Part shown: one piece after another, positions 1 through 64,000 of the stretch
Position numbering within the stretch: the stretch's first letter is position 1
How the letters are laid out: every line of letters begins with the position of its first letter
From: Betaproteobacteria bacterium
GTDB taxonomy: Bacteria > Pseudomonadota > Gammaproteobacteria > Burkholderiales > SG8-41
Direction: 5' to 3'
Assembly: GCA_029864385.1 (NCBI GenBank)
Contig: JAOTTL010000001.1
Coordinates: forward strand, 101 to 64,100
DNA: 64,000 nt
Translations under genes and position numbers: made by a program
The notes under the pieces: generated by a model
Databases searched by the model: none
The model's input: only the letters and a program-made list of their open reading frames with translations
Told to the model about the DNA's origin: nothing

Positions 1-1
1 C

Positions 2-1258
2 ATGGCGAAGAAAGACATCCCCGATTTCTGGCAGCTGATGAAGAAGGACGGCTACTTGCTCATTCCGGTGGCGGTCCTGATCACACGCCTCGTCATCGGC
101 CGCTCGCCGTTTGACGCCGCGCTTTGGGCCATCTGCCTTTCGATCTTCCTGAGCTTCTTCCGGGCGGACACGCGCCTCGTGGCGCTGCCGCCCCTGATCG
201 CGCGCTGGCTCAAGCTGCCCCACTGGGGAACGGGCCGCGACTGGGTCGCCGTGCGTGCCGACGAAGCCATGGCCGCCAAGATCCGCGCCGGCGGCAACAA
301 CGAAGAGGCCGAGGCGGCAGGCCAGGCGGTTCTGGCTGCCGAGGAGGGACCGCGCCAGAGCGTCCTGCGCGAGAACTGGATGCTGTGGCTGGCGGGCGTG
401 CTGTTCGCCGTGTTGAACGTGGCCGGCATGGGCGCGGGGCCGGCGCTCTTCTGGTCGCTGGCTGCCCTGTTCATCTTCTCTTCGCCCAAGATGATGGAGG
501 GCCTCGAGCGCGCGGCGATCAATTCGCTGGTCATCGGCGTCACGGCCGGCGTGATGGGAATCGTGCTCTCGGGCGTGTCCCTGCCGGGCATCGGGATGAA
601 GTTCTCCTCGGTGGTCGTGGGTTACTCGAAGATCTTCGTGGACGCCTTTGGCTGGTACGGCACCGAGCTGCCCATGGTCATCATCATGTCGGGCGCGGCG
701 AGCTACATCCTTGGCATGGGCATGACGATCACCGCCGCCTACGTCTTGCTTTCGCTTCTCGCGGTTCCTGCCCTCATGTCCCTCGGCGTGCCCGAGTTGA
801 ACGCGCACTTGATCGTGCTCTGGCAGACCCAGTACGCGTCGCTCACGCCCCCGTTCGCGCTGGGGGCGTTTGTCGCGGCCGGTATCGCGCAGTCGGACCC
901 CATGCGAACCGGATTCAGCTGCCTTCGAATGGCGTATCCGCTCTACGTCATTCCCTTCCTGATGGCGTACTCGCCCATCCTCATGGACGCGGGAGCGTCC
1001 TGGGGCAGCATCGGGCTGGTGTGGACGACGGGCTTCATGGGGCTCTATGCGATCTCCGCCGGGTTCGAGGGTTTCCTCAAGCAGAACTTGACGTGGCTCG
1101 AACGCATCAGCTTCATCATCGCGGGCGGGCTGCTCTACGTGCACTCGATCTGGCTCAACGCTGCCGGCGCCATTCTGATGGTGCTTGGCATCCTCTGGCA
1201 TATCAAGCTGAGTGTGTTTTTCAGAAGGGGCGCTCGCGCGCCGGCTTCCGGCCCCTAG
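2..1258 (+). CDS. TRAP transporter fused permease (4TM/12TM DctQM-type), C-terminal part; 5-prime end outside window
   Basis: 418-aa polytopic membrane ORF running from the window edge. DctM-like segments GMGMTITAAYVLLSLLAVPAL and LTPPFALGAFVAAGIAQSDP. The ATG at nt 2 is probably internal. Confidence 0.7.
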   Translation: MAKKDIPDFWQLMKKDGYLLIPVAVLITRLVIGRSPFDAALWAICLSIFLSFFRADTRLVALPPLIARWLKLPHWGTGRDWVAVRADEAMAAKIRAGGNNEEAEAAGQAVLAAEEGPRQSVLRENWMLWLAGVLFAVLNVAGMGAGPALFWSLAALFIFSSPKMMEGLERAAINSLVIGVTAGVMGIVLSGVSLPGIGMKFSSVVVGYSKIFVDAFGWYGTELPMVIIMSGAASYILGMGMTITAAYVLLSLLAVPALMSLGVPELNAHLIVLWQTQYASLTPPFALGAFVAAGIAQSDPMRTGFSCLRMAYPLYVIPFLMAYSPILMDAGASWGSIGLVWTTGFMGLYAISAGFEGFLKQNLTWLERISFIIAGGLLYVHSIWLNAAGAILMVLGILWHIKLSVFFRRGARAPASGP

Positions 1259-1263
1259 TTGTT

Positions 1264-1436
1264 CCAAAGGCGTGACGGGTGACGGGTGACGACGGACGGT
1301 TCAGTCCACTCACCATTCACCAGTCACGGAAATTGATGAACCGCCAAGACGCGAAGAGAAGCAAGGATCAAGACCGGTTATTGATCACCCGTCACCCGTC
1401 ACTCATCACCTCTTAAATTCTAGTCACACGTCACGC
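1264..1436. repeat. mosaic palindromic intergenic element (heptamer arms GTGACGG x3 / TCACCCG x2)
   Basis: GTGACGGGTGACGGGTGA (1272-1289) is the exact reverse complement of TCACCCGTCACCCGTCAC (1385-1402). The core is homologous to 12879..13005. Confidence 0.85.
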
Positions 1437-1482
1437 TGTACGAAGCCCTAACACAACCATACCCAAGCGGTCTGTCTCACCA

Positions 1483-3228
1483 ATGGATTTGATGAAAAGC
1501 GAAACGCGCGATGGCATGCGCATCGACTGGGATGCGCCGATCCCGATGGATGACGGCGTCGTGCTGCGCGCCGACGTCTTCCGCCCGCTGGGTGAGGGCA
1601 AGGTACCGGTGATCATCAGTTACGGGCCGTACGCGAAGGGACTGGCGTTCCAGGAGGGCTTCAAAAGCGCCTGGGTGCGCATGACGACGAGTTATCCCGA
1701 GACGGCAGAAGGCTCCTCCAATAAATATCAGAACTGGGAGCTCGTCGATCCGGAGAAATGGGTGCCCTGGGGCTACGCCTGCGTGCGCGTCGATTCGCGC
1801 GGCGTCGGCCGCTCGCCCGGCTTTCTTGATCCGCTCTCGCCGCGTGAGGCGCAGGACTTCTACCACTGCGTCGAATGGGCCGGCACGCAGCCGTGGAGCA
1901 ACGGCAAGGTCGGGATCAGTGGCATCTCCTATTACGCGCAGACGGGCTGGCTCGTGGGCCCGCTGCGTCCGCCCCACCTTGCGGCATTGTGCGCGTGGGA
2001 GGGGGAGTGCGATTACTACCGCGAGTGGTCGCGTCACGGGGGCATCCTGTGCGGCTTCGCCGAGAGCTGGTACCGGCGCCAGGTGGTGAGCGTGCAGCAC
2101 GGCGTCGGCGAGCGCGGCCCGCGCAGCCGCGTCACCGGCGAGCCGGTGGCGGGACCCGAAACGCTGCCGGAAGAAGAGCTTCGCAAGAACCGGGTCGATC
2201 ACGCCGGCGATTTGCTCCGCCACCCGCTGATCGACGACTACTATCGCCCGCGCCTGCCGGCGCTGGAGAAGATGACCGCGCCACTGCTCTCCGCGGCGAA
2301 CTGGGGCGGGCAGGGGCTGCATCCGCGCGGCAACTACGAAGGCTGGCTGCGCGCCGGCAGCAAGCAGAAATGGCTGGAAGTGCACGGCGACACCCACTTC
2401 TCGCACTTCTACACCCACTACGGGCAGGGGCTGCAAAAAAAGTTCTTCGACTATTTTCTCAAAGGCGAAAAGAACGGCTGGGACAAGCAGCCGCGCGTCT
2501 CGCTCAACATCCGCCATCCCGGTGAGAAATTCGCGCCGCGCGGCGAGAACGAGTGGCCGCTTGCGCGCACGCAGTGGACGAAGTACTACCTCCACGCGGA
2601 TGGCCATGGCCTCTCGACCAGGAAGCCCGAGGGCGAGACGACGATCGTCTACGAGACGAGCGGTGACGGCGTGACGTTCCTCACCGCGCCCTTGAAGGAG
2701 GAGATCGAGATTACCGGCCCGGTGGCCGCGAAGCTTCGGGTGTCCTCGGACACGACCGATGCCGACCTCTTTCTCGTGCTGCGCGTGTTCGACCCGGCCG
2801 GCAAGGAGCTCGTCTTTCTCGGCTCCAACGACCCGCGCACGCCGATCGGCCTGGGCTGGCTTCGCGCCTCGCACCGCAAGCTCGATCCGGAAAAGACGCT
2901 GCCCTACCGGCCCTATCACACGCACGACGAAGAGCAGCCGCTCACACCCGGCGTAGCGGTGGAGCTCGACGTCGAGATCTGGCCGACCTGCATCGTGGTG
3001 CCCCCGGGCTACCGCATCGGCCTCTCCGTGCGCGGCAAGGACTACGAATTCGACGGCCCGCCCATGGAGATTCCGCACGCGCCGTATCCGATGCGCGGCG
3101 TTGGCCCCTTCACGCACCAGCATCCCGAGGATCGTCCGCCGGCGATTTTCGGGGGCAAGAACACGCTGCATTTCGGCGGGGGCGACAAGGCGCCGCATGT
3201 GCTGCTGCCCGTTATTCCCAAGGCGTGA
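1483..3228 (+). CDS. CocE/NonD family hydrolase (S15 X-Pro dipeptidyl-peptidase-like)
   Basis: 581-aa ORF with nucleophile elbow GISGISYYAQTGW (GxSYxG) and a long C-terminal beta-sandwich-like region. The TGA stop (3226-3228) lies inside the first GTGATGG repeat unit. Confidence 0.8.
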   Translation: MDLMKSETRDGMRIDWDAPIPMDDGVVLRADVFRPLGEGKVPVIISYGPYAKGLAFQEGFKSAWVRMTTSYPETAEGSSNKYQNWELVDPEKWVPWGYACVRVDSRGVGRSPGFLDPLSPREAQDFYHCVEWAGTQPWSNGKVGISGISYYAQTGWLVGPLRPPHLAALCAWEGECDYYREWSRHGGILCGFAESWYRRQVVSVQHGVGERGPRSRVTGEPVAGPETLPEEELRKNRVDHAGDLLRHPLIDDYYRPRLPALEKMTAPLLSAANWGGQGLHPRGNYEGWLRAGSKQKWLEVHGDTHFSHFYTHYGQGLQKKFFDYFLKGEKNGWDKQPRVSLNIRHPGEKFAPRGENEWPLARTQWTKYYLHADGHGLSTRKPEGETTIVYETSGDGVTFLTAPLKEEIEITGPVAAKLRVSSDTTDADLFLVLRVFDPAGKELVFLGSNDPRTPIGLGWLRASHRKLDPEKTLPYRPYHTHDEEQPLTPGVAVELDVEIWPTCIVVPPGYRIGLSVRGKDYEFDGPPMEIPHAPYPMRGVGPFTHQHPEDRPPAIFGGKNTLHFGGGDKAPHVLLPVIPKA

Positions 3229-3322
3229 TGGGTGATGGGTGATGAGTGACGGGTGACGCGTTAGGCTAGGGTAGAATCAACTTGAGCCGTTCACCGTTCA
3301 CCGTTCACCGGTCACGAATCAC
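3225..3322. repeat. mosaic intergenic element (GTGATGG/GTGACGG left, CCGTTCA x3 and GTCACGAATCAC right)
   Basis: Tandem 7-nt units are read directly from the sequence. Confidence 0.8.
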
Positions 3323-3365
3323 AAGAAGTTGGGCGTTTGGCTGCGGCTAATTGATCCTCGCGGTT

Positions 3366-4226
3366 ATGGATACGGAATTCTGGGTCATACAGGTCTTCAA
3401 CGGGATTTCGTACGGCGCGCTGCTGTTCCTGCTGGCGGGCGGGCTCTCGCTCATCTTCGGCGTCATGCGCATCGTCAATCTTTCGCATGGCTCGTACTTC
3501 ATGCTGGGCGGCTATGTCGCGCTGACGGTGATCTGGACGACGGATTCGTGGGTGCTCGCCATTCCCGTGGCTGCACTGACGATCGCCGTGGTGGGCCTGA
3601 TCATGGAGCGGGTGTTCCTGCGGCCGCTGGGATTCGATCCTCTGCGGCAGGTGCTGCTGACGGTCGGCTTCGCGTTCCTGTTCCAGCAGGGTGCGCTCGA
3701 CATCTGGGGCGGAGACAACCTCGACATCTCGCCGCCCGACATATTGAAGGTGAGCGTGGTGTTGGCAGGGATCTACTTCCCGCTGTACCGCGTGTTCATG
3801 ATCGGCGTGGCCGTGGCGATCGGTGTAACGATCTGGCTCACCATGGAAAAGACGCGCATGGGCGCGATGGTGCGCGCCGCGGTGGATGATTCCGAGATGG
3901 CGCGCGGCGTCGGCGTCGACACCTCGCGCGTGTCGATGTTCATCTTCGCCTTGGGCGCATTCCTCGCCGCGCTGGGAGGCGTGATCGGAGGCGCGTTTCT
4001 GGGCGTCTACCCGGGGCTGGATTTCGAGATCCTGCCGATCGCGTTTGCCGTGGTGATCATCGGCGGCATGGGCAGTCTCGGCGGCGCCGCTGTGGGCAGC
4101 CTCATCGTCGGGCTGGCCGACAACTTTGGCAAAGCGCTCTTTCCGGAGATCTCCTACTTCACTCTGTACGCCCCGATGGTGCTGATCCTGGCGCTGAAAC
4201 CGACGGGCCTGTTTGGGCGCGAGTGA
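3366..4226 (+). CDS. branched-chain amino acid ABC transporter permease (LivH-like)
   Basis: Polytopic ORF in track 3351..4226. ATG at 3366 (MDTEFWVIQVFNGISYGALLFLLAGGLSLIFGVM) is a typical LivH N-terminus. First gene of a 5-gene liv-type cluster. Confidence 0.85.
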   Translation: MDTEFWVIQVFNGISYGALLFLLAGGLSLIFGVMRIVNLSHGSYFMLGGYVALTVIWTTDSWVLAIPVAALTIAVVGLIMERVFLRPLGFDPLRQVLLTVGFAFLFQQGALDIWGGDNLDISPPDILKVSVVLAGIYFPLYRVFMIGVAVAIGVTIWLTMEKTRMGAMVRAAVDDSEMARGVGVDTSRVSMFIFALGAFLAALGGVIGGAFLGVYPGLDFEILPIAFAVVIIGGMGSLGGAAVGSLIVGLADNFGKALFPEISYFTLYAPMVLILALKPTGLFGRE

Positions 4227-4236
4227 GGCGGCTGCC

Positions 4237-5226
4237 ATGAGCGAGAGAGGCAAGATCGTCATCGTCATCGCGGTGTTGGCCGCTCTGCTGGTCGCGACGC
4301 CGTTCGCAAACTCGTTCGTGGTCCTCCTGGTCACGCAGGCGCTGGTGTTCGCCATTCTTGCGATGAGCCTGGATATCCTGCTCGGCTTTACGGGACTGCC
4401 GTCGCTGGGTCAGGCCGCCTACCTGGGCGTGGGTGCGTACCTCACGGCGATCCTCGCGAGCCAGTACGAGTTCGGGCTGGGCTCGAGCTTCTGGGTCGTC
4501 ATCGTGCTCGGCTTCGTGATCGGCGCCGTCACCGCGGCTTTCTTCGGGCTGTTCGCAATCCGCGCGACGGGAGTCTATTTTCTCATGATCACGCTCGCGC
4601 TCGGCCAGTGCGTGTGGGGGCTCGCGTATCGCTGGAACTTGCTCACGGGCGGCGACAACGGGATCAACATGCCCGGCCGTCCCGAATTCGGAATCGATCT
4701 CGCGGACGACTTGACCTTTTTCTATTTGGTGTTCGGTTTTTTCGTGGCGTCGCTGGCGATCCTCTACCTGTTGGTAAAATCTCCCTTCGGGCGCAGCCTG
4801 GTCGGAATCCGCGAGAGCGAGCTGCGCATGCGCATCCTTGGCTACAACACGTGGCTGCACAAGTACATCGCGTTCATCATCGCCGGCGGCTTCGGCGGGC
4901 TCGCGGGCGTGCTGTGGGCGTTCCTGAACGGGCTGGTGAGTCCCGAGGACGTCATCCTGACCACCTCGGTCGACGCGCTGCTCATGGTGGTTCTCGGCGG
5001 GCCGGGCACGCTCGTCGGCGCGGCGATCGGCGCGGGCGTGGTGGTCTTTCTGCGCGAGTATCTCAGCACGCTGGTGTCGTGGTGGCAGTACGCGCTGGGC
5101 GGCGTTTACGTGCTGACGATCCTGTATCTCCCGGGCGGCCTGATGGGCATTCCGGAGCGAATTCGCCAGCGCCGCGCGCCGTCGGCGGCCGCTGAGGGAG
5201 CAAAAGTAGTTTCCGCGTCTCAATAG
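4237..5226 (+). CDS. branched-chain amino acid ABC transporter permease (LivM-like)
   Basis: ORF 4213..5226. ATG at 4237 preceded by GAGG. LivM-like membrane protein (LDILLGFTGLPSLGQAAYLGVGAY) starting a few nt after the LivH-like stop. Confidence 0.85.
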   Translation: MSERGKIVIVIAVLAALLVATPFANSFVVLLVTQALVFAILAMSLDILLGFTGLPSLGQAAYLGVGAYLTAILASQYEFGLGSSFWVVIVLGFVIGAVTAAFFGLFAIRATGVYFLMITLALGQCVWGLAYRWNLLTGGDNGINMPGRPEFGIDLADDLTFFYLVFGFFVASLAILYLLVKSPFGRSLVGIRESELRMRILGYNTWLHKYIAFIIAGGFGGLAGVLWAFLNGLVSPEDVILTTSVDALLMVVLGGPGTLVGAAIGAGVVVFLREYLSTLVSWWQYALGGVYVLTILYLPGGLMGIPERIRQRRAPSAAAEGAKVVSASQ

Positions 5227-5246
5227 TAACGAAAGGAGGGGCTGTT

Positions 5247-6515
5247 ATGTTACGCAAACTCAAAACGGGGCTTACTTGGTGGATCCCGCTGGGCGTCGCC
5301 GCGCTCGGCATCGGCTTGGCCTCTGGGCCGGCCGGCGCCGCGGAGGAACTTCGCATCGGGTTCGTCGCGCCGATGACGGGGATCTTCGCCCAGATCGGCA
5401 AGGACATGAGCAACGGATTCCAGATGTACGTGGACGAGGTCGGCGGTAATTTCGCCGGCGCCAAGGTGAAGTTCATTCTTGAAGACGGCCAGGGCAAGCC
5501 GCCGATCAACGTCCGCAAGGCTGAAAAGCTCGTCCGCCAGGACAACGTGCAGATGTTCATCGGCGGGCTGCTCGCCTCGACCGGCTACGCGTTGGCGCCC
5601 GTGAGCACGCGGCTGAAGACGGTCTACATTCCTTCCATCGCGGCGGCGGACGATCTCACGCAGCGCGAGGCGTCCAAGTATCCGTACGTGGTGCGCACCG
5701 GCTGGACCAGTTCCCAGCCCAATCACCCGTTCGGTGCGTGGGCCTGCGAGCAGGGCTACAAGAAGGTCGTGACGGTTGGCGCCGACTACGCTTTCGGCTA
5801 CGAGGTCATCGGCGGATTCCAGAAGACCTTCGAGGACTGCGGGGGCAAGGTCATCCAGAAGATCTGGCCGCCGCTGGGAACGAAGGACTTCGGACCGTTC
5901 ATCCCAACCATCAAGGATGACGCTGACGCAATCTTCACGCTCATGGTTGGGCCGATGTCGCTGCAGTTCCCGAAGCAGCTCGCCGCCGCAGGGATTAAGA
6001 AGCCGGTGCTGGGCGGGGGAACGAGCTACGACGAGTTCGTGCTGCCGTCGATGGGGGACGAAGTGATAGGCCACGTCTCGGCGCTGCAGTACAGCGCGGC
6101 GCTCGACACTCCGAGGAACGCGGCGTTCGTGAAGAAGTACCGCGAGAAATACGGCAAGGTGCCGTCGTACTACTCGGAGAGCAACTACACCACTGCGCAG
6201 ATGATCCACGAGGTCATGAAGAAGACGGGCGGCAAGTGGCCGGGCGCGGAGAAGTTCGTCGAGCTGCTCGCGAGCGTCCAGCTCGACAGCGTGCGCGGCC
6301 CGGTGCGCCTGGACGAGATGCGCAACCCGGTGCACAACATCTACATCCGCAAGGTCGAGAAGAAGAAGATGCACGGCTACGGCGAGGACGAGCTCTGGAA
6401 CACGGTCATCAAGACCTACCCCAACGTGAGCCAGTTCTGGACGTACAAGAAGGCCGACTTCCTCAAGCAGCCGGTCTATAGCCGCACGTTCCCGCCGTGT
6501 AAGTACTGCGAGTAA
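5247..6515 (+). CDS. ABC transporter substrate-binding protein (LivK/type I periplasmic binding protein family)
   Basis: 422-aa ORF with strong RBS AAAGGAGGGG. Signal peptide (LTWWIPLGVAALGIGLASGPAGA), then LRIGFVAPMTGIFAQIGKD, typical of Leu/Ile/Val-binding family proteins. Confidence 0.85.
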   Translation: MLRKLKTGLTWWIPLGVAALGIGLASGPAGAAEELRIGFVAPMTGIFAQIGKDMSNGFQMYVDEVGGNFAGAKVKFILEDGQGKPPINVRKAEKLVRQDNVQMFIGGLLASTGYALAPVSTRLKTVYIPSIAAADDLTQREASKYPYVVRTGWTSSQPNHPFGAWACEQGYKKVVTVGADYAFGYEVIGGFQKTFEDCGGKVIQKIWPPLGTKDFGPFIPTIKDDADAIFTLMVGPMSLQFPKQLAAAGIKKPVLGGGTSYDEFVLPSMGDEVIGHVSALQYSAALDTPRNAAFVKKYREKYGKVPSYYSESNYTTAQMIHEVMKKTGGKWPGAEKFVELLASVQLDSVRGPVRLDEMRNPVHNIYIRKVEKKKMHGYGEDELWNTVIKTYPNVSQFWTYKKADFLKQPVYSRTFPPCKYCE

Positions 6516-6590
6516 CGCGTTCTCGGCTGCCGGGCGACGCCGCCATTCTTGATGCGCGGCGTCCGCCCGCTTGATTGTTAAAGAGCGTGG

Positions 6591-6800
6591 CTAGTGACTG
6601 GTGACTAGTGCTGAAGAAGTGACGGGTGACGGGTGATGCGTGACGGGGCCTAACCCTGGTGATGGGTGATGGGTGATGGGTGATGGGTGATGCGTAACTG
6701 CTCTTGATTCTTGCTGTTCTTGGCGTCTTGGCGGTTCAATGTTGGAGCTTATCGGCGTATATCGGCGTCCATCGGCGGCTAATTCTGGTCCTGGATTTTT
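6591..6800. repeat. large mosaic element inside the liv cluster (GTGACTGGTGACTAGTG module, GTGACGG x2, GTGATGG x5, CTTGGCG module)
   Basis: Modules recur at 13901-14179, 29840-29876 and 47172-47196 (the last in inverted orientation). Confidence 0.85.
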
Positions 6801-6811
6801 GGGGTGGTACA

Positions 6812-7588
6812 TTGAACTCAAGCGTGACCAAGCCGCAACCTGACGCACAGCCGGTGCTGGAGCTGCGGAGCCTGTCGAAGAGCTTCGGCGGCCTTCATGC
6901 AGTGCAGAATGTGAGCCTCAAAGTCTTTCCGGGCGACCGCAAGGCCATCATCGGGCCGAACGGCGCGGGGAAGACGACGCTGTTCAACGTCATCACGGGC
7001 ACCCTGCCGGCAACGTCGGGGCAGGCCGTGCTCTTCGGAGCGGACGTGACCAACTGGCCGAGCCACCGGCGCACTGCCATGGGCATGGCGCGGACGTTCC
7101 AGGTCACGAATCTGTTTCCGAAGCTCACGGTGCTCGACAATATCCTGCTCGCGATCCAGGGCGTGCGCGCCATGAAGTTCGTGCTGTGGCGCCCGCTCTC
7201 CTCCTACCGGGACGTGCACGAGAAGGCGCGCGGCCTGCTGGAAGGCGCCGGCTACTGGGACCGCCGCGACGTGGAGGTGCGCAACCTTTCTCACGGCGAG
7301 CAGCGCCAGATCGAGATCGTGCTGGGGCTCGCGAGCGACCCGAAGATCCTGCTCCTCGACGAGCCCGCAGCGGGGCTAGCCTCGGGCGAGTCGCGCGAGA
7401 TGGCGACCTTCCTGAAGCGCCTCGACCCGACGCTCGCCATCCTGCTCATCGAGCACGACATGGACGTCGTCTTCGACGTGGTCGATCACATCTCGGTGCT
7501 GCACTTCGGCGAGGTGGTGGAGGAGGGCCCGACCGACGCGGTCCGCCGCAGCGCCAAGGTGCAGGAAATCTACCTCGGGACGGGCTAA
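6812..7588 (+). CDS. ABC transporter ATP-binding protein (LivG-like)
   Basis: Walker A GPNGAGKTT, signature LSHGEQRQ, Walker B LLLDEPAAG. The track ORF starts at 6704 but its first ~36 codons read through intergenic repeats. TTG 6812 (or GTG 6824) follows a GGGGTGG Shine-Dalgarno-like site. Confidence 0.8.
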   Translation: MNSSVTKPQPDAQPVLELRSLSKSFGGLHAVQNVSLKVFPGDRKAIIGPNGAGKTTLFNVITGTLPATSGQAVLFGADVTNWPSHRRTAMGMARTFQVTNLFPKLTVLDNILLAIQGVRAMKFVLWRPLSSYRDVHEKARGLLEGAGYWDRRDVEVRNLSHGEQRQIEIVLGLASDPKILLLDEPAAGLASGESREMATFLKRLDPTLAILLIEHDMDVVFDVVDHISVLHFGEVVEEGPTDAVRRSAKVQEIYLGTG

Positions 7589-7632
7589 TTGAGAGCACCT
7601 AACGTAATGAAACTCACGCTGTAGGGGCTCTC

Positions 7633-8334
7633 ATGGCGATGCTCGACGTCGAGGACATTCACACCTACTACGGCGACGCCTACGTCCTGCAGGGGCTGTC
7701 GTTGAAGCTCGAGCAGGGACAGATACTCGGGCTGCTCGGACGCAACGGCGTCGGCAAGACGACGCTCGTCAAGTCCATCGTCGGCTTCAATCCGCCGCGC
7801 CGCGGCCGCATTCTCTTCAAGGGCGTGGATATCACGCACGTCTCGTCGTTCGAAACGGTGAGGGGCGGGTTGGGCCTCGTGCCGCAGGGCCGGCGCGTGT
7901 TCCCGACGCTGAGCGTGGAGGAGAACCTGCGGGTCGCAGAGCGTGGCATCGAGCGCCACGGCTGGAATGCGGAGCGTGTTTACGCGCTGTTTCCGCGGCT
8001 GAAGGAGCGGCGCACCCAGCGCGCGAAGACGCTCTCGGGCGGCGAGCAGCAGATGCTCGCCATCGGCCGCGCGCTCATGACCAATCCCGACTGCCTCATC
8101 ATGGACGAGCCCTCCGAAGGCCTCGCGCCCATCATCATCCAGGGCGTGTGGGAGGCAGTCAGCAAGCTGAAGGAGCAGGGGCTTTCCATCCTGCTCGTCG
8201 AGCAGAATACGGCGCTCGCGCTGAAGCTCGTCGACCACGTGCACGTCATGAGCAAAGGCCGCGTCGTCTACTCCGCGAGCCCGCAGGAGCTCTGGGCGAA
8301 TGAGGAAGTGAAGGCGAGCTATCTCGGCATCTGA
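7633..8334 (+). CDS. ABC transporter ATP-binding protein (LivF-like)
   Basis: Walker A GRNGVGKTT, signature LSGGEQQM, Walker B LIMDEPSEGL. 233 aa, typical LivF size. Confidence 0.9.
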   Translation: MAMLDVEDIHTYYGDAYVLQGLSLKLEQGQILGLLGRNGVGKTTLVKSIVGFNPPRRGRILFKGVDITHVSSFETVRGGLGLVPQGRRVFPTLSVEENLRVAERGIERHGWNAERVYALFPRLKERRTQRAKTLSGGEQQMLAIGRALMTNPDCLIMDEPSEGLAPIIIQGVWEAVSKLKEQGLSILLVEQNTALALKLVDHVHVMSKGRVVYSASPQELWANEEVKASYLGI

Positions 8335-8340
8335 TTTACG

Positions 8341-8368
8341 GTGACGAGTGACGAGCGACGGGTGATGG
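8341..8368 (+). repeat. short heptamer array GTGACGA GTGACGA GCGACGG GTGATGG
   Basis: Read directly. Lies 7 nt after the LivF-like stop. Confidence 0.7.
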
Positions 8369-8522
8369 AAGAGCTGCCGAGGGGTCTGACCCCTTAGCGC
8401 GGTCCATTCATCATTCGCGATGCACAGTCCTTGAGTCACGCTGTCCCAGCTGCCCGGCTCGGTTTGAGCACTAACCCCCCCTCGCCTTCGACCCCGACTC
8501 GCTGATACGATTTCCGGCGCGT

Positions 8523-10499
8523 ATGGAAAGACTGAGGCATTACTTGGCCACCCATTTCGAGCAGGCGTTCGTGCTGCTCGTGCTGGTGTCGACGTTCGTC
8601 ATCAACTATTTCATTCCCGAGAAGCTTGCCTTCTTGAATTTCTATTTCCTGCCTGTCATTCTCGGCGCGTACTACCTGGGCCAGCGCCGCGCCGTGCTGG
8701 GTGCCGCGTTGTGCGTGCTGGTGATACTGGTTTACGTGGTCCTGGACCGGGGGGCATTCGTCGTTCACAACGACGAGCTGAACACCTACATGCATGTCGT
8801 CGTGTGGGCGGGATTCCTGGTGATTGCGGCGGTCGTGGTGGGCAGGCAGCACGACAAGCTCGCCGGGGAGGTGGAGACCACGCGGGCGCTGAACCAGTCG
8901 CTCAAGGCGAGCGAGCTGGCCCTGAACGACGCCAACCAAAGGCTGCGTGAGTACACGCTGAACCTCGAGGAGCGCGTGCGCGAGCGCACGTTCGAGCTGG
9001 AAGAGTCGAAGCTCGCGATCGAGGGCCTGAAGAAGAAGGTCGAGACGGCCCTCTACAGCACGATGGACCCCTCCGTGGTGAACCTGATGATCGAGGGCCG
9101 GCTGCGCAGCGAGAAGCGCAGCATGAGCATCATGTTTACCGACCTGGTCAGCTTCACGGACTACTCCGAGCGCACGGCGCCCGAAACGGTCGTCGCGGAC
9201 CTCAACCGATACCTGCAGGACATGGAGCCCGTGCTGTTCGCCTATCGCGGGCACATCGACAAGTACATGGGCGACGGCATCATGTGCGAATTCGGCGCGC
9301 CGCTCGACTACCCCATGCACCGGCTGATGGCGGTGGTGGCAGCAACCAAAATGCAGGAGGTCCTGGAGCAGAACAGCCATCCGTGGCGCATGCGCATAGG
9401 AATCGCGTCAGGCGCCGCGATCGCGGGATTGGTCGGCTCCCGGCGCCAGACCTACACTGCCATCGGCGATATCGTCAACCTCGCCGCCCGACTCGAGCAC
9501 TTCTGCACGCCCGGAGGCGTCCTGATCGACCGCTACACCTACGAGGACGTCCGCCATTTCTTCGATGCACGCAAGCTGCGCGCGCTGCCGACCCGGCCGA
9601 AAGTGGACATGCAGAAGGAGCAGCAGCTCGAGCGGCTCTACGAGAGGCTCCTGGCGCAGCCGGATGACCCGGAGCTCAGTTTCCAGGTGGGCAGCATCCA
9701 CCTGGCGCTCGAGGAGCCCCTGGAGGCGCTCAACAATTTCGAGCGCGCGCTGCAGCTCCATCCCGGCAACCCGGCCTACAAGCTCGCCTACGCCGAAGCG
9801 GGTTTGAAGCTGAAGGAATACGAGAAGATCAGCGTGAAGGGCAAGCGCCAGCGCGTCGAGGCCTACGAGGTGAGTGGCCTGAAGGACCCGTTGCGCGACC
9901 GTGCCAAGCTCCCGCGCGCTCTGCCCGACCAGCACCTGCGCGCAGTGGACGAGGCCAAGATCCCGAATGACGTGACGCTGCCCTCGGAAGTGCTCGACGG
10001 GAGCATCGGGCACTCGCGCGTGGTGGCGGCGCTGTCATACGCGATTGCCGACGTCATGCAGCTGTCGGAGCGCGACAAGCGCGAGATCCTCCAGGCGGGT
10101 TTCCTCGCCGATATCGGAAAGGAAGTGATCCCGCTGCACATTCTCAACCGCCGTGGCGCGTTGACGGCGAGCGAGTTCGACGTCGTCAAGCAGCACCCGG
10201 ACGAAGCGTGCCGCCTCATGCGCAACATGGGCTACGAGTCGCCGGCCATGCTGGCACTGGTGCGGCACAGCCACGAACGCTACGGCGGCGCCGGCTACCC
10301 CGACGGCCTGCGCGGGGAGGCTATTCCGCTAGGTGCGCGCATCATCGCGGTGGCTGACGCCTACGATGCGCTCACGTCGTGGCGGCCGCACCGTGAATCA
10401 TGGGAGAGCGCCGCGGCACTGAGGGAGATTCACAACGAAACCGAGAAGGGCGCGCTCGATCCCGCAGTGGTCGCGGCACTCGCCCGGCTTGTCGCCTAG
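8523..10499 (+). CDS. membrane-anchored class III adenylate/guanylate cyclase fused to a degenerate HD-GYP domain
   Basis: N-terminal hydrophobic helices and a coiled-coil. Cyclase motifs FTDLVSFTD, KYMGDGIMCEF, TAIGDIVNLAARLE, VKGKRQRVEAYEV. C-terminal HD-GYP-like region with GFLADIGK and SHERYGGAGYPDGL. Confidence 0.8.
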   Translation: MERLRHYLATHFEQAFVLLVLVSTFVINYFIPEKLAFLNFYFLPVILGAYYLGQRRAVLGAALCVLVILVYVVLDRGAFVVHNDELNTYMHVVVWAGFLVIAAVVVGRQHDKLAGEVETTRALNQSLKASELALNDANQRLREYTLNLEERVRERTFELEESKLAIEGLKKKVETALYSTMDPSVVNLMIEGRLRSEKRSMSIMFTDLVSFTDYSERTAPETVVADLNRYLQDMEPVLFAYRGHIDKYMGDGIMCEFGAPLDYPMHRLMAVVAATKMQEVLEQNSHPWRMRIGIASGAAIAGLVGSRRQTYTAIGDIVNLAARLEHFCTPGGVLIDRYTYEDVRHFFDARKLRALPTRPKVDMQKEQQLERLYERLLAQPDDPELSFQVGSIHLALEEPLEALNNFERALQLHPGNPAYKLAYAEAGLKLKEYEKISVKGKRQRVEAYEVSGLKDPLRDRAKLPRALPDQHLRAVDEAKIPNDVTLPSEVLDGSIGHSRVVAALSYAIADVMQLSERDKREILQAGFLADIGKEVIPLHILNRRGALTASEFDVVKQHPDEACRLMRNMGYESPAMLALVRHSHERYGGAGYPDGLRGEAIPLGARIIAVADAYDALTSWRPHRESWESAAALREIHNETEKGALDPAVVAALARLVA

Positions 10500-10527
10500 G
10501 CTGGCGCCGCAAACACCCTCCGCTGTA

Positions 10528-11502
10528 TCACTTGGTGATATTGAGCTTCTTGAGCAAAGCACCCAGTCTCGTGTAGTCCGCGTTCAGCCTCTTCCCGAGG
10601 TCCGCCGGCGTGCCCGTCACGGTCTCGACGCCCTTGTTCCTCCAGATCTTCCTGGCTTCGGCCGAGTCGACGATCTTCTTGATCTCCGAGTTGAGCCGTT
10701 TGATGATCGCAGGCGATGTACCGACGGGCGCGAAAACGCCTTCCCAGCTCAGCACTTCGTAGCCGGGCAGCCCGGACTCATCGATGGTTGGCACATTGGG
10801 CATCAGCGGGTTGCGCTTCTTGGCCGTCATCCCCAGCGCGCGCAGCTTGCCTTGTTTGATGTACGGATACGAGATGGGGATCAGGCCGAACATCAGGTCG
10901 GCACGCCCGGCGAGCAGATCAATGAGGGCATTCGCGCTGCCACGGTACGGGATGTGCACGATGTCGATCTTCGCGCCGATCTTGAAGAGCTCCGCCGACA
11001 GGTGGAAATTGCTGCCGACGCCGGACGTGGCAAAGTTCAGCACCCCGGGCTGCTTGCGCGCGAGCGCGATCAGCTGCTTCGTCGTCTTCGCCGGCACCGA
11101 CGGATGCACCACCAGCACCAGCCCGTAGTCGCTCACCTGGATGATCGGCGCGAGCCGTTTCCTGGGATCCCAGCCATCCTTCGCGTTGAGATGCGGGCTG
11201 ATGGCGACGAACGATGACGGCTCGAGCAGCAGCGTGTAGCCGTCGGGTGCCGCCCCGGAAGCCAGGCGGTTCGCGATCATGCCGGTCGCGCCGGGCCGGT
11301 TCTCGACCACCACCTGCTGATTGAACACGCGGCTCAGATGCTTGGCGAGCACGCGCGAAGTCTGATCCGCCCCGCCGCCCGGCCCTGAGCCGGTGAACAG
11401 CCGCACCGGCTTCGTCGGATACGATTGCGCCAGCCCCAACCCCGGGATGACGAACAGCGCCGCGACCGCGGCGCAACATAACCCCTTGGAAAACTTTGCC
11501 AT
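10528..11502 (-). CDS. Bug family tripartite tricarboxylate transporter substrate-binding protein (TctC-like)
   Basis: ATG at 11502 preceded by AAGGAGGAG. Signal peptide MAKFSKGLCCAAVAALFVIPGLGLAQSYPTKPVRL, typical Bug N-terminus. About 325 aa. Confidence 0.85.
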   Translation of the reverse strand: MAKFSKGLCCAAVAALFVIPGLGLAQSYPTKPVRLFTGSGPGGGADQTSRVLAKHLSRVFNQQVVVENRPGATGMIANRLASGAAPDGYTLLLEPSSFVAISPHLNAKDGWDPRKRLAPIIQVSDYGLVLVVHPSVPAKTTKQLIALARKQPGVLNFATSGVGSNFHLSAELFKIGAKIDIVHIPYRGSANALIDLLAGRADLMFGLIPISYPYIKQGKLRALGMTAKKRNPLMPNVPTIDESGLPGYEVLSWEGVFAPVGTSPAIIKRLNSEIKKIVDSAEARKIWRNKGVETVTGTPADLGKRLNADYTRLGALLKKLNITK

Positions 11503-11637
11503 GAGCTCCTCCTTGTTATTGACACTCGCCCTTGCAGGCCCTCTCACGAAGGGTAGCACTTGATGACTGCAAGAAAAGAATAAGTGACGACTGATGGGCT
11601 GTAAACCGCCGTCAATGATATGCGTTGTTGGTGCTTA

Positions 11638-12003
11638 ATGGACCGTCCATCCGCCCATCAAATTTTGCTGGCATGGCGCGAGGCCATTGCCCTGGTAGAG
11701 GCCGTATACCGGGACACCGCGTGTTTCCCGAAGGAGGAAACCTTCGGCCTGACGGCGCAGCTCCGGCGAGCCGCGGTCTCCATTCCTTCGAATGTTGCAG
11801 AAGGCGCGGCAAGGAATACGTCGGGGGAGTTGGTTTAGTTCCTCGGGATCGCCTGCGGATCGCTGGCGGAAGACGAGACACAGCTGTTGGTGGCCATTCG
11901 ATCGGGCTTTCTAAAGGCGGACGCCGCGTCCGTCACCCAAACCGCCCGTGTCGGCAAGTTGGTGAGGTCCCTGCGCAAGTCCCGTAAAAACCAAGGTAAA
12001 TAG
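11638..12003 (+). pseudogene. four-helix-bundle protein (23S rRNA intervening-sequence protein family) interrupted by an in-frame TAG
   Basis: Family motifs FPKEETFGLTAQLRRAAVSIPSNVAEGAARN lie before the TAG at 11836-11838. FLGIACGSLAEDETQLLVA continues in the same frame to TAG 12001-12003. Confidence 0.7.
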
Positions 12004-12016
12004 ACCGCCCCTTTTT

Positions 12017-12098
12017 GTCACTGCTTTCCATCCCGTCTGTCGTCACCTCTTCAGGTGTCGTCAGCCGTCACCGCTTCAGCCGCCGTCAGTCGTCACTT
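12017..12098. repeat. TCAC-type word array (GTCGTCAC / GCCGTCAC / GTCAGTCGTCAC)
   Basis: Repeated xGTCAC words on the plus strand upstream of the endonuclease gene. Confidence 0.6.
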
Positions 12099-12162
12099 CG
12101 TTGGTATGTACACTAAAATTGGGTGTCTCCCACCTACCCTTGGCAATGTTAGAACAGAAGCA

Positions 12163-12882
12163 ATGTTAGAACGAAGAAAAACGAGCTTTCTCGCCACCCT
12201 CGCCGACACGCCGTGGTGGATCGCCTTGGTCCTTGCGGTCATCGCCTACCTGTTCATGCGCTTCGGGTTTGCGGCGCTGATGCCGCCGGACAGGACGGCG
12301 CAGACCGTGGCGGATGGCATGGCGCAGATGGCCTGGGTCTTTACGCTGCCGTTCCTGCTCGCCGCGGTCGTGTCGCTGCTGCGGCGGGTGTTTCGCGGGC
12401 GGTCGCGCGACCAGCGCGGGAGCCTTGTTGCGCTCCGCGTATTGCCGCGGCATCGGTTTGAGCTCTTGGTGGCCGAGGCCTTCGGGCGGCAAGGCTACGT
12501 GGTCGAACCGCGCGGCAGCCGCGCGCCGGACGGCGCGGTCGACCTGGAATTGTGGCAGGACGGTAGGAAGAGTATCGTGCGGTGCCGGCACTGGCAGGCG
12601 CGCCAGGTTGGCGCCCCCCTGATCCGCGAGCTCTATGACGCGATGAGAGCCGAGCGAGCGGACGAGGCGATCTTCCTTTCGAGTGGGCACTATACCCACG
12701 AGGCGTGGCAATTTGGGGGGGGCAAGCCCCTTCGCCTGATCGACGGCGACGGGCTGCTGCATCTCCTGGCGGGCGTTTGGGACGTGCCGCCGGCGCGCGC
12801 CGGTCATGTCCAGTCGCGCGTCGAGCCGCGCATTGGCGCCCTGGGCGAAGATCGTGACCAGCGACCCGTGCTCAAGAAGTGA
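12163..12882 (+). CDS. restriction endonuclease (Mrr-catalytic-domain) protein with N-terminal transmembrane segments
   Basis: FELLVAEAFGRQGYVVEPRGSRAPDGAVDLELW...IVRCRHW resembles the Mrr_cat core. N-terminal hydrophobic helices. ATG at 12163. The stop TGA lies inside a GTGATGAGTGACGG repeat. Confidence 0.65.
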   Translation: MLERRKTSFLATLADTPWWIALVLAVIAYLFMRFGFAALMPPDRTAQTVADGMAQMAWVFTLPFLLAAVVSLLRRVFRGRSRDQRGSLVALRVLPRHRFELLVAEAFGRQGYVVEPRGSRAPDGAVDLELWQDGRKSIVRCRHWQARQVGAPLIRELYDAMRAERADEAIFLSSGHYTHEAWQFGGGKPLRLIDGDGLLHLLAGVWDVPPARAGHVQSRVEPRIGALGEDRDQRPVLKK

Positions 12883-13005
12883 TGAGTGACGGGTGACGCG
12901 TGACGGTTCGGTCCACTCACCATTCACGGAAGTTAATGAACCGCCGAGACGCCGAGAGAAGCAACAGTTAAGAGCAGTTAGTCGTCACCCATCACGCCGT
13001 TCTTG
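12879..13005. repeat. mosaic element homologous to 1264..1436
   Basis: Shares GTGAYGRGTGACGGGTGACG, GACGGTTCRGTCCACTCACCATTCAC and ATGAACCGCCRAGACGCSRAGAGAAGCAA, and ends with TCACCCATCAC. Confidence 0.85.
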
Positions 13006-13025
13006 CCGAACGCAGGAGGCTACCC

Positions 13026-13904
13026 ATGCGCAACCCGCACGATCTCATCCCCTTTTCCGCTATCGTCGATCGGCCGCGGCTGCGGCTGCCGGGCAACGCG
13101 CGGCTGGTGGTGTGGCCGGTCGTCAACATCGAGCAGTGGGAAATCGTGCGGCCGATGGCGCGCCAGGTCATTCCCGCGCCAAGCGGGGTGTCGGTCGTGC
13201 CGGATTTTCCGAACTGGAGCTGGCACGAGTACGGGATGCGCGTCGGCATCTGGCGGATTTTCGATGCGCTGGCGAAATACGGCATCACGCCCACGCTCTC
13301 GATCAACGCCAACGTGTGCAACGTTTACCCGCGCGTGGCGCAGGCCGCGGTCGACGCCGGCTGGGAGTTCCTCGGCCACAGCTTCGTGCAGATGCCGATC
13401 CACCAGCTCGAGGACCAGCGCGCAGTGATTCACAAGTCGCTCGACACGATCGAAAAGTTCACGGGCAAGCGCCCGCTCGGCTGGATGGGCCCGGGGCTCA
13501 CTCAAACCTACGAGACGGTCGACTATCTTGCGGAAGCGGGCGTCAAGTACGTCGCGGACTGGGTGCTCGACGACCAGCCGTGCGAGCTCACGACCGCGCA
13601 CGGGTCCCTGATCGCGATCCCCTACACCGTCGAGTTGAACGACATCCCCATGATGATCGTGCAGCACCACGAGTCTGATCATTTCATGAAGCGCTCGATG
13701 GAGAGCTTCGACCGGCTCTACCAGGAGGGCGCCGACATCGTGCGCGTCATGGCGATCGCAATGCATCCGTACATCACGGGCCAGCCCTTCCGTATTAACT
13801 ATTTCGAGCGGCTGCTTGAGTACATGAAGGGCTACGAGGGTGTCCTCTTCTGGACCGGGGAGCAGATTTATGACTGGTATCTCGACGCCCGAAAAAAACC
13901 GTGA
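13026..13904 (+). CDS. polysaccharide deacetylase family protein (PuuE/allantoinase-like)
   Basis: 292-aa ORF. WSWHEYGMRVGIWRIFDALAKYGITPTLSINANV and GWEFLGHSF are typical of the NodB-fold deacetylase/PuuE group. Confidence 0.7.
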   Translation: MRNPHDLIPFSAIVDRPRLRLPGNARLVVWPVVNIEQWEIVRPMARQVIPAPSGVSVVPDFPNWSWHEYGMRVGIWRIFDALAKYGITPTLSINANVCNVYPRVAQAAVDAGWEFLGHSFVQMPIHQLEDQRAVIHKSLDTIEKFTGKRPLGWMGPGLTQTYETVDYLAEAGVKYVADWVLDDQPCELTTAHGSLIAIPYTVELNDIPMMIVQHHESDHFMKRSMESFDRLYQEGADIVRVMAIAMHPYITGQPFRINYFERLLEYMKGYEGVLFWTGEQIYDWYLDARKKP

Positions 13905-14179
13905 CTAGTGACTGGTGACCAGAACAAACCAAGAACGAATTTAACCGCAGATAAACGCAGATACACAGAGATAGAACAACAACCAAATGCTTTATCAGCC
14001 GCCGATATACGCCGATAAGCTCCAACATTGAACTGCCAAGACGCCAAGAGAAGCGAGAATTGGGAGCACTTACTCATCACTCGTCACGCCTCTCAACCCC
14101 GTCAGTCGTCAGTCGTCACGCTTCTCCAACCGCCGGCAGCCGTCACTTCTTAAGCTCGAGTCACAAGCCACTGGTCACG
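13901..14179. repeat. large mosaic element (GTGACTAGTGACTGGTGAC, CGCAGATAAA words, inverted copy of the 6694..6784 module, TCAC-type right arm)
   Basis: 13991..14073 is the reverse complement of 6694..6784 with few mismatches by eye. Confidence 0.85.
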
Positions 14180-14217
14180 ATGTATCATGTGATCCGTTAC
14201 CAAGAAAGATTCGTCTC

Positions 14218-15102
14218 ATGACCGAAGAAGCGAACCTGCTGCGTCTGGGCATCCCGAAAGGCAGCCTGCAGGACACCACCCAGAAGCTTTTCATCCGCGC
14301 CGGCTACGACTTGCGCATCTCCGGCCGGTCCTACTACCCGGACATCGACGACCCGGAGATGCAGTGCATCCTGATCCGCCCGCAGGAGATGGCACGCTAC
14401 GTGGGGCAGGGGATCCTCGACTGCGCGATCACAGGGCTCGACTGGATTCTGGAGAACGACGAGCACGTGGCAGAGCTCGCCGACTTGAAGGCACCGTGGC
14501 CGAACTACGGCGTCGTGCGCTGGGTGCTCGCTTCCAAGGAGAACTCTTCGTTTCACACGGTGAAGGATCTCGAGGGCCGGCGCATCGCCACCGAGGCGGT
14601 GGGCATGACCAAGCGCTTCCTGGCGAAGCACGGCGTGAAGGCGAGCGTCGAGTTCTCCTGGGGCGCGACCGAGGTGAAGCCCCCGATTCTGGCCGACGCC
14701 ATCGTGGACGTGTCGGAGACCGGCTCGTCGCTGCGCGCCAACGATCTCAAGATCATGGATGTGGTGCTCCAGAGCACGCCGCGCTTCATCGCCAACCACG
14801 CGGCCTGCAAGGACGGCTGGAAGCGCGGCAAGATGGACCGGGTGCTGATGATGCTCAAAGGGGCCATCGCCGCCGCGACGCGCGTGCTGCTCTCGATGAA
14901 CGTGCAGCGGAAGAACGTCGACACGGTGCTGAAATTACTGCCGGCGCTGGCGACGCCCACGGTCTCCACGCTCGCCGACCCCGAGTGGGTGGATCTCAGC
15001 ACGGTGGTGGAAGAGAAATTGGTGCGGGAGCTGATTCCGCGGCTCTACGAGGTGGGGGCGCGGGGGATTATCGAGCTGCCGATCAACAAGATCGTTGATT
15101 GA
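14218..15102 (+). CDS. hisG: ATP phosphoribosyltransferase, long form
   Basis: LRLGIPKGSLQDTTQKLF, DCAITGLDWILE and VDVSETGSSLRANDLK motifs plus a C-terminal regulatory domain. 294 aa. Confidence 0.85.
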   Translation: MTEEANLLRLGIPKGSLQDTTQKLFIRAGYDLRISGRSYYPDIDDPEMQCILIRPQEMARYVGQGILDCAITGLDWILENDEHVAELADLKAPWPNYGVVRWVLASKENSSFHTVKDLEGRRIATEAVGMTKRFLAKHGVKASVEFSWGATEVKPPILADAIVDVSETGSSLRANDLKIMDVVLQSTPRFIANHAACKDGWKRGKMDRVLMMLKGAIAAATRVLLSMNVQRKNVDTVLKLLPALATPTVSTLADPEWVDLSTVVEEKLVRELIPRLYEVGARGIIELPINKIVD

Positions 15103-15109
15103 AAAGCAT

Positions 15110-15262
15110 TAGCCACAGATAAACACAGATACAACGAAAATCAAAACCGAATATTGGCCGTCAATTCACGCGGATTAATGCCGATCACAGAGCCGTGAAT
15201 CGGAGGCGAAACGCACCGCACCTCTCTGAACGCCAGTCACAAGTTACAGGTGACGGGGTTCA
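15110..15262. repeat. mosaic element (CACAGATAAACACAGATA, GTGAATCGG, CAGTCAC...GTGACGGGG)
   Basis: Shares the TTAGCC(R)CAGATAAAC module with 13940, 26535, 28247 and 47145. Confidence 0.6.
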
Positions 15263-15301
15263 AAGTCTTCAGCCTCCTGATTTCTGCCTTCGGGGCGCCC
15301 A

Positions 15302-15622
15302 TCACCAGTCCTGATTCACGGGTGGCGAAAACCGGACGCTAGGGGCCGTGACGTCCCGGGACGCCAGCGTCGCCGGTGCGATCCTGAATGAGGTGCCGAC
15401 AGACCCGTCCCGGACCCACTCGAGTAGGTAGTCGATGTTCGGGACGAGCCGACCTGCTCCGTATTCTTCCTCAACGATCCGCAACGCGTGCACGACGTTG
15501 TCGTGCCACGAGATATCGTCGAAATCTGCTTCGGTCCAGTGTAGGGTATCTTCGGGCGGCGGGTTGTCAGCCTTTGTCGCTACTGGAGCCCATCGAGCGC
15601 TCTTATCGTGTCCCCGATTCGT
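15302..15622 (-). pseudogene. start-less gene fragment (possible orphan immunity-like protein remnant)
   Basis: The open frame between stop 15623-15625 and 15302 reads ...TLHWTEADFDDISWHDNVVHALRIVEEEYGAGRLVPNIDYLLEWV. There is no ATG/GTG/TTG before GTG 15493. AT-richer than the surroundings. Confidence 0.25.
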
Positions 15623-16092
15623 TTAATTATTTTCTCGTCCCCGTCAACATAAGGGTACTTCGAGACGTGTACGTCGACGCATTTATCCATTTTTGTGAAG
15701 TAAAAATGGCCGTTCGATGCTTTAGCGTGCTGGCCGCGATATTCACCTTCGATGTTATACGTGACAGCACTGAACACATCTGAGGAGTACATCCGCACTG
15801 TTGTCTGATCGATGATGGGATTCCGAGCGGTCTTGGACCAATGCGCATCCCGACACCGCTCGTCACTTTCCGCGCCCGAGTTTTCCGTGTGGACACTGAG
15901 GGTGATGCCCGTAACCGTCTCGCTCGCGATGAAGCGGAACCGTCCGTCCCTCGACTTGCCATCGAGGTTCAGGATAGGCGGCACATCAATGAATAGATGC
16001 CAGCCGTCTCCCGGGATGGTTACCACCATCGGTTCAGCATGCACCCAAGCGCTGATAACCAACGTCAGCCATATCGCCGCGGCCTTTCTCAT
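15580..16092 (-). CDS. hypothetical secreted protein
   Basis: ATG 16092 with RBS GAGGAAG. Signal peptide MRKAAAIWLTLVISAWVHA. No recognisable family. Lies in an AT-richer islet. Confidence 0.5.
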   Translation of the reverse strand: MRKAAAIWLTLVISAWVHAEPMVVTIPGDGWHLFIDVPPILNLDGKSRDGRFRFIASETVTGITLSVHTENSGAESDERCRDAHWSKTARNPIIDQTTVRMYSSDVFSAVTYNIEGEYRGQHAKASNGHFYFTKMDKCVDVHVSKYPYVDGDEKIIKRIGDTIRALDGLQ

Positions 16093-16197
16093 AGAAACTT
16101 CCTCACGTGATGCCAACGCTGCGTTAAGCAGCCGCCCGGTAACGCGGCTTGGGCGAGCGTAACCGGCGGCCTGAACGCTTTGCCGGGCGTGCATTGA

Positions 16198-16482
16198 TTA
16201 AAATGTTGTTGCAGCCTTTTGTATGTCTGAGTAGATGAGACAAGGATCTTCCCCGTTCTTCAGGCGCGTTTTCCAATCCGCGACCAAACGTCGGCGCTTT
16301 TCGATTCGCTCCGGGCGGCTACGCGGCTCGGCTAGAGATTGTTCGGCGGACGCGATCATGTGCTCAGCTCCGTATCGGCATCGGCCTTTCGAATCATCGG
16401 GAAGGACCGCGCGCCCCGTTTGCTGCGACCAGGACAACGTCGCCAATCCCGTCAGCATGACGAATAGCAGGAATCTGTGCAT
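16198..16482 (-). CDS. hypothetical small secreted protein
   Basis: ATG 16482 with RBS GAGGTG. Signal peptide MHRFLLFVMLTGLATLSWS. About 94 aa, no recognisable family. Confidence 0.45.
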   Translation of the reverse strand: MHRFLLFVMLTGLATLSWSQQTGRAVLPDDSKGRCRYGAEHMIASAEQSLAEPRSRPERIEKRRRLVADWKTRLKNGEDPCLIYSDIQKAATTF

Positions 16483-16503
16483 GTTTTCACACCTCGCGGC
16501 GGC

Positions 16504-16576
16504 CATGGGGTCAGCGTGGCCATTTTGTGGCCGCCGCGCTGCCAAGGAAAAAAAAAGTTACACTGCCCCCATTTAC
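16504..16576. repeat. doublet of second REP-like family (ATGGGGTCAGCGTGG ... AGTTACACTGCCCCCATTTAC)
   Basis: Imperfect inverted arms. A further CCCCATTTACAG copy lies at 16588-16600. Confidence 0.6.
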
Positions 16577-16625
16577 AGGCACACCCACCCCATTTACAGT
16601 CACCGCTCGTTATTCGGAGCCGGAC

Positions 16626-17516
16626 ATGTTTACTCGTATCGACCACGTGATGATTTGCGTGCCCGACCTGCAGCAGGGCATGGAGAAGTTCAGCAAGATG
16701 GGCTTCAACGTTCATGCGGGTGGCGTGCACACCGGCAAGGGCACCCATAATGCCATCGCGTTCAACCAGGACGACTACATCGAGTTGCTGGCGATTCGCG
16801 ATATGGCGGAGCACCAGGCGAGCGCCGGAGCGCCCGGGAATTCGCACGCGGGCCTCGCGCAGTTCATCGAGGCGGGCGGCGGACTTCGCTACCTCATTCT
16901 GCAAAGCGACGACTTGACGGCGGAAGTCGCCGCCATGCGCAGCCGCGGCGTGGACGTGAGCGACGCGATGGACCGCGGCCGGCGTACTCCGGCCGGGCAG
17001 GAGTTGCGTTGGAAAGCTGCCGTGCTCGGGCCCAAGAACCCGCTGCCGATCTTTTTCATCGAGCACCTGACGCCGATCGAGGAGCGCCGCAAGCAGGTGC
17101 CGGACGCCGGCAAGCATCCCAATGCTGTGTTCACCATCGAGCGCGCCTACGTCGTCACGCCGGAGGCCGAGGCCGCCGCGGCGCTATACGCGAAGGTGCT
17201 GGGCGTGCCCCAGCCGCCAATGCAACGGGGCATGGTGATCATGTCGGACATGGTGGTGTTCCAGTTGGGCCCAACGGGTCTCGGCATTGCCCAGCCCTAT
17301 GCGCCGGGGCCCGGTGCCGAGGCGCTGGAGCGCCGCGGTCCGGGTCCGTTCCAGGTGTTGTACCGCACCAAGAGCATGGGCGCGGCCGCGCGTTGGATGC
17401 AGGAGCACGGCATGCCACCGCTGGCGCGCGGTGTGCGGAACACCGGCGAGCAGGCAATGCTGGTGCCTCCCGGCGAAGCCTGCGGGGCATACATCGGCTT
17501 TGTGGGGCCGGAGTAG
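16626..17516 (+). CDS. VOC (glyoxalase/bleomycin-resistance/dioxygenase) family protein
   Basis: ATG 16626 after GGAG. MFTRIDHVMICVPDLQQGMEKFSKMGFNVHAGGVHTGKGTHNAIAF is a typical glyoxalase-like fold N-terminus. Confidence 0.7.
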   Translation: MFTRIDHVMICVPDLQQGMEKFSKMGFNVHAGGVHTGKGTHNAIAFNQDDYIELLAIRDMAEHQASAGAPGNSHAGLAQFIEAGGGLRYLILQSDDLTAEVAAMRSRGVDVSDAMDRGRRTPAGQELRWKAAVLGPKNPLPIFFIEHLTPIEERRKQVPDAGKHPNAVFTIERAYVVTPEAEAAAALYAKVLGVPQPPMQRGMVIMSDMVVFQLGPTGLGIAQPYAPGPGAEALERRGPGPFQVLYRTKSMGAAARWMQEHGMPPLARGVRNTGEQAMLVPPGEACGAYIGFVGPE

Positions 17517-17526
17517 CGCCGATGCT

Positions 17527-17585
17527 CACGGAACGGTGAACGGTGAACGGACTGGAACTTCCGTAAATCGTGAATCGTGAATCGG
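17527..17585 (+). repeat. heptamer arrays GGTGAAC x2 and CGTGAAT x2
   Basis: Read directly, downstream of the VOC gene. Confidence 0.75.
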
Positions 17586-17696
17586 AAAGTTGCACGTTTG
17601 AGATCGCAAATTGCGACCTCAAACGTGCCGCCTTCGAAGCATTCAGTTGAAATGCGAAATCGACCCATCGCGGTTATTCGAGCAACCAGCACCGCC

Positions 17697-17721
17697 AAAC
17701 AAAAACCCCGCCGAAGCGGGG
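17697..17721 (-). terminator. rho-independent terminator downstream of the Cys/His-rich small gene
   Basis: Minus strand CCCCGC-TTCG-GCGGGG followed by TTTTTGTTT. Confidence 0.7.
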
Positions 17722-17761
17722 TGTGTAGTTCGCAGTAAAATTTACGCCAGCATACTTCAGG

Positions 17762-18040
17762 TCAACGCGGAGCGTTTTCTTGATTTCTCCCATCGCTCGT
17801 CCTGGTTCGACGCAGTCCTAATGAATGGGCCAATTGGTCGAGCCGAGAAGAGGGCTTGCGGGCAATCCCGATTTGCTCCGATTTGATGTAGGCACGCTCT
17901 CGCATTGTCTCCCAAGCAATGTCTTGGTATAGAGCATCGTAAATACCGCGCTGCATCGTTCCGCACCGATTACACTTTCTGTAGGCAAGAACAGACGTAA
18001 CATTAATTGTCCACTGATGTGTGAATAGACAGCGCCTCAT
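17762..18040 (-). CDS. hypothetical Cys/His-rich (zinc-ribbon-like) protein; paralog of the N-terminal module of the PilZ protein at 42998
   Basis: MRRCLFTHQW...CNRCGTMQRG...WETMRER...LDQ..H..GLRRTRTSD aligns along its whole length with residues 1-95 of ORF 42995..43747. ATG 18040 after AGGGGAA. A rho-independent terminator lies about 40 nt downstream. Confidence 0.55.
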   Translation of the reverse strand: MRRCLFTHQWTINVTSVLAYRKCNRCGTMQRGIYDALYQDIAWETMRERAYIKSEQIGIARKPSSRLDQLAHSLGLRRTRTSDGRNQENAPR

Positions 18041-18365
18041 CAATTTCCCCTGAACGCATCGACGCAATCTTGAAATTCTATAATCGCTGCTCGCCTCCGG
18101 GAATGATCAATCTCTCCTATCCCCGGTAGAAGGAATCTACCTTTTTTTGCGGCATCTTGGATCCTCCGTCCGGTTTCGACCCTAAGGAACATTCAAGCTT
18201 TTCTACAACCTCAACGCAGGGCTAAACGGTGCGCTGCTGCGGCGCGTCCGGTTGAGCGCCCTGTGGGGCACTCAGTTCTTTAGGTAGATGCCATATGGCA
18301 CGCCAAAAACTGGCGATGCATCGCCGAAAAATTCAAATTTAGTAGTTCATTTATGTAGTTACGCC

Positions 18366-19352
18366 TCAGCCGGCCCGACTCCGGGGCTCCGATGGGAAAA
18401 TGTGGCCTGACGCCGGTTTCGCCCGGCAGCCCGCGTCCCGTGGCAGGCCGCGCAACGGCGCCCGCAGCGCGAGCAGCAGCAGCGCCTTGGTCATGCGCAC
18501 GCGGTCGAAGCGATGCAGCGCCGGCATCACCGGCGCAATGTGATCGACCCCCGAGACCTTGACGAAGTCCATGCCCGGCAGCACCGCGGCATCGATCGGC
18601 ACCAGGCCGTCGCTGCGGATGCCCTCGCGCAACATCAGCTCGCGCGGAATCTCGAGCAGCGTCTGCGTGTGCGCGCCGGGCGTGTCGTCGAGCGCGCTCG
18701 CGAAGGCGATCGCCGGCACCTCGCGCACGAGCCGGCCGATCGCGGTTGCGTGATCGCGGTAATAGGCGAGCGAAGCGCCCGTGGTCAGGCTCTGCGCCGA
18801 TTCCTTCGTGCCGCCGAAAAACCCGAGGATCACGGTCGAGACCATTGGATCGAGCAGCGAGCCGTCGAGCAGCTTGTTGGCCACCGGCGAGCCGAAGAAT
18901 ACGCCCTGCAGCGACACCCAGCCCTTCACTTTTGTGCGCAGCGACGACTCAGCGCGCAGCGCCTCGAGCGCATCGACCGAGCCCTTGCTGTGCGTGATGA
19001 GAATCACGGGCCTCGCCGACTCCCGGATCGCCGCGGCGACGATCGGGGCGTTAATCGCGACGCTCCGCCGGGATCTGACCGCGACTTTCTCTCGCTCGAC
19101 CCCAATCGAGGCGAGCCAGCGCAGCTGGTCGGCGAAATAGGTCGGAAAGAGGTTGCCGAAGTAGCCGGGCACGAGCAGCACCTTGTGCCTGCGCAGCACT
19201 TCCACGTGCGCCGCGCCGAAGGCGCAGTCGCTACCATAGGCATCCAAAAACTGCCGCGTCAGGTCAACGCCGCCCGCAGCGCGCGCGCCGCCCGCCGCCA
19301 GCATCCCGAGCGCAATTACCAAAACCTGCAACAGAAATCGCTTGCACCCCAT
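18366..19352 (-). CDS. alpha/beta hydrolase (lipase-like), secreted
   Basis: Signal-like MGCKRFLLQVLVIALGMLAAGGARA. ILITHSKGS nucleophile-elbow-like motif. Alternative GTG start at 19385. Confidence 0.5.
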   Translation of the reverse strand: MGCKRFLLQVLVIALGMLAAGGARAAGGVDLTRQFLDAYGSDCAFGAAHVEVLRRHKVLLVPGYFGNLFPTYFADQLRWLASIGVEREKVAVRSRRSVAINAPIVAAAIRESARPVILITHSKGSVDALEALRAESSLRTKVKGWVSLQGVFFGSPVANKLLDGSLLDPMVSTVILGFFGGTKESAQSLTTGASLAYYRDHATAIGRLVREVPAIAFASALDDTPGAHTQTLLEIPRELMLREGIRSDGLVPIDAAVLPGMDFVKVSGVDHIAPVMPALHRFDRVRMTKALLLLALRAPLRGLPRDAGCRAKPASGHIFPSEPRSRAG

Positions 19353-19386
19353 GGCCCCTTGTATCACGAGATGGGTAAATCGCACT

Positions 19387-19563
19387 AAATGGGGACAGAC
19401 CCCACCAAACTAAAGGCGGAAGGCGGAAGGCGGAAGGCGGAAGGCCATAACCCCCGTCTTGGGTGCTGGGTGCTGGGTGATGGGTGATGCGCCTCAACAC
19501 TCGTGATGGGTGACCGACGGTTCGGTTTTAGTCCCTTCACCACTCGCTATTCACCATTCACGC
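19387..19563. repeat. mosaic element: (GGCGGAA)x4, (GGGTGCT)x2 (GGGTGAT)x2, then TTCACC-type right arm
   Basis: Read directly, in a divergent promoter region. The segment GACGGTTCGG...CACCATTCAC is shared with 1291-1320 and 12902-12930. Confidence 0.85.
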
Positions 19564-19668
19564 CTTTCCATAACTAGGAACAGACGCCATCGAACGGTCT
19601 TTGTATAATCCTACGTCAGTTCTCCAACCGTGCCATCGATCAACAGCACCTAAGAGGAGAGAAAGACT

Positions 19669-20652
19669 ATGAACCGACACACATTGCTGGCCTTCACATT
19701 GGCCTGGGTTGCGGCGTCCGCGCTGGCGCCGTTCGGCGCATACGCGCAGTCGCAATATCCCTCGAGACCGATCAGGGTGGTCGTTCCGTTCCCGCCCGGC
19801 GGCGTGGTGGACACGATCGCCCGCCTCTGGGCGCAGCAGGTCGGGCCCTTGCTCGGCACGATCGTCGTTGATAACCGGGGCGGCGCGGGTGGCGTCATCG
19901 GCGCGGGGGAAGTCGCGCGTGCCCGGCCCGACGGCTATACGCTTCTGGTCGGCAACAGCAGCACACAGATCATCAATCCGGCGGTGATGAGGAGCCCGCC
20001 GTACGACCCGGTCAAGGACTTCGTCACGATCGACATACTCGCCATCTCGGCGACTTCGATCATGGTCCACCCGTCGCTGCCCGTGCGGGACCTGAAGCAG
20101 CTCATCGCCTACGCCAAGGCGAATCCCGGCAAGCTGTCATACGGGTCCGCGGGGGCGGGAACCTTGACCCATCTCGCCGGCGAGATGTTCAAGCAGCGCG
20201 CGGGCGGACTCCAGATCGTGCACGTCCCGTACCGGGGAACCGGTCTGGCAGTGGCCGACCTCGTGAGCGGCTACATACCGATGATGACGCCGAACGTGAC
20301 CGGGCGGCTGCTCGGCCTGTATAAGGCCGGGAAAATTCGGATCCTGTCGGTGAATGCGCCGGCGCGCCTCAAGGCCGCGCCCGAGATCCCGGCCACGATC
20401 GAAATCCTGCCGAACATGATTGCCCAGTTGTTCAGCGGATTGTTTGCGCCGGCGGGCACGCCTAAGCCCATCGTGGATCGCGTTTCGCAAGTCACGCGCA
20501 AGGCACTTGCCGACGAGTCTTTCCAGCAGAAGCTAATCCGGTCGGGGTTCGAACCGGTACTGGACTCCAGCGCGGAGAAAGCGCAGCGCTTCGTCGATCA
20601 GGAGCGTGAGCAGCTCATGCCACTGATCAAGGCTACTGGCTTCAAGAAATAG
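19669..20652 (+). CDS. Bug family tripartite tricarboxylate transporter substrate-binding protein (TctC-like)
   Basis: RBS AAGAGGAGAG. Signal peptide, then QSQYPSRPIRVVVPFPPGGVVDTIARL, the Bug hallmark N-terminus. Confidence 0.9.
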   Translation: MNRHTLLAFTLAWVAASALAPFGAYAQSQYPSRPIRVVVPFPPGGVVDTIARLWAQQVGPLLGTIVVDNRGGAGGVIGAGEVARARPDGYTLLVGNSSTQIINPAVMRSPPYDPVKDFVTIDILAISATSIMVHPSLPVRDLKQLIAYAKANPGKLSYGSAGAGTLTHLAGEMFKQRAGGLQIVHVPYRGTGLAVADLVSGYIPMMTPNVTGRLLGLYKAGKIRILSVNAPARLKAAPEIPATIEILPNMIAQLFSGLFAPAGTPKPIVDRVSQVTRKALADESFQQKLIRSGFEPVLDSSAEKAQRFVDQEREQLMPLIKATGFKK

Positions 20653-20671
20653 ATGCCGTCGCTGGGGGGAA

Positions 20672-20753
20672 CTGAAGGCAGAAGGCGGAAGGGCCTTACG
20701 ATCCGTGATGGGTGATGGGTGATGGGTGATGGGTGATGGGTGATGGATGATGT
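20672..20753 (+). repeat. mosaic element: GAAGGCAGAAGGCGGAAGG then (GTGATGG)x5
   Basis: Read directly. Same module order as 19415-19490. Confidence 0.85.
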
Positions 20754-20761
20754 TAACAAAT

Positions 20762-20801
20762 GGGGCCAGGCTCGAATTATCAAGAATTCGAGCCTGGCCC
20801 C
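20762..20801. terminator. perfect 17-bp palindrome (REPIN-like doublet of GGGGCCAGGCTCGAATT); candidate bidirectional terminator between convergent genes
   Basis: GGGGCCAGGCTCGAATT atcaag AATTCGAGCCTGGCCCC followed by TTTG. Lies between genes ending at 20652 (+) and 20823 (-). Confidence 0.6.
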
Positions 20802-20822
20802 TTTGATCGTTGATCCCGCGCT

Positions 20823-21134
20823 TTACTGTTCGAAAGGCCTCAACGCCTCGAGCTTGATGCGGTAACCCGGCGTCGCCTCATCGTAGCGCGCGAGACATCC
20901 GCGAGCACAATCTTTGCTGTCGGGCCACAACTCGCACGAGCGAACCGTGAGCTCGGGCGTCGTGCCGTCACCGCGAAAAACACGCCCCGCCTCGACGAAA
21001 GCCACGCATCCCGTTTCGGGGCACCTCAACAGCCGCTTTCTCACGACCGGCTCGATCAGCCAGTACCCGCAACCGACCGTGCACAGTACCAGGACTACGA
21101 TTGCCACTATCCATGCCAAAGCCAAAAAGTCCAT
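20823..21134 (-). CDS. hypothetical membrane-anchored Cys-rich protein
   Basis: ATG 21134 after AAGGGG. One TM (MDFLALAWIVAIVVLVLCTVGCGYWL), then a Cys-containing soluble part. No family recognised. Confidence 0.45.
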   Translation of the reverse strand: MDFLALAWIVAIVVLVLCTVGCGYWLIEPVVRKRLLRCPETGCVAFVEAGRVFRGDGTTPELTVRSCELWPDSKDCARGCLARYDEATPGYRIKLEALRPFEQ

Positions 21135-21329
21135 AATATGACCCCTTTCCAAAAGTCTCTAAAGCTTCTTGAGTAAAAATAGTTTGCGGCCAACGGCGGG
21201 CCGTGACGTTGAGGAAAATCAAGAAATCGCAAGAAATCGTATCCATAACGGACCTATCAATCATAGCGTCGCATTTCCGCAACGCGTTGAGCGACTGAAA
21301 AGACCGCAATATGGAAGGGCGCAGTTAAA

Positions 21330-21392
21330 GGGGCCAGGCTCGAATTTTCGGGGGGCTATCCCCTAAGCAGTTCAAGGGGCCAGTCTCGATTT
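21330..21392 (+). repeat. two direct copies of the GGGGCCAG(G/T)CTCGA(A/T)TT REP-like unit
   Basis: Copies at 21330-21346 and 21376-21392, separated by a small GGGG..CCCC hairpin. Confidence 0.75.
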
Positions 21393-21563
21393 ATCATTAT
21401 TTGGACGGTAAGGAGTCAGGCTTTTGTCTGATAGCGCCGGCATCGCTAATTTTGACGACCCATTCACCTTAGGCGACAGGTGAGATGGCTATTCCCTACT
21501 TCGTCAGATTCCGAGTCCCATTAACATCAATGAGGTCATTTACTCACTTGAAGGAAGGTCTAA

Positions 21564-22931
21564 ATGTCTACGGCTGATATTACCGGGCGGTTGGCACGCT
21601 ATATGGTCGAGGCCCGGGAGCGGAGTCTCGCGCCGCACGTGGCGCAGGATGCCAGGCATCGCATCCTGGACACGCTCGCCGCGATGGTCTCGGGAGCCCA
21701 TCTCAAACCGGGGGAAATGGCGATCCGCTACGCGCGGGCGCAGGGCGGGGTCGAGGAAGCGACCGTCCTCACCACCGACATCAGGACCTCGGCCGTCAAC
21801 GCCGCTCTGGTGAACGCCATGTTCGGCCACGCTGACGAGACCGATGACTTCCATCCGGCGACAAAAGCCCATCCCGGCTGCGTCGTCGTGCCCGCGGCCC
21901 TCGCGATGGCCGAGCGCGAGGGCAGATCGGGAACGGAGCTGCTGAACGCGGTCGCGCTCGGCTACGATCTCTGCTGTCGATTTCTCCTGGCGCTCGGAGC
22001 GGATCACGTGCGCCGAACTCACCGCAGCGCCGAGGGCACCGGCTCCACGCTCGGCAGCGTGGGGGCCGCGGCCTCCCTGGCCCGGCTGGACGAAAAGGGG
22101 ATGCGCCACGCGCTTTCGTACGCCGCCCAACAGGTATCGGGCCTGTGGAGCTGGGTCCGCGATGCCGAGCACGTCGAAAAAGCCTTCGACTTCTCCGGCA
22201 TGGGCGCGCGCAATGGCGTGACCGCGGCCATCATGGCCCAGATGGGCTTTAGCGGCGTCTGGGACGTGTTCGATGGCGAGCACAACGTGCTCCAGGCCCT
22301 GTCCACCGAACCGAAACCGGAGGCAATGGTAGCGGCGCTGGGAAGCCGCTATTTCGTCACCGAAACCGCCATCAAGCCCTTCTCAATCGGCTATCCGGTC
22401 CAGGCCCCGCTGGACGCATTCCTCAGGCTCCATCGCGAGCATGGGCTCAACGTGAACAACGTGGAGCGCATCGTCGTGAGACTTCCGGAGGACGGCGCGC
22501 GCGTCGTCAATAACCGCGCCATGCCGGATATCAACTGCCAGCACCTCATCGCGTTAGCATTGGTGAAAGGCACCGTCTCGTTTGAGGACAGCCATTCCTA
22601 TGAGCAGATGGCGGACCCGACAGTGCGCGCCGCAAAGGAGCGCGTGCAGCTCATCGCCGATCCAAAGCTCATGGATCCCGCCGCGCCGCGAAGCGGCCAG
22701 GTGGAGGTGACGCTCCGGGATGGCCGCACCGTCAGCCACTTTACGCGCCACGCTCCGGGCACGAAGGAAAATCCGATGGATACGGAGGGCGTGAACGCAA
22801 AGGCGCGGCTCCTGATGGAGCCGGTGCTTGGTGCCGAGCGGACAGAGGGCGTCATCCGGCGGGTGAACGCCGTGGAGGAGCTCGACGATGTGCGCGAACT
22901 ACGGCGTTTCCTGGCACTCGAAGGTCATTAG
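21564..22931 (+). CDS. MmgE/PrpD family protein (2-methylcitrate dehydratase-like)
   Basis: 455-aa ORF. Typical PrpD-family N-terminus (ITGRLARYMVEARERSLAPHVAQDARHRILDTLAAMVSGA) and size. Confidence 0.85.
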   Translation: MSTADITGRLARYMVEARERSLAPHVAQDARHRILDTLAAMVSGAHLKPGEMAIRYARAQGGVEEATVLTTDIRTSAVNAALVNAMFGHADETDDFHPATKAHPGCVVVPAALAMAEREGRSGTELLNAVALGYDLCCRFLLALGADHVRRTHRSAEGTGSTLGSVGAAASLARLDEKGMRHALSYAAQQVSGLWSWVRDAEHVEKAFDFSGMGARNGVTAAIMAQMGFSGVWDVFDGEHNVLQALSTEPKPEAMVAALGSRYFVTETAIKPFSIGYPVQAPLDAFLRLHREHGLNVNNVERIVVRLPEDGARVVNNRAMPDINCQHLIALALVKGTVSFEDSHSYEQMADPTVRAAKERVQLIADPKLMDPAAPRSGQVEVTLRDGRTVSHFTRHAPGTKENPMDTEGVNAKARLLMEPVLGAERTEGVIRRVNAVEELDDVRELRRFLALEGH

Positions 22932-23033
22932 CAGAACCTAGTTGACAAAAAAACGCGCGAGAAAATCGAGTCTGACCTTATTTCCACAGAGTAAAGTAAT
23001 GCAGGTCTTGCATTTACCAAAGAGAGGTGACTC

Positions 23034-23303
23034 ATGCATGATTTCCGCTGGCCGGCGTTGATTACGCTGGGTGTGCTGGTGCTGTTGTTCAGCCTCGCGT
23101 GGAATGTAGGCAAGGCCCGTGCCAAATACAAGATCAACGCGCCCGCGACGACGGGCGACCCGGCGTTCGAGTGCGTCTGGTATGCCGCGGCGTATCAGCA
23201 AGAGGCCAGCAAGCGCGGGCCCCCGTTCGCCGTGTCCACGCTCGTATTCTGCATGCTCGCTCTCGGCGCCGCGTGGGGCGTGGTAAAGGGGTTTTTGCAG
23301 TGA
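23034..23303 (+). CDS. small membrane protein with MAPEG-like N-terminus (possibly truncated)
   Basis: WNVGKARAKYKINAPATTGDPAFECV resembles the MAPEG/MGST3-like loop. At 89 aa it is shorter than the usual ~130-150 aa. Confidence 0.3.
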   Translation: MHDFRWPALITLGVLVLLFSLAWNVGKARAKYKINAPATTGDPAFECVWYAAAYQQEASKRGPPFAVSTLVFCMLALGAAWGVVKGFLQ

Positions 23304-23476
23304 CGGATTAGTCCCCCAGACCGGTGGTTGTCGCGCGACAGGGGCTGATGCAGTGTTTTTGTTGAAAGTGACGATCTAACGCCGGACACTATGCCTCTCC
23401 GGGAGACAAGGCGTGAAAGAGCCGGCACGTGGCGTGGTCCAACCCCTCCTGAAGAGCTGAAAGAAAGGAAATCGCA

Positions 23477-23890
23477 ATGGCGTACATCTTCCATCAGGAT
23501 GACTTGCCGAAGCTGCTCTCGGTGGTTCCCGGCCGGGAACGCGTGTTCTTCGCCAGCAAGGAGTTAAGCGCCACCGACGCGATGCTCGCCGGAATCATGT
23601 ATTACGCCGAAGGCGCAGCCTCCCCCTATCACTTCCACAAGAATTGCGAGCATTTCTATTTCATCTTCGACGGCACCGCAACCGTGGAGACGGAGGAAGG
23701 CGTGAGGGACCTCAATCCCGGCGATCTGGTGTTCATACCGGCCGAGGAGAAACACCGGCTCCGCGCGAAGGAGCGCCTGTTCTATTTCGAGTTCCAGGCA
23801 CCGAATCGCTTCGAGACCACGATCCTCGACGGTACCAAGGACGACCTGCTGTGGGAACGTGTGGACGGCAACGTCTGGGTCCAGAGCTGA
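23477..23890 (+). CDS. cupin domain-containing protein
   Basis: YHFHKNCEHFYFIFDGTATVE...GDLVFIPAEEKHRL matches cupin motifs 1 and 2. Confidence 0.7.
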   Translation: MAYIFHQDDLPKLLSVVPGRERVFFASKELSATDAMLAGIMYYAEGAASPYHFHKNCEHFYFIFDGTATVETEEGVRDLNPGDLVFIPAEEKHRLRAKERLFYFEFQAPNRFETTILDGTKDDLLWERVDGNVWVQS

Positions 23891-23953
23891 TGACGACCTG
23901 CGTTCGGCTACGAGACGAAGCCGAGGGCCACTGGCAAACAGGAGCAAGCTGAC

Positions 23954-24313
23954 ATGTCTACGACCCATATCGATACCAACGGAATCTCCCGGAAGAAACT
24001 GAACGGCGGCCAGGGTGAAGTCGCGGAGATCGTCAACCCGGCGCTCTGCGGGGCGAAGAACGTGCTCGGCATGCTGCGTTGGCTAAGCGATGGCGAGCAT
24101 TTTGCTACGGAATCTCTGCAAGATACACACCAACTCCTTTACCTGATGGAGGGCGATGGCGTGATCAGGCTCGGCGACGACGATGTCGAAGTCAGCCAAG
24201 GCGCCGGCGTGTACCTCGGCCCAACGGAGACCGCCAGCATCCGTCACGCGGGCGACTCGACTTTGAAGCTTCTACACCTGGTCGTGCCAAAGGTCGACGA
24301 CTCAAAGGGATGA
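23954..24313 (+). CDS. cupin domain-containing protein
   Basis: 119 aa. HQLLYLMEGDGVIRLGDDDVEVSQGAGVYLGPTE is a cupin-like beta-barrel pattern. Tandem to the previous cupin. Confidence 0.55.
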   Translation: MSTTHIDTNGISRKKLNGGQGEVAEIVNPALCGAKNVLGMLRWLSDGEHFATESLQDTHQLLYLMEGDGVIRLGDDDVEVSQGAGVYLGPTETASIRHAGDSTLKLLHLVVPKVDDSKG

Positions 24314-24315
24314 AA

Positions 24316-24332
24316 GGGGCCAGGCTCGATTT
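24316..24332 (+). repeat. REP-like unit GGGGCCAGGCTCGATTT immediately after the cupin stop codon
   Basis: Stop TGA 24311-13, then AAAGGGGCCAGGCTCGATTT. Confidence 0.75.
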
Positions 24333-24365
24333 ATCCAAGCGACAACTGAAGAGTTTGAGACCACC

Positions 24366-25079
24366 ATGAATACCACGACACGTGACATCATCGTCATGAC
24401 CTCAGGCGCCTTTACTGCACCCTATCTTGCACTCATCCCCCAACTCGAAATCGCCACGAAGAGAAAAATCGTCACGGCCGCAACGTCCATGGGGACAGGG
24501 CCAGACTACATTCCGACTCGACTTCAACGCGGTGAACCCGTAGACGTTGTCATCGTTGCGGATGCCGCCCTTGTCGAATTGATCAAGGACGGCAAGATCT
24601 CGGCCGAAAGCCGTACTCCCCTCGCGCGCTCGGCCATCGGTATGGCCGTACGGGCAGGAGCACCCAAGCTGGACATCAGTTCGGTCGACGCGCTGAAACG
24701 CACGCTTCTGGAAGCGAAATCAGTCGCGTACTCTGCCAGCGTAAGCGGCCGCTATATTACCACCGAGCTGTTTCAGCGCCTCGGAATAGCCGACCACATG
24801 GCAAGTAAGAGCCGGCGAATCGAGGGTGAACGAATTGGCGCCGTGGTTGCGCGTGGAGAGGCAGAGCTCGGCTTCCAACAGATCAGCGAGCTACTTCCCG
24901 TGCCCGGGATAGCGTATCTAGGACCGCTACCGGCTGAGGTTCAAAGAGTCAGTGTGTTCTCGGCCGGCGTTGCCGCAGGTGCCAGGGATTCGGATGCGGC
25001 TCGCGCGCTTATCGGATTCCTCGCGTCGCCGGCAGCAGCCGACGCCATTACGCAAAATGGGTTGGAGCCGATGCCGTAA
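24366..25079 (+). CDS. substrate-binding domain protein (ModA-like, SBP_bac_11 type), no obvious signal peptide
   Basis: PVDVVIVADAALVELIKDGKI...SVAYSASVSGRYIT...GEAELGFQQISELLPVPGIAYLGPLPAEVQ matches the type II periplasmic-binding fold pattern. Confidence 0.6.
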   Translation: MNTTTRDIIVMTSGAFTAPYLALIPQLEIATKRKIVTAATSMGTGPDYIPTRLQRGEPVDVVIVADAALVELIKDGKISAESRTPLARSAIGMAVRAGAPKLDISSVDALKRTLLEAKSVAYSASVSGRYITTELFQRLGIADHMASKSRRIEGERIGAVVARGEAELGFQQISELLPVPGIAYLGPLPAEVQRVSVFSAGVAAGARDSDAARALIGFLASPAAADAITQNGLEPMP

Positions 25080-25081
25080 AA

Positions 25082-25098
25082 GGGGCCGGGCTCGATTA
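25082..25098 (+). repeat. REP-like unit GGGGCCGGGCTCGATTA immediately after a stop codon
   Basis: Stop TAA 25077-79, then AAGGGGCCGGGCTCGATTA. Confidence 0.7.
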
Positions 25099-25118
25099 AC
25101 TGAACCACGGAACCTGAC

Positions 25119-26120
25119 TTGACCTTCAGCGATACATCCACGCGACAGCGCCTAGCGGAATTCGTCGCGCGCGCCGCCGGCGGGCACGGCGCCGTGATCA
25201 TCTCCCTCGAGCGGATGAGCGGTGGCGCCGTGCAGGAAAACTGGGCGCTCGACGTCAAGCTGGACGGCGAACTCCGGCGCTGGGTGTTGCGCACGGATGC
25301 CAAGGCAACGGTGCGCGAGAGCCTGACGCGCGCGCAGGAATTCGCCGTCCTGAAGATCGCACACGCCGCGAAGGTGCTCGCCCCCGAACCGCTGTTTCTG
25401 TGCAATGACCTGGCCGTCACGGGCCGGCTGTTCTTCATCATGCAGCGGCTGCCCGGCGTCGCCGCGGGCCACAAGGTCACGCGCGATTCGAAGCTGGTGC
25501 CGGACGGTGGAAGTCTCGCGCGCGAGCTTGCCGCGAATCTCGCTCGTCTGCACCGGATTACGCCGGCGCACGCCGGGCTTGGATTCCTGCCAACCATGCT
25601 CGCCCGCGATTGCATTGCTCACTATCGCAGCTACCTCGACACGCTGTCCCATCCCTATCCGGCCCTCGAATGGGGCCTGCGCTGGTGCGAGATCAACGCC
25701 CCGCAACACGAGGACACGACGTTCATCCATCGCGACTATCGCACCGGCAACTACCTGGTCCACGACGGGCATCTCGTGGGCGTCCTCGACTGGGAATTTC
25801 CCGCGTTCGGCAACCCGCTCGAGGACATCGGCTGGCTTTGCGCCCGGTGCTGGCGTTTCGCGCGTCCGGATCTCGCGGTTGGCGGGATCGCCGGCCTCGA
25901 GGATTTCATAGCGGAATACGAGTGGGTGTCGGGCCGACAGGTAGCGCCTGGTGACCTCATCTACTGGCAGGTCATGGCGCACCTGCGCTGGGCGATAATC
26001 GCGCTGCAACAGCTCGAGCGCCACCTGTCGGGGACCGAGCGGTCGCTCGAGCTGGCCCTGACCGGCCATATCGTCGGCCAGACCGAGCTCGAGATACTCA
26101 ACCTCACGGGGGCGCCATGA
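25119..26120 (+). CDS. phosphotransferase family protein (APH/choline-kinase fold)
   Basis: FIHRDYRTGNYLV (Brenner motif HxDxxxxN) and VLDWEF. TTG start. Commonly paired with acyl-CoA dehydrogenase clusters. Confidence 0.8.
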   Translation: MTFSDTSTRQRLAEFVARAAGGHGAVIISLERMSGGAVQENWALDVKLDGELRRWVLRTDAKATVRESLTRAQEFAVLKIAHAAKVLAPEPLFLCNDLAVTGRLFFIMQRLPGVAAGHKVTRDSKLVPDGGSLARELAANLARLHRITPAHAGLGFLPTMLARDCIAHYRSYLDTLSHPYPALEWGLRWCEINAPQHEDTTFIHRDYRTGNYLVHDGHLVGVLDWEFPAFGNPLEDIGWLCARCWRFARPDLAVGGIAGLEDFIAEYEWVSGRQVAPGDLIYWQVMAHLRWAIIALQQLERHLSGTERSLELALTGHIVGQTELEILNLTGAP

Positions 26121-26515
26121 ACGACCGGCCCGATGCGCGCGACCTGCTCGAAATCGCGCGCTATGCCTTTGTCGCCGAAGTGCTGCCTGCCGTCCCGGAG
26201 GCGCTGCGGTATACCGCATTGATGATCGCCAACGCCATCGCGATCGCGCAACGCGAGATCGCGGCGGGTGACGCGCCCCTGCGCGGCGAATACCGGCGTT
26301 TCGCCGGGCTGCTGTCCGGAAATGCCGCCGTACCGGACGGCGACGCGCTCCGCGCGGCAGTGGAGGGCTATAATCGGCGCTTGGCAAACGAGATACGCGC
26401 CGGTCGGTTTGACGGGGAGGAGCGTGCCGCGATGCTCGAACACCTGCGCCGCACGACGGAGGAAAAGCTCGCCGTATCCAACCCCAAAGCGCTGGTCGAT
26501 CCGGCTGGTAAATAG
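26117..26515 (+). CDS. conserved hypothetical protein (DUF6285-like partner of the phosphotransferase)
   Basis: ATGA overlap with the upstream stop suggests translational coupling. PDARDLLEIARYAFVAEVLPAV helical protein. Family call is from memory only. Confidence 0.5.
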   Translation: MNDRPDARDLLEIARYAFVAEVLPAVPEALRYTALMIANAIAIAQREIAAGDAPLRGEYRRFAGLLSGNAAVPDGDALRAAVEGYNRRLANEIRAGRFDGEERAAMLEHLRRTTEEKLAVSNPKALVDPAGK

Positions 26516-26534
26516 CCAGAAGCAACCGCCGACA

Positions 26535-26619
26535 GACGCAGATAAACACAGATACGATCAACGTCCAGGAAACATCGCCTACAAAGGACATTCGGTGTCA
26601 ATCTGCGTTTATCTGCGTC
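26535..26619. repeat. inverted repeat of the CGCAGATAAA word (19-nt arms, ~47-nt spacer)
   Basis: GACGCAGATAAACACAGAT (26535-26553) versus the reverse complement of ATCTGCGTTTATCTGCGTC (26601-26619): 18 of 19 match. Confidence 0.8.
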
Positions 26620-26647
26620 TCCATCCGGTTTTGTGAGGGCATTGCAA

Positions 26648-28249
26648 GTGAGCGTGACCGCCTCCTTCGAGCCGCTCACCCCGACGTCTTTCCTTTTGCG
26701 GTCGGGCCGGATCTACGCGGATCGCACTGCGGTTATCGACGACGCCTACCGCTGCAGCTATGGCGAGTTTCTCGACCGCTGCCTGCGGCTCTCCGGCGCG
26801 CTGCGCAATATGGGTGTTGCCGAAGGCGGGCGGGTCGCGGTGCTCGCGCCCAACACCCGCGTGCTGCTCGAGTCCCATTACGGCGTGCCGTTTGCCGGCG
26901 CCGTGCTGGTGGCGCTCAATCCGCGGCTCACGGCCGCCGAGCTCGCAACGATCGTCGCGCACAGCGGCGCGCAGGTGCTGATCTACGACTACGAGTTCGA
27001 AGCGGCTGCCCAGGATATCGCCGCGCAGGCGGGCGGCGAATTGCGGCTGGTACGGGGCGGGCGGCCCGATGACCAGTACGAGCGGCTGCTCGACAGCGCT
27101 GCTCCATGGCGCCGGCCGGTCGCCGACGAGCGCGGATTGCTCTCGATCAATTACACCAGCGGCACCACGGGCACGCCCAAGGGAGTCATGTATCACCATC
27201 GGGGAGCCTACCTGCAGGCGCTCGCGATGGCGATGGAGACGCAACTCGACTGCGACAGCACGTTCCTGTGGACGCTGCCGATGTTCCACTGCAACGGCTG
27301 GTGCTTTCCGTGGGCCGTCACCGCCGCGGGTGCGGCGCACCTTTGCCTGCGCAGGTTCGATCCGGGGCTGGTGTGGGGCCACTTGCGCGATTCCGGTGTC
27401 ACTCATTTCAATGGCGCGCCCACGATACTCGTCATGCTCGCGTGGCATACGGGCGTGGCGCGGCTGCCCCGACCGGTGCGCGTCGGCACGGGCGGCGCGC
27501 CGCCGACGCCGGCAATCTTGCAGCGCATGGCTGAACTGGGCATGGACGTAACCCAGCTCTACGGGCTTACCGAGACCTTCGGGCCGGCGGTGATCTGCGA
27601 ATGGCGCGGTGAATGGAGCCGGCTTGGGATGGAGGAACAGGCGAGGCTCAAGGCGCGCCAGGGCGTGGGAAACGTGGTTTCGAGCGAAGTGCGCGTCGTC
27701 GATGCGCATGGCAACGACGTGCCCGCCGACGGGGCGACATTAGGGGAAATTGCGCTGCGCGGAAACAACGTGATGCTCGGCTATTACCTGGACGAGATCG
27801 CCACCCGCAAGGCCGTGCCGGACGGCTGGTTCAGGACCGGAGATCTCGGCGTGATGCATTCCTACGGCTACGTCGAGATCAAGGACCGGTCCAAGGACAT
27901 CATCGTGTCGGGCGGCGAGAACGTCGCCTCGATCGATATCGAGCGCGTCTTGTGCTCCCATCCAGCGGTGATGGAAGCCGCGGTGGTTGCCGGGCCCGAT
28001 CCCAAATGGGGCGAGGTGCCGGTCGCATTCGTCACGCTCAAGACCGGTGCCGCCGCGAGCGAAGCCGATTTGGTCGCCCACGCGCGCGAGCGCATGGCGC
28101 ACTTTAAGGCGCCGAAGCGGATCGTGTTCAGCGAGCTGCCGAAGAACGCGACGGGCAAGATCCAGAAGTTCGTGCTGCGCGAGCGCGTGCGGGAGCTGAT
28201 GAAGGCGGAAACGCAACCGCCGACGAAGACCAGCCCAAGAATCATTTAG
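26648..28249 (+). CDS. acyl-CoA synthetase / AMP-dependent ligase
   Basis: AMP-binding motifs INYTSGTTGTPKGV, TGDLGVMHSYGYVEIKDRSKDIIVSGGENV, PKNATGKIQK. GTG 26648 follows GAGGG. The track ORF starts at 26633. Confidence 0.85.
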   Translation: MSVTASFEPLTPTSFLLRSGRIYADRTAVIDDAYRCSYGEFLDRCLRLSGALRNMGVAEGGRVAVLAPNTRVLLESHYGVPFAGAVLVALNPRLTAAELATIVAHSGAQVLIYDYEFEAAAQDIAAQAGGELRLVRGGRPDDQYERLLDSAAPWRRPVADERGLLSINYTSGTTGTPKGVMYHHRGAYLQALAMAMETQLDCDSTFLWTLPMFHCNGWCFPWAVTAAGAAHLCLRRFDPGLVWGHLRDSGVTHFNGAPTILVMLAWHTGVARLPRPVRVGTGGAPPTPAILQRMAELGMDVTQLYGLTETFGPAVICEWRGEWSRLGMEEQARLKARQGVGNVVSSEVRVVDAHGNDVPADGATLGEIALRGNNVMLGYYLDEIATRKAVPDGWFRTGDLGVMHSYGYVEIKDRSKDIIVSGGENVASIDIERVLCSHPAVMEAAVVAGPDPKWGEVPVAFVTLKTGAAASEADLVAHARERMAHFKAPKRIVFSELPKNATGKIQKFVLRERVRELMKAETQPPTKTSPRII

Positions 28250-28410
28250 CCGCGGATAAACGCAGATAAACGCAGATCGAAAACAATACAGAACCGCCAA
28301 ACAAGACAACAGCAATAAATGAACCGCGGAGACGCGGAGAGAAACAAACGACAATTCACGAATCACGATAGTTAGGGCCGCCGGTCACGTCAAGACATGT
28401 GTCACGACAA
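28247..28410. repeat. mosaic element: TAGCCGCGGATAAACGCAGATAAACGCAGAT, GAACCGC(G/C)RAGACGC module, TTCACGAATCACGA
   Basis: Read directly. The stop codon TAG of the acyl-CoA synthetase is its first triplet. Confidence 0.8.
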
Positions 28411-28491
28411 AGTGCAGAGCCGCATTTCTTCCCCGTTCCCGTCGGCGTTTAATTCCCCATCGACGCTTCCAATTTGCTTCTGAGACTGCTC

Positions 28492-29688
28492 ATGGACTTT
28501 ACGCTGCCCCCGCCTATCGAGGACTACCGCAAGCGCTATCGCAGTTTCGTCGCCGAGCACCTGATTCCGCTCGAGCAGGACGCGGGCGCGTACGATGACC
28601 ACGAGAACATCCGCCTCGACGTGCTGGAGAAACTGCGCGCCGAGGCGAAAGCGGCAGGCTTGTGGACGCCGCAGATGCCGAAAGAGCGTGGGGGCCAGGG
28701 ACTGCCGGTCGTGGGTATGGCGGCATGCTACGAGGAGATGAACTACTCGATATTCGGGCCCGCCACTTTCAACTGCGCTGCACCCGACGACGGCAACATG
28801 ATCGCGCTGAACAAGATCGGGACTGAGGAGCAGAAAGCACGCTGGTTGCAGCCCATCGTGGACGGTAAGGTACGCTCCTCGATCGTGATGACCGAGCCCG
28901 CGCCCGGCGCGGGGTCCGATCCGGGCATGATGCTCACGACCGCGGAGAAGAGGGGCGACCAATGGATCGTCCGCGGCCGCAAGTGGTTCATCACCGGTGC
29001 GGGCTTCGCGCAGCATTTCATCCTGATCGCAAAGACTTCCAGCGACAAGCGCAAGGGGCTCACCGCTTTTCTGTTTGACCGCGACCAGCCGGGCTGGCGC
29101 ATTGTGCGGCGCATACCTGTCATGGGGCCGGAGGAGCACGGCGGGCATTGCGAGATGGAGTTCGACGGCCTGGAGATTCCAGACGAGAACCGGCTGATGA
29201 ACGTCGGCGACGGGCTGAAGGTCACGCAGATCAGGCTGGGCACCGCACGGCTCACCCATTGCATGCGCTGGCTGGGCCTCGCCCGGCGTTCAATGGACAT
29301 TGCCGGGGAATACGTTTCGCAGCGTGATGCCCTGGGCAGCAAGCTCGCCGAGCGCGAGAGCGTGCAATGGCTCCTCGGCGATGCGGCGATGCAGATCGAG
29401 ATCGGGCGGCTGCTGGTCATGCGCGCGGCGGCGAAGCTCGACAGAGGCGAGTTCGCTCGCAAGGAAATATCGATGGCGAAGATCGCGGTGGCCGATGTGC
29501 TGCACAAGGCCGTGGACACGGCGATCCAGTTGAACGGCGCGCGCGGCTACTCGAAGGACACGATACTCGAATGGATCTACCGTTACGCGCGGCAGGCGCG
29601 GCTCGTGGACGGTGCTTCTGAAGTGCATCGCATGGTGCTCGCGCGGTTTTACATGGAGGAGCGCAACGATTTCTGGTCCTGGAAGTGA
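28492..29688 (+). CDS. acyl-CoA dehydrogenase family protein
   Basis: MDFTLPPPIEDYRKRYRSFV start, VMTEPAPGAGSDPG, and C-terminal YRYARQARLVDGASEVHR pattern typical of ACADs. Confidence 0.85.
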   Translation: MDFTLPPPIEDYRKRYRSFVAEHLIPLEQDAGAYDDHENIRLDVLEKLRAEAKAAGLWTPQMPKERGGQGLPVVGMAACYEEMNYSIFGPATFNCAAPDDGNMIALNKIGTEEQKARWLQPIVDGKVRSSIVMTEPAPGAGSDPGMMLTTAEKRGDQWIVRGRKWFITGAGFAQHFILIAKTSSDKRKGLTAFLFDRDQPGWRIVRRIPVMGPEEHGGHCEMEFDGLEIPDENRLMNVGDGLKVTQIRLGTARLTHCMRWLGLARRSMDIAGEYVSQRDALGSKLAERESVQWLLGDAAMQIEIGRLLVMRAAAKLDRGEFARKEISMAKIAVADVLHKAVDTAIQLNGARGYSKDTILEWIYRYARQARLVDGASEVHRMVLARFYMEERNDFWSWK

Positions 29689-29728
29689 CGCCAGCCATCA
29701 ACATCAATAGAGTCAGACACCATTTAAC

Positions 29729-29876
29729 GTGACGGGTGACAGGTGATGGGCTTTAACTTCATGACTCGTCACTCGTCACTCGTCACTCGTCACTCGTCAC
29801 TCGTCAGTCGTCACTCATTACTTGTCACGCCCTATGAAGCCGCCGTTAGTCGACACTTCTTCAGCACTAGCCACCA
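29729..29876. repeat. mosaic element: GTGACGGGTGACAGGTGATGG left, (TCACTCG)x5-6, inverted GTGACTGGTGGCTAGTGCTGAAGAAGTG module right
   Basis: Read directly. The right end is the reverse complement of 6594-6625 with few mismatches. Confidence 0.85.
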
Positions 29877-29907
29877 GTCACGCTTTAACAGATTTGGAGG
29901 GGTAACC

Positions 29908-30159
29908 ATGACGAAGCGAGGCCGAACCAGAGCGAAGGATCCCGCGCGGCCGATCAGGACGAAGCGCGACCACGAAGGTGCCGCAGCCGTGGCCAAGACA
30001 ATGTCCGGTCAGGCCGACCGGGATTCCGCCGCAGAACTGCGTCTGCAATCGCTACTCCGGAAACTGGACGAGTTCGACGAGTCGGAAGACCACGCACGCG
30101 CCGACTTCCCAGAGGACCAGGAATACTTAGGACCCCGCCGGCGCTGGTCGGACGACTGA
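29908..30159 (+). CDS. hypothetical small protein (weak resemblance to the N-terminal helper region of HigA-like antitoxins, no HTH)
   Basis: ATG 29908 after GGAGGGG. PIRTKRDHEGAAAVAKTMSG...LRLQSLLRKLDEFDE. The longer track ORF (29743) reads through TCACTCG repeats. Confidence 0.35.
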   Translation: MTKRGRTRAKDPARPIRTKRDHEGAAAVAKTMSGQADRDSAAELRLQSLLRKLDEFDESEDHARADFPEDQEYLGPRRRWSDD

Positions 30160-30242
30160 GTTACTGAAGGCGGAAGGCCGTGCACCAGAACTGGTGATAG
30201 GAACTGGTGGTGGAGATCCTGGTGATGTGTACTCGTGATGAG
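30160..30242 (+). repeat. short mosaic: CTGAAGGCGGAAGGCC then CTGGTGAT-type words
   Basis: Shares CTGAAGGC(R)GAAGG with 20672. Confidence 0.55.
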
Positions 30243-30393
30243 GCGGGCAACGCACTTTTCCATCACCATTATTCGTCGCTCCTTGGCAGGAAATCTGGTG
30301 GCTAGTGCACGCGAGCCTGCCGCTCACGCAACGCTACGCACCCGACATCGCCCGCAACTATCAGATCGCACCCCCAGTCCGGCTCGCCCGCAC

Positions 30394-33300
30394 TCAACGC
30401 CACTTGCGGACAGCGGCCGTCAGAAATCCGGCGAGCCCGTCATTTGCAACCGGTGACCGATCGCGTCTTCCCGCCGCGTGATCGAGCACCTGTTGAACGT
30501 GGACGTCCACCTGTCGCAGAACCGAAGGCGACACCGCATAGCCGTCGCTCTCATAGGTCAGGATCGGCATTCCACGCTGAAGGCTGACCGGCCTGAGGAT
30601 GGCCTCGGAAATCCGATACGGGAGGCAGTTGAACGGTCCGATGACGATGATGCCATCGTAGCCGTCCCTGTTGGCATCGAGACCCTTGCCCACGGTCGGG
30701 GTGATTTCTCCGTAGATAGCATGGGAAACGTGCTCGGAGGCCCCCTCGAACAAGGACGAAACGTCGTTGGGGCCAGCGACCAGCAGCCCCGTCTTGCGAA
30801 ACAGCCTGCGGTAGTAGTCCTCGACCAGTCGTCCCGTCTGATAGGTGAGCCACTTCTGCAAATAGTGCTTGCCATCCCGTTGCAGGACCCTGGTGCAGGC
30901 CTTGCCGAGTGCCAACCCGCCCGGCTTCATCCCCCAGCCGTTGGCAGTTTCTGCCACACGGTAATAGTCGAGATAGAGCAGAAGCTCACTCAAATCGACC
31001 GGCTTGAGAATGATGCCCCGTTCGGCATAAAGGTCGGTGACGCCTTCCATGAAAAACGGACTGAATCGGGTGAAAAAGTCGCCGGTGACCACGACCCGTG
31101 GACAAGTCAAAGGGTCTCGAGTGCGCGGCAATGCCGCCAGCCGATCGATGAATCCGGGCAGTTCGGCGTGGAACTCGTCAAGTGATCGCGTCGCAACGGC
31201 GAAGCGCCGCCATTCCTCTCGAAGCCGATCCACGCTGCCGCGGACGCCCACGACCTGAAGCACATGATCGATCTCCACGAGAATGTCCGCCGCGAGGATC
31301 GCTGATGCCAGACACCGCGCGAACGTCGTCTTATCGGATCCGACGCTGCCTTCTTCGGCCTGAAGACTCAGCAGGAATAGATCGGGCAGCTGCTGATCGG
31401 TGATGAACTGCTCGATGTAGCCCTTGTAGGATTCACTGACGCAAGGTGCTCCGCCGGGAATCATGTAGAAGCCCGCGATCTCGCCGGGCCCGCGGTTCTC
31501 GTGGATTTGCAGCAACTGCCCGACGCAGATCGGTAGCGGGAGGCACTCGCGGCCCGAGGTGTAGTGAAGGCCCCGGTCGAGCTGACTCCGCCCGAGCGTG
31601 ATCACCTCGCCGGCGTGCAGGCCCAACCAGCTGGTGGCCATGGCCAGGGCTTGGGCGTGGTATTGGGAGAAGTTGGGAAAATACAGCCTCACCCGGGGGT
31701 CGGTAATCGGCACCTGCTCGCCATTCGATCGGATGACCTGGCCGCCCGCTGTGAGCCGGCAAGGTGTGAACGACTGGGCGCGGCCCGCTTGCGCTTCCCG
31801 GTAGTTGTTGGCGATGTCGAGAAATGCCTCCAGCCTCGTTTGCACTCCGGCGTCGGCGGTATGGGCGTCGATCTCGAGGATGAGGTACGGTTTTGCGCCC
31901 ATTTCGGAGGCGACCATTGCGTGGGTGAATGCGTCGATGGTGCAGCTGAAATTGCTCACGCAAAGAATAAACAGGTTGGGATGTTGCTTGGCCAACGCCA
32001 CGGCATTCAGGATCTGGTTAGCAAAGTGCCACGCGGTGGGTCCTTCTCCGACGGGCGGGAGGCAGTCGGCGGGAATCACGGGCACGCCCATGCTGGAGAG
32101 TTTCTTGCCGACCGATTGGGAAGCATCCGGTGTGAAGGCGTTGTAGCTGTGCCCGGCAAGCAGGATCGCCGGTTTTCCCGCCGCCACGGCTTGATCGAGA
32201 GCCCGTTGCCCAAGATTGGCCAGGGCGCGCTCTGCTTCCCTCTGGGCATGTACTGCCGCCGCCCAAGCCTGGTCGACCGATTCGCGCCGGATTCCGAACT
32301 CGCGCACGATCAATTCTGCCAGCGGCGCACTGGCTTCGTAGCCGTCGGTGAAATCCAGTACGGGAGAGAGCAGGCGCACGGCGGGAAACGCCTTGGCCAG
32401 AAAATAAGGCCCGGCCTGGGTGATCGGACACAGGTAGGAATCTCGGCAAGTGTCGGGCTGGCGGGGCATGCGCACCACGTGCGGGAGGAAGACCCAGTCC
32501 ACGCCGCGCCGCGAGAGGTCTAGCACCGCGCCGTGCGCGATCTGCGCAGGGAAGCAGAAGCCGGAATTCGATTTCAGATCGCCGCTCGGGTCAACGTCGG
32601 ACAGCACCACCTCCATCCCCAGGCTGGAAAAGAACACCGAGTAGAGCGGGAACAGCGAATGCGTCGTCAGCGCCCGCGGAATGCCGATGCGTGTCCCACT
32701 GGACACCGGTTCGGCGCTGGAGCAGCCGAAGAGTATCTCGGCCCTCTGCTGCACCAGATCGGGGGTCGCGACGCTACTGGATTTTCTCTTCCATACGTTC
32801 TCGAACAGGCTGCAGCGACCACCGAACGGGAAGCGCCGCCCGGCCACCTCGAACCGGTCGATGCTGCAGTTGAGCGTGCAGGCCCGACACGTGACGCGAC
32901 CGACGAGCTTCATCTCCGGCGCCGCCAGAGTGAGCAGGTCAGCTCCGCTGTCCGGCGCCCGTTCTGGTTGCGGACTTTCCTCTGTAGAGGAGTGCTCGCA
33001 CTCCGGAAGTGGCTTGAGTGCGCCGCCGCGGCGCGCAAGCGCCAGCAGTGCGACACCCAGTGCTCCGAGCAATTCCGGATTGGGCGGGATCAATACCTGG
33101 TGGCTCACACTATGGGCGAAGGCATACCCGAGCGCGCGGTTCAGAGCGACCCCGCCCTGCAGGAACACCTTCTTGCCGACGCTGCGCGGCCCCTTGACCC
33201 GGTTGAGGTAGTTGCCGGCGATGGCGTAGACCAGCCCGCTGACGATGTTGTCGCGCGATTGGCCCTGCTGTTGGGCGACGCGTATATCGGAGTTGATGAA

Positions 33301-34695
33301 TGCCGCGCAGGTTGCCTTGAAGTGTACCGGGGAAGGAGCCGCTAAAGCGATGTCAGCGATGTCAGACACGGTGATGCCGAGATCGCTCTGGGCGCACTCC
33401 TCAAGGAACGAGCCGGTGCCGGCGGAGCAGGCGTTGTTCATCGCGTAGTCGATGGGGACGCCGTTCCGCAGGTAGATGTACTTGGCATCCTGTCCGCCGA
33501 TCTCGAAAATCGTGTCCACATCGGCGTCGAAGTGCGTCGCCCCCGCGGCATGGGCCGAAATCTCGTTGTAAACATACTCGGTGCCCAAATAGGCTCCCGC
33601 GAGCTCCCGCGCCGAGCCGGTAGTGCCCTCGAGGCCGACGTGGCGGTTGCCGACCTGAGCAACGAGCGCCCGCAGGCATTCGCGCACGGCTGCTATGGGA
33701 TCACCCCGTGTTCTCGTGTAATGCGAGGCCACCACGTTGCGCGTCGTGGGATCGAGAAGGATCGCCTTGGTTGTGGTCGATCCGGCGTCCACTCCCAAGA
33801 CGAGCGGACCGGCGGGAGGAGGCTGCCGGGCTGGCGCGGCGATGACCTGCACGCGCTCGGCATACTGATTGAGCGGCGGGAGACTGCCAAGCGGCGACTG
33901 GCGCAGAATCCTCGGAGACCGGTAGAGTGGATTGTCCCGCGCGAGCAGGGCGCTGCCCCAAGCCTCGAACCAGGCACTCTCCGGCAGCACGACAAACTGC
34001 GTCGCGGATACCTTCTCTCGCAGCGCCGCCAGCATCGCCGTGTTGCGTGTCATGCCACCGATCACAAGCACCCGCCGCAGTTCACGCTGAACTTTTTCCA
34101 GGAGCGCAACCACCTTGTTGGCCATGCTGTCGTGCAGTGTCCGCAGGATGTCCTCGGCGCTAGCCTCCTTCCGGTTGAGCTTGTGCGTGATATCCGATTT
34201 GCAGTGAACCGAGCAGCGTGAAGCGAGCGGCACGACGTTGCCGCCGACTGAGCGCGCGATCGCTTCGTCTATTCCGAGCCCCATCCGGCCGATCTGCTGC
34301 ACGAAGAACTCCCCGCTTCCCGCAGCACACTTGTTATGCGACAGGACATTGGAAATCCGGCCGTGCTCGAGGATGTAGACGAGAAAGGACTCTCCACCCA
34401 GGGAAACCACCGCGTCAAACTCGCCCGCCACCTCACGTAACGCCCGCTGGATTGCGGCGACTTCGGCAATATGCCCCAGATGACCGGACACGCCAAAATA
34501 CGCTGCCGGGGAAAACTCCGTGCTGGCAAGCAACTCGTCAAGAACTTTCAGCGGACGGCCCTGGTGGGCAAGTACTCGGGCGCTCCGGGTGTCGCCTCGT
34601 ATGGCTGCAACCTTCACCGTTAGGGCGCCGACGTTCACGCCGACGTAAGACGTCGCGGGGTTGGCCGTGCCGATATCGATACCGGTGATCATCAT
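30394..34695 (-). CDS. fused 2-hydroxyacyl-CoA dehydratase activator-type ATPase (two BcrAD/BadFG modules) plus dehydratase/DUF2229-like domains
   Basis: 1433-aa ORF. Module 1: ITGIDIGT ... NKCAAGSGEFF. Module 2: LGVDAGSTTTKAILLD ... EIGGQDAKYIYL ... NNACSAGTGSFLEE. C-terminal ~850 aa carry Cys motifs (CPITQAGPYF, VSNFSCTIDAF) like the CoA-enzyme-activase associated domain. Confidence 0.8.
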   Translation of the reverse strand: MMITGIDIGTANPATSYVGVNVGALTVKVAAIRGDTRSARVLAHQGRPLKVLDELLASTEFSPAAYFGVSGHLGHIAEVAAIQRALREVAGEFDAVVSLGGESFLVYILEHGRISNVLSHNKCAAGSGEFFVQQIGRMGLGIDEAIARSVGGNVVPLASRCSVHCKSDITHKLNRKEASAEDILRTLHDSMANKVVALLEKVQRELRRVLVIGGMTRNTAMLAALREKVSATQFVVLPESAWFEAWGSALLARDNPLYRSPRILRQSPLGSLPPLNQYAERVQVIAAPARQPPPAGPLVLGVDAGSTTTKAILLDPTTRNVVASHYTRTRGDPIAAVRECLRALVAQVGNRHVGLEGTTGSARELAGAYLGTEYVYNEISAHAAGATHFDADVDTIFEIGGQDAKYIYLRNGVPIDYAMNNACSAGTGSFLEECAQSDLGITVSDIADIALAAPSPVHFKATCAAFINSDIRVAQQQGQSRDNIVSGLVYAIAGNYLNRVKGPRSVGKKVFLQGGVALNRALGYAFAHSVSHQVLIPPNPELLGALGVALLALARRGGALKPLPECEHSSTEESPQPERAPDSGADLLTLAAPEMKLVGRVTCRACTLNCSIDRFEVAGRRFPFGGRCSLFENVWKRKSSSVATPDLVQQRAEILFGCSSAEPVSSGTRIGIPRALTTHSLFPLYSVFFSSLGMEVVLSDVDPSGDLKSNSGFCFPAQIAHGAVLDLSRRGVDWVFLPHVVRMPRQPDTCRDSYLCPITQAGPYFLAKAFPAVRLLSPVLDFTDGYEASAPLAELIVREFGIRRESVDQAWAAAVHAQREAERALANLGQRALDQAVAAGKPAILLAGHSYNAFTPDASQSVGKKLSSMGVPVIPADCLPPVGEGPTAWHFANQILNAVALAKQHPNLFILCVSNFSCTIDAFTHAMVASEMGAKPYLILEIDAHTADAGVQTRLEAFLDIANNYREAQAGRAQSFTPCRLTAGGQVIRSNGEQVPITDPRVRLYFPNFSQYHAQALAMATSWLGLHAGEVITLGRSQLDRGLHYTSGRECLPLPICVGQLLQIHENRGPGEIAGFYMIPGGAPCVSESYKGYIEQFITDQQLPDLFLLSLQAEEGSVGSDKTTFARCLASAILAADILVEIDHVLQVVGVRGSVDRLREEWRRFAVATRSLDEFHAELPGFIDRLAALPRTRDPLTCPRVVVTGDFFTRFSPFFMEGVTDLYAERGIILKPVDLSELLLYLDYYRVAETANGWGMKPGGLALGKACTRVLQRDGKHYLQKWLTYQTGRLVEDYYRRLFRKTGLLVAGPNDVSSLFEGASEHVSHAIYGEITPTVGKGLDANRDGYDGIIVIGPFNCLPYRISEAILRPVSLQRGMPILTYESDGYAVSPSVLRQVDVHVQQVLDHAAGRRDRSPVANDGLAGFLTAAVRKWR

Positions 34696-34844
34696 GTCGG
34701 TGAGCCTCTTTGGAACGTGCCCACAGCCAGCCCATACCGCACCGGCGGGAAATCATTCTGTAACTTGAAAAAACGTTAGCGCGGAACCGCCGCAGATCGT
34801 TTGATATAGCTCAATCTTCAACGATTTTAATCAAAGAATTAAAG

Positions 34845-34861
34845 GGGCCAGGCTCGAATTT
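34845..34861 (+). repeat. REP-like unit GGGGCCAGGCTCGAATT about 64 nt upstream of the RAYT-type remnant
   Basis: TTAAAGGGGCCAGGCTCGAATTTTCC is almost identical to 21326-21351. Confidence 0.75.
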
Positions 34862-34924
34862 TCCTGGAGTTCTGTCTACCGTAGGTGGGAGTAGGGCGTT
34901 TAAGGAGCAAACGACCGTGCCTCC

Positions 34925-35075
34925 GTGCGCGCTATCCCCTGTCGCTCCGGCATACACCTTGATGGGGTTTCGCTGCACATTGTGCAGCGCGGTACAATCG
35001 TCAACCATGCTTCTTTTCGGAGGACGATTACAGCAGCTACCTGCACGGGTTGGCTGAGGCACTCCTGGAATTCGC
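34925..35075 (+). pseudogene. IS200-like Y1 (RAYT-type) transposase, N-terminal fragment with frameshift
   Basis: GTG 34925: RAIPCRSGIHLDGVSLHIVQRG. After a 1-nt frame change it reads NRQPCFFSEDDYSSYLHGLAEALLEFA, which matches the conserved LxLPGvPxHxxQRGNNRQxcFFxxeDY N-terminus. The rest of the gene is absent. Confidence 0.55.
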
Positions 35076-35414
35076 GCGCGCCTTCACCGCCATCTCGAGT
35101 TGCTTGATCTGCTCATTGAATGTCCCGATCACCGCCAGGTTGGCTGCGATCGCCAGCCGGCGCTCGGCCTCAGGGTCGATGGCCGGCAGATCCGCGGGGC
35201 TGAGACGCTTGACCTGGTTGGCGTTGATCAGCCGAGCGCTGTTGCGCTTGCGATAGACCACCTGGTCCGCTTCATCAATCACCGCCACCACGCAATTGTT
35301 CGAGTGCAGATCAATCCCGCTATACTTCTTCATTGAAGGCCTCCTTACGTTAAGGTTTGACTTCGGACCTCAACTTTAACCCCGCCGCACGCGGCGGCGA
35401 GGAGGCCTTCTAGA
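35037..35414 (-). mobile_element. IS110-family element remnant: 5-prime leader plus internally deleted/truncated transposase ORF
   Basis: MKKYSGIDLHSNNCVVAVIDEADQVVYRKR is a typical IS110-family N-terminus. It is joined directly to a mid-protein piece (AIDPEAERRLAIAANLAVIGTFNEQIKQLE) and then stops at 98 aa. The leader and first ~19 codons recur at 50125..50272. Confidence 0.65.
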
Positions 35415-35416
35415 AC

Positions 35417-36928
35417 ATGTTAATCAAAGTTGCCGCCAAGGACATCAGGATAGGCATGTTCGTTGCCGAACTCGATCGGCCGTGGACGGATACACCGTTC
35501 CTGCTTCAGGGTTTCCTGGTCGAGGATCAACACCAAGTAGCGCAGCTGCAAAGCTACTGCAAAGTCGTCTATGTTGATCGAACGAGGTCCGCCGACGGGG
35601 TTTTCCCTGAAACCCGGGACCTCACTCCGCGACCGCGTCCCACCATACCGCCCGGGTCAAAGAAAAGCATCCCCTCCGCCGATGCCGACCTCGGATCCGG
35701 CAAGGCCAGGAAATTGTCGGACGCGGAATCACTCATTCTGGACGTGATCGAGGAACTCGGCCCGCACGACAGAACGGCTTTTGGATCGAGCGTTGCCTCG
35801 GGCGAGATTACACATTCGAGCCTGTTCGGGTCTCTCAGGGAAGGAATTGCCAATCTGTTCCGCAGGCGGGAAGACGCCCGCGTGTCCGAACGTGGTATCG
35901 CGACGACCGGGGACCGTCTCAAAGCTGCCGATAACGCAGCGCGGACACCCGTACATCATGATTTCATTCCGTCGTCGATTCACGTCACGGTCCACCCTGA
36001 AACCAACACCATCGAGGAGGAAATGCCGCAGGCCAGACAGGCCTTTGCCCAAGTCGAGGAGCTTTCGCATCAGCTGGTCGACGACATACGCGCCGGCCGA
36101 CTCTTTTCCGTCGATCAGTTGGAAGAAGTCATCGATGACGTGGTGGGCAGCGCATTACGCAGTCCCGATGCGCTGATGTTGGTCACCCGTTTGAAACAGC
36201 AGGACATGGCAATTTACGGACACAGCCTTCAAGTTGCCGTTTATCTGGTGGCGCTTGGCCGGCATCTTGGTCTGCCGAGCGAAGAGCTTGCACGTCTGGC
36301 AACGCTCGGCCTGTTTCTCGATCTAGGCAAAACAAAGGTGCCGGCCACGCTACTCTACAAGCCGGGACCGTTGACACCGGACGAGTTCGACCTGGTCAAG
36401 CAGCATGTGTCCCTGGGAATGGAATTGATCCACCAGATTCCCGCCCTGCATCCCATGATTTTCGAGGGAGTTGCCCAGCACCACGAGCGCGAAGACGGCA
36501 GCGGCTACCCGGCAGGTTTCCGCGCGGAAGGCATTAGTTTGCACGGACGCATGGCTGCGATTGTCGACACCTTCGTCGCGCTGACCAACCCTCGTCCGTA
36601 CGCAGCCGCCATCTCCGCGTACGAGGCATTGCGCAAGCTCTCCGAGCTGGGCGGCCGCCTGTTCCACGCCCCCCTGGTCGAGCAATTCACGCAGACGATC
36701 GGCGTGTATCCCGTCGGCTCCCGGGTCGAGTTGTCATCGGGTGAAGTCGCGGTTGTCCTCCGCCAAAGCACCGTGCGCCGGCTCAAGCCGAAGGTCCTGG
36801 TGGTCACCGGGCCGGACAAGGTTCCGGTACCGTCCCCGACAATGCTCGACTTGCTCTATCAGCCTGTCGGCAATGAAGCGGTGCATATCGTGCGCGGATT
36901 GCCGGGCGGATCCCCTGGACGCGATTAG
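35417..36928 (+). CDS. HD-GYP domain protein with DUF3391-type N-terminus (HD motif degenerate)
   Basis: MLIKVAAKDIRIGMFVAELDRPWTDTPFLLQGF is DUF3391-like. HD-GYP region GHSLQVAVYL, LFLDLGK (LD instead of HD), QHHEREDGSGYPAG. Confidence 0.8.
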   Translation: MLIKVAAKDIRIGMFVAELDRPWTDTPFLLQGFLVEDQHQVAQLQSYCKVVYVDRTRSADGVFPETRDLTPRPRPTIPPGSKKSIPSADADLGSGKARKLSDAESLILDVIEELGPHDRTAFGSSVASGEITHSSLFGSLREGIANLFRRREDARVSERGIATTGDRLKAADNAARTPVHHDFIPSSIHVTVHPETNTIEEEMPQARQAFAQVEELSHQLVDDIRAGRLFSVDQLEEVIDDVVGSALRSPDALMLVTRLKQQDMAIYGHSLQVAVYLVALGRHLGLPSEELARLATLGLFLDLGKTKVPATLLYKPGPLTPDEFDLVKQHVSLGMELIHQIPALHPMIFEGVAQHHEREDGSGYPAGFRAEGISLHGRMAAIVDTFVALTNPRPYAAAISAYEALRKLSELGGRLFHAPLVEQFTQTIGVYPVGSRVELSSGEVAVVLRQSTVRRLKPKVLVVTGPDKVPVPSPTMLDLLYQPVGNEAVHIVRGLPGGSPGRD

Positions 36929-37104
36929 ACGAAGAAAACAAATGGGGTCACCCATTACCCGAGCCCTGTCCGTCGATCCTGGCGCGTCTAATGAGCTCGA
37001 CAATTTTCTTGGGCCTTCAATTTTCGAGTTGTCACACAGCCTCGGCCATTGGCGGACGTTTATCGAACCTTGTAATCCGTTGAGCACGCGTTGTTTCTAA
37101 CGTT

Positions 37105-37177
37105 AAATGGGATCAGTGTAGGCTTTGTCTTAATTGGAGGCTTGGGCTTAGGGAAAAGTTACGCTCACCCCATTTAC
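37105..37177. repeat. doublet of second REP-like family (AAATGGGATCAGTGTAGGCTTT ... AAGTTACGCTCACCCCATTTA)
   Basis: Imperfect inverted arms read directly. Confidence 0.65.
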
Positions 37178-37288
37178 CTGGTGTGATCGGACCCGAACGA
37201 ATAAGGCCGGCGGAAATTGCGGGTATACCCCCTCGTCGGCATAATTAGCCTTCAATGAAATAAATAAGTTCCGGCTCATCGCACGCTT

Positions 37289-38260
37289 TTGGATAATCGC
37301 GCAAACAATGCATCGGGCAGCAGCGGAATCGTGACGTCCGCGTCGGCTTCAGCCTGGCGGCCTCAAACGGAAGTCGAGGTCATCGTCGGCACGCCGCCCG
37401 GCGGCGGCCAGGACCGCCCGGCGCGCGCACTGATGCGCGTGCTTCAGGCCGGCGGGCTCATCGACGTTCCCATGCGGCTCACCAACACGCCGGGCAAGGG
37501 CGGCGGCAACGCATGGGATTCCCTGCGCCGGCGCCCGTGCGACCCGCACACGCTGTCGATCAGCTCGGCGCCGCTCATCACCAACAAGATCCTGGGGGTG
37601 AGCAATTTCGACTACGTCGAGCTTACTCCGATCGCGACGCTCTATACGGAATACCTCGGCTTCGTCGTGCGGGCGGACTCGCCTCTGCACAGCGCCGGCG
37701 ACGTGCTCGATCGGCTGCACGCGAATGCGGGCGGCCTGACAATCGCGCTCGCCACCGCCGTCGGCACCACTAACCACATCGCAATGGGACAGATAACGCA
37801 GCACGTAGGTGGTGATCCGAAAGCGCTGAAGCTGCGCGTATTCGAGTCAGCGCTCTACGCGGCCGCTGACGTGCTCGAAGGACAGGCGGAGCTCGGGGCC
37901 ATCTCGGCCGTCAGCGCGGCAAAGGCGCTTAAAACGGGCGAGCTGCGCGCCCTCGCAGTATCTGCGCCCAGCCGGCTGGGCGGCGTGTATGCAGACGCGC
38001 CGACCTGGGTCGAGCAATCGGTTCCCTGCGTCATCGGGCAATGGCGCGGCATCATAGGCGCTCAGGGGATTATTCGCGAACAGATCGCGTACTGGGAACA
38101 GGCGCTTGCCGCCGCTACGGCGAGCTCCGCGTGGGCCGCAGAGCTCGAGCAGAACTACTGGACCGGCACCTACAAGGCGAGCGAAGACACGTGTGCGTTT
38201 CTCGATTCCGAGCGCGCCTTCCTAAGCGGCATGCTGCACGAGCTTGGACTGACCAACTAA
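37289..38260 (+). CDS. Bug/TctC-like substrate-binding protein lacking a recognisable signal peptide
   Basis: VEVIVGTPPGGGQDRPARAL and C-terminal Bug-like pattern. TTG start. The N-terminus MDNRANNASGSSG is not signal-like, so this may be a 5-prime truncated or atypical copy. Confidence 0.6.
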   Translation: MDNRANNASGSSGIVTSASASAWRPQTEVEVIVGTPPGGGQDRPARALMRVLQAGGLIDVPMRLTNTPGKGGGNAWDSLRRRPCDPHTLSISSAPLITNKILGVSNFDYVELTPIATLYTEYLGFVVRADSPLHSAGDVLDRLHANAGGLTIALATAVGTTNHIAMGQITQHVGGDPKALKLRVFESALYAAADVLEGQAELGAISAVSAAKALKTGELRALAVSAPSRLGGVYADAPTWVEQSVPCVIGQWRGIIGAQGIIREQIAYWEQALAAATASSAWAAELEQNYWTGTYKASEDTCAFLDSERAFLSGMLHELGLTN

Positions 38261-38376
38261 GCGAGTATGTCCGCCGTAATGTATCAACGCGGCGGAGCGG
38301 GTACCTGCGGCAAGTCGGGCGTGACATCCTGTTGCCCGCGCGTTACGCTCGGTCTTCATCCACGGAGGCCGATAAC

Positions 38377-39060
38377 ATGACCACCGCCCTCAAGGTTGGC
38401 CTGATGGTTCCCATGAACAATACGACCATGGAACCCGAGATGCTGGCGTGGCTTCCCGCGGGATCGACCTGCACCACGCTGCGCATCCCCCGCGGCAAGG
38501 GCCTGCTCACCGCGGAATCGATCCCCGAATATAAGGCGCAGGCGCTATTCCTCGCTCGCCAGTTTGCCGCGATGGACCTCGATGTCGTGGCGTACGGGTG
38601 CACCGCCGCGAGCTTCATATCCGGCCCGGAGGGAGACGCGCAGCTCGCGCGCGAACTCGCCGAGATCACCGGCAAGCCGGTGGTCACGACGGCGCAGTCG
38701 ATGGTGATCGCGCTGCGGGAGGATAACGCCAAGGACATCGCGCTCGTTACACCGTACACGGACCTGGTCAACAGGCAGCTGAAGGCCTACCTCGCAAACA
38801 GCGGCATCCGTGTGCAGCGCTTCAACAGCTTTTATGCCGCGGACGTCGAGGAGCTGGGCCGCATCCAGGCCGACGCGGTGGCGCGCCTCGCCGGGGAAAC
38901 GATGGACGATGAGTGCGAGGCGATGTTCATCGCCTGCTCGCAGCTTCCGACCTACGAAATCCTCGACGGATTGCGGAACCGGTTCGGACGTCCGGTGTGG
39001 TCGTCCGTGCAGGCGACTGCGCGGCAGGCGACGCGCGCGGGCAGGCTCCAGACCGCCTGA
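38377..39060 (+). CDS. Asp/Glu racemase family protein (maleate isomerase / arylmalonate decarboxylase-like)
   Basis: ATG 38377 after GGAGG. KVGLMVPMNNTTMEPEM, VVAYGCTAASF and MFIACSQLPT (two catalytic-Cys-type motifs). The track ORF 38041 start overlaps the upstream gene and is rejected. Confidence 0.75.
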   Translation: MTTALKVGLMVPMNNTTMEPEMLAWLPAGSTCTTLRIPRGKGLLTAESIPEYKAQALFLARQFAAMDLDVVAYGCTAASFISGPEGDAQLARELAEITGKPVVTTAQSMVIALREDNAKDIALVTPYTDLVNRQLKAYLANSGIRVQRFNSFYAADVEELGRIQADAVARLAGETMDDECEAMFIACSQLPTYEILDGLRNRFGRPVWSSVQATARQATRAGRLQTA

Positions 39061-39140
39061 TACCCGGCCTTCCGCGACCGGAAACGCTTTACCGCAAGGC
39101 CGGGTGACCAGCCCGGCGATCGCCGCCGGGCTGGATCCGA

Positions 39141-40109
39141 TCAGTTGGTCTTGATCTTGCGCTCCTTGACGATCTGCCGCCACTTGGCGATCTGGACCTT
39201 CAGAAGCTGGCTGAATTCTTCCGCCGACATGTCCAGAACCGGCTTGGCACCATTAAATTCGATGATGGACTTCACTTCGTCGATGGCGAGTATCTGCCGT
39301 ATCTCGTCGTTGAGCTTCTTGACGATGGCGTCGGGCGTCTTGCTCGGCGCCAATATGCCCCACCACGTCGCCACGTCGTAACCGGGAACGCCTGCTTCGG
39401 CTATCGTGGGCAACTCGGGCATGAATGGCGAGCGCTTGGCGGTGGTCACGGCGAGGGCACGCAGGCGCCCCGCCTTGATCATCGGAGTCGAGGAAGGCGC
39501 GCTTGCGATCAGCATGGGTACTTCACCGGCAACCGTCGCGATGACCGCCGGCGCAATGCCCTTGTAGGGCACGTGGACGATATCGATATTGGCGCCTTGT
39601 GCAAACAGCTCGGTCGCGAGATGCGGAATGGTGCCGGCGCCGGCGGAACCGTAATTCAACTGCCCCGGCTTGCCCTTCGCGAGCGCGATCAGTTGCCTCA
39701 CCGACTTCACCGGAAGCGAGGGATGCACTGAGAGCACCAACGGCCCCTCGCCCACCATGGCAACGCCCCTGAGGTCGGTCAGCGGATCGAATTGCATCCT
39801 GGTGTAGATTGCCGCACTCGTGGTGTACGTGACCGTAACGATCACTAGCGTGTGGCCGTCGGGAGCCGATTTGGCAACGTAGCCGGAGCCGATCGTTTGA
39901 CCGGCGCCCGAACGGTTCTCGGTGATCACGATCTGCCCCAGCCGCTTGTGCAGGTGGTCCGCAAGCAGCCGGCCCAGAAAGTCCGCTGACCCCCCCGGCC
40001 CGGCCGGCACGATTATACGCATCTGCTTGGTTGGAAACTCCTGGGCGAACGAAACAGAACTCAGCCCGGCAATCAAGGCCAAGCCACAGACAATCGCTGG
40101 AATATGCAT
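39141..40109 (-). CDS. Bug family tripartite tricarboxylate transporter substrate-binding protein (TctC-like)
   Basis: MHIPAIVCGLALIAGLSSVSFAQEFPTKQMRIIVPAGPGGSADFLGR. ATG 40109 after GGAGGAGAAG. Alternative ATG at 40124. Confidence 0.85.
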   Translation of the reverse strand: MHIPAIVCGLALIAGLSSVSFAQEFPTKQMRIIVPAGPGGSADFLGRLLADHLHKRLGQIVITENRSGAGQTIGSGYVAKSAPDGHTLVIVTVTYTTSAAIYTRMQFDPLTDLRGVAMVGEGPLVLSVHPSLPVKSVRQLIALAKGKPGQLNYGSAGAGTIPHLATELFAQGANIDIVHVPYKGIAPAVIATVAGEVPMLIASAPSSTPMIKAGRLRALAVTTAKRSPFMPELPTIAEAGVPGYDVATWWGILAPSKTPDAIVKKLNDEIRQILAIDEVKSIIEFNGAKPVLDMSAEEFSQLLKVQIAKWRQIVKERKIKTN

Positions 40110-40490
40110 GCTCTTCTCCTCCATCGTGCTAAACAATTTTTGAAGCGATCGCGCTGCAGCGCGTCGGCGTGGATGCTCTCGCACGTGTTTTCTTTTGCGT
40201 TGTATAACACAAAGTCGGCGGTTGTCGCGAGCGTGACAACGTTGGAGCGACGCGCAGGCAGCATCACATTATGGGCGTACTGGCTCGAGAAATACAGGCC
40301 GGACCTCGAAAAGTTGGTCGTGTAGTTCCTTTCGGATTAAAAAGCTTCACGGCTAAGGCCGCGGCGGCTTCCTGTTGAGCAACGGGTGCGCATAACGAAC
40401 CGCCCCTCGTTTCTTGCCCGGCCCGCTCATTGGCGCGGCATTCGCGCGGGCGCCGCGCTGATCGCGGCGCCGGAAGCCCAAACGCGCCGG

Positions 40491-41413
40491 TTATGTATGG
40501 GAATACATCTGCAGGCCGGCCACCGGCATTTGCGCCGTCAGGATTTTTCCATGGCCGTCGAGGATGAACATGGTTTTGTTCTCCGGGCCGCCGTACGCCA
40601 CGTTGGTGAGCTTGTCGCTGGTGCAGGTCTCGATCCGGTAAATCGGCAGGCCGATCTTGTTGAAGACCCATATGACGCCCATGTTCGTCTGAACGCAGAC
40701 CACGTTTCCGTCCACGTCGATCGCCATGCCGTCGGGCGTTCCGAAACCCGGCATGATCGCGAAGGTCCCCGTCCTGAACGGCGGGTGCGTATCCCGGAGC
40801 GGCTGCCACCAGATCGCGTTGTTGCGCGAGCCTACATAGAGCGTTTTCTCATCGGGGCTGAGCACCAAGCCATTCGGCCCCGGCAATGTCTCAACCAGTA
40901 ATTCGAGCCTGCCGCCGGCCGAAAAACGGTACACCCGACCGGTCGCATCGTGCAGCCCGGTCTGCCCCTGGTCGGTGAAGTACAGATCGCCATTGCGCCC
41001 AAAAACGAGATCGTTGAGCCCTTTGAAGCTCTCGAAGGGTTTGAAGTCCAGAAAGGGCGTCACTTTCGCGGTCTTCGGTTCGAGGACCATGACGCCATGG
41101 TGATAATCGGCGATGAATATATGTGCCCGTCTTTGTGGATTTTCATGCCGTTCGGTTCGCCGTCGTACTCGGCAAAAAGATCGATATCCCCGTTGGGCGA
41201 CATGCGGTAAACACGGCCGTGAGGCGTGTCCGAAAAAAAGAGATAGCCGGTCCTGTCGAAGCACGGCCCCTCCAGATAGAAATCGACACCCATCGCGAAT
41301 CGCGCGTAATACTGAGTAACCTTTCCGGCTTGAGAACCCGACTTCGCGTATTTCCCGGGCATGGTGGCGAAGAGCGTCGTTCTTATGACTTGCGGTGGAT
41401 CGTAAGGGCCCAT
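40491..41413 (-). pseudogene. SMP-30/gluconolactonase/LRE family protein, frameshifted
   Basis: The N-terminal 80 aa are in ORF 41060..41413 (..GEPNGMKIHKDGHI). The remainder is in ORF 40491..41417 (HIFIADYHHGVMV...GPNGLVLSPDEKTLYV...PDGMAIDVDGNV). The frames meet at the ATATAT run 41117-41122. Confidence 0.75.
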
Positions 41414-41438
41414 TCATTCCTCTCCGTTTACTGAGTGT

Positions 41439-42260
41439 TTACGCACCGGTCAGGTAATCGTAGAGATTGGAAACGTTGCGCTTCATGACGCCCGGCGCCA
41501 TGCCGTCCTGCCCCACGTCCATCGGATAACGGTCGGTCATGGCGGTGAGCCGTTCGATGGCCTCGTCCTTCGTCATGCCGCGGTCGATGGCGTCCTTGAC
41601 GTAGGCTTTCCACTCCCGGATGAACTCGGCCTGCTCGGGGAGGTAGTCCTTGCCGCAGACCGCGCCATGCCCCGGCACGAAGACTTCTTCGGAGAGCTTG
41701 CGCAAGGATTCGAGTGCGATCAGCCACAGGTCGGGGTTCGCTTCCTGCAGCCACGTCTGCACCTTGTGGAAGATGTTGTCGCTGGTGAACACGACGCCTT
41801 CTTCCTTGATGCAAATCGCCGCCTGGAAGGCGGTATGGCCGGGCATGTGGATCATCTGGAAGGTGTGATTGCCCACGTGCAGCGTCATGCCGTTCCTGAA
41901 GGTGATGATCGGTGCATTGGGACGATAGCCTTCGAGGAGCTTCGGCTCCTCAGGCCCGAAGGTGGCCACGCGGGCGACGTGCTCCTCCATATTCGTTTCG
42001 AGGATGCGCCTGCGCACGCCCTCGTGCGCGATCACGGGGGCGTCGAAGAACGCGTTTCCAGTCCAGTGGTCGCCGTGCGGCTCGGTGTTGATGATGTAGC
42101 GCAGCGGCCCGTGTTTCGCGATGTCGGCCTTGAGCTTGAGCGCGTCGCTCGGCTTGTGCGGACTGTCGATCATGACCACGCCGTCCGACGTGGTCACGAA
42201 CCCGTGGTTGCAGCCGCGGATCTGCGTTTCGACAAACACGTTGCGGGTCAATTGCTGCAT
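41439..42260 (-). CDS. MBL-fold metallo-hydrolase
   Basis: Metal motif TEPHGDHWTG (HxHxDH-like), later MPGHT and PGHG. 273 aa. Confidence 0.8.
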   Translation of the reverse strand: MQQLTRNVFVETQIRGCNHGFVTTSDGVVMIDSPHKPSDALKLKADIAKHGPLRYIINTEPHGDHWTGNAFFDAPVIAHEGVRRRILETNMEEHVARVATFGPEEPKLLEGYRPNAPIITFRNGMTLHVGNHTFQMIHMPGHTAFQAAICIKEEGVVFTSDNIFHKVQTWLQEANPDLWLIALESLRKLSEEVFVPGHGAVCGKDYLPEQAEFIREWKAYVKDAIDRGMTKDEAIERLTAMTDRYPMDVGQDGMAPGVMKRNVSNLYDYLTGA

Positions 42261-42368
42261 ATGGCAAGACTCCTGTCAGCGAACGTTGCGGCAATCAGGG
42301 GACTGTTCAAGGCGTGGGGTCAGCTCGCCCCCATGAAGCCCAGAATCGGTGGCCGCATGATTCCTCCC

Positions 42369-42503
42369 TCACTTCTTAAACTTTACCCTGCGCCACTCCC
42401 ACGGGGGTATAGGGGCATCATCTACCCATAGTCCCCACTTCCGCAATCGCGCTTTCTGTTCCGCAGACTCGTAGTGCCCCCGATATTCCTCCGGCATGGA
42501 CAT
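42369..42503 (-). pseudogene. thermonuclease (SNase-like) C-terminal fragment
   Basis: The 44-codon ORF MSMPEEYRGHYESAEQKARLRKWGLWVDDAPIPPWEWRRVKFKK matches the conserved C-terminal ...A..ArkkklGLW....P.PPWeWR of staphylococcal-nuclease homologs. No N-terminal domain is present. Confidence 0.35.
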
Positions 42504-42726
42504 TTACATCGTAGATTACAGAACGCATCTTAAAGGCATTACAGGAGTGCGCCTTGAGGCTCTTGAGCACCCGAGCCTTCCCGCCAATGACGGTCCCGGA
42601 TTCTGGCAGAACGAGAACTTCGTTCTAACTGAGCTGCAAATGTACGCTGTCTCGCGCAAGCGGCCATCGGTAGGCACGCCATGGCAGCCCGCGGCTTCAC
42701 CTTTCCCATTCAATGTGACGCCCTGA
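42496..42726 (+). pseudogene. orphan gene fragment (76 aa) of unknown origin
   Basis: ITGVRLEALEHPSLPANDGPGFWQNENFVLTEL resembles an internal repeat seen in large planctomycete-type DUF1553/PSD1 proteins. This is recalled from memory only. It is short and isolated, and is followed by a terminator. Confidence 0.2.
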
Positions 42727-42790
42727 GCTTCGTGGCGCGGCGGAGGAGAAACGCCATTTAATCAAAGCCTCAATCAGCCGTAACTACACA

Positions 42791-42811
42791 CCCTGCTGCG
42801 GCGGGGTTTTT
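42791..42811 (+). terminator. rho-independent terminator-like hairpin, sequence-related to 17697..17721
   Basis: CCCTGC-TGCG-GCGGGG followed by TTTTTGTTTG. It shares the preceding AACTACACACCC with the minus-strand copy at 17722-17733. Confidence 0.6.
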
Positions 42812-42997
42812 GTTTGTGGGGACGCGTCCAGGCACGGTAGGCTGCGAGGGCAAGCAGGGTGGCGAGGATGCCGGTCGTCGGGATATGCCGCCAAGAAAAG
42901 GGGATTTCTTCTACCTGGGATGGGAGAAATTGATCCTTCCGGGGGGCGATGAACGAGCATAGACTTTGAGCATTGCGTTGATGCGTTCAGGGGGGTG

Positions 42998-43747
42998 ATG
43001 ATGAATTGTCTATTCACGCATAAGTGGGTTTTGGGGAAGGCAATTAACGTCACGTCTCATGTTAGGGCTACTCTTCGGTACAGAATATGTAAACGGTGCG
43101 GAACGATGCAGCGTGGTTTGGATACTTTTGAAGGAGACATTTCTTGGGAGACCATGAGAGAGCGCAGCTACCATAGGGCGCAGCAAATCCAGATCGTTCG
43201 GCAACCCTCGTCTCCGCTCGACCAATGGACCCATACAATAGGACTGCGTCGAACGAGGATGAGCGATAAGCGGGATCAAGAAACCACTCCGCGCCGATCC
43301 AATGTTAGCCGGCTTGAATCTGACCGCGAACAACACACCCCGTTTCGGCGAACTTGGGCTGGGGCAAACTTAACGGATCAGCTTGAAGGGCCGAAAGTGA
43401 CAGGAAGACTAGCAGAAAGAAGACGAAACAAGCGGATCGATGTCGCGCTGCCGGTGATCCTAGAAAACGCCACTGGCGTCACGCGTGACGTGAGCGCCTC
43501 GGGGGTGTTCTTTTGGAAGAGCGGCACGTTTATATACGGGGAGTCGATCAGCTTTTCGATGAAACGAAAAACCGAATCGGGCAAGTTCATGCTGAAATGC
43601 CGTGGAGTTGTCGCCCGCACGGAGCCGCGTGGTAACGACGTTGGTGTGGCGGTGAGAATCACCAAAACAGCGATGGAGCCTATAAATGACGTTATGGCAT
43701 ACGCAGAAGAGGTATCGGATATTCGTCCTGGAGGAGGTGCTGCATAA
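42998..43747 (+). CDS. PilZ domain protein with N-terminal Cys/His-rich (zinc-ribbon-like) module
   Basis: PilZ c-di-GMP motifs RRNKR (RxxxR) and DVSASG (D/NxSxxG). The N-terminal 95 aa are paralogous to ORF 17762..18040. Start ATG 42998 (GTG 42995 in the track). Confidence 0.7.
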   Translation: MMNCLFTHKWVLGKAINVTSHVRATLRYRICKRCGTMQRGLDTFEGDISWETMRERSYHRAQQIQIVRQPSSPLDQWTHTIGLRRTRMSDKRDQETTPRRSNVSRLESDREQHTPFRRTWAGANLTDQLEGPKVTGRLAERRRNKRIDVALPVILENATGVTRDVSASGVFFWKSGTFIYGESISFSMKRKTESGKFMLKCRGVVARTEPRGNDVGVAVRITKTAMEPINDVMAYAEEVSDIRPGGGAA

Positions 43748-43908
43748 CACGTCTCAGCATTGACACGCGTTGAGGCGATCCCAAGAGACACGCCGCACTT
43801 TCGCGCGGGACATTGATTCCTCTGATCGAACGACACTCCCGTACGCGCAATGCTACGAGTGGCGTCCGTGCTAACATGCCACGTAGACCGCTAACCAAAA
43901 GGGGAATC

Positions 43909-45123
43909 GTGTTCGATATCCGTTTGTCGCAGGAGCAACGCGAGTTTCGGGAGCTCGCCCGCAAGTTCGCGCAGGAGGAGATCAAGCCCAAGGCGATGGC
44001 GCTCGATCGCGAGCCCGAGTGGGAAAAGCGCGTTCCATGGAATCTCCTGAAGCAAGGCTCGCAGCTCGGTTTCCGCACGTTCGTCCTCCAGGAAGAGAAC
44101 GGCGGCTCCGGCATGTCGGATCACCTTACGTCGTGCCTCGTGGCCGAGGAACTTGCCGCAGGCGAGCTCGGCACCGCCTATTACTTCATGCTGACGGCTC
44201 GCCGTGCGCGCGACTGGTTCGAGCTGCGCATGACGCCAGAGCAGAAGGCTTACTTCATTCCGAAGTTCGTCGGTGACGACTTGTATTTCACGACGGTGGC
44301 TATACACGAGCTCGAGACGGACTTCGGCTTCGACTACTTCACCGAAACACCGGACAATGTGCGCCTGAAGACGCGCGCAGTCGAGCAACCGGACGGCTCA
44401 TGGATCATCAACGGAGCGAAGGCGTACCAGACGGTCGGATACCTCGCGAAGCTGATCGTCGTGAGGGCACAGACGCCGGATGGCGTACAGTCCTTTCTCG
44501 TCGAGGGCGATTCGCCGGGACTCGTGCGGCGTCCGTTATCGAAGCTCGGACGACGCGTCGGCGACAATGCAGCAGAGATGTTTTTTGACAATGTGCGCGT
44601 TCCAAACGGACGGATACTGCCCCCAGCGCCGAAGGGCCGCACCGATACGGGCACGCATCCGACGATCGCTGCGCTCACGCTTGGGTTAGGCCGCGCAGCG
44701 TTTGAGGAAACACTGAAGTACACGCAGGAGCGCGTGTCCGGCGGCAAGCCCATCATCAAACATCAGGCGGTGGGCCTCACGATCGCTGAGATGGCGATGA
44801 ATCTGGAAGCGGCGCGGCGTCTCATCTGGACGGCAGCGTGGGTGAAAGATCATCCGGAAGCGATTGAGGATGGCAGCGTAGAGAACCTGCCATACGAGCA
44901 TATGGCAACGGCATTCACGGGAACCGCCGTTCAGCGGCTCACCGAGCAGGCACTAGAGTTGTTCGGCGGCGCGGGCGTGATCCAGGGTATGCCGATCGAG
45001 AAATACGTTCGCGACGCGCACGTGCAGAAACACGTTTCGTTTCCGTACCCATCGCGATTCAAAATCACCGAGGCACTGGTGGGCTTCAAGAGGAAGGTGC
45101 CCCCGTTTCATGGCGGTGACTAG
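43909..45123 (+). CDS. acyl-CoA dehydrogenase family protein
   Basis: GTG 43909 after AGGGGA gives VFDIRLSQEQREFRELARKFAQEEIKPKA, a canonical ACAD N-terminus. An upstream ATG at 43876 is also possible. Confidence 0.85.
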   Translation: MFDIRLSQEQREFRELARKFAQEEIKPKAMALDREPEWEKRVPWNLLKQGSQLGFRTFVLQEENGGSGMSDHLTSCLVAEELAAGELGTAYYFMLTARRARDWFELRMTPEQKAYFIPKFVGDDLYFTTVAIHELETDFGFDYFTETPDNVRLKTRAVEQPDGSWIINGAKAYQTVGYLAKLIVVRAQTPDGVQSFLVEGDSPGLVRRPLSKLGRRVGDNAAEMFFDNVRVPNGRILPPAPKGRTDTGTHPTIAALTLGLGRAAFEETLKYTQERVSGGKPIIKHQAVGLTIAEMAMNLEAARRLIWTAAWVKDHPEAIEDGSVENLPYEHMATAFTGTAVQRLTEQALELFGGAGVIQGMPIEKYVRDAHVQKHVSFPYPSRFKITEALVGFKRKVPPFHGGD

Positions 45124-45132
45124 TGGAGTGCA

Positions 45133-45291
45133 ATGTCAGTAACCATGGTGACTTCTCCGGTGAGCGCCCTGTTCGAAAACCTGGAAGGCGGTGCCACGGT
45201 GGACCAGTTCCTGCAATGGTTTCCCGGCGTCGCCCGTCAGCAAACCGACGCCGTCCTCGAGCACGCGGCGCGCAGCGTTCAAACTACCTGA
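45133..45291 (+). pseudogene. truncated DUF433-like antitoxin-type protein, followed by a decayed DUF5615/PIN-like start at 45304
   Basis: The 52-codon ORF ...ALFENLEGGATVDQFLQWFPGVARQQTDAVLEHAA resembles the C-terminal half of DUF433. It is followed by MRILFDQGTPNPL, the typical DUF5615 start, which stops after about 35 codons. Confidence 0.35.
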
Positions 45292-45747
45292 TTTCGTGCC
45301 GGCATGCGGATCCTGTTCGATCAGGGCACGCCCAATCCTTTGAAATCGCCGTTCAGAACCACCCGCATGGCAAGACGGTTTATTTCAAAGAGATCTCGAT
45401 CCGGTCCATAGAGAACTAGTTGTCTGGCTAACAACGGCATCGAGCAGACGCGGTTCGACGCGAGCTGCCTTCCCTGGCACCCCGTCCGCTACGATCATGG
45501 CGAGCGTCAGCTGTCTGCCTTGGGTCGAGGCTGTTTGGAAAACCGAAAATTGAAGGCCCAAGAAACGGCCTCTTGGCGGAGCGTTATCGCGCGATCGTCA
45601 GGCAGATCGTCGAAGCCGGGCACCAGGTCGCTGCGCATTCGAGCGCGTGATGAAGATTGCGAGGAGTCAAAGGGCGTCTGGATCGGCACGCGCGCGCAAC
45701 CCGCGGCTGCAGGTCCGCACGCATCAATGAGTTGGAACCTGTCTCAA

Positions 45748-45856
45748 GAACCACTACAGCCACTGAACCACACGGAAGGGCATAGCCAGGAACCCCGCTC
45801 TCGTTTACTCTTGACGTTCGCCTGAGTGTTTCCGTGTGGTTCCGTGGCTGTTGGTT
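45748..45856. repeat. imperfect inverted repeat built from GAACCAC / CCACACGGAA words
   Basis: GAACCACTACAGCCACTGAACCACACGGAA (45748-45777) versus TTTCCGTGTGGTTCCGTGGCTGTTGGTT (45829-45856). Confidence 0.6.
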
Positions 45857-45919
45857 TTCTGCTTTGAGCGACGCTTTCTGACCGTTTCTAACGGAAACAA
45901 CGACGAGGAGGACTGAACC

Positions 45920-46891
45920 ATGCGACGAATCCTGCTGTCTGTGTTGGTGCTTCTTTTCACGGCCGCGGCCGGCGCGTGGGCCCAGTCATATCCTAACCGG
46001 CCGATCCGGTTGATCGTCGCGTTTCCGGCGGGCGGCACGGTGGACGCGCTGGCGCGGTCGGTCTCGACTCAGCTCGAAAGCCAGATCGGCACTACGATCG
46101 TCGTGGACAATCGCGGCGGGGCCAACGGCGCGATTGCAGCGGACCTCCTGAAGAACGCGTCGGCGAACGGCTACACCATGCTCTTTAGCTCGCCGTCGAT
46201 CCTCATCAACGAGATCGTCAAGCCCAGGACGACCCCGTACCGGGTGCTCCGCGATTTTGTGCCGGTCACCAACATCTGCATGGGCGAGGGCTATTTTCTC
46301 GTGGTGAATGCTTCCGTTTCGGCGCGCTCGGTGAAGGAGCTGATCGCGCTGTCGAAGCAGAAGGCCGGCCAGGTCACGTACGGCACGCCCGGCGTCGGCA
46401 ACACCCTACAGCTCGCCACCGAGGTGTTCAACCAACGCACGGGCGCAAAGCTCATGCATGTTCCGTACAGGGGGCTGGCGCCTGCGGTGACGGCCATCCT
46501 GGGCGGAGAGATCAACGTGCTCTTCGCGCCGCCCACGGTGGTGGTTCCGCACATCCAGTCCGGCAAGCTGCGGGCGCTGGGGTTCACGGGTCCCAAGCGC
46601 TGGTCGTACTTGCCGCAGGTGCCGACGATCGCCGAGCAAGGTTTCCCCGGTTACGACGTGCGGCTCGGCTGGCAAGGGTGGTATGTGCCGACCGGAACGC
46701 CCGCCGCGATCGTGAGCCGGGTCAACGCGGAAATCCGCAATGCGCTCGCGGTGCCCAAGGTTCGGGACTTCATCCGGCTCGGCGGCTATGAGCCCGTGGG
46801 CGATACGCCAGCGGCCTTCCGCGAGTTTATCCGCGAAGAGATCAAGCGCTACGCGGCGATCGTGAAGCAGGCTGGGATCAAGGTGCAGTAA
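45920..46891 (+). CDS. Bug family tripartite tricarboxylate transporter substrate-binding protein (TctC-like)
   Basis: RBS GAGGAGGA. Signal peptide, then AQSYPNRPIRLIVAFPAGGTVDALAR. Confidence 0.9.
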   Translation: MRRILLSVLVLLFTAAAGAWAQSYPNRPIRLIVAFPAGGTVDALARSVSTQLESQIGTTIVVDNRGGANGAIAADLLKNASANGYTMLFSSPSILINEIVKPRTTPYRVLRDFVPVTNICMGEGYFLVVNASVSARSVKELIALSKQKAGQVTYGTPGVGNTLQLATEVFNQRTGAKLMHVPYRGLAPAVTAILGGEINVLFAPPTVVVPHIQSGKLRALGFTGPKRWSYLPQVPTIAEQGFPGYDVRLGWQGWYVPTGTPAAIVSRVNAEIRNALAVPKVRDFIRLGGYEPVGDTPAAFREFIREEIKRYAAIVKQAGIKVQ

Positions 46892-47086
46892 CGGCGCCAG
46901 TTCGTCAGCGGCCGGAGAGCTCTCGCAGGGGTACCCGCATGGATCTGGGCATCAGGGATGGCCAGGGACGGGACATATCCGTGGCTATGCCACGCAGAGG
47001 CCGGGTCGGCCAGTTGGCCACCATTCGATTTGGGTTCTCTTACACTACTCGGAAATGGTGGTCCGTCCATTTTTTGTCACAGGGCC

Positions 47087-47215
47087 GTGAATCGTGAATC
47101 GTGAAACGTGAATCGGACCCCGTTTAGAACCCAGAGTTAGCCGCAGATAAACGCACCCATCACCAGGGTTAGGCCCCGTCACCCATCACGGGGTTTGAGA
47201 AGCGCATCACCCATC
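47087..47215. repeat. mosaic element between convergent genes: (GTGAATC)x3-4 left, CGCAGATAAACGC, inverted GTGACGGGGCCTAACCCTGGTGATG, CATCACCC right
   Basis: 47172-47196 is the reverse complement of 6645-6669. Confidence 0.85.
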
Positions 47216-47230
47216 CTGACCGTCGAAGGG

Positions 47231-48451
47231 TCAGGTCACGACGGCGAGTTCGTCGTCTTCCAACAGATTCGCGTACAGCGGAACGGCGCCAGAATTCCCG
47301 ATGACATAGGTATCCGCAATGCATGCCGAAGCGTGTTTTGTCTTTGCGGTAGGATGCAGCGAAATCACCATGCCCGGCTCGAGCATTGCAGTCTCCTCGT
47401 ACCGGACGACCGGCCGTTCCACAAGGTCCAGGCCCTGGCCGTGTCCCGCCACGCGTTCTTCCGGCGGGCAGCCTTTACTCTTCAGGAATTCGTCGCTTGC
47501 CTTCAAGGCGACGCCAGGCACCACTCCGGGCTTGAGGTTGGCCGCCAGAATCTTCCGCGCCTCCTTGACGAGTGCATATGCTTCCTCAACCGCCGCTGGC
47601 GCCTTGCCGATGCAGACGAACCGGCGCAGGTCATACCAGTATCCCCCTGCGGCGCTCGATTCGATCAGCATGTTGATCACGTCGCCCTCCCTGAACGGCC
47701 GCCGCACGACGGTGTTGCCCCAACTCGTTTGCGAGTAATGCGTCACGCCCGGCCGCCCGAAGGTGATATTGACCTGTTGTTCCTCACTGCCCGCCAGCAC
47801 CTGGGCGTGGCGAATTTCCTCGATGATTTCGCTCACGGTCCTGCCCGGTTTGATCGCTTTTTTCGCAACCTCATAGCTCATCTCATGCATGTATGCTGCC
47901 GCCCTGTGTAGCTTGATCTCCTCTTCGCTTTTCACCATTCTGACTTCGTCGACGAGGTCTGTCGCATTGACGACATTGACGCCCTGCAGTCCCTTCTTCA
48001 CGTTCTCATAGAGCGCTGCCGACATGTTCCCCAGTCCGACAAGACCGACAGTACCGGGCTTATTGCGCTTGATCACTTCCACGGCCTTGTCCGCGTCCCA
48101 GGCGTCTTCCCACCAGACGTTCGGGAATGCGGGCGTATTGATCCGCTCCTTCACACCCCTCAACGCCCATTCCGGCGGTGTCGCGGGCTTTGCCGGCGCC
48201 GGCGCGCCGTGTCCGATGATCGTCATGTCTTCATCCACCGGAAAGACTGCGGTAATGTGGTAGTTCTGGCCCGCAAAATCAGTGAACCAGCGAAAATACC
48301 CGCCGACGAATCGCTGTTGGCTCTGAACAACGAGGTGGCTGATGTTCTTGGCGGCCATGCGCTCACGCACCGCTTTCCACCTTCTCTCGAGCTCACCCTG
48401 GGACAGTGAGCAGCTGCGCCGATCTTCTCTATTCAGAATTTCTTCAACCAT
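47231..48451 (-). CDS. M24 family metallopeptidase (Xaa-Pro aminopeptidase/creatinase-like)
   Basis: 406 aa. Creatinase-N-like N-terminal domain plus a pita-bread fold region (GDVINMLIESSAAGGYWYDLRR, GHGQGLDLVERP, GMVISLHP). Confidence 0.85.
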   Translation of the reverse strand: MVEEILNREDRRSCSLSQGELERRWKAVRERMAAKNISHLVVQSQQRFVGGYFRWFTDFAGQNYHITAVFPVDEDMTIIGHGAPAPAKPATPPEWALRGVKERINTPAFPNVWWEDAWDADKAVEVIKRNKPGTVGLVGLGNMSAALYENVKKGLQGVNVVNATDLVDEVRMVKSEEEIKLHRAAAYMHEMSYEVAKKAIKPGRTVSEIIEEIRHAQVLAGSEEQQVNITFGRPGVTHYSQTSWGNTVVRRPFREGDVINMLIESSAAGGYWYDLRRFVCIGKAPAAVEEAYALVKEARKILAANLKPGVVPGVALKASDEFLKSKGCPPEERVAGHGQGLDLVERPVVRYEETAMLEPGMVISLHPTAKTKHASACIADTYVIGNSGAVPLYANLLEDDELAVVT

Positions 48452-48753
48452 GACTGGTCTCCTTTGCTCCTGTAGGGAGAATGGGTCGGGAAAGACGTAG
48501 ATGACAGGACAATCGATGGCTCTTCGGAGAGGATCAGTGGCGTTCCGAGGCGTCTTGTAAAGCCCGTCTGCACGTGTCGGTTGGGCGTTCCCGTTACCTC
48601 AGATCTAATCCTAACCGTGCTTGATCAAATGCATTTTGCCTTCGGAAGGTTTATACGCCAATACCTGCTGACCGCTACTGATCTACGTCAAAGGAGCGCT
48701 CAAAACAGCGGCCGCCTGCTACGGCGGCGTCTGTGACCCTTGAGAGACTCTCT

Positions 48754-49092
48754 TTATCTGGCCGGCCCGGCGAAAGGTTCGTCACTGACCGGTTTGTTTT
48801 CTTCACATTCGCCCATGCGTTGCGACATCGCGCCGAACCATCGGGCAGCGGGTCCCGCGGTGATGCCGTGCAACGCGACGCCAAGCGCCACGGAGATAAT
48901 CACAATGGCAAACAGCGTACTTTCGTTTGCCAGCTCCGCTTCCTCGAGGATCAGTAGTACAAACAGGATGGACGCCAACCCGCGTGGCCCGAACCAACCA
49001 AGGAACGCAGACGTTATTGGTTTGATGCCTGTACCGAGGGGTGACAGGTGAACTGGCAGCATGCGCAAAACGCTTAGCACCCCCGCCCGCAC
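48754..49092 (-). pseudogene. cation:proton (Na+/H+) antiporter, C-terminal fragment
   Basis: GWFGPRGLASILFVLLILEE...VIISVALGVALHGITAGPAARW matches the last TM segments of CPA1-type antiporters. There is no upstream part, and it abuts the transposase remnant. Confidence 0.5.
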
Positions 49093-49116
49093 GGGATTGC
49101 ATTCGATGGAGCAGCT

Positions 49117-49257
49117 TTAATTGCGTGCTGCATCGAGCAGGCAGTCGAGATAGAAGCGGTAGTCTTCCTCGGCAAAGAAGGTGGCCTGCCGGTTATTACC
49201 CCGCTGGATGATATGCTGGGGCACGTTTATGAGGTTTAGCCGTGTTCTCCGTGGCAC
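49117..49257 (-). pseudogene. IS200-like Y1 (RAYT-type) transposase, N-terminal 46-codon fragment
   Basis: VPRRTRLNLINVPQHIIQRGNNRQATFFAEEDYRFYLDCLLDAARN, then a stop. The conserved HUH and Tyr regions are missing. Confidence 0.6.
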
Positions 49258-49312
49258 GGCAGTTGGACTGATCGTGCATGTCGTTGCACACTTCAACGCA
49301 CGAGCCACAGAA

Positions 49313-49334
49313 AAGTTACCCTGACCCTGTTTAC
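49313..49334 (-). repeat. single unit of second REP-like family (AAGTTACCCTGACCCTGTTTAC) about 56 nt upstream of the RAYT-type remnant
   Basis: Compare 16556-16576 and 37157-37177. A fused mini-doublet AATTGGGGACAGGCCCTGTTTAC lies at 59327-59349. Confidence 0.55.
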
Positions 49335-49405
49335 TGTTTAGAGGGCGTGCTCTGACGTCCCGTACGCGGCCTGTCCCCTATTGCCAACGATAAAGGAACT
49401 TTCGC

Positions 49406-50116
49406 ATGTCGCAACTCGTGTTCCTCCACGGTCCAGGCGCGGGCGCCTGCGCGGATGCGTATTACTATCAACGCAAGCATTTCCCGGACAGCGTCGCGCC
49501 CAACCTGCCCGGGCACCCGGAGGGCACCCGATGTCCGGACGTTGCGCGCTACACGGAGTGGGTGCGCGGCTGGCTGTGGGCGCAGGGACTGAACAAAGAC
49601 CTCGTTCTGGTCGGATACACGCTGGGCGCGTCGATCGCGCTGCAGTATGGCCTCGACTATCCGAATGAAGTGAAGGGCCTCGTGGTGATGACGGTTGCGG
49701 CGCGGCCCAAGGTACGCGCGCCGGGTACCTACGAGATGCGTCTGCGCGCACCGGAGGACCCGAAGGTCTACGAAGAGTGGCTCGCGTTTCAACGCACCGC
49801 GATGCACCTGGTGGAGCCGGGCTTGCGCGAGCGCTTGCTGGAGCGGCACCGCCAGGTGGGCCCGCTGTCCCAATATCACGACCTGATGGCGATAGACACT
49901 TTCGACGTGCGCGACCGCATCGCGACCCTCAAACCGAAGCTCCTCCTCCTGCGCGGCCTGCTGGATCACGGCAATCCGCCGGAGTACGAGAAAGAGATCC
50001 ACGAGGCCGTGCCGGGGTCGAAGTACACCAAGCTCCCCGACGCCGGGCATTTCCCGCCCACGGAGATCCCGGACAAGGTCAACGCGCTGATCGAGGAGTT
50101 CGTGGCCGCGTTATGA
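49406..50116 (+). CDS. alpha/beta hydrolase fold protein (Thr at nucleophile elbow)
   Basis: LVFLHGPGAG, elbow VGYTLGAS, LLDHGNP (Asp), DAGHFPP (His). 236 aa. Confidence 0.75.
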   Translation: MSQLVFLHGPGAGACADAYYYQRKHFPDSVAPNLPGHPEGTRCPDVARYTEWVRGWLWAQGLNKDLVLVGYTLGASIALQYGLDYPNEVKGLVVMTVAARPKVRAPGTYEMRLRAPEDPKVYEEWLAFQRTAMHLVEPGLRERLLERHRQVGPLSQYHDLMAIDTFDVRDRIATLKPKLLLLRGLLDHGNPPEYEKEIHEAVPGSKYTKLPDAGHFPPTEIPDKVNALIEEFVAAL

Positions 50117-50124
50117 CGATTAGT

Positions 50125-50272
50125 CATCAATCACCGCCACCACGCAGTTGTTCGAGTGCAGATCAATCCCGCTATACTTCTTCATTGAATGCCTCCTCAC
50201 GTTAAGGTTTGACATCGGACCTCAGCTTTAACCCCGCCGCACGCGGCGGCGAGGAGGAGGAGGCCTTCTAGA
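50125..50272 (-). mobile_element. solo copy of the IS110-family 5-prime module (leader plus first ~19 codons)
   Basis: Near-identical by eye to 35273..35414, with an extra GGAGGA. Reads MKKYSGIDLHSNNCVVAVIDD then a stop. Flanked by GATTAGTCA at 50118-50126 and 50274-50282. Confidence 0.6.
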
Positions 50273-50310
50273 TGATTAGTCACGAGTCACACCTTATTCC
50301 TGGAGGGAAG

Positions 50311-51234
50311 ATGAAAGCAGCCTACTTCATGCAACACGGCGCGCCGGACGTGATGCAGTATGGCGAAGTGCCAGATCCCGTTGCCGGGCCTGACGAGGTG
50401 CTCGTCGACGTACATGCAGCCAGCGTCAACGGCGCTGACTGGAAGGTGCGGGTCGGCCACTATGCACCGATCACCGACTTTCCCTACGTTCCGGGACGGG
50501 ATTTCTCCGGCGTTGTCAGGGCGCTGGGCGACGGGGTGAAAGAATTCGCAATCGGGGATGCGGTCTTCGGCGTCTGCGATGTCGGGCAGGAAGCGGCTTA
50601 CGCGGAGAAAATCGCGATCAAGGCGGCGATCGTGGCGAGAAAGCCGGAGAAGCTTACGCACGTCGAATGCGCGGCAGTGTCGCTGATCGGCCTTACCGCA
50701 CTCTGCTCGGTCGAGGACACGCTGCAACTGAAGTCCGGTGAAACGATACTGATCCAGGGCGGCGCGGGTGGTGTCGCCAGTTTCGCGATACAGCTCTCGA
50801 AAACCATCGGCGCCCGCGTGATCACGACTGCGAGCGCGGCGAATCATGACTACCTGCGCAGTCTCGGCGCCGACGAGATCATCGACTACAACTCGCAGGA
50901 CGTCACACAAGCGGTATCCGGCTGCGACGCGGTGTTCGACACCGTCGGCGGCGACGTAGCAATGCGCTCGTTCGCCGTGCTGCGACCGGGCGGACGCGCG
51001 GCGTTCATTGCCTCCGGGAACACGGCGCCGGCTTCGCCGCGTGCCGACGTTGTATCGCTGCGTCCCAAAGTCGGGCGTGACCGCGCGCATCTCGATCGCA
51101 CCGCCGCCCTGATTTCCAGCGGCGCCGTTCGCGTCCCCGAGATCAAGACCTATAAGTTATCGGAAGCCGCCGCAGCCCATGCGGTGAGCGAGGGACGCCA
51201 CCTGCGCGGCAAACTGGTCTTTAAGGTGCGGTGA
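50311..51234 (+). CDS. NADPH:quinone oxidoreductase / zinc-type alcohol dehydrogenase-like (MDR) protein
   Basis: ATG 50311 after GGAGGGAAG. MKAAYFMQHGAPDVMQYGEVPDP, ILIQGGAGGVASFAIQL (Rossmann). Confidence 0.85.
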   Translation: MKAAYFMQHGAPDVMQYGEVPDPVAGPDEVLVDVHAASVNGADWKVRVGHYAPITDFPYVPGRDFSGVVRALGDGVKEFAIGDAVFGVCDVGQEAAYAEKIAIKAAIVARKPEKLTHVECAAVSLIGLTALCSVEDTLQLKSGETILIQGGAGGVASFAIQLSKTIGARVITTASAANHDYLRSLGADEIIDYNSQDVTQAVSGCDAVFDTVGGDVAMRSFAVLRPGGRAAFIASGNTAPASPRADVVSLRPKVGRDRAHLDRTAALISSGAVRVPEIKTYKLSEAAAAHAVSEGRHLRGKLVFKVR

Positions 51235-51355
51235 TGGTGAACCGAGGTCACGAGTTTGAGGGAAGAGTCATGAACGGGGTTCGTCTGTGAGCGACGTCAC
51301 ACGCGTGCTCGTGCCCGACGGCACGGACTACCGGTTCTCCTGGAAGGTGGAAACC

Positions 51356-52312
51356 ATGGCCAAGGGCAGGCCTTTCACAGTGGTGGTGCCCAAGGCCGTC
51401 ACCGAGGAGGGCATTGCCGCTGCTGCGGGGGATGCGGATGTGATCCTTGCATACAAGGCGTCGATCACTGGCGCGGTCCTGGACGCCGCCAGGAATGCCC
51501 GGATGATCCAGAAGTTCGGGATCGACTGCAAGAACATCGATCTCGCCGCCGCGCGCGACAAAGGCATCCCCGTCTTCACCCGTTCGCTCATTCGCAACGC
51601 CACCGTCGCGGACCACACTATGGCACTCATGCTGGCCTGCGCGAGACGGCTGCTGGAGTGCCATCGCGTGGTCGCAGAGGCACGGTATCTGGAGTGGGGC
51701 TTTGTTCCCCAGCGGACGGGGCAGCAAAACGTCCACCATGACAACTGGATCAAGGTTCCGGGGGTGGGCGACCTGCTCGAAGCGACGGTTGGCATCGTGG
51801 CCCTGGGCGACATCGGGGCCGAGATTGCGCGGCGCGTGCGTCCCTTCGGGCCGCGAATCTGCTATTACCAGCGCCGCCAGCACACCCGGGAGATCGAGGC
51901 GGCGCTGGACGCACACTATATGCCTCTCGACGAGCTCATCGAGGCGGCGGACTTCCTAATCCTGGCGGTACCTCATACGCCAGAGACCGAAAACATGCTC
52001 AGCCGCGAGCGTATCGCCCGCATGAAGCCGACGGCCAGCGTCATCAACGTGGGACGCGGGGGCCTGATCGACGAGGATGCCCTGTGCGCAGCCCTGCGCG
52101 ATGGCAAGCTCGCCATGGCCGGGCTGGACGTCTTCCGCTGGGAGCCGCTGCCTCAGCCCAGTCCTCTGATCAGTCTGCCGAACGTCGTACTCTCGCCCCA
52201 CATGGCGGGAGGCTCCTCGGATCGCTATTGGGAGGTGGACGTGGCGGGAGTGCTGGAGAATATCCGGCGCTTTTTCGCTGGAGAGCAGACGACCGGACAA
52301 CTCGCGCTCTAG
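51356..52312 (+). CDS. D-isomer-specific 2-hydroxyacid dehydrogenase family protein
   Basis: VGIVALGDIGAEIARR (GxGxxG), INVGRGGLIDE, LSPHMAG. ATG 51356 after GGAAGGTGGA. The track start GTG 51287 is an alternative. Confidence 0.8.
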   Translation: MAKGRPFTVVVPKAVTEEGIAAAAGDADVILAYKASITGAVLDAARNARMIQKFGIDCKNIDLAAARDKGIPVFTRSLIRNATVADHTMALMLACARRLLECHRVVAEARYLEWGFVPQRTGQQNVHHDNWIKVPGVGDLLEATVGIVALGDIGAEIARRVRPFGPRICYYQRRQHTREIEAALDAHYMPLDELIEAADFLILAVPHTPETENMLSRERIARMKPTASVINVGRGGLIDEDALCAALRDGKLAMAGLDVFRWEPLPQPSPLISLPNVVLSPHMAGGSSDRYWEVDVAGVLENIRRFFAGEQTTGQLAL

Positions 52313-52355
52313 CGGAGAGAGTCGCGCGCGTGCATCAATCTATAGAATCTGGCAG

Positions 52356-53096
52356 ATGACGTTTGAATTTGAAGAGCTGGACTACCAGGAAACCCTGCTG
52401 GGTAAAATCAGTCTCAGGCGCCGGGCGGAACCCAAACTCGAAGGGGAAATTCTCTACGAGGTGAAGCTCGGCGACGAGTTCCTGATGTCCAGCCTGTTTA
52501 CCAAGGCCGAGATTCAGCTTGCGAGACTCGGGCTCGCCGAGCTTGAAGGTACCGGCCTGGACATCGTGGTCGGCGGATTGGGTCTGGGCTATACAGCGGT
52601 TGCGGCTCTGGAAGACCCGTCAGTCAGGTCGCTCATGGTCGTTGAGGTGATGGAACCGGTTATCAACTGGCACCGTCGGGGCCTCGTACCGCTTGGGAAG
52701 AAATTGGTGTCGGACCCCCGTTGCACTCTTGTCCATGCCGACTTTTTTGAAGTTGCATCATCATCAGGCGGCGGATTCGATCGCGCAGCCCCGACCCAGC
52801 TGATTCACGCTGTGTTGCTGGATATTGATCATTCACCCAGCCATTGGCTTAACCCGGGAAACAGCGCTTTTTATACGGCGCCGGGGCTTCGGAACCTGGC
52901 TGACAAGCTCCATCCCGGCGGAATCTTCGGGCTGTGGTCCAACGATCCGCCGGATGCAGAATTCACTCGTCTGCTCGATACCGTATTCCAGTCTTCCGAG
53001 TCTCATATTGTGACCTTTCCGAACCCCTATTCGGGCGGGGAGTCGTCCAACACGGTCTACCTCGCCCACAAGAGAAAATCTACCCGTCTCCCATGA
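52356..53096 (+). CDS. spermidine synthase-like SAM-dependent methyltransferase-fold protein
   Basis: DIVVGGLGLGYTAVAAL, VVEVMEPVINW, LLDIDHSP pattern typical of spermine/spermidine-synthase-like proteins. Confidence 0.65.
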   Translation: MTFEFEELDYQETLLGKISLRRRAEPKLEGEILYEVKLGDEFLMSSLFTKAEIQLARLGLAELEGTGLDIVVGGLGLGYTAVAALEDPSVRSLMVVEVMEPVINWHRRGLVPLGKKLVSDPRCTLVHADFFEVASSSGGGFDRAAPTQLIHAVLLDIDHSPSHWLNPGNSAFYTAPGLRNLADKLHPGGIFGLWSNDPPDAEFTRLLDTVFQSSESHIVTFPNPYSGGESSNTVYLAHKRKSTRLP

Positions 53097-53482
53097 ATCA
53101 AGCCTCAATTAACCCCCACTTCATCACGTCACAAGTTTTCCGGGCTCTTGCTGTTTTTGTCGCGGTCTTCCTGGCGGCCACGCCCGCGCCGGCAAAGCGC
53201 GCCGCCCCCAAGCCTGTCCAACCGGTCGTCGCCAACTCAGTCAAGTATTCAGCGCCGCACGAGCATATGGGTTTCGTTGTCGCGACCGACACCAGCAGCC
53301 ACAAGGAGCTTTGGCGCGAGCGTATCTACGCAGTTCGCATCAACCCGACGTTGGAGCGAGATGTTCAGGATGTATTCATCACCTCTCTTTCTATCGAGCG
53401 CGGAGCACTTATGATCACCAACGAGCGGGGAGACAGGTACACCCTTGACCTTGCCACGCGCCAGGTCACCAAGCGTAAATGA
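53093..53482 (+). CDS. hypothetical secreted protein
   Basis: ATGA overlap with the upstream stop. Signal/anchor FRALAVFVAVFLAATPAPA. 129 aa, no family recognised. Confidence 0.45.
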   Translation: MNQASINPHFITSQVFRALAVFVAVFLAATPAPAKRAAPKPVQPVVANSVKYSAPHEHMGFVVATDTSSHKELWRERIYAVRINPTLERDVQDVFITSLSIERGALMITNERGDRYTLDLATRQVTKRK

Positions 53483-53579
53483 CCGCAACGCCTAACCCTG
53501 CGCTGAATGGTGTCGGCGCACGCGACATCAGTGAGGTCCCAAGTGCTCGCGTCCCGAGCTAAGAGTCACCAGTCACGCC

Positions 53580-54077
53580 CTATTTGCTTGTGCCGCGGGC
53601 TCGGCAATTGAACGGAAGATAGCTTACGGGAATATTGGTTCTGTTTTTTTCCTTGACCGTCATTTTGCCGGGGCCCGCGGCGTTTCCGCACACCCATGCA
53701 ATAGGGACGATTGGCGCGTCGGGGACGATGGCCGGGCGTATGCTGAGCGTCTTGCCCATGATCTGCCCGTTCGCGCTGTTGCCGAAGGTGATGTGAATCG
53801 CGCCGTCCTGCACCAAGGTCGCGCGGATGTAGTTGCTGACGATCTTGTCGGCGGCCGGCAGACCGGCCGACTTGTTGTCGCGCGGGAACGCCTGAACGGC
53901 CGACCAGGAAGCCTCGACCCGTTTTTTCGCGATGTCGGCCAGGGGCAAGGCTTCCACGATCTGATCCCGGATAAACTTGTCCTGATAGGTGGGTACCAAC
54001 ATCAACGCCAGGATTGCGATGATCGCCATGACGATCATCACCTCAATCAGGGTGAATCCGTGATGCGGTGTCTTCAT
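53580..54077 (-). CDS. type IV pilin (prepilin-type N-terminal cleavage/methylation domain)
   Basis: MKTPHHG/FTLIEVMIVMAIIAILALMLVPTY class III signal. C-terminal Cys pair (WVCGN...FNC). Confidence 0.85.
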   Translation of the reverse strand: MKTPHHGFTLIEVMIVMAIIAILALMLVPTYQDKFIRDQIVEALPLADIAKKRVEASWSAVQAFPRDNKSAGLPAADKIVSNYIRATLVQDGAIHITFGNSANGQIMGKTLSIRPAIVPDAPIVPIAWVCGNAAGPGKMTVKEKNRTNIPVSYLPFNCRARGTSK

Positions 54078-54116
54078 CTACCGGCCGGGATCCGTTGATT
54101 AGGGAATCATATTGGG

Positions 54117-54194
54117 AAAACGGGGTCAGTGTAGCTTTGTTGCCCACAGTGGGGAAGCGGGGTCACAGGGACGTAAGCTTTACACTGACCCATT
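54117..54194. repeat. doublet of second REP-like family (AAAACGGGGTCAGTGTAGCTTTG ... AAGCTTTACACTGACCCATT)
   Basis: Imperfect inverted arms, between the divergent pilin gene and the 478-aa gene. Confidence 0.7.
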
Positions 54195-54241
54195 GACCCA
54201 CGATGCCGGACAAACGATGACCACTTCTTGATTGAGTGCTC

Positions 54242-55678
54242 ATGAATTCAATCACTGTCGCACTCGCCAAACTAATCGTCGCGCTCGCGATCGCCACGGG
54301 CGCCTGGTGGTTCGCCGCCGGGCAGGGCTGGATTCCTGGTCGGCTGGATTCACCGCGTGCTGAGAACTTCAAGCGCGCGATCGACCAACACCTCGAACTC
54401 GAGGCCGGGCCGACTTCGCGCGCCTGTGCGCGGCTGCGCCTGCGGCAGCCGGCGGACGGCATGGGCCCGCCGGGGGTGCGCTTTGACTGGACGCCGGCAG
54501 GCTTTGCCATCACCGTCGACGAGCGGCGCGAGCCGCAGCCGCAACTCGCGCGCCAGATTGCGCTCCTCGCCGCGCAGGGATTCTTCGATGCCAAGCCGCT
54601 CGAGGACGGCGCCATCGACTACGCGCTGACATGGAAAGGCTTTGCCGCTTCGCCGCGACAGGGCTGCTTCGAGATCGCGGGCAGGGATTACGACGCCGAG
54701 GTACTCTCGTTCAAGCGCAAGGAAAAGGCGGGTGATGTCACGCTCTACGAGGTGATCGCGCGCCCCACGCTGGGCGGTGTCGCCGCATGGGCGCAGACGC
54801 CCGAATTTCGCGAGGCCTTCGGTGAGCAAACGCTCCGCCGCACGCTCGAGCCCGAGCCGGTAGCCTTCGAGCTCGCGCGCATCGAAGGCGGATTCGACGT
54901 GCTCATGATGCGCGGCCGCCCGCGCCAGCGCGGCGCGATGGATCCCCTGCTCGCGAGCCGCCTCGCGGGCGAGTTCACCGCCGAGCGTCTGCGCGGCGCG
55001 ATCAATACTTGGCTGAGCGGCCGCGGCGCGCAGAGCGCCCGCGTCTGCCTGCAACTGCCGCGCGCGAATGAGGCGGACGAAACCACGATTCGCCGTGCGC
55101 GCCGAACGCGCGCGGCGCAGGACGAACAGATCACCTACACCTTTTACAACCTGCTCACGCGCCGGGGTCGCGCGGAGGAGCGCGTGCTGACCGGCTACCA
55201 GAGCTTGCGCACGCTCGAATCGCTCGGCCTGGCGAAATCCGAATTGTTAGCGGCCGAAGAATTCAAGGGCAGCCCCGCTGCGGGCGCCGTACGCTTCACG
55301 CTGTCGCCCGAGTTCGCCGAGCGCATCGTGGCCGACGGGCGCAGCTGTGTCCCGGTCGGGACGGTGCAGCTCGACGACCTGCTGCGCTTCGACCCGATTA
55401 GCGCCTCGAACCCGATGCCGCAGTTCAATGCGCGTGTCGCGCTGAAGGCCTACGACGCGCAGGCCGAAGCCTTGATCAAGGCTTATCCTCACCTTGCGCG
55501 CCTGCAGGCCGTCGGCGGCGCATTGCGCGGCTTGGTTTACTACAGGGACCGCAGCATCGAGGTGAGGTCCGCGCAGCTCATGCTGCCCCATTACCAACCC
55601 GACCTGAGTGGTGTGGTGCCGCCGACGGTCGATGGACCCGCGGCGGTGCAGATCGGGCCGCCCGCGCAGAAACCGTGA
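54242..55678 (+). CDS. hypothetical membrane-anchored protein
   Basis: About 478 aa with one N-terminal TM (ITVALAKLIVALAIATGAWWFAA). No recognisable domain. The stop TGA lies inside GTGACGG. GTG 54236 is an alternative start. Confidence 0.5.
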   Translation: MNSITVALAKLIVALAIATGAWWFAAGQGWIPGRLDSPRAENFKRAIDQHLELEAGPTSRACARLRLRQPADGMGPPGVRFDWTPAGFAITVDERREPQPQLARQIALLAAQGFFDAKPLEDGAIDYALTWKGFAASPRQGCFEIAGRDYDAEVLSFKRKEKAGDVTLYEVIARPTLGGVAAWAQTPEFREAFGEQTLRRTLEPEPVAFELARIEGGFDVLMMRGRPRQRGAMDPLLASRLAGEFTAERLRGAINTWLSGRGAQSARVCLQLPRANEADETTIRRARRTRAAQDEQITYTFYNLLTRRGRAEERVLTGYQSLRTLESLGLAKSELLAAEEFKGSPAAGAVRFTLSPEFAERIVADGRSCVPVGTVQLDDLLRFDPISASNPMPQFNARVALKAYDAQAEALIKAYPHLARLQAVGGALRGLVYYRDRSIEVRSAQLMLPHYQPDLSGVVPPTVDGPAAVQIGPPAQKP

Positions 55679-55714
55679 CGGCTGACGGCGGCTTAAGAGG
55701 TGACGGGTGACGGG
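55675..55714 (+). repeat. GTGACGG-type words spanning a stop codon and the next putative start
   Basis: CGTGACGGCTGACGGCGGCTTAAGAGGTGACGGGTGACGGGG. TGA 55676-78 ends the upstream ORF. GTG 55707 is the track start of the next ORF. Confidence 0.7.
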
Positions 55715-56525
55715 GCCGCTATTAACGGTAAAAGTTCACGAAACATTGCGCGCTGCTGCGCGCGCCGGTGCGCCGACGATTGAGTGCTCGCTCGACTTGG
55801 ATCGTTCGACGACGACGGTCGAGGCGGGCGTTGCAGGATGGGTCTGGCAAGGCAACCGATTCCCCTATCTGGAAATCTGTAAGGACAGAACCATTTACCA
55901 CTGGGTTAGCGAGACCTTTCAGCCGGTGGCGCGGTTCACAACGTCACTGATCAAGTTGGTGCCGACGAAGTGGGGGCCGCCGACGTTCGAAATCGATGGC
56001 ATCAAGATGTTACCCACGGCGCAAGTCTCGCCCTATGCGGATGCCGAACGCAAAGTCGGCTTGATTCAACCGCGTGGCAAGGTGATCTTGGACACCTGTG
56101 GCGGCCTTGGCTATTTCGCCGCTTGGTGTTTGGTGGGTCAGGCCAAACAAGTGCTTTCTTACGAGAAGAATCCCGACGTGTTTTGGCTGCGCAGCCTCAA
56201 TCCCTGGTCGCCTGAGCTTGGCGGTAGATTGACGTTAACCCAGGGCGACATTGCCGAGCAGATTGCCATGCTGCCCAGTGGGTCGGTCCATGCGGTTTTG
56301 CACGATCCGCCGCGTTTCGGTATCGCCGGAGAACTTTACTCACAAGTCTTTTATGACCACCTGGCCAGGGTCCTCAAGCGCAAAGGCAAGCTGTTTCATT
56401 ACACCGGCGCGCCGAACAAACTCACCAGCGGACGCGAAGTGCCTAACGAAGTCGCGAAACGTTTGCGGCACGCCGGGTTTGTCGCGGAGTTGAATGGCGA
56501 TGGGGTGTTGGCGGTGAAGCAGTGA
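55707..56525 (+). CDS. class I SAM-dependent methyltransferase
   Basis: VILDTCGGLGYFAAW (motif I) and VLHDPPRF (motif IV-like). The GTG start codon lies inside a GTGACGG repeat unit, so the start is uncertain. Confidence 0.6.
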   Translation: MTGPLLTVKVHETLRAAARAGAPTIECSLDLDRSTTTVEAGVAGWVWQGNRFPYLEICKDRTIYHWVSETFQPVARFTTSLIKLVPTKWGPPTFEIDGIKMLPTAQVSPYADAERKVGLIQPRGKVILDTCGGLGYFAAWCLVGQAKQVLSYEKNPDVFWLRSLNPWSPELGGRLTLTQGDIAEQIAMLPSGSVHAVLHDPPRFGIAGELYSQVFYDHLARVLKRKGKLFHYTGAPNKLTSGREVPNEVAKRLRHAGFVAELNGDGVLAVKQ

Positions 56526-56572
56526 GTGCGGATATCGCGGTATGATGCGCGGCCAATCCCCACGGGTCACGC

Positions 56573-57784
56573 ATGGATTTCGACGTCATTGTCCTGGGTG
56601 CCGGCGCCGCCGGCATGATGTGCGCTGCGGTTGCCGGCCGGCGCGGACGGCGCGTGCTGCTGGTCGAGCACGCCGCCCCACTCGGCGAGAAGATCCGCAT
56701 CTCGGGCGGCGGGCGCTGCAACTTCACTAACCTGCACAGCCGGCCGGAGGCCTTTCTCTCACGCAATCCCCATTTTTGCCGCTCGGCGCTAGCGCGCTAC
56801 ACCCCGCACGACTTCACGACTCTGGTCGAGCGCCACGGCATCCGCTATCACGAGAAGACCCTCGGCCAGTTGTTCTGCGACGATAGCGCGGTGCAAATCA
56901 TCACCATGCTCAGGGGCGAGTGCGATGTGGCGGGCGCGCACTGGGCGATGCCGGTGAAGGTGAAACGCGTGGCGCGGTACGAGGGCGGGGACGCGCCGGG
57001 TTTCGAGGTCGCGACGACGCAGGGGAGCTTCCGCGCCCGCGCGATGGTGGTGGCGACGGGCGGCCTGTCGATCCCGAAGATCGGTGCGACGCCGCTCGGC
57101 TACCGCATCGCCGAACAATTCGGCCTGCCAGTGGTGACGCCGAAACCCGCGCTGGTGCCGCTCGCGGCGCCGCCGGAGTGGTTGGCACAGTTCGGGGATC
57201 TGTCCGGGGCGTCGTTCGATGCGATCGCTTCCTGCGCTGAAGCGCCGCGCGGCTCGGAGTGGCCGCCGTTTCACGAGGCGGCGCTGATCACGCATCGCGG
57301 CCTGTCGGGGCCGGCGATCCTGCAGGTGTCGTCGTACTGGCAGCTCGGGGGCGGGCGCGGCCCGGTGGTGCTCGATTTGCTGCCCGGGCGCGACGCGGGC
57401 GCCTGGCTGGCGAAGCATCGCCGCGATCACCAGGTGCTCGGCGCGCTGCTCGCGGAGTTCCTGCCGCGCCGCTTCGCGCAAAGCTTCGCGGAGGCGCATG
57501 GCTGGACGCAGCCGCTGGCGCAGCTCTCGAACGCCGTTCTCGAGACGGTCGCGCAGACGCTCAAAGGCTGGCGCATCCTGCCCTCGGGCACGCTGGGCTA
57601 TGCCAAGGCCGAAGTGACGTTGGGCGGCGTGGATACAGACGCGCTCTCGCAACAGACCCTGGAATCGCGTAGCGTGCCTGGCCTGTACTTTATCGGCGAG
57701 GTGGTCGATGTCACCGGCTGGCTCGGCGGCTACAATTTCCAGTGGGCGTGGTCGTCCGGTCATGCCGCAGGCACGGCGGTGTAA
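56573..57784 (+). CDS. NAD(P)/FAD-dependent oxidoreductase, HI0933/BaiN-like flavoprotein
   Basis: MDFDVIVLGAGAAGMMCA dinucleotide-binding motif, GEKIRISGGGRCNFTN, and C-terminal GEVVDVTGWLGGYNFQWAWSSG, all typical of the HI0933 family. Confidence 0.85.
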   Translation: MDFDVIVLGAGAAGMMCAAVAGRRGRRVLLVEHAAPLGEKIRISGGGRCNFTNLHSRPEAFLSRNPHFCRSALARYTPHDFTTLVERHGIRYHEKTLGQLFCDDSAVQIITMLRGECDVAGAHWAMPVKVKRVARYEGGDAPGFEVATTQGSFRARAMVVATGGLSIPKIGATPLGYRIAEQFGLPVVTPKPALVPLAAPPEWLAQFGDLSGASFDAIASCAEAPRGSEWPPFHEAALITHRGLSGPAILQVSSYWQLGGGRGPVVLDLLPGRDAGAWLAKHRRDHQVLGALLAEFLPRRFAQSFAEAHGWTQPLAQLSNAVLETVAQTLKGWRILPSGTLGYAKAEVTLGGVDTDALSQQTLESRSVPGLYFIGEVVDVTGWLGGYNFQWAWSSGHAAGTAV

Positions 57785-57789
57785 CTTCA

Positions 57790-57844
57790 GGGGTCAGACT
57801 CGCCATTCGCTAGCGGAAAATCGCGAAGATTCGAGCCTGGCCCC
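57790..57844. repeat. diverged REPIN-like doublet (GGGGTCAGACTCG ... CGAGCCTGGCCCC)
   Basis: Left arm 57790-57802. Right arm 57828-57844 is an inverted GGGGCCAGGCTCGAATC. Begins 6 nt after stop 57784. Confidence 0.65.
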
Positions 57845-57993
57845 TTTTCTCGGCCCCTTTCTCGTTGGTGTACCCGCGTTCCCGGCCCGGGCAACCGCGG
57901 GGAACGAGGGTGAGGGGGCAAACCCCACTTCCGTTACCCGAACTTCAAAAACGTGGTTCAATCAGCGTCTGCACTTTCTTAGTGGCGGAAACG

Positions 57994-59322
57994 ATGGCGC
58001 TTGGAACAAGAATCACGGACGCGGTATGGCGCTCCAATGAGTCGATGCCGGCTTCGAAGGCGTGGCTGATGCGCGTGGTCCGCATGTTGGTGGTGCTCGT
58101 GCGCGATCTGAGCGAGGGTCAACTCACGCTGCGGGCGATGAGCCTGGTCTACACGACGCTCCTGTCGATCGTGCCGCTGCTCGCTCTGAGCTTCTCAGTT
58201 CTCAAGGGCTTCGGCGTCTACAACCAGATTGAGCCGCTGCTGCTGACGTTTCTCGAGCCGCTCGGCGAGAAGGGGGTGGAGATCACCGAGCGCATCATAC
58301 AGTTCATCGCGAACATGAACGTCGGTGTGCTGGGTTCGGTTGGTCTCGCGCTTCTGATCTACACGGCGGTATCGCTCGTGCAGAAGATCGAGGAGGCGTT
58401 CAATTTCATCTGGCACATCGCGCAGCCGCGGCGCTTCGGGGAGCGCTTCAGCCGCTATCTCACCATGCTCCTGGTGGGGCCGATCCTGGTGTTCGCGGCC
58501 TTGGGCATCACCGCGAGCGTGATGAGCGCCGAGGTGGTGCGCGGCGTGGTGGCGATCGAGCCGTTCGGCCAGGTGGTTTACGCGGCGGGACGGCTCGTGC
58601 CCTATGTGCTGGTGATCGGAGCGTTCACGTTTGCCTACATCTTCATCCCCAACGCCAAAGTCCGTCTGGGACCGGCCCTGGTGGGCGGCTTCGTCGGCGG
58701 CATCCTGTGGCAGACGGCCGGCTGGGCCTTTGCCGAGTTCGTCGCGTTATCGGGCAAGTACACCGCCATCTATTCGAGCCTTGCGATCCTGATTCTCTTC
58801 ATGATCTGGCTCTATCTGAGCTGGCTGATTCTGCTCTTCGGCGCGAGCGTCGCGTTCTACTACGAGCACCCTGAATACCTGGTCGCCCTCGGCGGGGAGC
58901 CGCAATTGAGCAACCGGATGCGGGAGCGCCTCGCGCTGGGGACGATGAGCCTGATCGCCGGCCGTTTCGTTTACGGCAAGCCGCCGCTCGCCGCAGTGGA
59001 GCTCTCGCGCCTGCTCAACACGCCGTTGAACGCGGTGCAGAACGTGCTCGACACCCTGGAGCGTAACGCCCTCGTCAGCGTCAACGCCGGCGATCCTCCG
59101 GCGTATTCGCCGGCGCGCGACGTATCGACGATCTCGGTGAGACACCTGCTCGACGTCGTGCGCGCGGCGGGCGAGAAGGGCTACTTCTCGGGTGCCGAGC
59201 TGCCGGTGCCACGGCAGGTCGAGCGGGCGCTTGCCCGGCTCGAAGCGGCCGCGGGCGCCTCGGTCGAGCATCTGAGCGCCAGGGACCTCGTCGCGGACCC
59301 TGCTGACCCTGCGGGTGAATAG
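57994..59322 (+). CDS. YihY/virulence factor BrkB family membrane protein
   Basis: ATG 57994. LTLRAMSLVYTTLLSIVPLLALSFSVLKGFG and YSSLAILILFMIWLYLSWLILLFGA are hallmarks. Has a C-terminal extension. Confidence 0.8.
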   Translation: MALGTRITDAVWRSNESMPASKAWLMRVVRMLVVLVRDLSEGQLTLRAMSLVYTTLLSIVPLLALSFSVLKGFGVYNQIEPLLLTFLEPLGEKGVEITERIIQFIANMNVGVLGSVGLALLIYTAVSLVQKIEEAFNFIWHIAQPRRFGERFSRYLTMLLVGPILVFAALGITASVMSAEVVRGVVAIEPFGQVVYAAGRLVPYVLVIGAFTFAYIFIPNAKVRLGPALVGGFVGGILWQTAGWAFAEFVALSGKYTAIYSSLAILILFMIWLYLSWLILLFGASVAFYYEHPEYLVALGGEPQLSNRMRERLALGTMSLIAGRFVYGKPPLAAVELSRLLNTPLNAVQNVLDTLERNALVSVNAGDPPAYSPARDVSTISVRHLLDVVRAAGEKGYFSGAELPVPRQVERALARLEAAAGASVEHLSARDLVADPADPAGE

Positions 59323-59369
59323 AAACAATTGGGGACAGGCCCTGTTTACGTCGAGTCGTTTCCGGAAAT

Positions 59370-60404
59370 CTAGTTACGGCGCACTTCGATCGCGTCTTCG
59401 CGCGCCGTGAGCTGTGTTCCGAAAGCGCGACCGTGCCTTTGCAGGTCCTCATAAATCGCCTGCCACAGCGGGTCGCGGCCGGAAAGCAGTCGGGGAGGCG
59501 CGTCGACCCCGGTCTTCGCCGGCAACAAATAGCAATCCCTCAATCCGTCTGATCCGATGGTCGCGCCAAACAGAAACGTCTTCAGCGTTTCGTCGGTAAA
59601 GAACGAAGTCCACGTGTCAAACAGCAGATTCCCAGAGCCATACACGAGGGGACAACCACGATAGAACTCGATCGCTGATATGACATGCTGGTGCCCGCCA
59701 AACACTGCGTGGGCGCCGGCGTCGATCGCCGCTTTTCCGATCTCACGCTGGAAGTCGTGAACGTGAGGCGACATGCTGGTACCCCAATGCACATAGATGA
59801 ACAGGACGTTCACCTGCTTTCTGAAGGTTTCAACATCGTTCCGCAATCCTTGCAGGTGAACGGGATCAGTCCAGCTGACAATATGGGGCGCAGTTCCCGG
59901 ATATTCGAGCAGGCTGCCCTTTGGTTGATAAGCCGTATAGACCTGGAGCGGATTGACACCCGGGCGGTCGGAAGTGGCCGCAAAGCCCGTCGGCAACGTG
60001 GTGGTATAGCCGAGGAAACCGATCCGCAGCCCGTTTTTCTCGACGATGTAGCCTTTCCGCGCCTCATCGAGATTTCGGCCGGCGCCGAAATGACCGATCG
60101 CTTGTCGGTCGACCAGATCGATGGTGTCGAACATCGCATCGACGCCATAGTCGAGCAGGTGATTATTTGCAAGGTTTACGCATGACACGCCGACTTCGGC
60201 GATGCCGTCGATGTTCACCGGCATGCCGCGATGACATATCGCTTTTCCACGCACCGCCTCGCCCCGATTGGATAACGGGAGCTCCAGATTGAAGAAAGAA
60301 AAATCCGCTCGCTGGAATAGCAAAGCGATGTCTCCGAACATTCCCCGGCCGGTCTTGCGGATGGGAGCAACATCGCCGCCGGTCAGAAAGCTTGCATTCA
60401 CCAT
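59370..60404 (-). CDS. CapA family protein (metallophosphatase fold, poly-gamma-glutamate synthesis-like)
   Basis: FFNLELPLS, VSCVNLANNHLLDYG, IYVHWGT, FGGHQHV motifs. Confidence 0.8.
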   Translation of the reverse strand: MVNASFLTGGDVAPIRKTGRGMFGDIALLFQRADFSFFNLELPLSNRGEAVRGKAICHRGMPVNIDGIAEVGVSCVNLANNHLLDYGVDAMFDTIDLVDRQAIGHFGAGRNLDEARKGYIVEKNGLRIGFLGYTTTLPTGFAATSDRPGVNPLQVYTAYQPKGSLLEYPGTAPHIVSWTDPVHLQGLRNDVETFRKQVNVLFIYVHWGTSMSPHVHDFQREIGKAAIDAGAHAVFGGHQHVISAIEFYRGCPLVYGSGNLLFDTWTSFFTDETLKTFLFGATIGSDGLRDCYLLPAKTGVDAPPRLLSGRDPLWQAIYEDLQRHGRAFGTQLTAREDAIEVRRN

Positions 60405-60467
60405 GCGCGGGTTTTCTGTCCGCGTTTATCCGCGGTCAATAAGTTATTTCGATTCCTGAGATACCTA

Positions 60468-61655
60468 TTACTTTAGCAGTCCCTGGACGGATTTCATCCG
60501 CTGCACCGAGTCGCCCGCGATGTGCGTCCAGATGATGGCGTCGCGAACGAGCTTGTCAGCCCCGGCGTGCATAGCCGCGCCGCCGGCATACGCGTGTATC
60601 GCGAGGTTGGCGTAGCACACGCGCTGAATGGCGTCGCTGGCGAAGTTCATCAGGAAATGGCCGTGCGGCGCATGTTGCGCCAGGTCGGCGTCGCTCTCCG
60701 CCGCGAGCCGCATAACGAAGGAACGCAGCGCCTCCGTGTACATGTGCATTTCAGAGAGCTTGAGCTGAATCAGTTGCTGCCCGGCGAGCGGCCGGCCGCC
60801 GCGCCGCCTGGTCCGGGCGCACTGAGTCCCCATCTCAAGCGCGGCGTCGCACACGCCTACGGCGTTGGCGGCGTACTCGAGTTCTCCGAATCTTGCATTC
60901 TTGCCGCCGCGCGCCTTGAGGCCGCCGTTGACTTCCCCCAGAAGATTGGCGTTGGGCACGCGCGCGTTCTCGAAGATGAGCTCCGCGTTCTGGTAGAAAC
61001 GCCAGCCGCTCTTGTCGAACACCTTGCCCACCCGCACGCCCGGGGTGTCGATGGGCACCGCGAAGATGCTGGTGCCGACACCGACCGCGGCGTCGGGGTC
61101 GGTGCGCGTATAAGCGAAGAAGAGTTTTCCGACGTTGGCGTTGGCGATGAAACATTTCTCGCCATTGAGGATCCACTCGTCGCCATGGCGCTCCGCCCGC
61201 AATCGCAGCCCGGACCTGGGTTCGTCCGCGGGCGGCAGGCGGTTGTCGGAACCCGCGTTGGGTTCGGTGATGCCCCCACCCAGGAGAAACGCGTCGTCCG
61301 CCAGGAACGGCTTCAGGAAACGGTCAAGCTGTTCCGGCGTGCAGCGGTCCGCGATCAAATGGCACCACTTCCAGCACTGGCTGAAGGTCTTGGCGATCGC
61401 GCTGTCGCCGCGCGCGAGCTCCGCGATGACCACGGCCTGCGTCACGAAATCGATCCCGTGCCCGCCCCACTCCCGCGGCACGGCCGCGGTGCGAAAGCCG
61501 AGCCTGGACCCCTTCCTGATGATGTCCCAGTCGATCGTCGCGCGTGGATCGGTGATGAGATCGCGCTGCAAGGAGATCGGCCGTATCTCCTCTTCCGCAA
61601 ACCGCCGCGCTTCCATTTGCCAGCCGCGCTGCTCCTCGTTGAGTGAAAAATCCAT
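60468..61655 (-). CDS. acyl-CoA dehydrogenase family protein
   Basis: MDFSLNEEQRGWQMEARRFAEEEI, GGGITEPNAGSD, and the ACAD C-terminal helical domain. The start overlaps the stop of the upstream gene (TGATG). Confidence 0.85.
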   Translation of the reverse strand: MDFSLNEEQRGWQMEARRFAEEEIRPISLQRDLITDPRATIDWDIIRKGSRLGFRTAAVPREWGGHGIDFVTQAVVIAELARGDSAIAKTFSQCWKWCHLIADRCTPEQLDRFLKPFLADDAFLLGGGITEPNAGSDNRLPPADEPRSGLRLRAERHGDEWILNGEKCFIANANVGKLFFAYTRTDPDAAVGVGTSIFAVPIDTPGVRVGKVFDKSGWRFYQNAELIFENARVPNANLLGEVNGGLKARGGKNARFGELEYAANAVGVCDAALEMGTQCARTRRRGGRPLAGQQLIQLKLSEMHMYTEALRSFVMRLAAESDADLAQHAPHGHFLMNFASDAIQRVCYANLAIHAYAGGAAMHAGADKLVRDAIIWTHIAGDSVQRMKSVQGLLK

Positions 61656-63841
61656 CAGGCCTTAAGCACCTCCAACACACGCGCCGGGGTAAACGGCATG
61701 TGGTATAGCCGTTTGCCGGTGAGCGCGTAGAACGCGTTGGCGACCGCCGCGGCGATGAACGGATTACCGATTTCGCCCAGGCCCGTTGGCTTGGTGTCGC
61801 GGTCCATGAACTCCACGTGGATTTCTTCCGGCGCTTCCGACATCCGCAAAACCTCGTAATCGTGGAAGTTTGACTGGACAACCTTGCCGCCCTTCATGGT
61901 GGCGCGTTCCTTCAACACGCTCGAAAGTCCGTAAATGACGCCGCTCTCGACGTTGCGTCGCGCCATCTCCGGCTGGACGACGGTGCCGCCGTCGATCGCG
62001 ACCCACACCCGATGCACGCGGATCTTGCCGGACTGGCGATCGAGCGAGATTTCCACCACGCCCGCGCCGAGCGAACCGGACCGCTCGGTAACCGCCAACC
62101 CAAGCGCCCGGCCTTCGGGCCGCTTGGTATTCCAGTCGGACAGCTTCTCGACCGCGTCGAACACGCGCATTGCCTTGGACGGCATCGCCATGCGCTGGCG
62201 ACGAAACTCGAACGGGTCGAGACCTTCCTTCGCCGCCATCTCGTCGACGAGCCCTTCGATCGCAAAGAGGTTGAAAGGATGGGCCACCGCCCGCCAGTGC
62301 TTCAGACGAATACCGTGCGACGTGCCGCGCTGCTCGACGTGCTGGTTGGGAATCCCGTAATAGCGGTCGATTCTAATTCCTGAATAAATCAGGTTCCCGC
62401 CGTCGCCGACCACGCAGTGACGCCAACCTGAAACCTTGCCGCCTTTGTCCAGCGCCGCTTCGACACATTGGTAGGACTGCGGGCGGAACATGCCGTAGGC
62501 GATGTCTTCTTCGCGGGTCCAGATCATTTTCACCGGCCGCTTGATGGCACGCGCGATCAGCGCCGCCTCGACGGTGTAATCGGTGATCGAGCGCCGGCCG
62601 AATCCGCCGCCCATGTACTGCTGGTGGTGCGTTACCTGGCCGGGATTGAATCCCAGCGCCTCGGCGATCATCGCGCGTGACCGGCCTGGCGCCTGGGTGC
62701 CTTCCCAGACCTCCACTTCGTCGCCGGCCGCATTGAAGCGGGCGACACCGTTCAAAGGTTCCATCTGGGCGTGATAGCCGTAGTCGCTGCGGAAATCGGC
62801 CTGATAGACTTTGGCCGTGCTCGCAAAAGCGGCATCGACGTCGCCCTTCTCACGGACGGTTTTACGTTTCGCGGCTTTGTCGTAGGCGATCTTTGGATAA
62901 GTCGCATCCAATGTTTTTTCGGAATCGTAGCCTTCCGCAACCGCCCCCCCGGCCCACACAACCTCGAGGGCTTTGCGTGCCGCAAGCACGCGCTCAAAGG
63001 TATCGGCGACCACCGCAACGCCCCGCTCGAGTTTGACGATGTCGATCACACCCTTCATCGCGCGAACATTGGCGTCGTTCCAGCTCTTCGGTTCAGCAAG
63101 CTGCACCGGTGCGTGCACCGTGCTGGCGTAGACCATGCCGGGAAGCTGCACGTCGATCGAGAATTTGGCTGACCCGTTAACTTTGTCCGGTATGTCGCGG
63201 CGGGCGACCGGCTTGCCGATCAGGCGGAACTGGCTCTTGTCTTTGAACTCGGACTCGGAAATCTCCGGCATGGTGTCCGGCACTTGGGCGAATGTCGCCA
63301 CCTCGCCATAACTCATCCGCCGTCCCGAAGGGCCGTGCACGACTACACTGGGTTCGGTGCTGAGTTCGGCCGGGTCGACGCCCCACTTTTTCGCCGCCGC
63401 CTGCAGCAAGACCTTGCGGACCTGCCCGCCGGCCCGCCGCATATCCTTGTAGTACATCATCACAGCCCGGCTGCCGACGATGGCCATGCTGTACGACAAT
63501 GACTTGCCCCTTTTGCGCGCATAGCCGTATTTCCTGGGGTCGGCCGGCGCCCATTCGAGCCTCACGTTGCCCCAGTCGGCATCCAACTCTTCGGCGAGCG
63601 CAATCGGCACGCCGGTCATCGAGCCCTGCCCCATCTCCGCGCCAGGCGTAAGAATCGTGATCATGTTATCCGGCGAAATGCGCACCCAGGCGCCGACCCC
63701 ATAGTTGGCGGCCTTGGCTTGGGCCTCCGACATCAACAGCAATCCTTTCGGGGCGAAAGCGACCGCGAAGGTAAGCCAGGCGGCGCTTCCGAGGAATTGG
63801 CGACGGGTAATCTTCAATCCGTTTTCTTTTATGTCGTTCAT
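61655..63841 (-). CDS. xanthine dehydrogenase family molybdopterin-binding subunit (IorB/aldehyde oxidoreductase beta-like), Tat-exported
   Basis: Twin-arginine signal ITRRQFLGSAAWLTFAVAF. 728 aa with the typical membrane-bound aldehyde/isoquinoline oxidoreductase large-subunit pattern. Confidence 0.85.
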   Translation of the reverse strand: MNDIKENGLKITRRQFLGSAAWLTFAVAFAPKGLLLMSEAQAKAANYGVGAWVRISPDNMITILTPGAEMGQGSMTGVPIALAEELDADWGNVRLEWAPADPRKYGYARKRGKSLSYSMAIVGSRAVMMYYKDMRRAGGQVRKVLLQAAAKKWGVDPAELSTEPSVVVHGPSGRRMSYGEVATFAQVPDTMPEISESEFKDKSQFRLIGKPVARRDIPDKVNGSAKFSIDVQLPGMVYASTVHAPVQLAEPKSWNDANVRAMKGVIDIVKLERGVAVVADTFERVLAARKALEVVWAGGAVAEGYDSEKTLDATYPKIAYDKAAKRKTVREKGDVDAAFASTAKVYQADFRSDYGYHAQMEPLNGVARFNAAGDEVEVWEGTQAPGRSRAMIAEALGFNPGQVTHHQQYMGGGFGRRSITDYTVEAALIARAIKRPVKMIWTREEDIAYGMFRPQSYQCVEAALDKGGKVSGWRHCVVGDGGNLIYSGIRIDRYYGIPNQHVEQRGTSHGIRLKHWRAVAHPFNLFAIEGLVDEMAAKEGLDPFEFRRQRMAMPSKAMRVFDAVEKLSDWNTKRPEGRALGLAVTERSGSLGAGVVEISLDRQSGKIRVHRVWVAIDGGTVVQPEMARRNVESGVIYGLSSVLKERATMKGGKVVQSNFHDYEVLRMSEAPEEIHVEFMDRDTKPTGLGEIGNPFIAAAVANAFYALTGKRLYHMPFTPARVLEVLKA

Positions 63842-63844
63842 GGC

Positions 63845-64000
63845 TTAGCCCTCCTTCGACGCACGCTGTATCGCGGCGATGATCCGGGTATAGGTGCCGC
63901 AGCGACAAATGTTCCCATCCATGTGCTTGACGATCTGGTCGCGCGAGGGGTTCGGATTTTTCTTTAAAAGCTCCGCGGCCTTCATGATCTGGCCCGACTG
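63845..64000 (-). CDS. (2Fe-2S)-binding small subunit (IorA-like), C-terminal part; 5-prime end outside window
   Basis: The minus-strand translation QSGQIMKAAELLKKNPNPSRDQIVKHMDGNICRCGTYTRIIAAIQRASKEG ends at TAA 63845-63847. The CRCGTY motif is diagnostic. Confidence 0.75.
   Translation of the reverse strand, partial: QSGQIMKAAELLKKNPNPSRDQIVKHMDGNICRCGTYTRIIAAIQRASKEG

Follow-up and report, generated by a model that had tools for sequence, protein, structure and literature searches.

The window, by which we mean the whole stretch of 64,000 nucleotides analyzed, is a metagenome contig from an uncultured soil or sediment betaproteobacterium of an SG8_41-type lineage. A sequence-only reading had placed short tandem arrays at 17 coordinates in its spacers, and arrays were found at all 17 by Tandem Repeats Finder, an exact period-7 scan (20 clusters, the longest 43 nt), and direct reading. 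The words it quoted (GTGACGG, GTGATGG, GTGAATC, GGTGAAC, TCACTCG, GGCGGAA, and CGCAGATAAA) are all present in the window. The elements are given below, followed by two short sites that were absent from that first list.

E1, 1264..1440, + strand: (GTGACGG)3, TCAC words, a GAAC module (1338-1362), further TCAC words, and an outer end module; starts 6 nt past the stop of gene 2-1258; inner hairpin 1268-1330, fold z=-3.9.
E2, 3222..3325, + strand: five GTGA words, a 31-nt loop, and five TCAC words; a peptidase gene has its stop codon in the first word (3226-3228, the TGA of a GTGA word); computed fold energy -44.9 kcal/mol (z=-4.3).
E3, 6583..6795, + strand: one-armed, in the livK-livG spacer, with an end module, about 11 GTGA words, and antisense GAAC and CCGATA modules; the reverse complement of E7 in two stretches (81-86%); G4-type motif at 6664-6687; its computed fold had no significance.
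E4, 8338..8445, + strand: GTGA words, an inner GC hairpin (GAGGGGTCTGACCCC), and a degenerate TCAC arm, 3' of livF; z=-2.6.
E5, 12017..12100, + strand: TCAC/TCAG-type words with a 25-nt period (Tandem Repeats Finder); matches the end module at 55666-55714 in reverse complement (80-89%).
E6, 12850..13000, + strand: end module, four GTGA words, TCAC words, a GAAC module (12938-12962), and TCAC words; one architecture with E1 (85% identical); the Mrr gene stops within a word (12880-12882, the TGA of a GTGA word).
E7, 13898..14182, + strand: full composite of left end words, CGCAGATAAA, CCGATA, and GAAC modules, TCAC words, and a right end module; the left end words contain the stop of a deacetylase gene (13902-13904, TGA inside a GTGA word).
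E8, 15107..15145, + strand: CATTAGC-(CACAGATAAA)2 module immediately 3' of hisG; direct repeat match D2.
E9, 17525..17590, + strand: (GAACGGT)3 and (GTGAATC)2-3 with G-U pairing only, then a separate hairpin; fold -20.2 kcal/mol on the + strand versus -11.0 kcal/mol on the - strand.
E10, 19408..19565, + strand: (GAAGGCG)4-5, TGGGTGC/TGGGTGA words, GTGA words, and TCAC words, in a divergent spacer; G4-type motif at 19461-19484.
E11, 20670..20755, + strand: GAAGGCG words and (GTGATGG)6-7, a single arm; G4-type motif at 20710-20733; a perfect hairpin with 17-bp arms lies 3' of it (20762-20801).
E12, 26525..26630, + strand: hairpin with CGCAGATAAA-type words in the left arm and TTTATCTGCG words in the right arm; z=-6.1.
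E13, 28244..28410, + strand: ATTTAGC-(CGCAGATAAA)3, a GAAC module variant (28321-28345), and TCACGAA words, every module sense and without a complementary arm; the module leader contains a gene's TAG stop (28247-28249); direct repeat match D2; computed fold not significant.
E14, 29726..29884, + strand: three GTGA words, (ACTCGTC)9, and a right end module; repeat match I11 (87%).
E15, 30160..30290, + strand: GAAGGCG words and spaced GGTGAT words with a TCAC partner; repeat match D12.
E16, 47083..47195, - strand: GTGA words with a GGGGCCTAACCC core, an antisense CGCAGATAAA module, and TCAC-type (ATTCACG) words, read on the - strand behind gene 47231-48451; 97% to 6633-6668 (inverted).
E17, 55666..55730, + strand: end module GTGACGGCTGACGGCGGCTTAAGAGGTGACGGGTGACGG; the first word contains the stop of gene 54236-55678 (TGA at 55676, inside a GTGA word); repeat matches D10, I8, and I12.
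53560..53579, - strand: short end-module fragment, GTGACTGGTGAC, directly 3' of a pilin gene.
60405..60440, - strand: CCGCGGATAAACGCGGA module, sense, behind gene 60468-61655.

The motif GTGANNNGTGA (GTGA-N3-GTGA) matched 58 times on both strands of the window, against 1.59 +/- 1.3 expected from 100 dinucleotide-preserving shuffles (shuffle maximum, 5), and all except about three matches lay in spacers or gene ends. The intergenic space had been called saturated with such elements. That is so for bases 1-31 kb, where they occupy about 15 of 26 spacers and about 40% of spacer bases (summed by reading), but not for 31-64 kb, which holds two of the listed sites, the two short unlisted ones, and no others.

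It is well supported that every element combines small modules into a mosaic, with a word of 7, 8, or 10 nt repeated in tandem two to nine times in each module. Such modules include (GTGAYGG)n or (GTGANTC)n, GAAC-(CGCCAAGA)2-GAAGC, TTAGC-(CGCAGATAAA)2-3, and (GAAGGCG)n. The earlier description of mosaics that draw on a small repertoire of tandem-word modules, in variable order and orientation, stands. All three longer modules that it named were located: GTGACGGGGCCTAACCCTGGTGATG in exact copies at 6640 (+) and 47158 (-); GTGACTGGTGACTAGTGCTGAAGAAGTG exactly at 6594 (+), with one mismatch at 29854 (-), and with five at 14144 (-); and GAACCGCCAAGACGCCAAGAGAAGC, which has no exact copy, in five copies with one to five substitutions (1338+, 6713-, 12938+, 14030+, and 28321+). 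Dispersed module copies inside the window are 84-97% identical. In the heptads, a 4-nt core is invariant and three spacer positions vary, often being noncomplementary between arms. The length of GTGA arrays has a local peak at four units (two units, 79; three, 32; four, 43; five, 10). The commonest words, GTGATTC, GTGAATC, and GTGAGTC, have no G-tract, a terminal GG is found in only 68 of the 512 phased GTGA words from betaproteobacterial contigs, and arrays without a G-tract carry the four-unit peak (62, 28, 37, and 8 for two to five units). The dispersed module TCGAA-(TCACGAN)4 has four units as well, and modules with 8-, 10-, and 37-nt periods and different words keep the same layout.

The typical form, also well supported, is an imperfect hairpin with about four heptads per arm, capped by a small GC-rich hairpin. 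GTGA words were on the left and TCAC words on the right in all seven two-armed elements of the window, as had been reported. Many elements are imperfect palindromes, which makes the proposed analogy with BIME/REP apt as a concept, but the palindrome claim fails for the one-armed E3, E11, E13, and E17. Significant folds were found for E1a, E2, E4, E9, and E12 (z from -2.1 to -6.1). The whole-element fold was significant for only about half, the other window elements being one-armed or without a significant fold. Across 55 two-armed elements, the mean MFE was -41 kcal/mol per approximately 98 nt. The flanks prolong the palindrome (AAA(G)GC on the left, GC.TT on the right), with an A-tract before it and a T-rich tail after it. 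Because this tail is only 2-3 bases, the elements are not canonical intrinsic terminators. Stem-plus-U-tract terminators in 1-40 kb were themselves not above chance (17 versus 14.8 and 15 versus 15.7), so most gene ends must be marked by something else. Sense and antisense RNA hairpins did not differ in stability (n=38, p=0.83), and one-directional selection at the RNA level is therefore not detectable. The word numbers of the two arms were not correlated (r=0.09).

Placement relative to genes was biased. Elements begin at a stop codon or within a few bases of one, and five window genes end inside an element. The statement that no gene model explains the elements needs a qualifier, because these five genes take their stop codon from one. 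The GTGA array was ahead of the TCAC array in 71 cases versus 3 over all loci and 17 versus 0 in GTDB genomes of other phyla, and the GAAC module was ahead of its complement in 21 versus 0. Behind gene 3' ends the GAAC module was sense in 55 cases versus 19, and between codirectional genes in 37 versus 12; 7 of 74 were in divergent spacers. Two-armed elements lay between codirectional genes in 38 cases, convergent genes in 12, and divergent genes in 5. The 60 nt 3' of stop codons had a purine skew of +0.078 (p=0.001), whereas 5' flanks had no significant skew. It is well supported that the purine-rich, T-poor version is on the strand reading away from the adjoining gene and that the pyrimidine-rich complement often follows. 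In the window and in L120, L121, L123, L245, and L246, an element lies behind the periplasmic binding-protein gene livK within the liv transporter cluster, which is a REP-like position.

Orthologous spacers of four related assemblies, one of them CP070703.1 (a 3.3-Mb genome), hold the same kind of element, and at least 120 metagenome stretches contain the GAAC module. Therefore, the elements are neither an assembly artifact nor local to the window. The window shares further modules with two betaproteobacterial MAGs, L003 and L062. Elements are kept at the same spacers across relatives with approximately 88-94% hisG DNA identity. Their words and copy numbers differ there, turning over very fast, with little sequence conservation besides the loops. 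For example, the E2 loop is kept in the orthologous spacer of L121, where the arms differ. The orthologous spacers of E4 in L120 and L123 hold GTGA..TCAC pairs, and the leader and words of E8 recur in L062 and also 3' of hisG in L120 and L123. When L245 was compared with L246 (hisG DNA 94% identical), both arms had one additional word at two different spacers, with the loop unaltered, and the interior of the LivF-Mrr spacer was entirely different. Over its left 106 nt, E7 shares 88% identity with an element in a nonorthologous L246 spacer, whereas alignment of the orthologous spacers extends over just 44 nt. Word number alters by slipped-strand mispairing, both arms can gain one word together, and elements at separate loci exchange interiors through recombination, gene conversion, or some copy-paste process.

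Several known systems are comparable. Enterobacterial REP/BIME and Pseudomonas REPINs are extragenic, lying between cistrons and 3' of genes (binding-protein genes of ABC transporter operons, for instance, are followed by them), and are imperfect palindromes with mosaic units in both orientations and hundreds of copies. The elements described here share the extragenic placement, imperfect palindromes, mosaic units, and copy numbers in the hundreds. However, they have no REP consensus or GTAG head, no RAYT gene was seen in the window, and their arms are tandem words of variable number rather than a fixed 35-40-nt palindrome. Neisserial intergenic mosaic and Correia elements are short-unit intergenic mosaics bounded by inverted repeats; they are alike as mosaics, by description, but their units are not tandem-word arrays. 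Cyanobacterial STRR, Beggiatoaceae TAACTGA repeats (PMC4679880), and Geobacter metallireducens heptanucleotides (PMC2700814) are likewise intergenic tandem heptamers, at tens to hundreds per genome, but with other words and hosts. TAACTGA is found just 5' of start codons and in inverted repeats in 1 of 170 sets (PMC4679880). The LSSR survey of Mrazek et al. 2007 (units of 5-11 nt), as summarized in PMC4679880, found heptanucleotides to be the commonest long SSR class in bacteria, with Burkholderia (Betaproteobacteria) among the richest genomes, and proposed slippage as the cause. In that summary, arrays are treated singly, and inverted pairing, purine-first order, mosaics, and module dispersal fall outside the description.

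A close likeness is to the G-rich heptamers of Xanthomonas (GGGAATC) and Nostoc (GGGGAYT), which Rehm et al. 2015 ascribed to G-quadruplexes (PMC4692102). Those are approximately 90% intergenic, on the coding strand beside stop codons, with 70-75 convergent inverted pairs per genome, a preference for four units, and few copies between divergent genes. Close relatives keep the spacers, and lengths and sequences differ and vary fast (PMC4692102). The elements here share the G-rich-arm-first layout, proximity to stops, four-unit preference, rarity in divergent spacers, and change of length and sequence at conserved sites among close relatives, and their commonest word, GTGANTC, is one position from GGGANTC. 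Since the period and inverted layout are shared, the 7-nt inverted layout is not an unknown kind. The earlier impression of an unrecognized family must be given up for that layout (PMC4692102) and appears to hold for the word set.

In our view the best explanation is that the elements are hairpins at the boundaries of transcription units, evolving through slippage and recombination, although we put it a little short of an even chance. An element would mark such a boundary and work in both directions. A polymerase that has left a gene would meet the purine-/G-rich nontemplate strand and nascent RNA first, an orientation that in vitro gives stable RNA:DNA hybrids and an orientation-dependent block. 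The complementary arm would then complete a long hairpin that could pause or terminate transcription and shield the upstream mRNA 3' end, as REP does after binding-protein genes. Roles in transcription termination, pausing, and mRNA stabilization are all putative. In favor of a boundary are the spread of the elements, their placement at stop codons, the purine-first order, the hairpins with their flanks, the REP-like position behind livK, and the changes between L245 and L246. Counting against it are E10, which sits in a divergent, promoter-side spacer, the short T-rich tail, the equal stability of sense and antisense hairpins, the uncorrelated word numbers of the arms, and the roughly half of window elements that are one-armed or lack a significant fold. 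As outlined in two reports, G-/purine-rich nontemplate strands cause orientation-dependent transcription blockage in vitro, in experiments with T7 RNA polymerase and long homopurine runs (PMC3561996, PMC5499740), whereas the words here are mixed.

A serious rival, although on balance unlikely, is that the elements are a functionless by-product. Slippage would expand words, template switching would create and even out palindromes, recombination would spread modules, and selection would remove only harmful copies, namely those in promoters or those extending reading frames. The location and orientation biases could then come from purifying selection against promoter insertions, with no positive function needed. 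The very fast turnover with low conservation except in loops, the lack of a sense/antisense fold bias, the uncorrelated arm lengths, and the numerous degenerate or one-armed copies all fit this, as does the abundance of heptamers as the commonest long SSR in many bacteria, with slippage proposed (as summarized in PMC4679880; also PMC4692102). Furthermore, most purine-rich words carry TGA or TAA and the period is not divisible by 3, so a purine-first element at a gene end stops translation at once, and five genes end in elements. However, Xanthomonas GGGAATC words have no stop codon and are also purine-first, so a stop-codon filter is not the general cause. The nearly absolute purine-first rule (71:3 and 21:0), the persistence at the same spacers across relatives, the sense bias of the GAAC module between codirectional genes, and the four-unit peak also speak against a mere by-product.

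Nonautonomous mobile elements (MITE- or REPIN-like), with a trans-acting transposase encoded elsewhere and the GTGA/TCAC arrays as inverted terminal binding sites, seem very unlikely to us. The inverted end module GTGACTGGTGACTAGTGCTGAAGAAGTG does lie at the outer ends of E3, E7, and E14, the same composite occurs at nonorthologous sites of related genomes, and copies are dispersed within the window and through metagenomes. However, none of the window genes scanned against Pfam had a transposase or Y1 (RAYT) domain, and reading of E1, E2, E7, and E14 found no target-site duplication (a 6-nt match at E14 is part of the module leader). There is no conserved GTAG/CTAC head as in REPs, module content varies so that the elements are not copies of one master, and the inverted heptamer layout also occurs in unrelated phyla with other words.

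Arrays of protein-binding sites, with the GTGA/TCAC core read every 7 nt, are just as doubtful. The target might be RNA, bound by HutP- or TRAP-type oligomers on spaced triplets, or DNA, bound by a nucleoid-associated or boundary protein. An invariant core with variable, often noncomplementary spacer positions suits such arrays, as do the four-unit peak, present also among words without G-tracts, and the same core and period in several phyla. However, no candidate protein was identified, descent from the one dispersed module TCGAA-(TCACGAN)4 can explain the four-unit peak, and modules with quite different words and periods have the same layout. G-quadruplex-forming regulatory repeats, as proposed for Xanthomonas and Nostoc, are largely refuted as a general explanation and have hardly any chance of being correct: layout and four-unit preference agree with the published family and (GGGTGAT)n and (GGGTGAC)n with at least four units fit a G3-N4 motif, but only 3 of about 17 window elements have such an array (6664, 19461, and 20710), and most words, including those that produce the four-unit peak, have no G-tract, so the published explanation does not fit.

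The elements thus differ from the Xanthomonas and Nostoc heptamers in having a GTGA rather than a GGG core, so that most words cannot form a quadruplex; in words that mostly carry TGA in all three frames; in joining heptamers to modules of 8-, 10-, and 37-nt periods in mosaics; and in their host, an uncultured betaproteobacterial lineage. An Rfam search of the 8- and 10-nt-word modules gave no match even at E<=1, and these modules had no match by sequence in the literature searched. The word set (a GTGA core, mostly without a G-tract), these modules, and the carrier lineage therefore appear to be undescribed. It is well supported that the family consists of lineage-wide intergenic repeat elements in uncultured SG8_41-type Betaproteobacteria, and they elaborate, in a form specific to this lineage, on the heptamer repeats already described in Xanthomonas, Nostoc, and Burkholderia.

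The sequence-only reading had described short tandem arrays of 7-nt and 10-nt words between genes, and Tandem Repeats Finder returned period-7 arrays at the sites it named. Its quoted words and its three longer modules were all found, two of the three modules exactly. An exact scan of the window gave 20 clusters of perfect heptamer repeats (longest, 43 nt), and GTGANNNGTGA occurred 58 times where shuffles predict 1.59 (shuffle maximum, 5). When all window spacers were read, the arrays sat in spacers or on gene ends; as tandem runs of at least two units, mostly intergenic, the window arrays resemble the heptamers of Rehm et al. 2015. Summed from this reading, elements occupy about 15 of 26 spacers in the dense zone at 1-31 kb, roughly 40% of spacer bases, and are sparse at 31-64 kb. 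Two short copies had not been listed before:

53560-53579, short element copy
60405-60440, short element copy

The window has a G+C content of 59-66% and encodes ordinary metabolism and transport (a liv-type ABC transporter, several TctC receptors, hisG, prpD, and acyl-CoA enzymes). Its HisG shows 93% identity to the HisG of both 'Betaproteobacteria bacterium SG8_41' and CP070703.1, a betaproteobacterial genome of 3.3 Mb, which places the host among the uncultured Betaproteobacteria of this lineage. Between 31000 and 64000, several genes have lower third-position G+C, e.g., 35417-36928, 40491-41417, and 52356-53096. The sparse-element, lower-GC3 second half might be a sign of more recently acquired DNA.

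An element starts at the stop codon itself or a few bases 3' of it. The TGA within a GTGA word is the stop for four window genes, and the TAG of a module leader is the stop for one. The proximal part is built of purine-rich words (GTGAYGG, GTGANTC, GAAGGCG, and CGCAGATAAA) and the distal part, where present, of words complementary to them. Between these arms lie T-poor modules, each made of two to three tandem words and a short leader:

GAAC-(CGCCAAGA)2-GAAGC, the GAAC module
TTAGC-(CGCAGATAAA)2-3, inter-arm module
CCGCCGATATACGCCGATAAGC, inter-arm module

An outer module, GTGACTGGTGACTAGTGCTGAAGAAGTG, and its complement border several elements. Both words of one module are mostly the same variant (CCAAGA, CCGAGA, or CGGAGA), the pattern expected from repeated slippage contraction and re-expansion. 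Among the numbered window elements, the predicted RNA folds of E1a (the inner hairpin of E1, 1268-1330), E2 (3222-3325), E4, E9, and E12 (26525-26630) were much stabler than those of shuffles (z, -2.1 to -6.1). Those of E3 (6583-6795), E6, E11 (20670-20755), E13, and E16 were not far stabler. Therefore, the palindrome is common but not universal. The word numbers of the two arms were uncorrelated (r=0.09).

The GAAC module was present in at least 120 JGI metagenome stretches and, among the matches listed, occurred singly, in mosaics with other modules, or as a 37-nt minisatellite. One JGI metagenome contig has 14.6 copies of the minisatellite (L134, 187-733). Such tandem units are not a CRISPR array (23- to 50-nt repeats, unique spacers of similar length), because their spacers are not unique; a 25-nt module plus a conserved spacer of about 12 nt makes up the 37 nt. 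Two metagenome-assembled genomes (MAGs), L003 and L062, have modules in common with the window. In L062, which is betaproteobacterial, two word types are interleaved at 5500-5730 in the order A, B, A', B' (CACAGATAAA, CGCAGATAAA, and their complements in the same order), which is no simple nested hairpin. Cultured or named bacteria from other phyla carry GTGAYGG arrays of 15 to more than 30 units. The hosts of the very long arrays are Marinobacterium aestuariivivens, a Steroidobacter MAG, a Streptomycetaceae MAG, and Roseofilum halophilum, and the arrays are at these places:

L117, 2265-2369
L119, 715-819
L007, 2717-2863
L107, 5728-5951

The arms follow a nearly strict order. Across the full set of loci, the TCAC array came after the GTGA array in 71 cases and before it in 3. 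The GTGA-left, TCAC-right layout proposed from the sequence was borne out by all seven two-armed window elements. In GTDB genomes from other phyla, selected only by possession of GTGAYGG x3 and including Nitrospira, Acidobacteriota, Verrucomicrobiota, Bacteroidales, and Steroidobacter, the phased TCAC partner lay downstream 17 times and upstream never; long open reading frames (ORFs) there also terminate in or beside the arms, from both sides. Likewise, the complement of the GAAC module was downstream 21 times and upstream 0 times. Because the palindrome is identical on both strands, this purine-first rule means a purine-rich 5' arm on either strand. Purine skew in the 60 nt past window stop codons was +0.078 (p=0.001), with no positive skew in the window's 5' flanks. 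By crude GC3-based gene calls, the GAAC module lay behind a gene end in the sense orientation 55 times versus 19 (37 versus 12 between co-directional genes), only 7 of 74 modules were in divergent spacers, and 55 two-armed heptamer elements divided into 38 co-directional, 12 convergent, and 5 divergent.

Tentatively, we propose that the elements act as transcription-unit boundaries on polymerases from either side. What points to such a role is their position at gene ends and avoidance of promoter-side spacers, their A-rich and T-rich flanks together with the scarcity of canonical terminators, and a conserved element after the binding-protein gene livK within the transporter cluster. A site behind a binding-protein gene is the classical REP position (malE-malF and hisJ-hisQ), where REP stabilises the upstream mRNA. 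Two reports describe G-rich or purine-rich sequence as blocking transcription in vitro only on the non-template strand, via stable RNA:DNA hybrids (PMC3561996, PMC5499740). The observed arm order would place the purine-rich strand as non-template from both directions, and the complementary arm would then close a hairpin of about 28 bp. The purine-first rule thus fits a boundary role, since blockage from the non-template strand only would be satisfied from both directions.

Several familiar signals fit the elements poorly. A canonical intrinsic terminator is a GC-rich stem-loop with at least five T in 8; here the palindrome continues into the flanks as AAA(G)GC ... GC.TT, so that the tail past the 3' arm is GC and then 2-3 T only. 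A scan for canonical promoters and stem-plus-T-run terminators gave counts at chance level and did not pick up the elements. Rho-loading (rut) sites may be a poor match: the TCAC arms are C-rich and G-poor, but the sense modules have about as much C as G. Some words do not appear to fit pairing of the Shine-Dalgarno or anti-Shine-Dalgarno kind (GGTGAT with the 16S 3' end). There was no sign of RNA-level selection on the sense strand, as sense and antisense fold energies were alike (n=38, p=0.83; window elements mixed). TGA or TAA is present in many purine-rich words, and because their period is no multiple of three, translation halts in all frames where an element overlaps a gene end; this may ease tolerance of elements there. 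All-frame stops fit GTGA, CGCAGATAAA, and the 37-nt unit, but as the sole cause of the purine-first rule they fail for GAAGGCG, CGCCAAGA, and the Xanthomonas heptamer GGGAATC.

The sequence-only reading had allowed that the modules might be confined to the window or be assembly artefacts, which four related assemblies (from NCBI, JGI, and ENA) contradict by carrying equivalents. All four keep the window's gene order (peptidase, livH, livM, livK, livG, livF ... Mrr, deacetylase, hisG), and their corresponding spacers hold GTGA...TCAC word hairpins that differ in words and copy numbers. The E2 loop is recognisably conserved among them and the E2 arms are not. Two closer relatives from one metagenome, L245 and L246, have hisG DNA that is 94% identical. 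In the spacer after hisG and again in the livK-livG spacer, one of the two has an additional word in each arm around an unchanged loop. Their LivF-Mrr spacers have only the right-edge 36 nt in common, with unrelated interiors. In E7 (13898-14182, the window deacetylase-hisG spacer), the left 106 nt is 88% identical to the element in the L246 LivF-Mrr spacer, whereas the alignment of the truly orthologous spacers spans 44 nt only. These comparisons indicate that word number alters by slippage and that whole interiors move or swap between loci. In the main rival to a boundary role, slippage, template switching, and recombination produce the elements as tolerated by-products that purifying selection alone shapes; we consider this a serious but less likely alternative.

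We also observed a gene difference between the window and its relatives. In the relatives, a small 23S_rRNA_IVP-family gene lies between livF and the TctC gene (L120, 6046-6408), and at that site the window has a 658-aa cyclase/TPR/HD-domain gene (8523-10499). The window also has a 120-aa ORF without assignment (11625-11987), beyond the TctC gene.

Like REP/BIME/REPIN sequences, the elements are extragenic and lie at 3' ends or between cistrons. They lack the conserved 20- to 40-nt imperfect palindrome with a GTAG/CTAC head, as the arms are variable word arrays with no GTAG. Among the window genes scanned against Pfam, there was no RAYT (Y1 transposase) gene flanked by repeats. Mobilisation in trans as MITE- or REPIN-like elements seems improbable: an inverted end module is present, but the same Pfam scan of window genes gave no transposase, and no convincing target-site duplication was read at E1, E2, E7, or E14 (29726-29884). 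It is also quite doubtful that the arrays are binding sites for a protein reading GTGA every 7 nt.

Intergenic heptamers have been on record in bacteria since 1990 (the cyanobacterial STRR), still with no agreed function. As cited in PMC4679880, Mrazek 2007 reports that no long simple repeat is commoner in bacteria than the heptanucleotides and that Burkholderia is among the richest genera. The repeats described by Rehm et al. 2015, GGGAATC for Xanthomonas and GGGGAYT for Nostoc, are about 90% intergenic, with four units preferred, 70-75 'convergent' inverted pairs per genome, rarity between divergent genes, and spacers shared by sister species at different lengths; that study identified no function and suggested that the repeats form G-quadruplexes (PMC4692102). 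The elements here have the same layout. The G-rich strand begins beside the gene in convergent inverted pairs (71:3; window, 7/7), and elements between divergent genes are under-represented on our crude gene calls (5/55 two-armed elements, 7/74 GAAC modules). With duplicates removed, arrays of 2, 3, 4, and 5 units numbered 79, 32, 43, and 10, a four-unit preference for which one dispersed four-word module may be partly responsible. Unlike in those heptamers, not every unit has a G-tract, with only 68 of 512 phased words ending in GG. GTGANTC, the commonest word of the betaproteobacterial contigs, is one position apart from GGGANTC. Layout and word together make the heptamer part a variant of the described kind. 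Quadruplex regulators are highly improbable, since beyond the scarcity of GG the four-unit peak is borne by arrays without G-tracts and a G4 motif fits only three window arrays.

Rfam covariance models gave no match at the gathering score across the window and none at an E value of ≤1 in bases 1-31000. A tRNA/tmRNA search returned none, a literature search by literal module sequence returned only plant rRNA primers, and BLAST of E7 against plasmids gave no match. The earlier interpretation is supported in part. It stands for a mosaic, palindromic family, BIME-like in concept, and the modules of 8-nt and 10-nt words match nothing in Rfam or, by sequence, in the literature searched. The heptamer layout had been taken for an unrecognised kind, and it belongs to a known class.

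A wider proposal, which we think unlikely, is that purine-first word palindromes form a general gene-boundary class in many phyla, as yet unexplained. It may take in GTGANNN x4, loop, NNNTCAC x4, as well as the heptamers of Xanthomonas and Nostoc. Neither G-quadruplexes nor stop codons nor canonical termination can explain it in general. The class may be a shared way to end or insulate transcription from both sides, with the purine-rich strand non-template at entry, or it may be a mutational scar. The G-rich strand on both arms points 5' to 3' toward the centre, the same topology that a head-to-head junction of two telomere-like 3'-end extensions has. Such a scar would be left if both 3' ends of a break were extended repeatedly by slippage synthesis and then joined.

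Other repeats were seen in the window. GGGGCCAGGCTCGAATT is a second dispersed family, and downstream of E11 two of its copies pair as a perfect hairpin with 17-bp arms (20762-20801). AAA always precedes its single arms, and those at 24316 and 25082 are directly 3' of stop codons:

21330, plus strand, single arm
21376, plus strand, single arm
24316, plus strand, single arm
25082, plus strand, single arm
34844, plus strand, single arm
57828, minus strand, single arm

A 134-nt direct repeat, 96% identical, occurs at 35272-35405 and, 14.8 kb away, at 50124-50257. Both copies include a hairpin, CCCCGCCGCACGCGGCGG, just 5' of a gene, and the first overlaps the start of a small ORF with no Pfam match (35037-35333). 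A stretch of about 450 nt is duplicated in inverted orientation at 76-80% identity (17696-18155 and 42782-43350) and opens with a terminator-like hairpin, AAAAACCCCGCCGAAGCGGGGT; one copy holds a 101-aa ORF without a Pfam match, and the other adjoins a PilZ-domain ORF (42995-43747). A spacer motif, AAA(T/C)GGGG(A/T)CAG..., e.g., AAATGGGGACAGACCCCA and AAACGGGGTCAGTGTAGCTTTGT, recurs in the window and in a relative:

window, 19388-19407
window, 36940-36960
window, 54118-54145
window, 59328-59350
L245, 9118-9160
L245, about 10380-10440

This lineage is an unusually rich and clean case, with dozens of elements per 30 kb and a near-absolute orientation rule. Its words exclude the quadruplex explanation, and many related metagenome contigs let word gains and losses and module swaps be traced. 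The elements are also a source of gene-end change, because five window genes draw their stop codon from one. The cross-phylum purine-first rule and the failure of quadruplexes sharpen the old open question on heptamers. Should the elements be no more than by-products, they still strongly mark slippage and recombination. Should they terminate or insulate transcription, current predictors would be missing a type of terminator in GC-rich uncultured bacteria.

Follow-up and report, generated by a model that had tools for sequence, protein, structure and literature searches.

The window, a 64,000-nucleotide stretch of contig JAOTTL010000001.1 from a Betaproteobacteria bacterium (GenBank assembly GCA_029864385.1), holds two genes for a Cys/His-rich module of ~95 amino acids, one stand-alone (W1) and one fused to a PilZ domain (W2). 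The two genes and the hairpins that flank them are the following:

17762..18040, minus strand: W1, a stand-alone zinc-ribbon-like small protein of 92 amino acids, with CxxxH...CxxC, WETMRER and GLRRTRxSD motifs
43001..43747, plus strand: W2, an in-frame fusion of the zinc-ribbon-like module to PilZ, in an ORF open from 42995
43397..43744, plus strand: the PilZ part of W2 (PF07238), homologous by tblastn to separate PilZ genes of ~96 amino acids
43326..43360, plus strand: decayed relic of a module-PilZ hairpin, recognized in DNA alignments and translated as a linker (..REQHTPFRRTWA..)
17695..17724, minus strand: intrinsic terminator of W1, ACCCCGCTTCGGCGGGGT followed by TTTTTGTTTGG, from a terminator scan and flank comparison
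18312..18325, minus strand: terminator-like hairpin with a T run upstream of the W1 cassette, from the terminator scan
42788..42817, plus strand: orphan copy of the cassette terminator hairpin with its T run, at the 5' end of the W2 cassette

Comparison of the two copies confirmed the observation from which this work started, namely that the genes are paralogous and that the DNA upstream of them is homologous and non-coding. W1 and the first ~95 residues of W2 are 62-65% identical, and all of the protein motifs quoted in the initial annotation are found in them. The W2 ORF is also present: its frame, placed at 42998 before, is open from 42995, and its likeliest start is ATG 43001. Translation from there begins with MNCLF, which fits the M-x-C-L-F consensus of the family, and this ATG lies 5 nt behind a GGGGGG Shine-Dalgarno (SD) site. 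The source annotation of the window calls W2 as a 162-aa PilZ protein from the internal Met88 (P0090). Alignment of the W1 and W2 DNA shows that homology runs from ~18155 to ~17690 on the minus strand and from 42878 to ~43350 on the plus strand, and thus spans ~112 nt upstream, the coding region and ~60 nt downstream including a GC hairpin. The upstream homology is real, at ~110-112 nt rather than the ~130 nt first reported. Both copies lie in AT-richer islets, as had been noticed, with ~50-53% GC against 60-70% GC in the flanks. The 3' hairpin belongs to the duplicated unit, a point that the initial annotation had missed.

In alignments of 22-39 family sequences, four residues of the module (C4, H8, C23 and C26) and the WETxRER and GLRRxRxxD motifs show little or no variation. 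The four Cys/His positions would be the ligands of two knuckles in a putative zinc ribbon or treble clef. Its family is small. Among 5.8 billion proteins we found 37 relatives, all metagenome-derived, none of them from NCBI or UniRef and none with a Pfam domain, and a profile search of 1.84 billion cluster representatives returned 55 matches, which makes the module a very rare small protein. Genome and metagenome scans yielded 38 loci, of which the four genomic ones are Betaproteobacteria MAGs; the genome-scale scan was run with a 6-sequence alignment, the 22-sequence one being too diverse for search patterns. Approximately 45 further non-identical cassette copies, often in tandem, occur in Betaproteobacteria MAGs and metagenomes, and many contigs carry two to four tandem copies. 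A six-frame profile scan of the window found only the two module copies. The cassette genes evolve fast, with dN/dS of 0.2-0.8.

The module had no match in Pfam, NCBIfam or PADLOC, and a PDB sequence-profile search with it gave nothing significant. We had considered W1 and W2 as known anti-phage defence proteins and rejected this reading, neither protein matching a PADLOC family at E<=0.1. In PHROGs, five of the six members tested gave weak, non-significant matches to phrog_2670 (E 0.004-0.02) over the N-terminal ~30 residues. This family, which we take to be small phage zinc-ribbon proteins of unknown function, has a CxxxGHxW...CxRCG pattern and resembles the module in its metal-binding knuckles only; the C-terminal WETMRER / GLRRSRMSD half of the module has no counterpart there. 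An AlphaFold model of the module was of low confidence (pLDDT 61), and Foldseek found no match to it at E<0.5, a result that is uninformative because the model is too poor.

The initial annotation had described W2 as a fusion to PilZ, and its C-terminus indeed matches PF07238 (residues 140-230, 29.4 bits against a cut-off of 22.5, E=1e-6). PilZ domains bind c-di-GMP through RxxxR and (D/N)xSxxG motifs. Both are intact in W2, as RRRNKR (RxxxR) and DVSASG (DxSxxG), and on these motifs we predict that its PilZ domain is a c-di-GMP receptor. A tblastn search with the PilZ part of W2 revealed a ~96-aa PilZ ORF directly after the module gene in many of the fetched loci (L001, L002 twice, L003, L010, L012, L018, L020, L022, L028, L034 and L043 are examples). 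In W2, GTG 43397 lies at the position of the ATG of these separate PilZ genes, with GAAGGG just before it. The gap between the module and PilZ genes is mostly ~65-90 nt and contains a hairpin without a U tract; in L028 the two genes are just a few bases apart. In-frame fusions besides W2 were found in L046 (223 aa), P0056 and P0049, from which we conclude that the W2 fusion is conserved and not an accident of assembly. That the PilZ gene is a regular downstream partner of the module, and that W2-type fusions are kept in other organisms, had not been noticed in the initial annotation.

Gene fusion is a classic signature of functional partners. To our knowledge, the partners of stand-alone PilZ proteins are mostly unknown, so that an operon and fusion partner of a PilZ protein is a useful lead. 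Our literature search on domain architectures combining PilZ and a zinc ribbon found nothing. The same PilZ subfamily is elsewhere fused to a ribbon-helix-helix-like N-terminus (P0098, P0104 and P0111), for which the RHH_5 match is below threshold (E ~0.02). By analogy, these fusions hint that the zinc-ribbon module could likewise bind nucleic acid. Upstream of the ribbon-helix-helix-like PilZ fusion gene in L055, inspection by eye showed neither the conserved block described below nor any likeness to the leader.

The hairpins give the cassette its outline. After the PilZ gene stands a true terminator, with the same hairpin sequence as the intergenic one, and neither the relic in the W2 linker nor the module-PilZ intergenic hairpins of other loci has a T run. 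The order of the cassette is therefore terminator, leader, zinc-ribbon gene, hairpin without a U tract, ~96-aa PilZ gene, terminator. On the minus strand, the 3' hairpin of W1 (17722-17705) is GC-rich, is followed by a T run and qualifies as an intrinsic terminator; its left flank is of the module-PilZ intergenic type and its right flank, with the T run, of the post-PilZ type. Such a mixed-flank end matches the expected remnant of a PilZ deletion by recombination between the two hairpins, and W1 appears to have lost its PilZ gene in this way; tblastn detected no PilZ remnant 3' of W1. At the 5' end of the W2 cassette, 42790-42807 on the plus strand is likewise a GC-rich hairpin with a T run and qualifies as an intrinsic terminator. 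The hairpin at 18312..18325 would insulate the W1 leader from read-through. We also considered the flanking hairpins as integron attC sites and rejected this reading, as inspection by eye revealed no GTTRRRY or RYYYAAC core sites.

Within this outline, the features of the two leaders, here called class A, are as follows:

18042..18153, minus strand: class A leader core of W1, ~112 nt, non-coding (nhmmer E=4e-32)
42887..42994, plus strand: class A leader core of W2 (nhmmer E=7e-31)
42808..42886, plus strand: distal 5' extension of the W2 leader, common to L013, L014 and L022 and absent in W1
18125..18141, minus strand: inverted repeat GGTAG-N7-CTACC at the 5' edge of the core, partly conserved
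18075..18080, minus strand: predicted -10-like hexamer of W1, TAGAAT, from the conserved pattern
42960..42965, plus strand: predicted -10-like hexamer of W2, TAGACT, from the conserved pattern
18047..18068, minus strand: 22-nt block of W1, ATTGCGTCGATGCGTTCAGGGG, its first base the predicted +1 and its last four the SD site
42972..42993, plus strand: 22-nt block of W2, ATTGCGTTGATGCGTTCAGGGG

A profile of the ~112-nt core matched upstream of family genes in L013, L014, L015, L022, L031, L039, L012 and L038. The core always lies directly upstream of a family gene and in the same orientation (one such gene, in L031, is a truncated pseudogene), and the profile found it nowhere else in the window or in 49 loci. 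Homologues in other organisms thus retain the leader, and its conservation is not confined to two recent duplicates, a prospect that the initial annotation had raised. In W2, L013, L014 and L022 homology runs ~95 nt further, up to the copy of the cassette terminator, upstream of which these four have nothing in common. The leader cores of L039b and L012 directly adjoin the preceding terminator. Since the leader is bounded by a terminator in both copies of the window, the promoter of the cassette must lie inside it.

Exactly two copies of the 22-nt block ATTGCGTYGATGCGTTCAGGGG are present in the window, at 18047-18068 on the minus strand and 42972-42993 on the plus strand, when none would be expected by chance, and the proximal block was found in 17 non-redundant cassettes. 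The initial annotation had seen it as a 23-nt element containing the SD site and a tandem repeat; the 22-nt version is exact in both copies and does contain the SD site. We also considered a mini-hairpin in the block, UGCG-UCGA-UGCG, and rejected it, because in L014, L019 and the two L039 copies its second base changes from G to A without compensation. The 2-nt length difference ahead of the ATG is borne out by the W1/W2 DNA alignment. In nine cassettes counted by hand, the distance from the block to the conserved coding TGTCTA is 21, 22, 23, 24 or 25 nt. These steps are not multiples of three, so an upstream in-frame start is no explanation for the conservation; there is no common reading frame and the block is non-coding.

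Although the leader is not read in frame with the gene, it could encode a short regulatory peptide of its own, and three candidate uORFs were found. The first begins at ATG 18155 in W1 (MPQKKVDSFYRG); the ATG region is missing in L039b and L012, and W2 and L014 have no stop there. The second, TTG-ATC-ATT-CCC-GGA-GGC...TAG (MIIPGGE..), is preceded by AGGAG, and by our reading a frame of 10-12 codons, closed by the TAG of ATAGAAT, is retained in several class A leaders, with CCC/CCG and GGA/GGG/GGC changes that appear synonymous. However, this frame is broken in L012, L038 and L039b and absent from class B leaders, and its AGGAG-TTG gap is only 3 nt. The third starts at an out-of-frame ATG inside the block; this codon lacks an SD site, and several cassettes read ACG, TTG or CTG instead. 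Candidates 1 and 2 would also be untranscribed if transcription starts at the block. We regard a leader-encoded peptide as the least probable of the readings considered here. A leader-peptide attenuator was rejected along with it, as the candidate uORFs are not conserved and no terminator lies between the leader and the ATG.

The proximal part of the leader has the layout of a core promoter. All 17 cassettes share a [T/G]A[G/A]AAT pattern at a fixed distance from the block (TAGAAT, TAGACT, TAAAAT or GAAAAT), followed by six nucleotides, a conserved A, TTGCGTYGATGCG, the SD site and AATTGATSATG; after the conserved A, the 17 cassettes read TTGCGTYGATGCGYTCAG, GGGG and AATTGATSATG. The hexamer has A at position 2 and T at position 6 in a fixed place, as expected of a sigma-70 -10 element. 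A consensus promoter scan called no sigma-70-type promoter in the W1 or W2 region, and TTCCCG or TTCCGG stands 16-18 nt upstream of the -10 in place of a TTGACA-like -35. The predicted +1 is the first base of the block, 18068 in W1 and 42972 in W2; this position is an inference, because it derives from the conservation pattern, with no -35 element or scan-called promoter beside it. From there, a 5' UTR of ~30 nt would end in the SD site. L005-L011, which have an unrelated leader type, carry a perfect TGATTATAAT at a similar distance from the ATG. Sigma-54, ECF, MerR-type and FNR/CRP readings of class A were tried by eye and discarded, the spacings or half-sites being unfit.

We next compared rates. 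The means of pairwise values for class A are K(leader) ~0.34, dS ~0.66 and dN ~0.27, so that the leader evolves at about half the rate of synonymous sites and is constrained at about the non-synonymous level, in a comparison that is biased since class A is defined by leader similarity. The W1-W2 pair on its own shows only a modest excess of conservation (K 0.27, dS 0.47, over ~90 codons). The leader is also modular. At least five unrelated leader types occur in the family, and the closest protein relatives of W1, L005-L011 (75% identical), have a completely different leader, which means that class A is not essential to the gene. L022 and L017 are near-identical in coding sequence (dN 0.04, dS 0.11) and unrelated upstream of the -10 box, and the distal parts of L022 and W2 share 86% identity over 206 nt. 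The leader is therefore built as a mosaic: its proximal core is common to cassettes whose distal parts are otherwise unrelated, and its distal module can be swapped. The earlier reading had treated the leader as one piece and missed these two separable parts. High leader identity, such as the 88% between W2 and L022, may reflect recent exchange and not selection.

These data bear on the possibility that the conservation is passive, the product of young duplicates and of segment exchange by recombination or gene conversion, with no specific regulatory element beyond a minimal promoter. Mosaicism is demonstrated, other family members have unrelated leaders, and synonymous sites are far from saturated family-wide: W1 and W2 have an identity of 0.74 at third positions, compared with 0.71-0.77 in the leader, and at most positions one codon dominates among the sequences with the consensus residue. 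Yet pair-averaged K(leader) is about half of dS, the hexamer, the +1 block and GGAGAGATTGATCATTCC stand out as separate conserved blocks with variable stretches between them, and the proximal core is retained where distal parts have been replaced. On balance, we think it rather unlikely that passive conservation is the whole explanation.

Conserved secondary structure with an energy above background was not found in any of our fold tests. RNAalifold with column shuffles gave a consensus fold of -3.7 kcal/mol (z=0.0) for 11 core leaders, z=+0.5 for the antisense strand of the core and z=-0.8 for class B leaders, and the 5' UTR with the early coding region of 17 cassettes gave z=-0.04; with 11-17 fairly similar sequences, the power of these alignments to reveal covariation is limited. 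Single-sequence z values ranged from -1.1 to +1.0, and minimum-energy folds differ among homologues. At gathering thresholds Rfam had no matches in the whole window. At E<=5 there were none in 42700-43400, and just terminator-level matches at 17700-17792 in 17650-18400, in line with the initial statement that the leader was not recognized as any known riboswitch. A hairpin CCGGGGAT...ATTCCCGG with an apparent compensatory change between W1 and W2 was set aside, as it is broken in L013 and L031c.

The leader had been proposed as a possible cis-regulatory RNA or protein-binding site, and a structured element of the first kind (a riboswitch, attenuator or thermosensor, perhaps c-di-GMP- or metal-responsive) would suit a long conserved non-coding region upstream of a c-di-GMP-linked gene. 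The four long-form leaders are predicted by RNAalifold to form a 9-bp long-range helix of GGACGCGTC with the block, with a few compensatory pairs. However, their consensus fold of -38.7 kcal/mol has a z of just -1.6, with 17 of 300 shuffles folding as well, and the distal partner of the helix is missing in W1, L039b and L012. Together with the background z values above, the varying folds and the lack of an Rfam match, c-di-GMP-I and -II included, the leaders have no conserved terminator or SD-sequestering helix. Moreover, the distal half is swapped between near-identical genes, which one folded aptamer would not tolerate. We consequently disfavor a structured RNA and hold it to be very improbable.

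A small RNA might instead be made from the opposite strand within the distal leader. On the plus strand of W1, TATAAT (18079-18084) lies back-to-back with the TAGAAT of the sense strand; it is followed by ~57 nt of C/U-rich sequence, complementary by our reading to SD-like sequences, and then by the inverted repeat at 18125..18141, which on this strand reads as a terminator-like hairpin with T7 behind it. Such an arrangement could encode a small RNA, divergent or antisense to the gene. But the hairpin with its U run exists only in W1 and L014, and not in W2, L013, L022, L039b or others; a G-U pair of the sense stem in L013, L022 and L031c becomes an A-C mismatch in the antisense; the antisense consensus fold is at z=+0.5; and L039b and L012 have no A run, with a terminator abutting the hairpin. 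Such an RNA seems to us improbable.

The reading that we favor, and consider somewhat probable, is that the leader combines a core promoter, a short 5' UTR and an exchangeable upstream control module of the zinc-ribbon/PilZ cassette. The promoter reading draws on the terminator upstream, the fixed -10-like pattern, the constraint, the modularity and the lack of an RNA fold. In this model the proximal core would consist of the -10-like hexamer, six bases, the +1 A and a ~30-nt UTR with the SD site, and the distal class A module (~75 nt in W1, ~150 nt in W2) would be exchanged by recombination with its breakpoint at the -10 box. As it has no recognizable -35 element, the core promoter would need help, with sites for an activator or repressor provided by the distal module. 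From +1 to +16 the block is quasi-palindromic and may serve as an operator or, within the 5' UTR, as a linear recognition site. It forms a perfect DNA palindrome in L024, TGCGTCGACGCA, and a dyad bound by a dimer is only a possibility; a protein-binding site somewhere in the leader is plausible. We infer that the leader acts mainly at the DNA level.

Taken by itself, the leader is most probably a promoter and 5' UTR of the ordinary sort, if unusually well preserved, and does not belong among riboswitch candidates. What is more novel is the pairing of the zinc ribbon with PilZ. A conserved operon and fusion partner of a single-domain PilZ protein offers a concrete lead into a c-di-GMP output pathway of an uncultured lineage, and the tandem arrays, high dN/dS and promoter-module swapping make a tidy case of cassette-style evolution of a signalling module. 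A further idea, which we put forward by analogy and think unlikely, is that the module, rich in Arg as well as in Cys/His, is a new nucleic-acid-binding output domain, partnered with a PilZ c-di-GMP sensor, that recognizes the +1 block of its own cassette as a DNA operator or in the 5' UTR. If this were true, each cassette would be a self-contained, c-di-GMP-responsive, autoregulated switch, and the tandem, fast-diverging copies with their swappable upstream modules would make up a whole family of these switches within a single uncultured lineage of Betaproteobacteria.

With c-di-GMP-I and -II riboswitches the leader shares its place as a conserved non-coding region upstream of a c-di-GMP-linked gene; it differs from them in having no Rfam match, no conserved fold and no expression platform, and in being modular and swappable. 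It is closer to an ordinary promoter with a short 5' UTR, which it resembles in the -10-like hexamer, the purine at a fixed distance, the SD-ended UTR and the terminator upstream. Its exchangeable sequence upstream of the -10 recalls ordinary promoters whose upstream parts are swapped between paralogues. Unlike an ordinary promoter, the leader lacks a recognizable -35, is conserved unusually far upstream of the -10 (75-170 nt) and has a strongly conserved initial transcribed sequence.

The pairing of PilZ with another protein or domain, here in an operon or a fusion, has its likeness in YcgR-type fusions and in CdbS, a Myxococcus xanthus PilZ protein functionally tied to the ribbon-helix-helix DNA-binding protein CdbA (PMC10313047, PMC7156744). 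In contrast to YcgR and CdbS, the putative partner described here is a ~95-aa Cys/His module without a database family, and the cassettes that carry it are multi-copy, tandem and fast-evolving (dN/dS 0.2-0.8).

The coding regions of the zinc-ribbon-like family, compared across 37 non-redundant copies of the ~95-aa Cys/His-rich module, have high dN/dS values of 0.2-0.8, and at most positions the identical synonymous codon is retained. Indels are concentrated between the two metal knuckles, and in a subset of copies the WETxxER segment carries a 24-residue internal duplication. Duplication is also seen at the level of whole modules, which are fused head to tail as a pair in L031/L032 and occur as tandem arrays in the following fetched loci.

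L046/L047, 1841-7329: at least three small ORFs that are family members
L015/L016, 2469-5326: three intact family copies and one pseudogene remnant
L039, 1292-2423: three family copies, one of them truncated

A Rap1a-like gene lies in the neighbourhood of both L039 and L046, accompanied in L039 by an integrase fragment.

At W2, the in-frame zinc-ribbon::PilZ fusion (window 42998-43747, +), the source annotation (P0090) holds only a 162-aa PilZ protein that starts at internal Met88, and the N-terminal zinc-ribbon module was therefore missed. Of the 37 relatives recovered for the family, not one comes from an NCBI or UniRef source, which suggests that small ORFs of this family may go unannotated in deposited genomes. 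In the AT-richer stretch adjoining W2, a 44-aa ORF (window 42369-42503, -; ..KARLRKWGLWVDDAPIPPWEWRR..) looks like the C-terminal piece of a thermonuclease-like protein; a search against Pfam gave no match for it.

The PilZ subfamily encoded in the cassette (terminator, leader, zinc-ribbon gene, hairpin, ~96-aa PilZ gene, terminator) also occurs with another partner. In three 192-aa proteins, P0098, P0104 and P0111 (L055 2501-3079), it is fused to a ribbon-helix-helix-like N-terminus, for which the Pfam RHH_5 match was below threshold. Inspection by eye of their upstream region revealed neither the 22-nt conserved block nor the cassette leader. In L050 and L052 the position of the zinc-ribbon gene is occupied by a tRNA-Ala whose anticodon, AGC, is unusual (2338-2411 and 631-704, respectively), with a class-B-like leader start on one side and the hairpin and PilZ gene on the other. 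Diguanylate cyclase genes (PAS-GGDEF, MASE1-GGDEF) were observed on cassette-bearing stretches, directly upstream of the cassette in L053/L054 (128-1225) and ~5 kb from it in L040 (1-1062), which fits a c-di-GMP context.

Around W1, the stand-alone zinc-ribbon-like gene, a 29-nt near-perfect palindrome (GTTTGAGGTCGCAATTTGCGATCTCAAAC, window 17596-17624) is flanked by the W1 terminator on one side and the end of a convergent glyoxalase-like gene on the other; beyond it, at ~17530-17585, lie short tandem heptamer repeats (GATTCAC.., CCGTTCA..). On the + strand of the W1 leader (window 18079-18148), a TATAAT hexamer stands back-to-back with the sense-strand TAGAAT and is followed by ~57 nt of C/U-rich sequence and a hairpin with T7. 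By appearance, this segment resembles a small divergent RNA gene in W1. Its hairpin and U run are missing from most other leaders of class A, the type of W1 and W2.

L022 and L017, from two contigs of one metagenome, have almost identical coding regions (dS 0.11) but are unrelated 5' of the -10 box; recombination has thus left a clean breakpoint at their core promoter. The leaders of class B (L017, L021, L027, L034, L002 and L043) are conserved and ~200 nt in length, and no RNA fold was detected in them (z=-0.8). They share a conserved dyad, TGTGA-N6-TCAC(G/A), ~190 nt 5' of the ATG, which in sequence resembles a CRP-family binding site.
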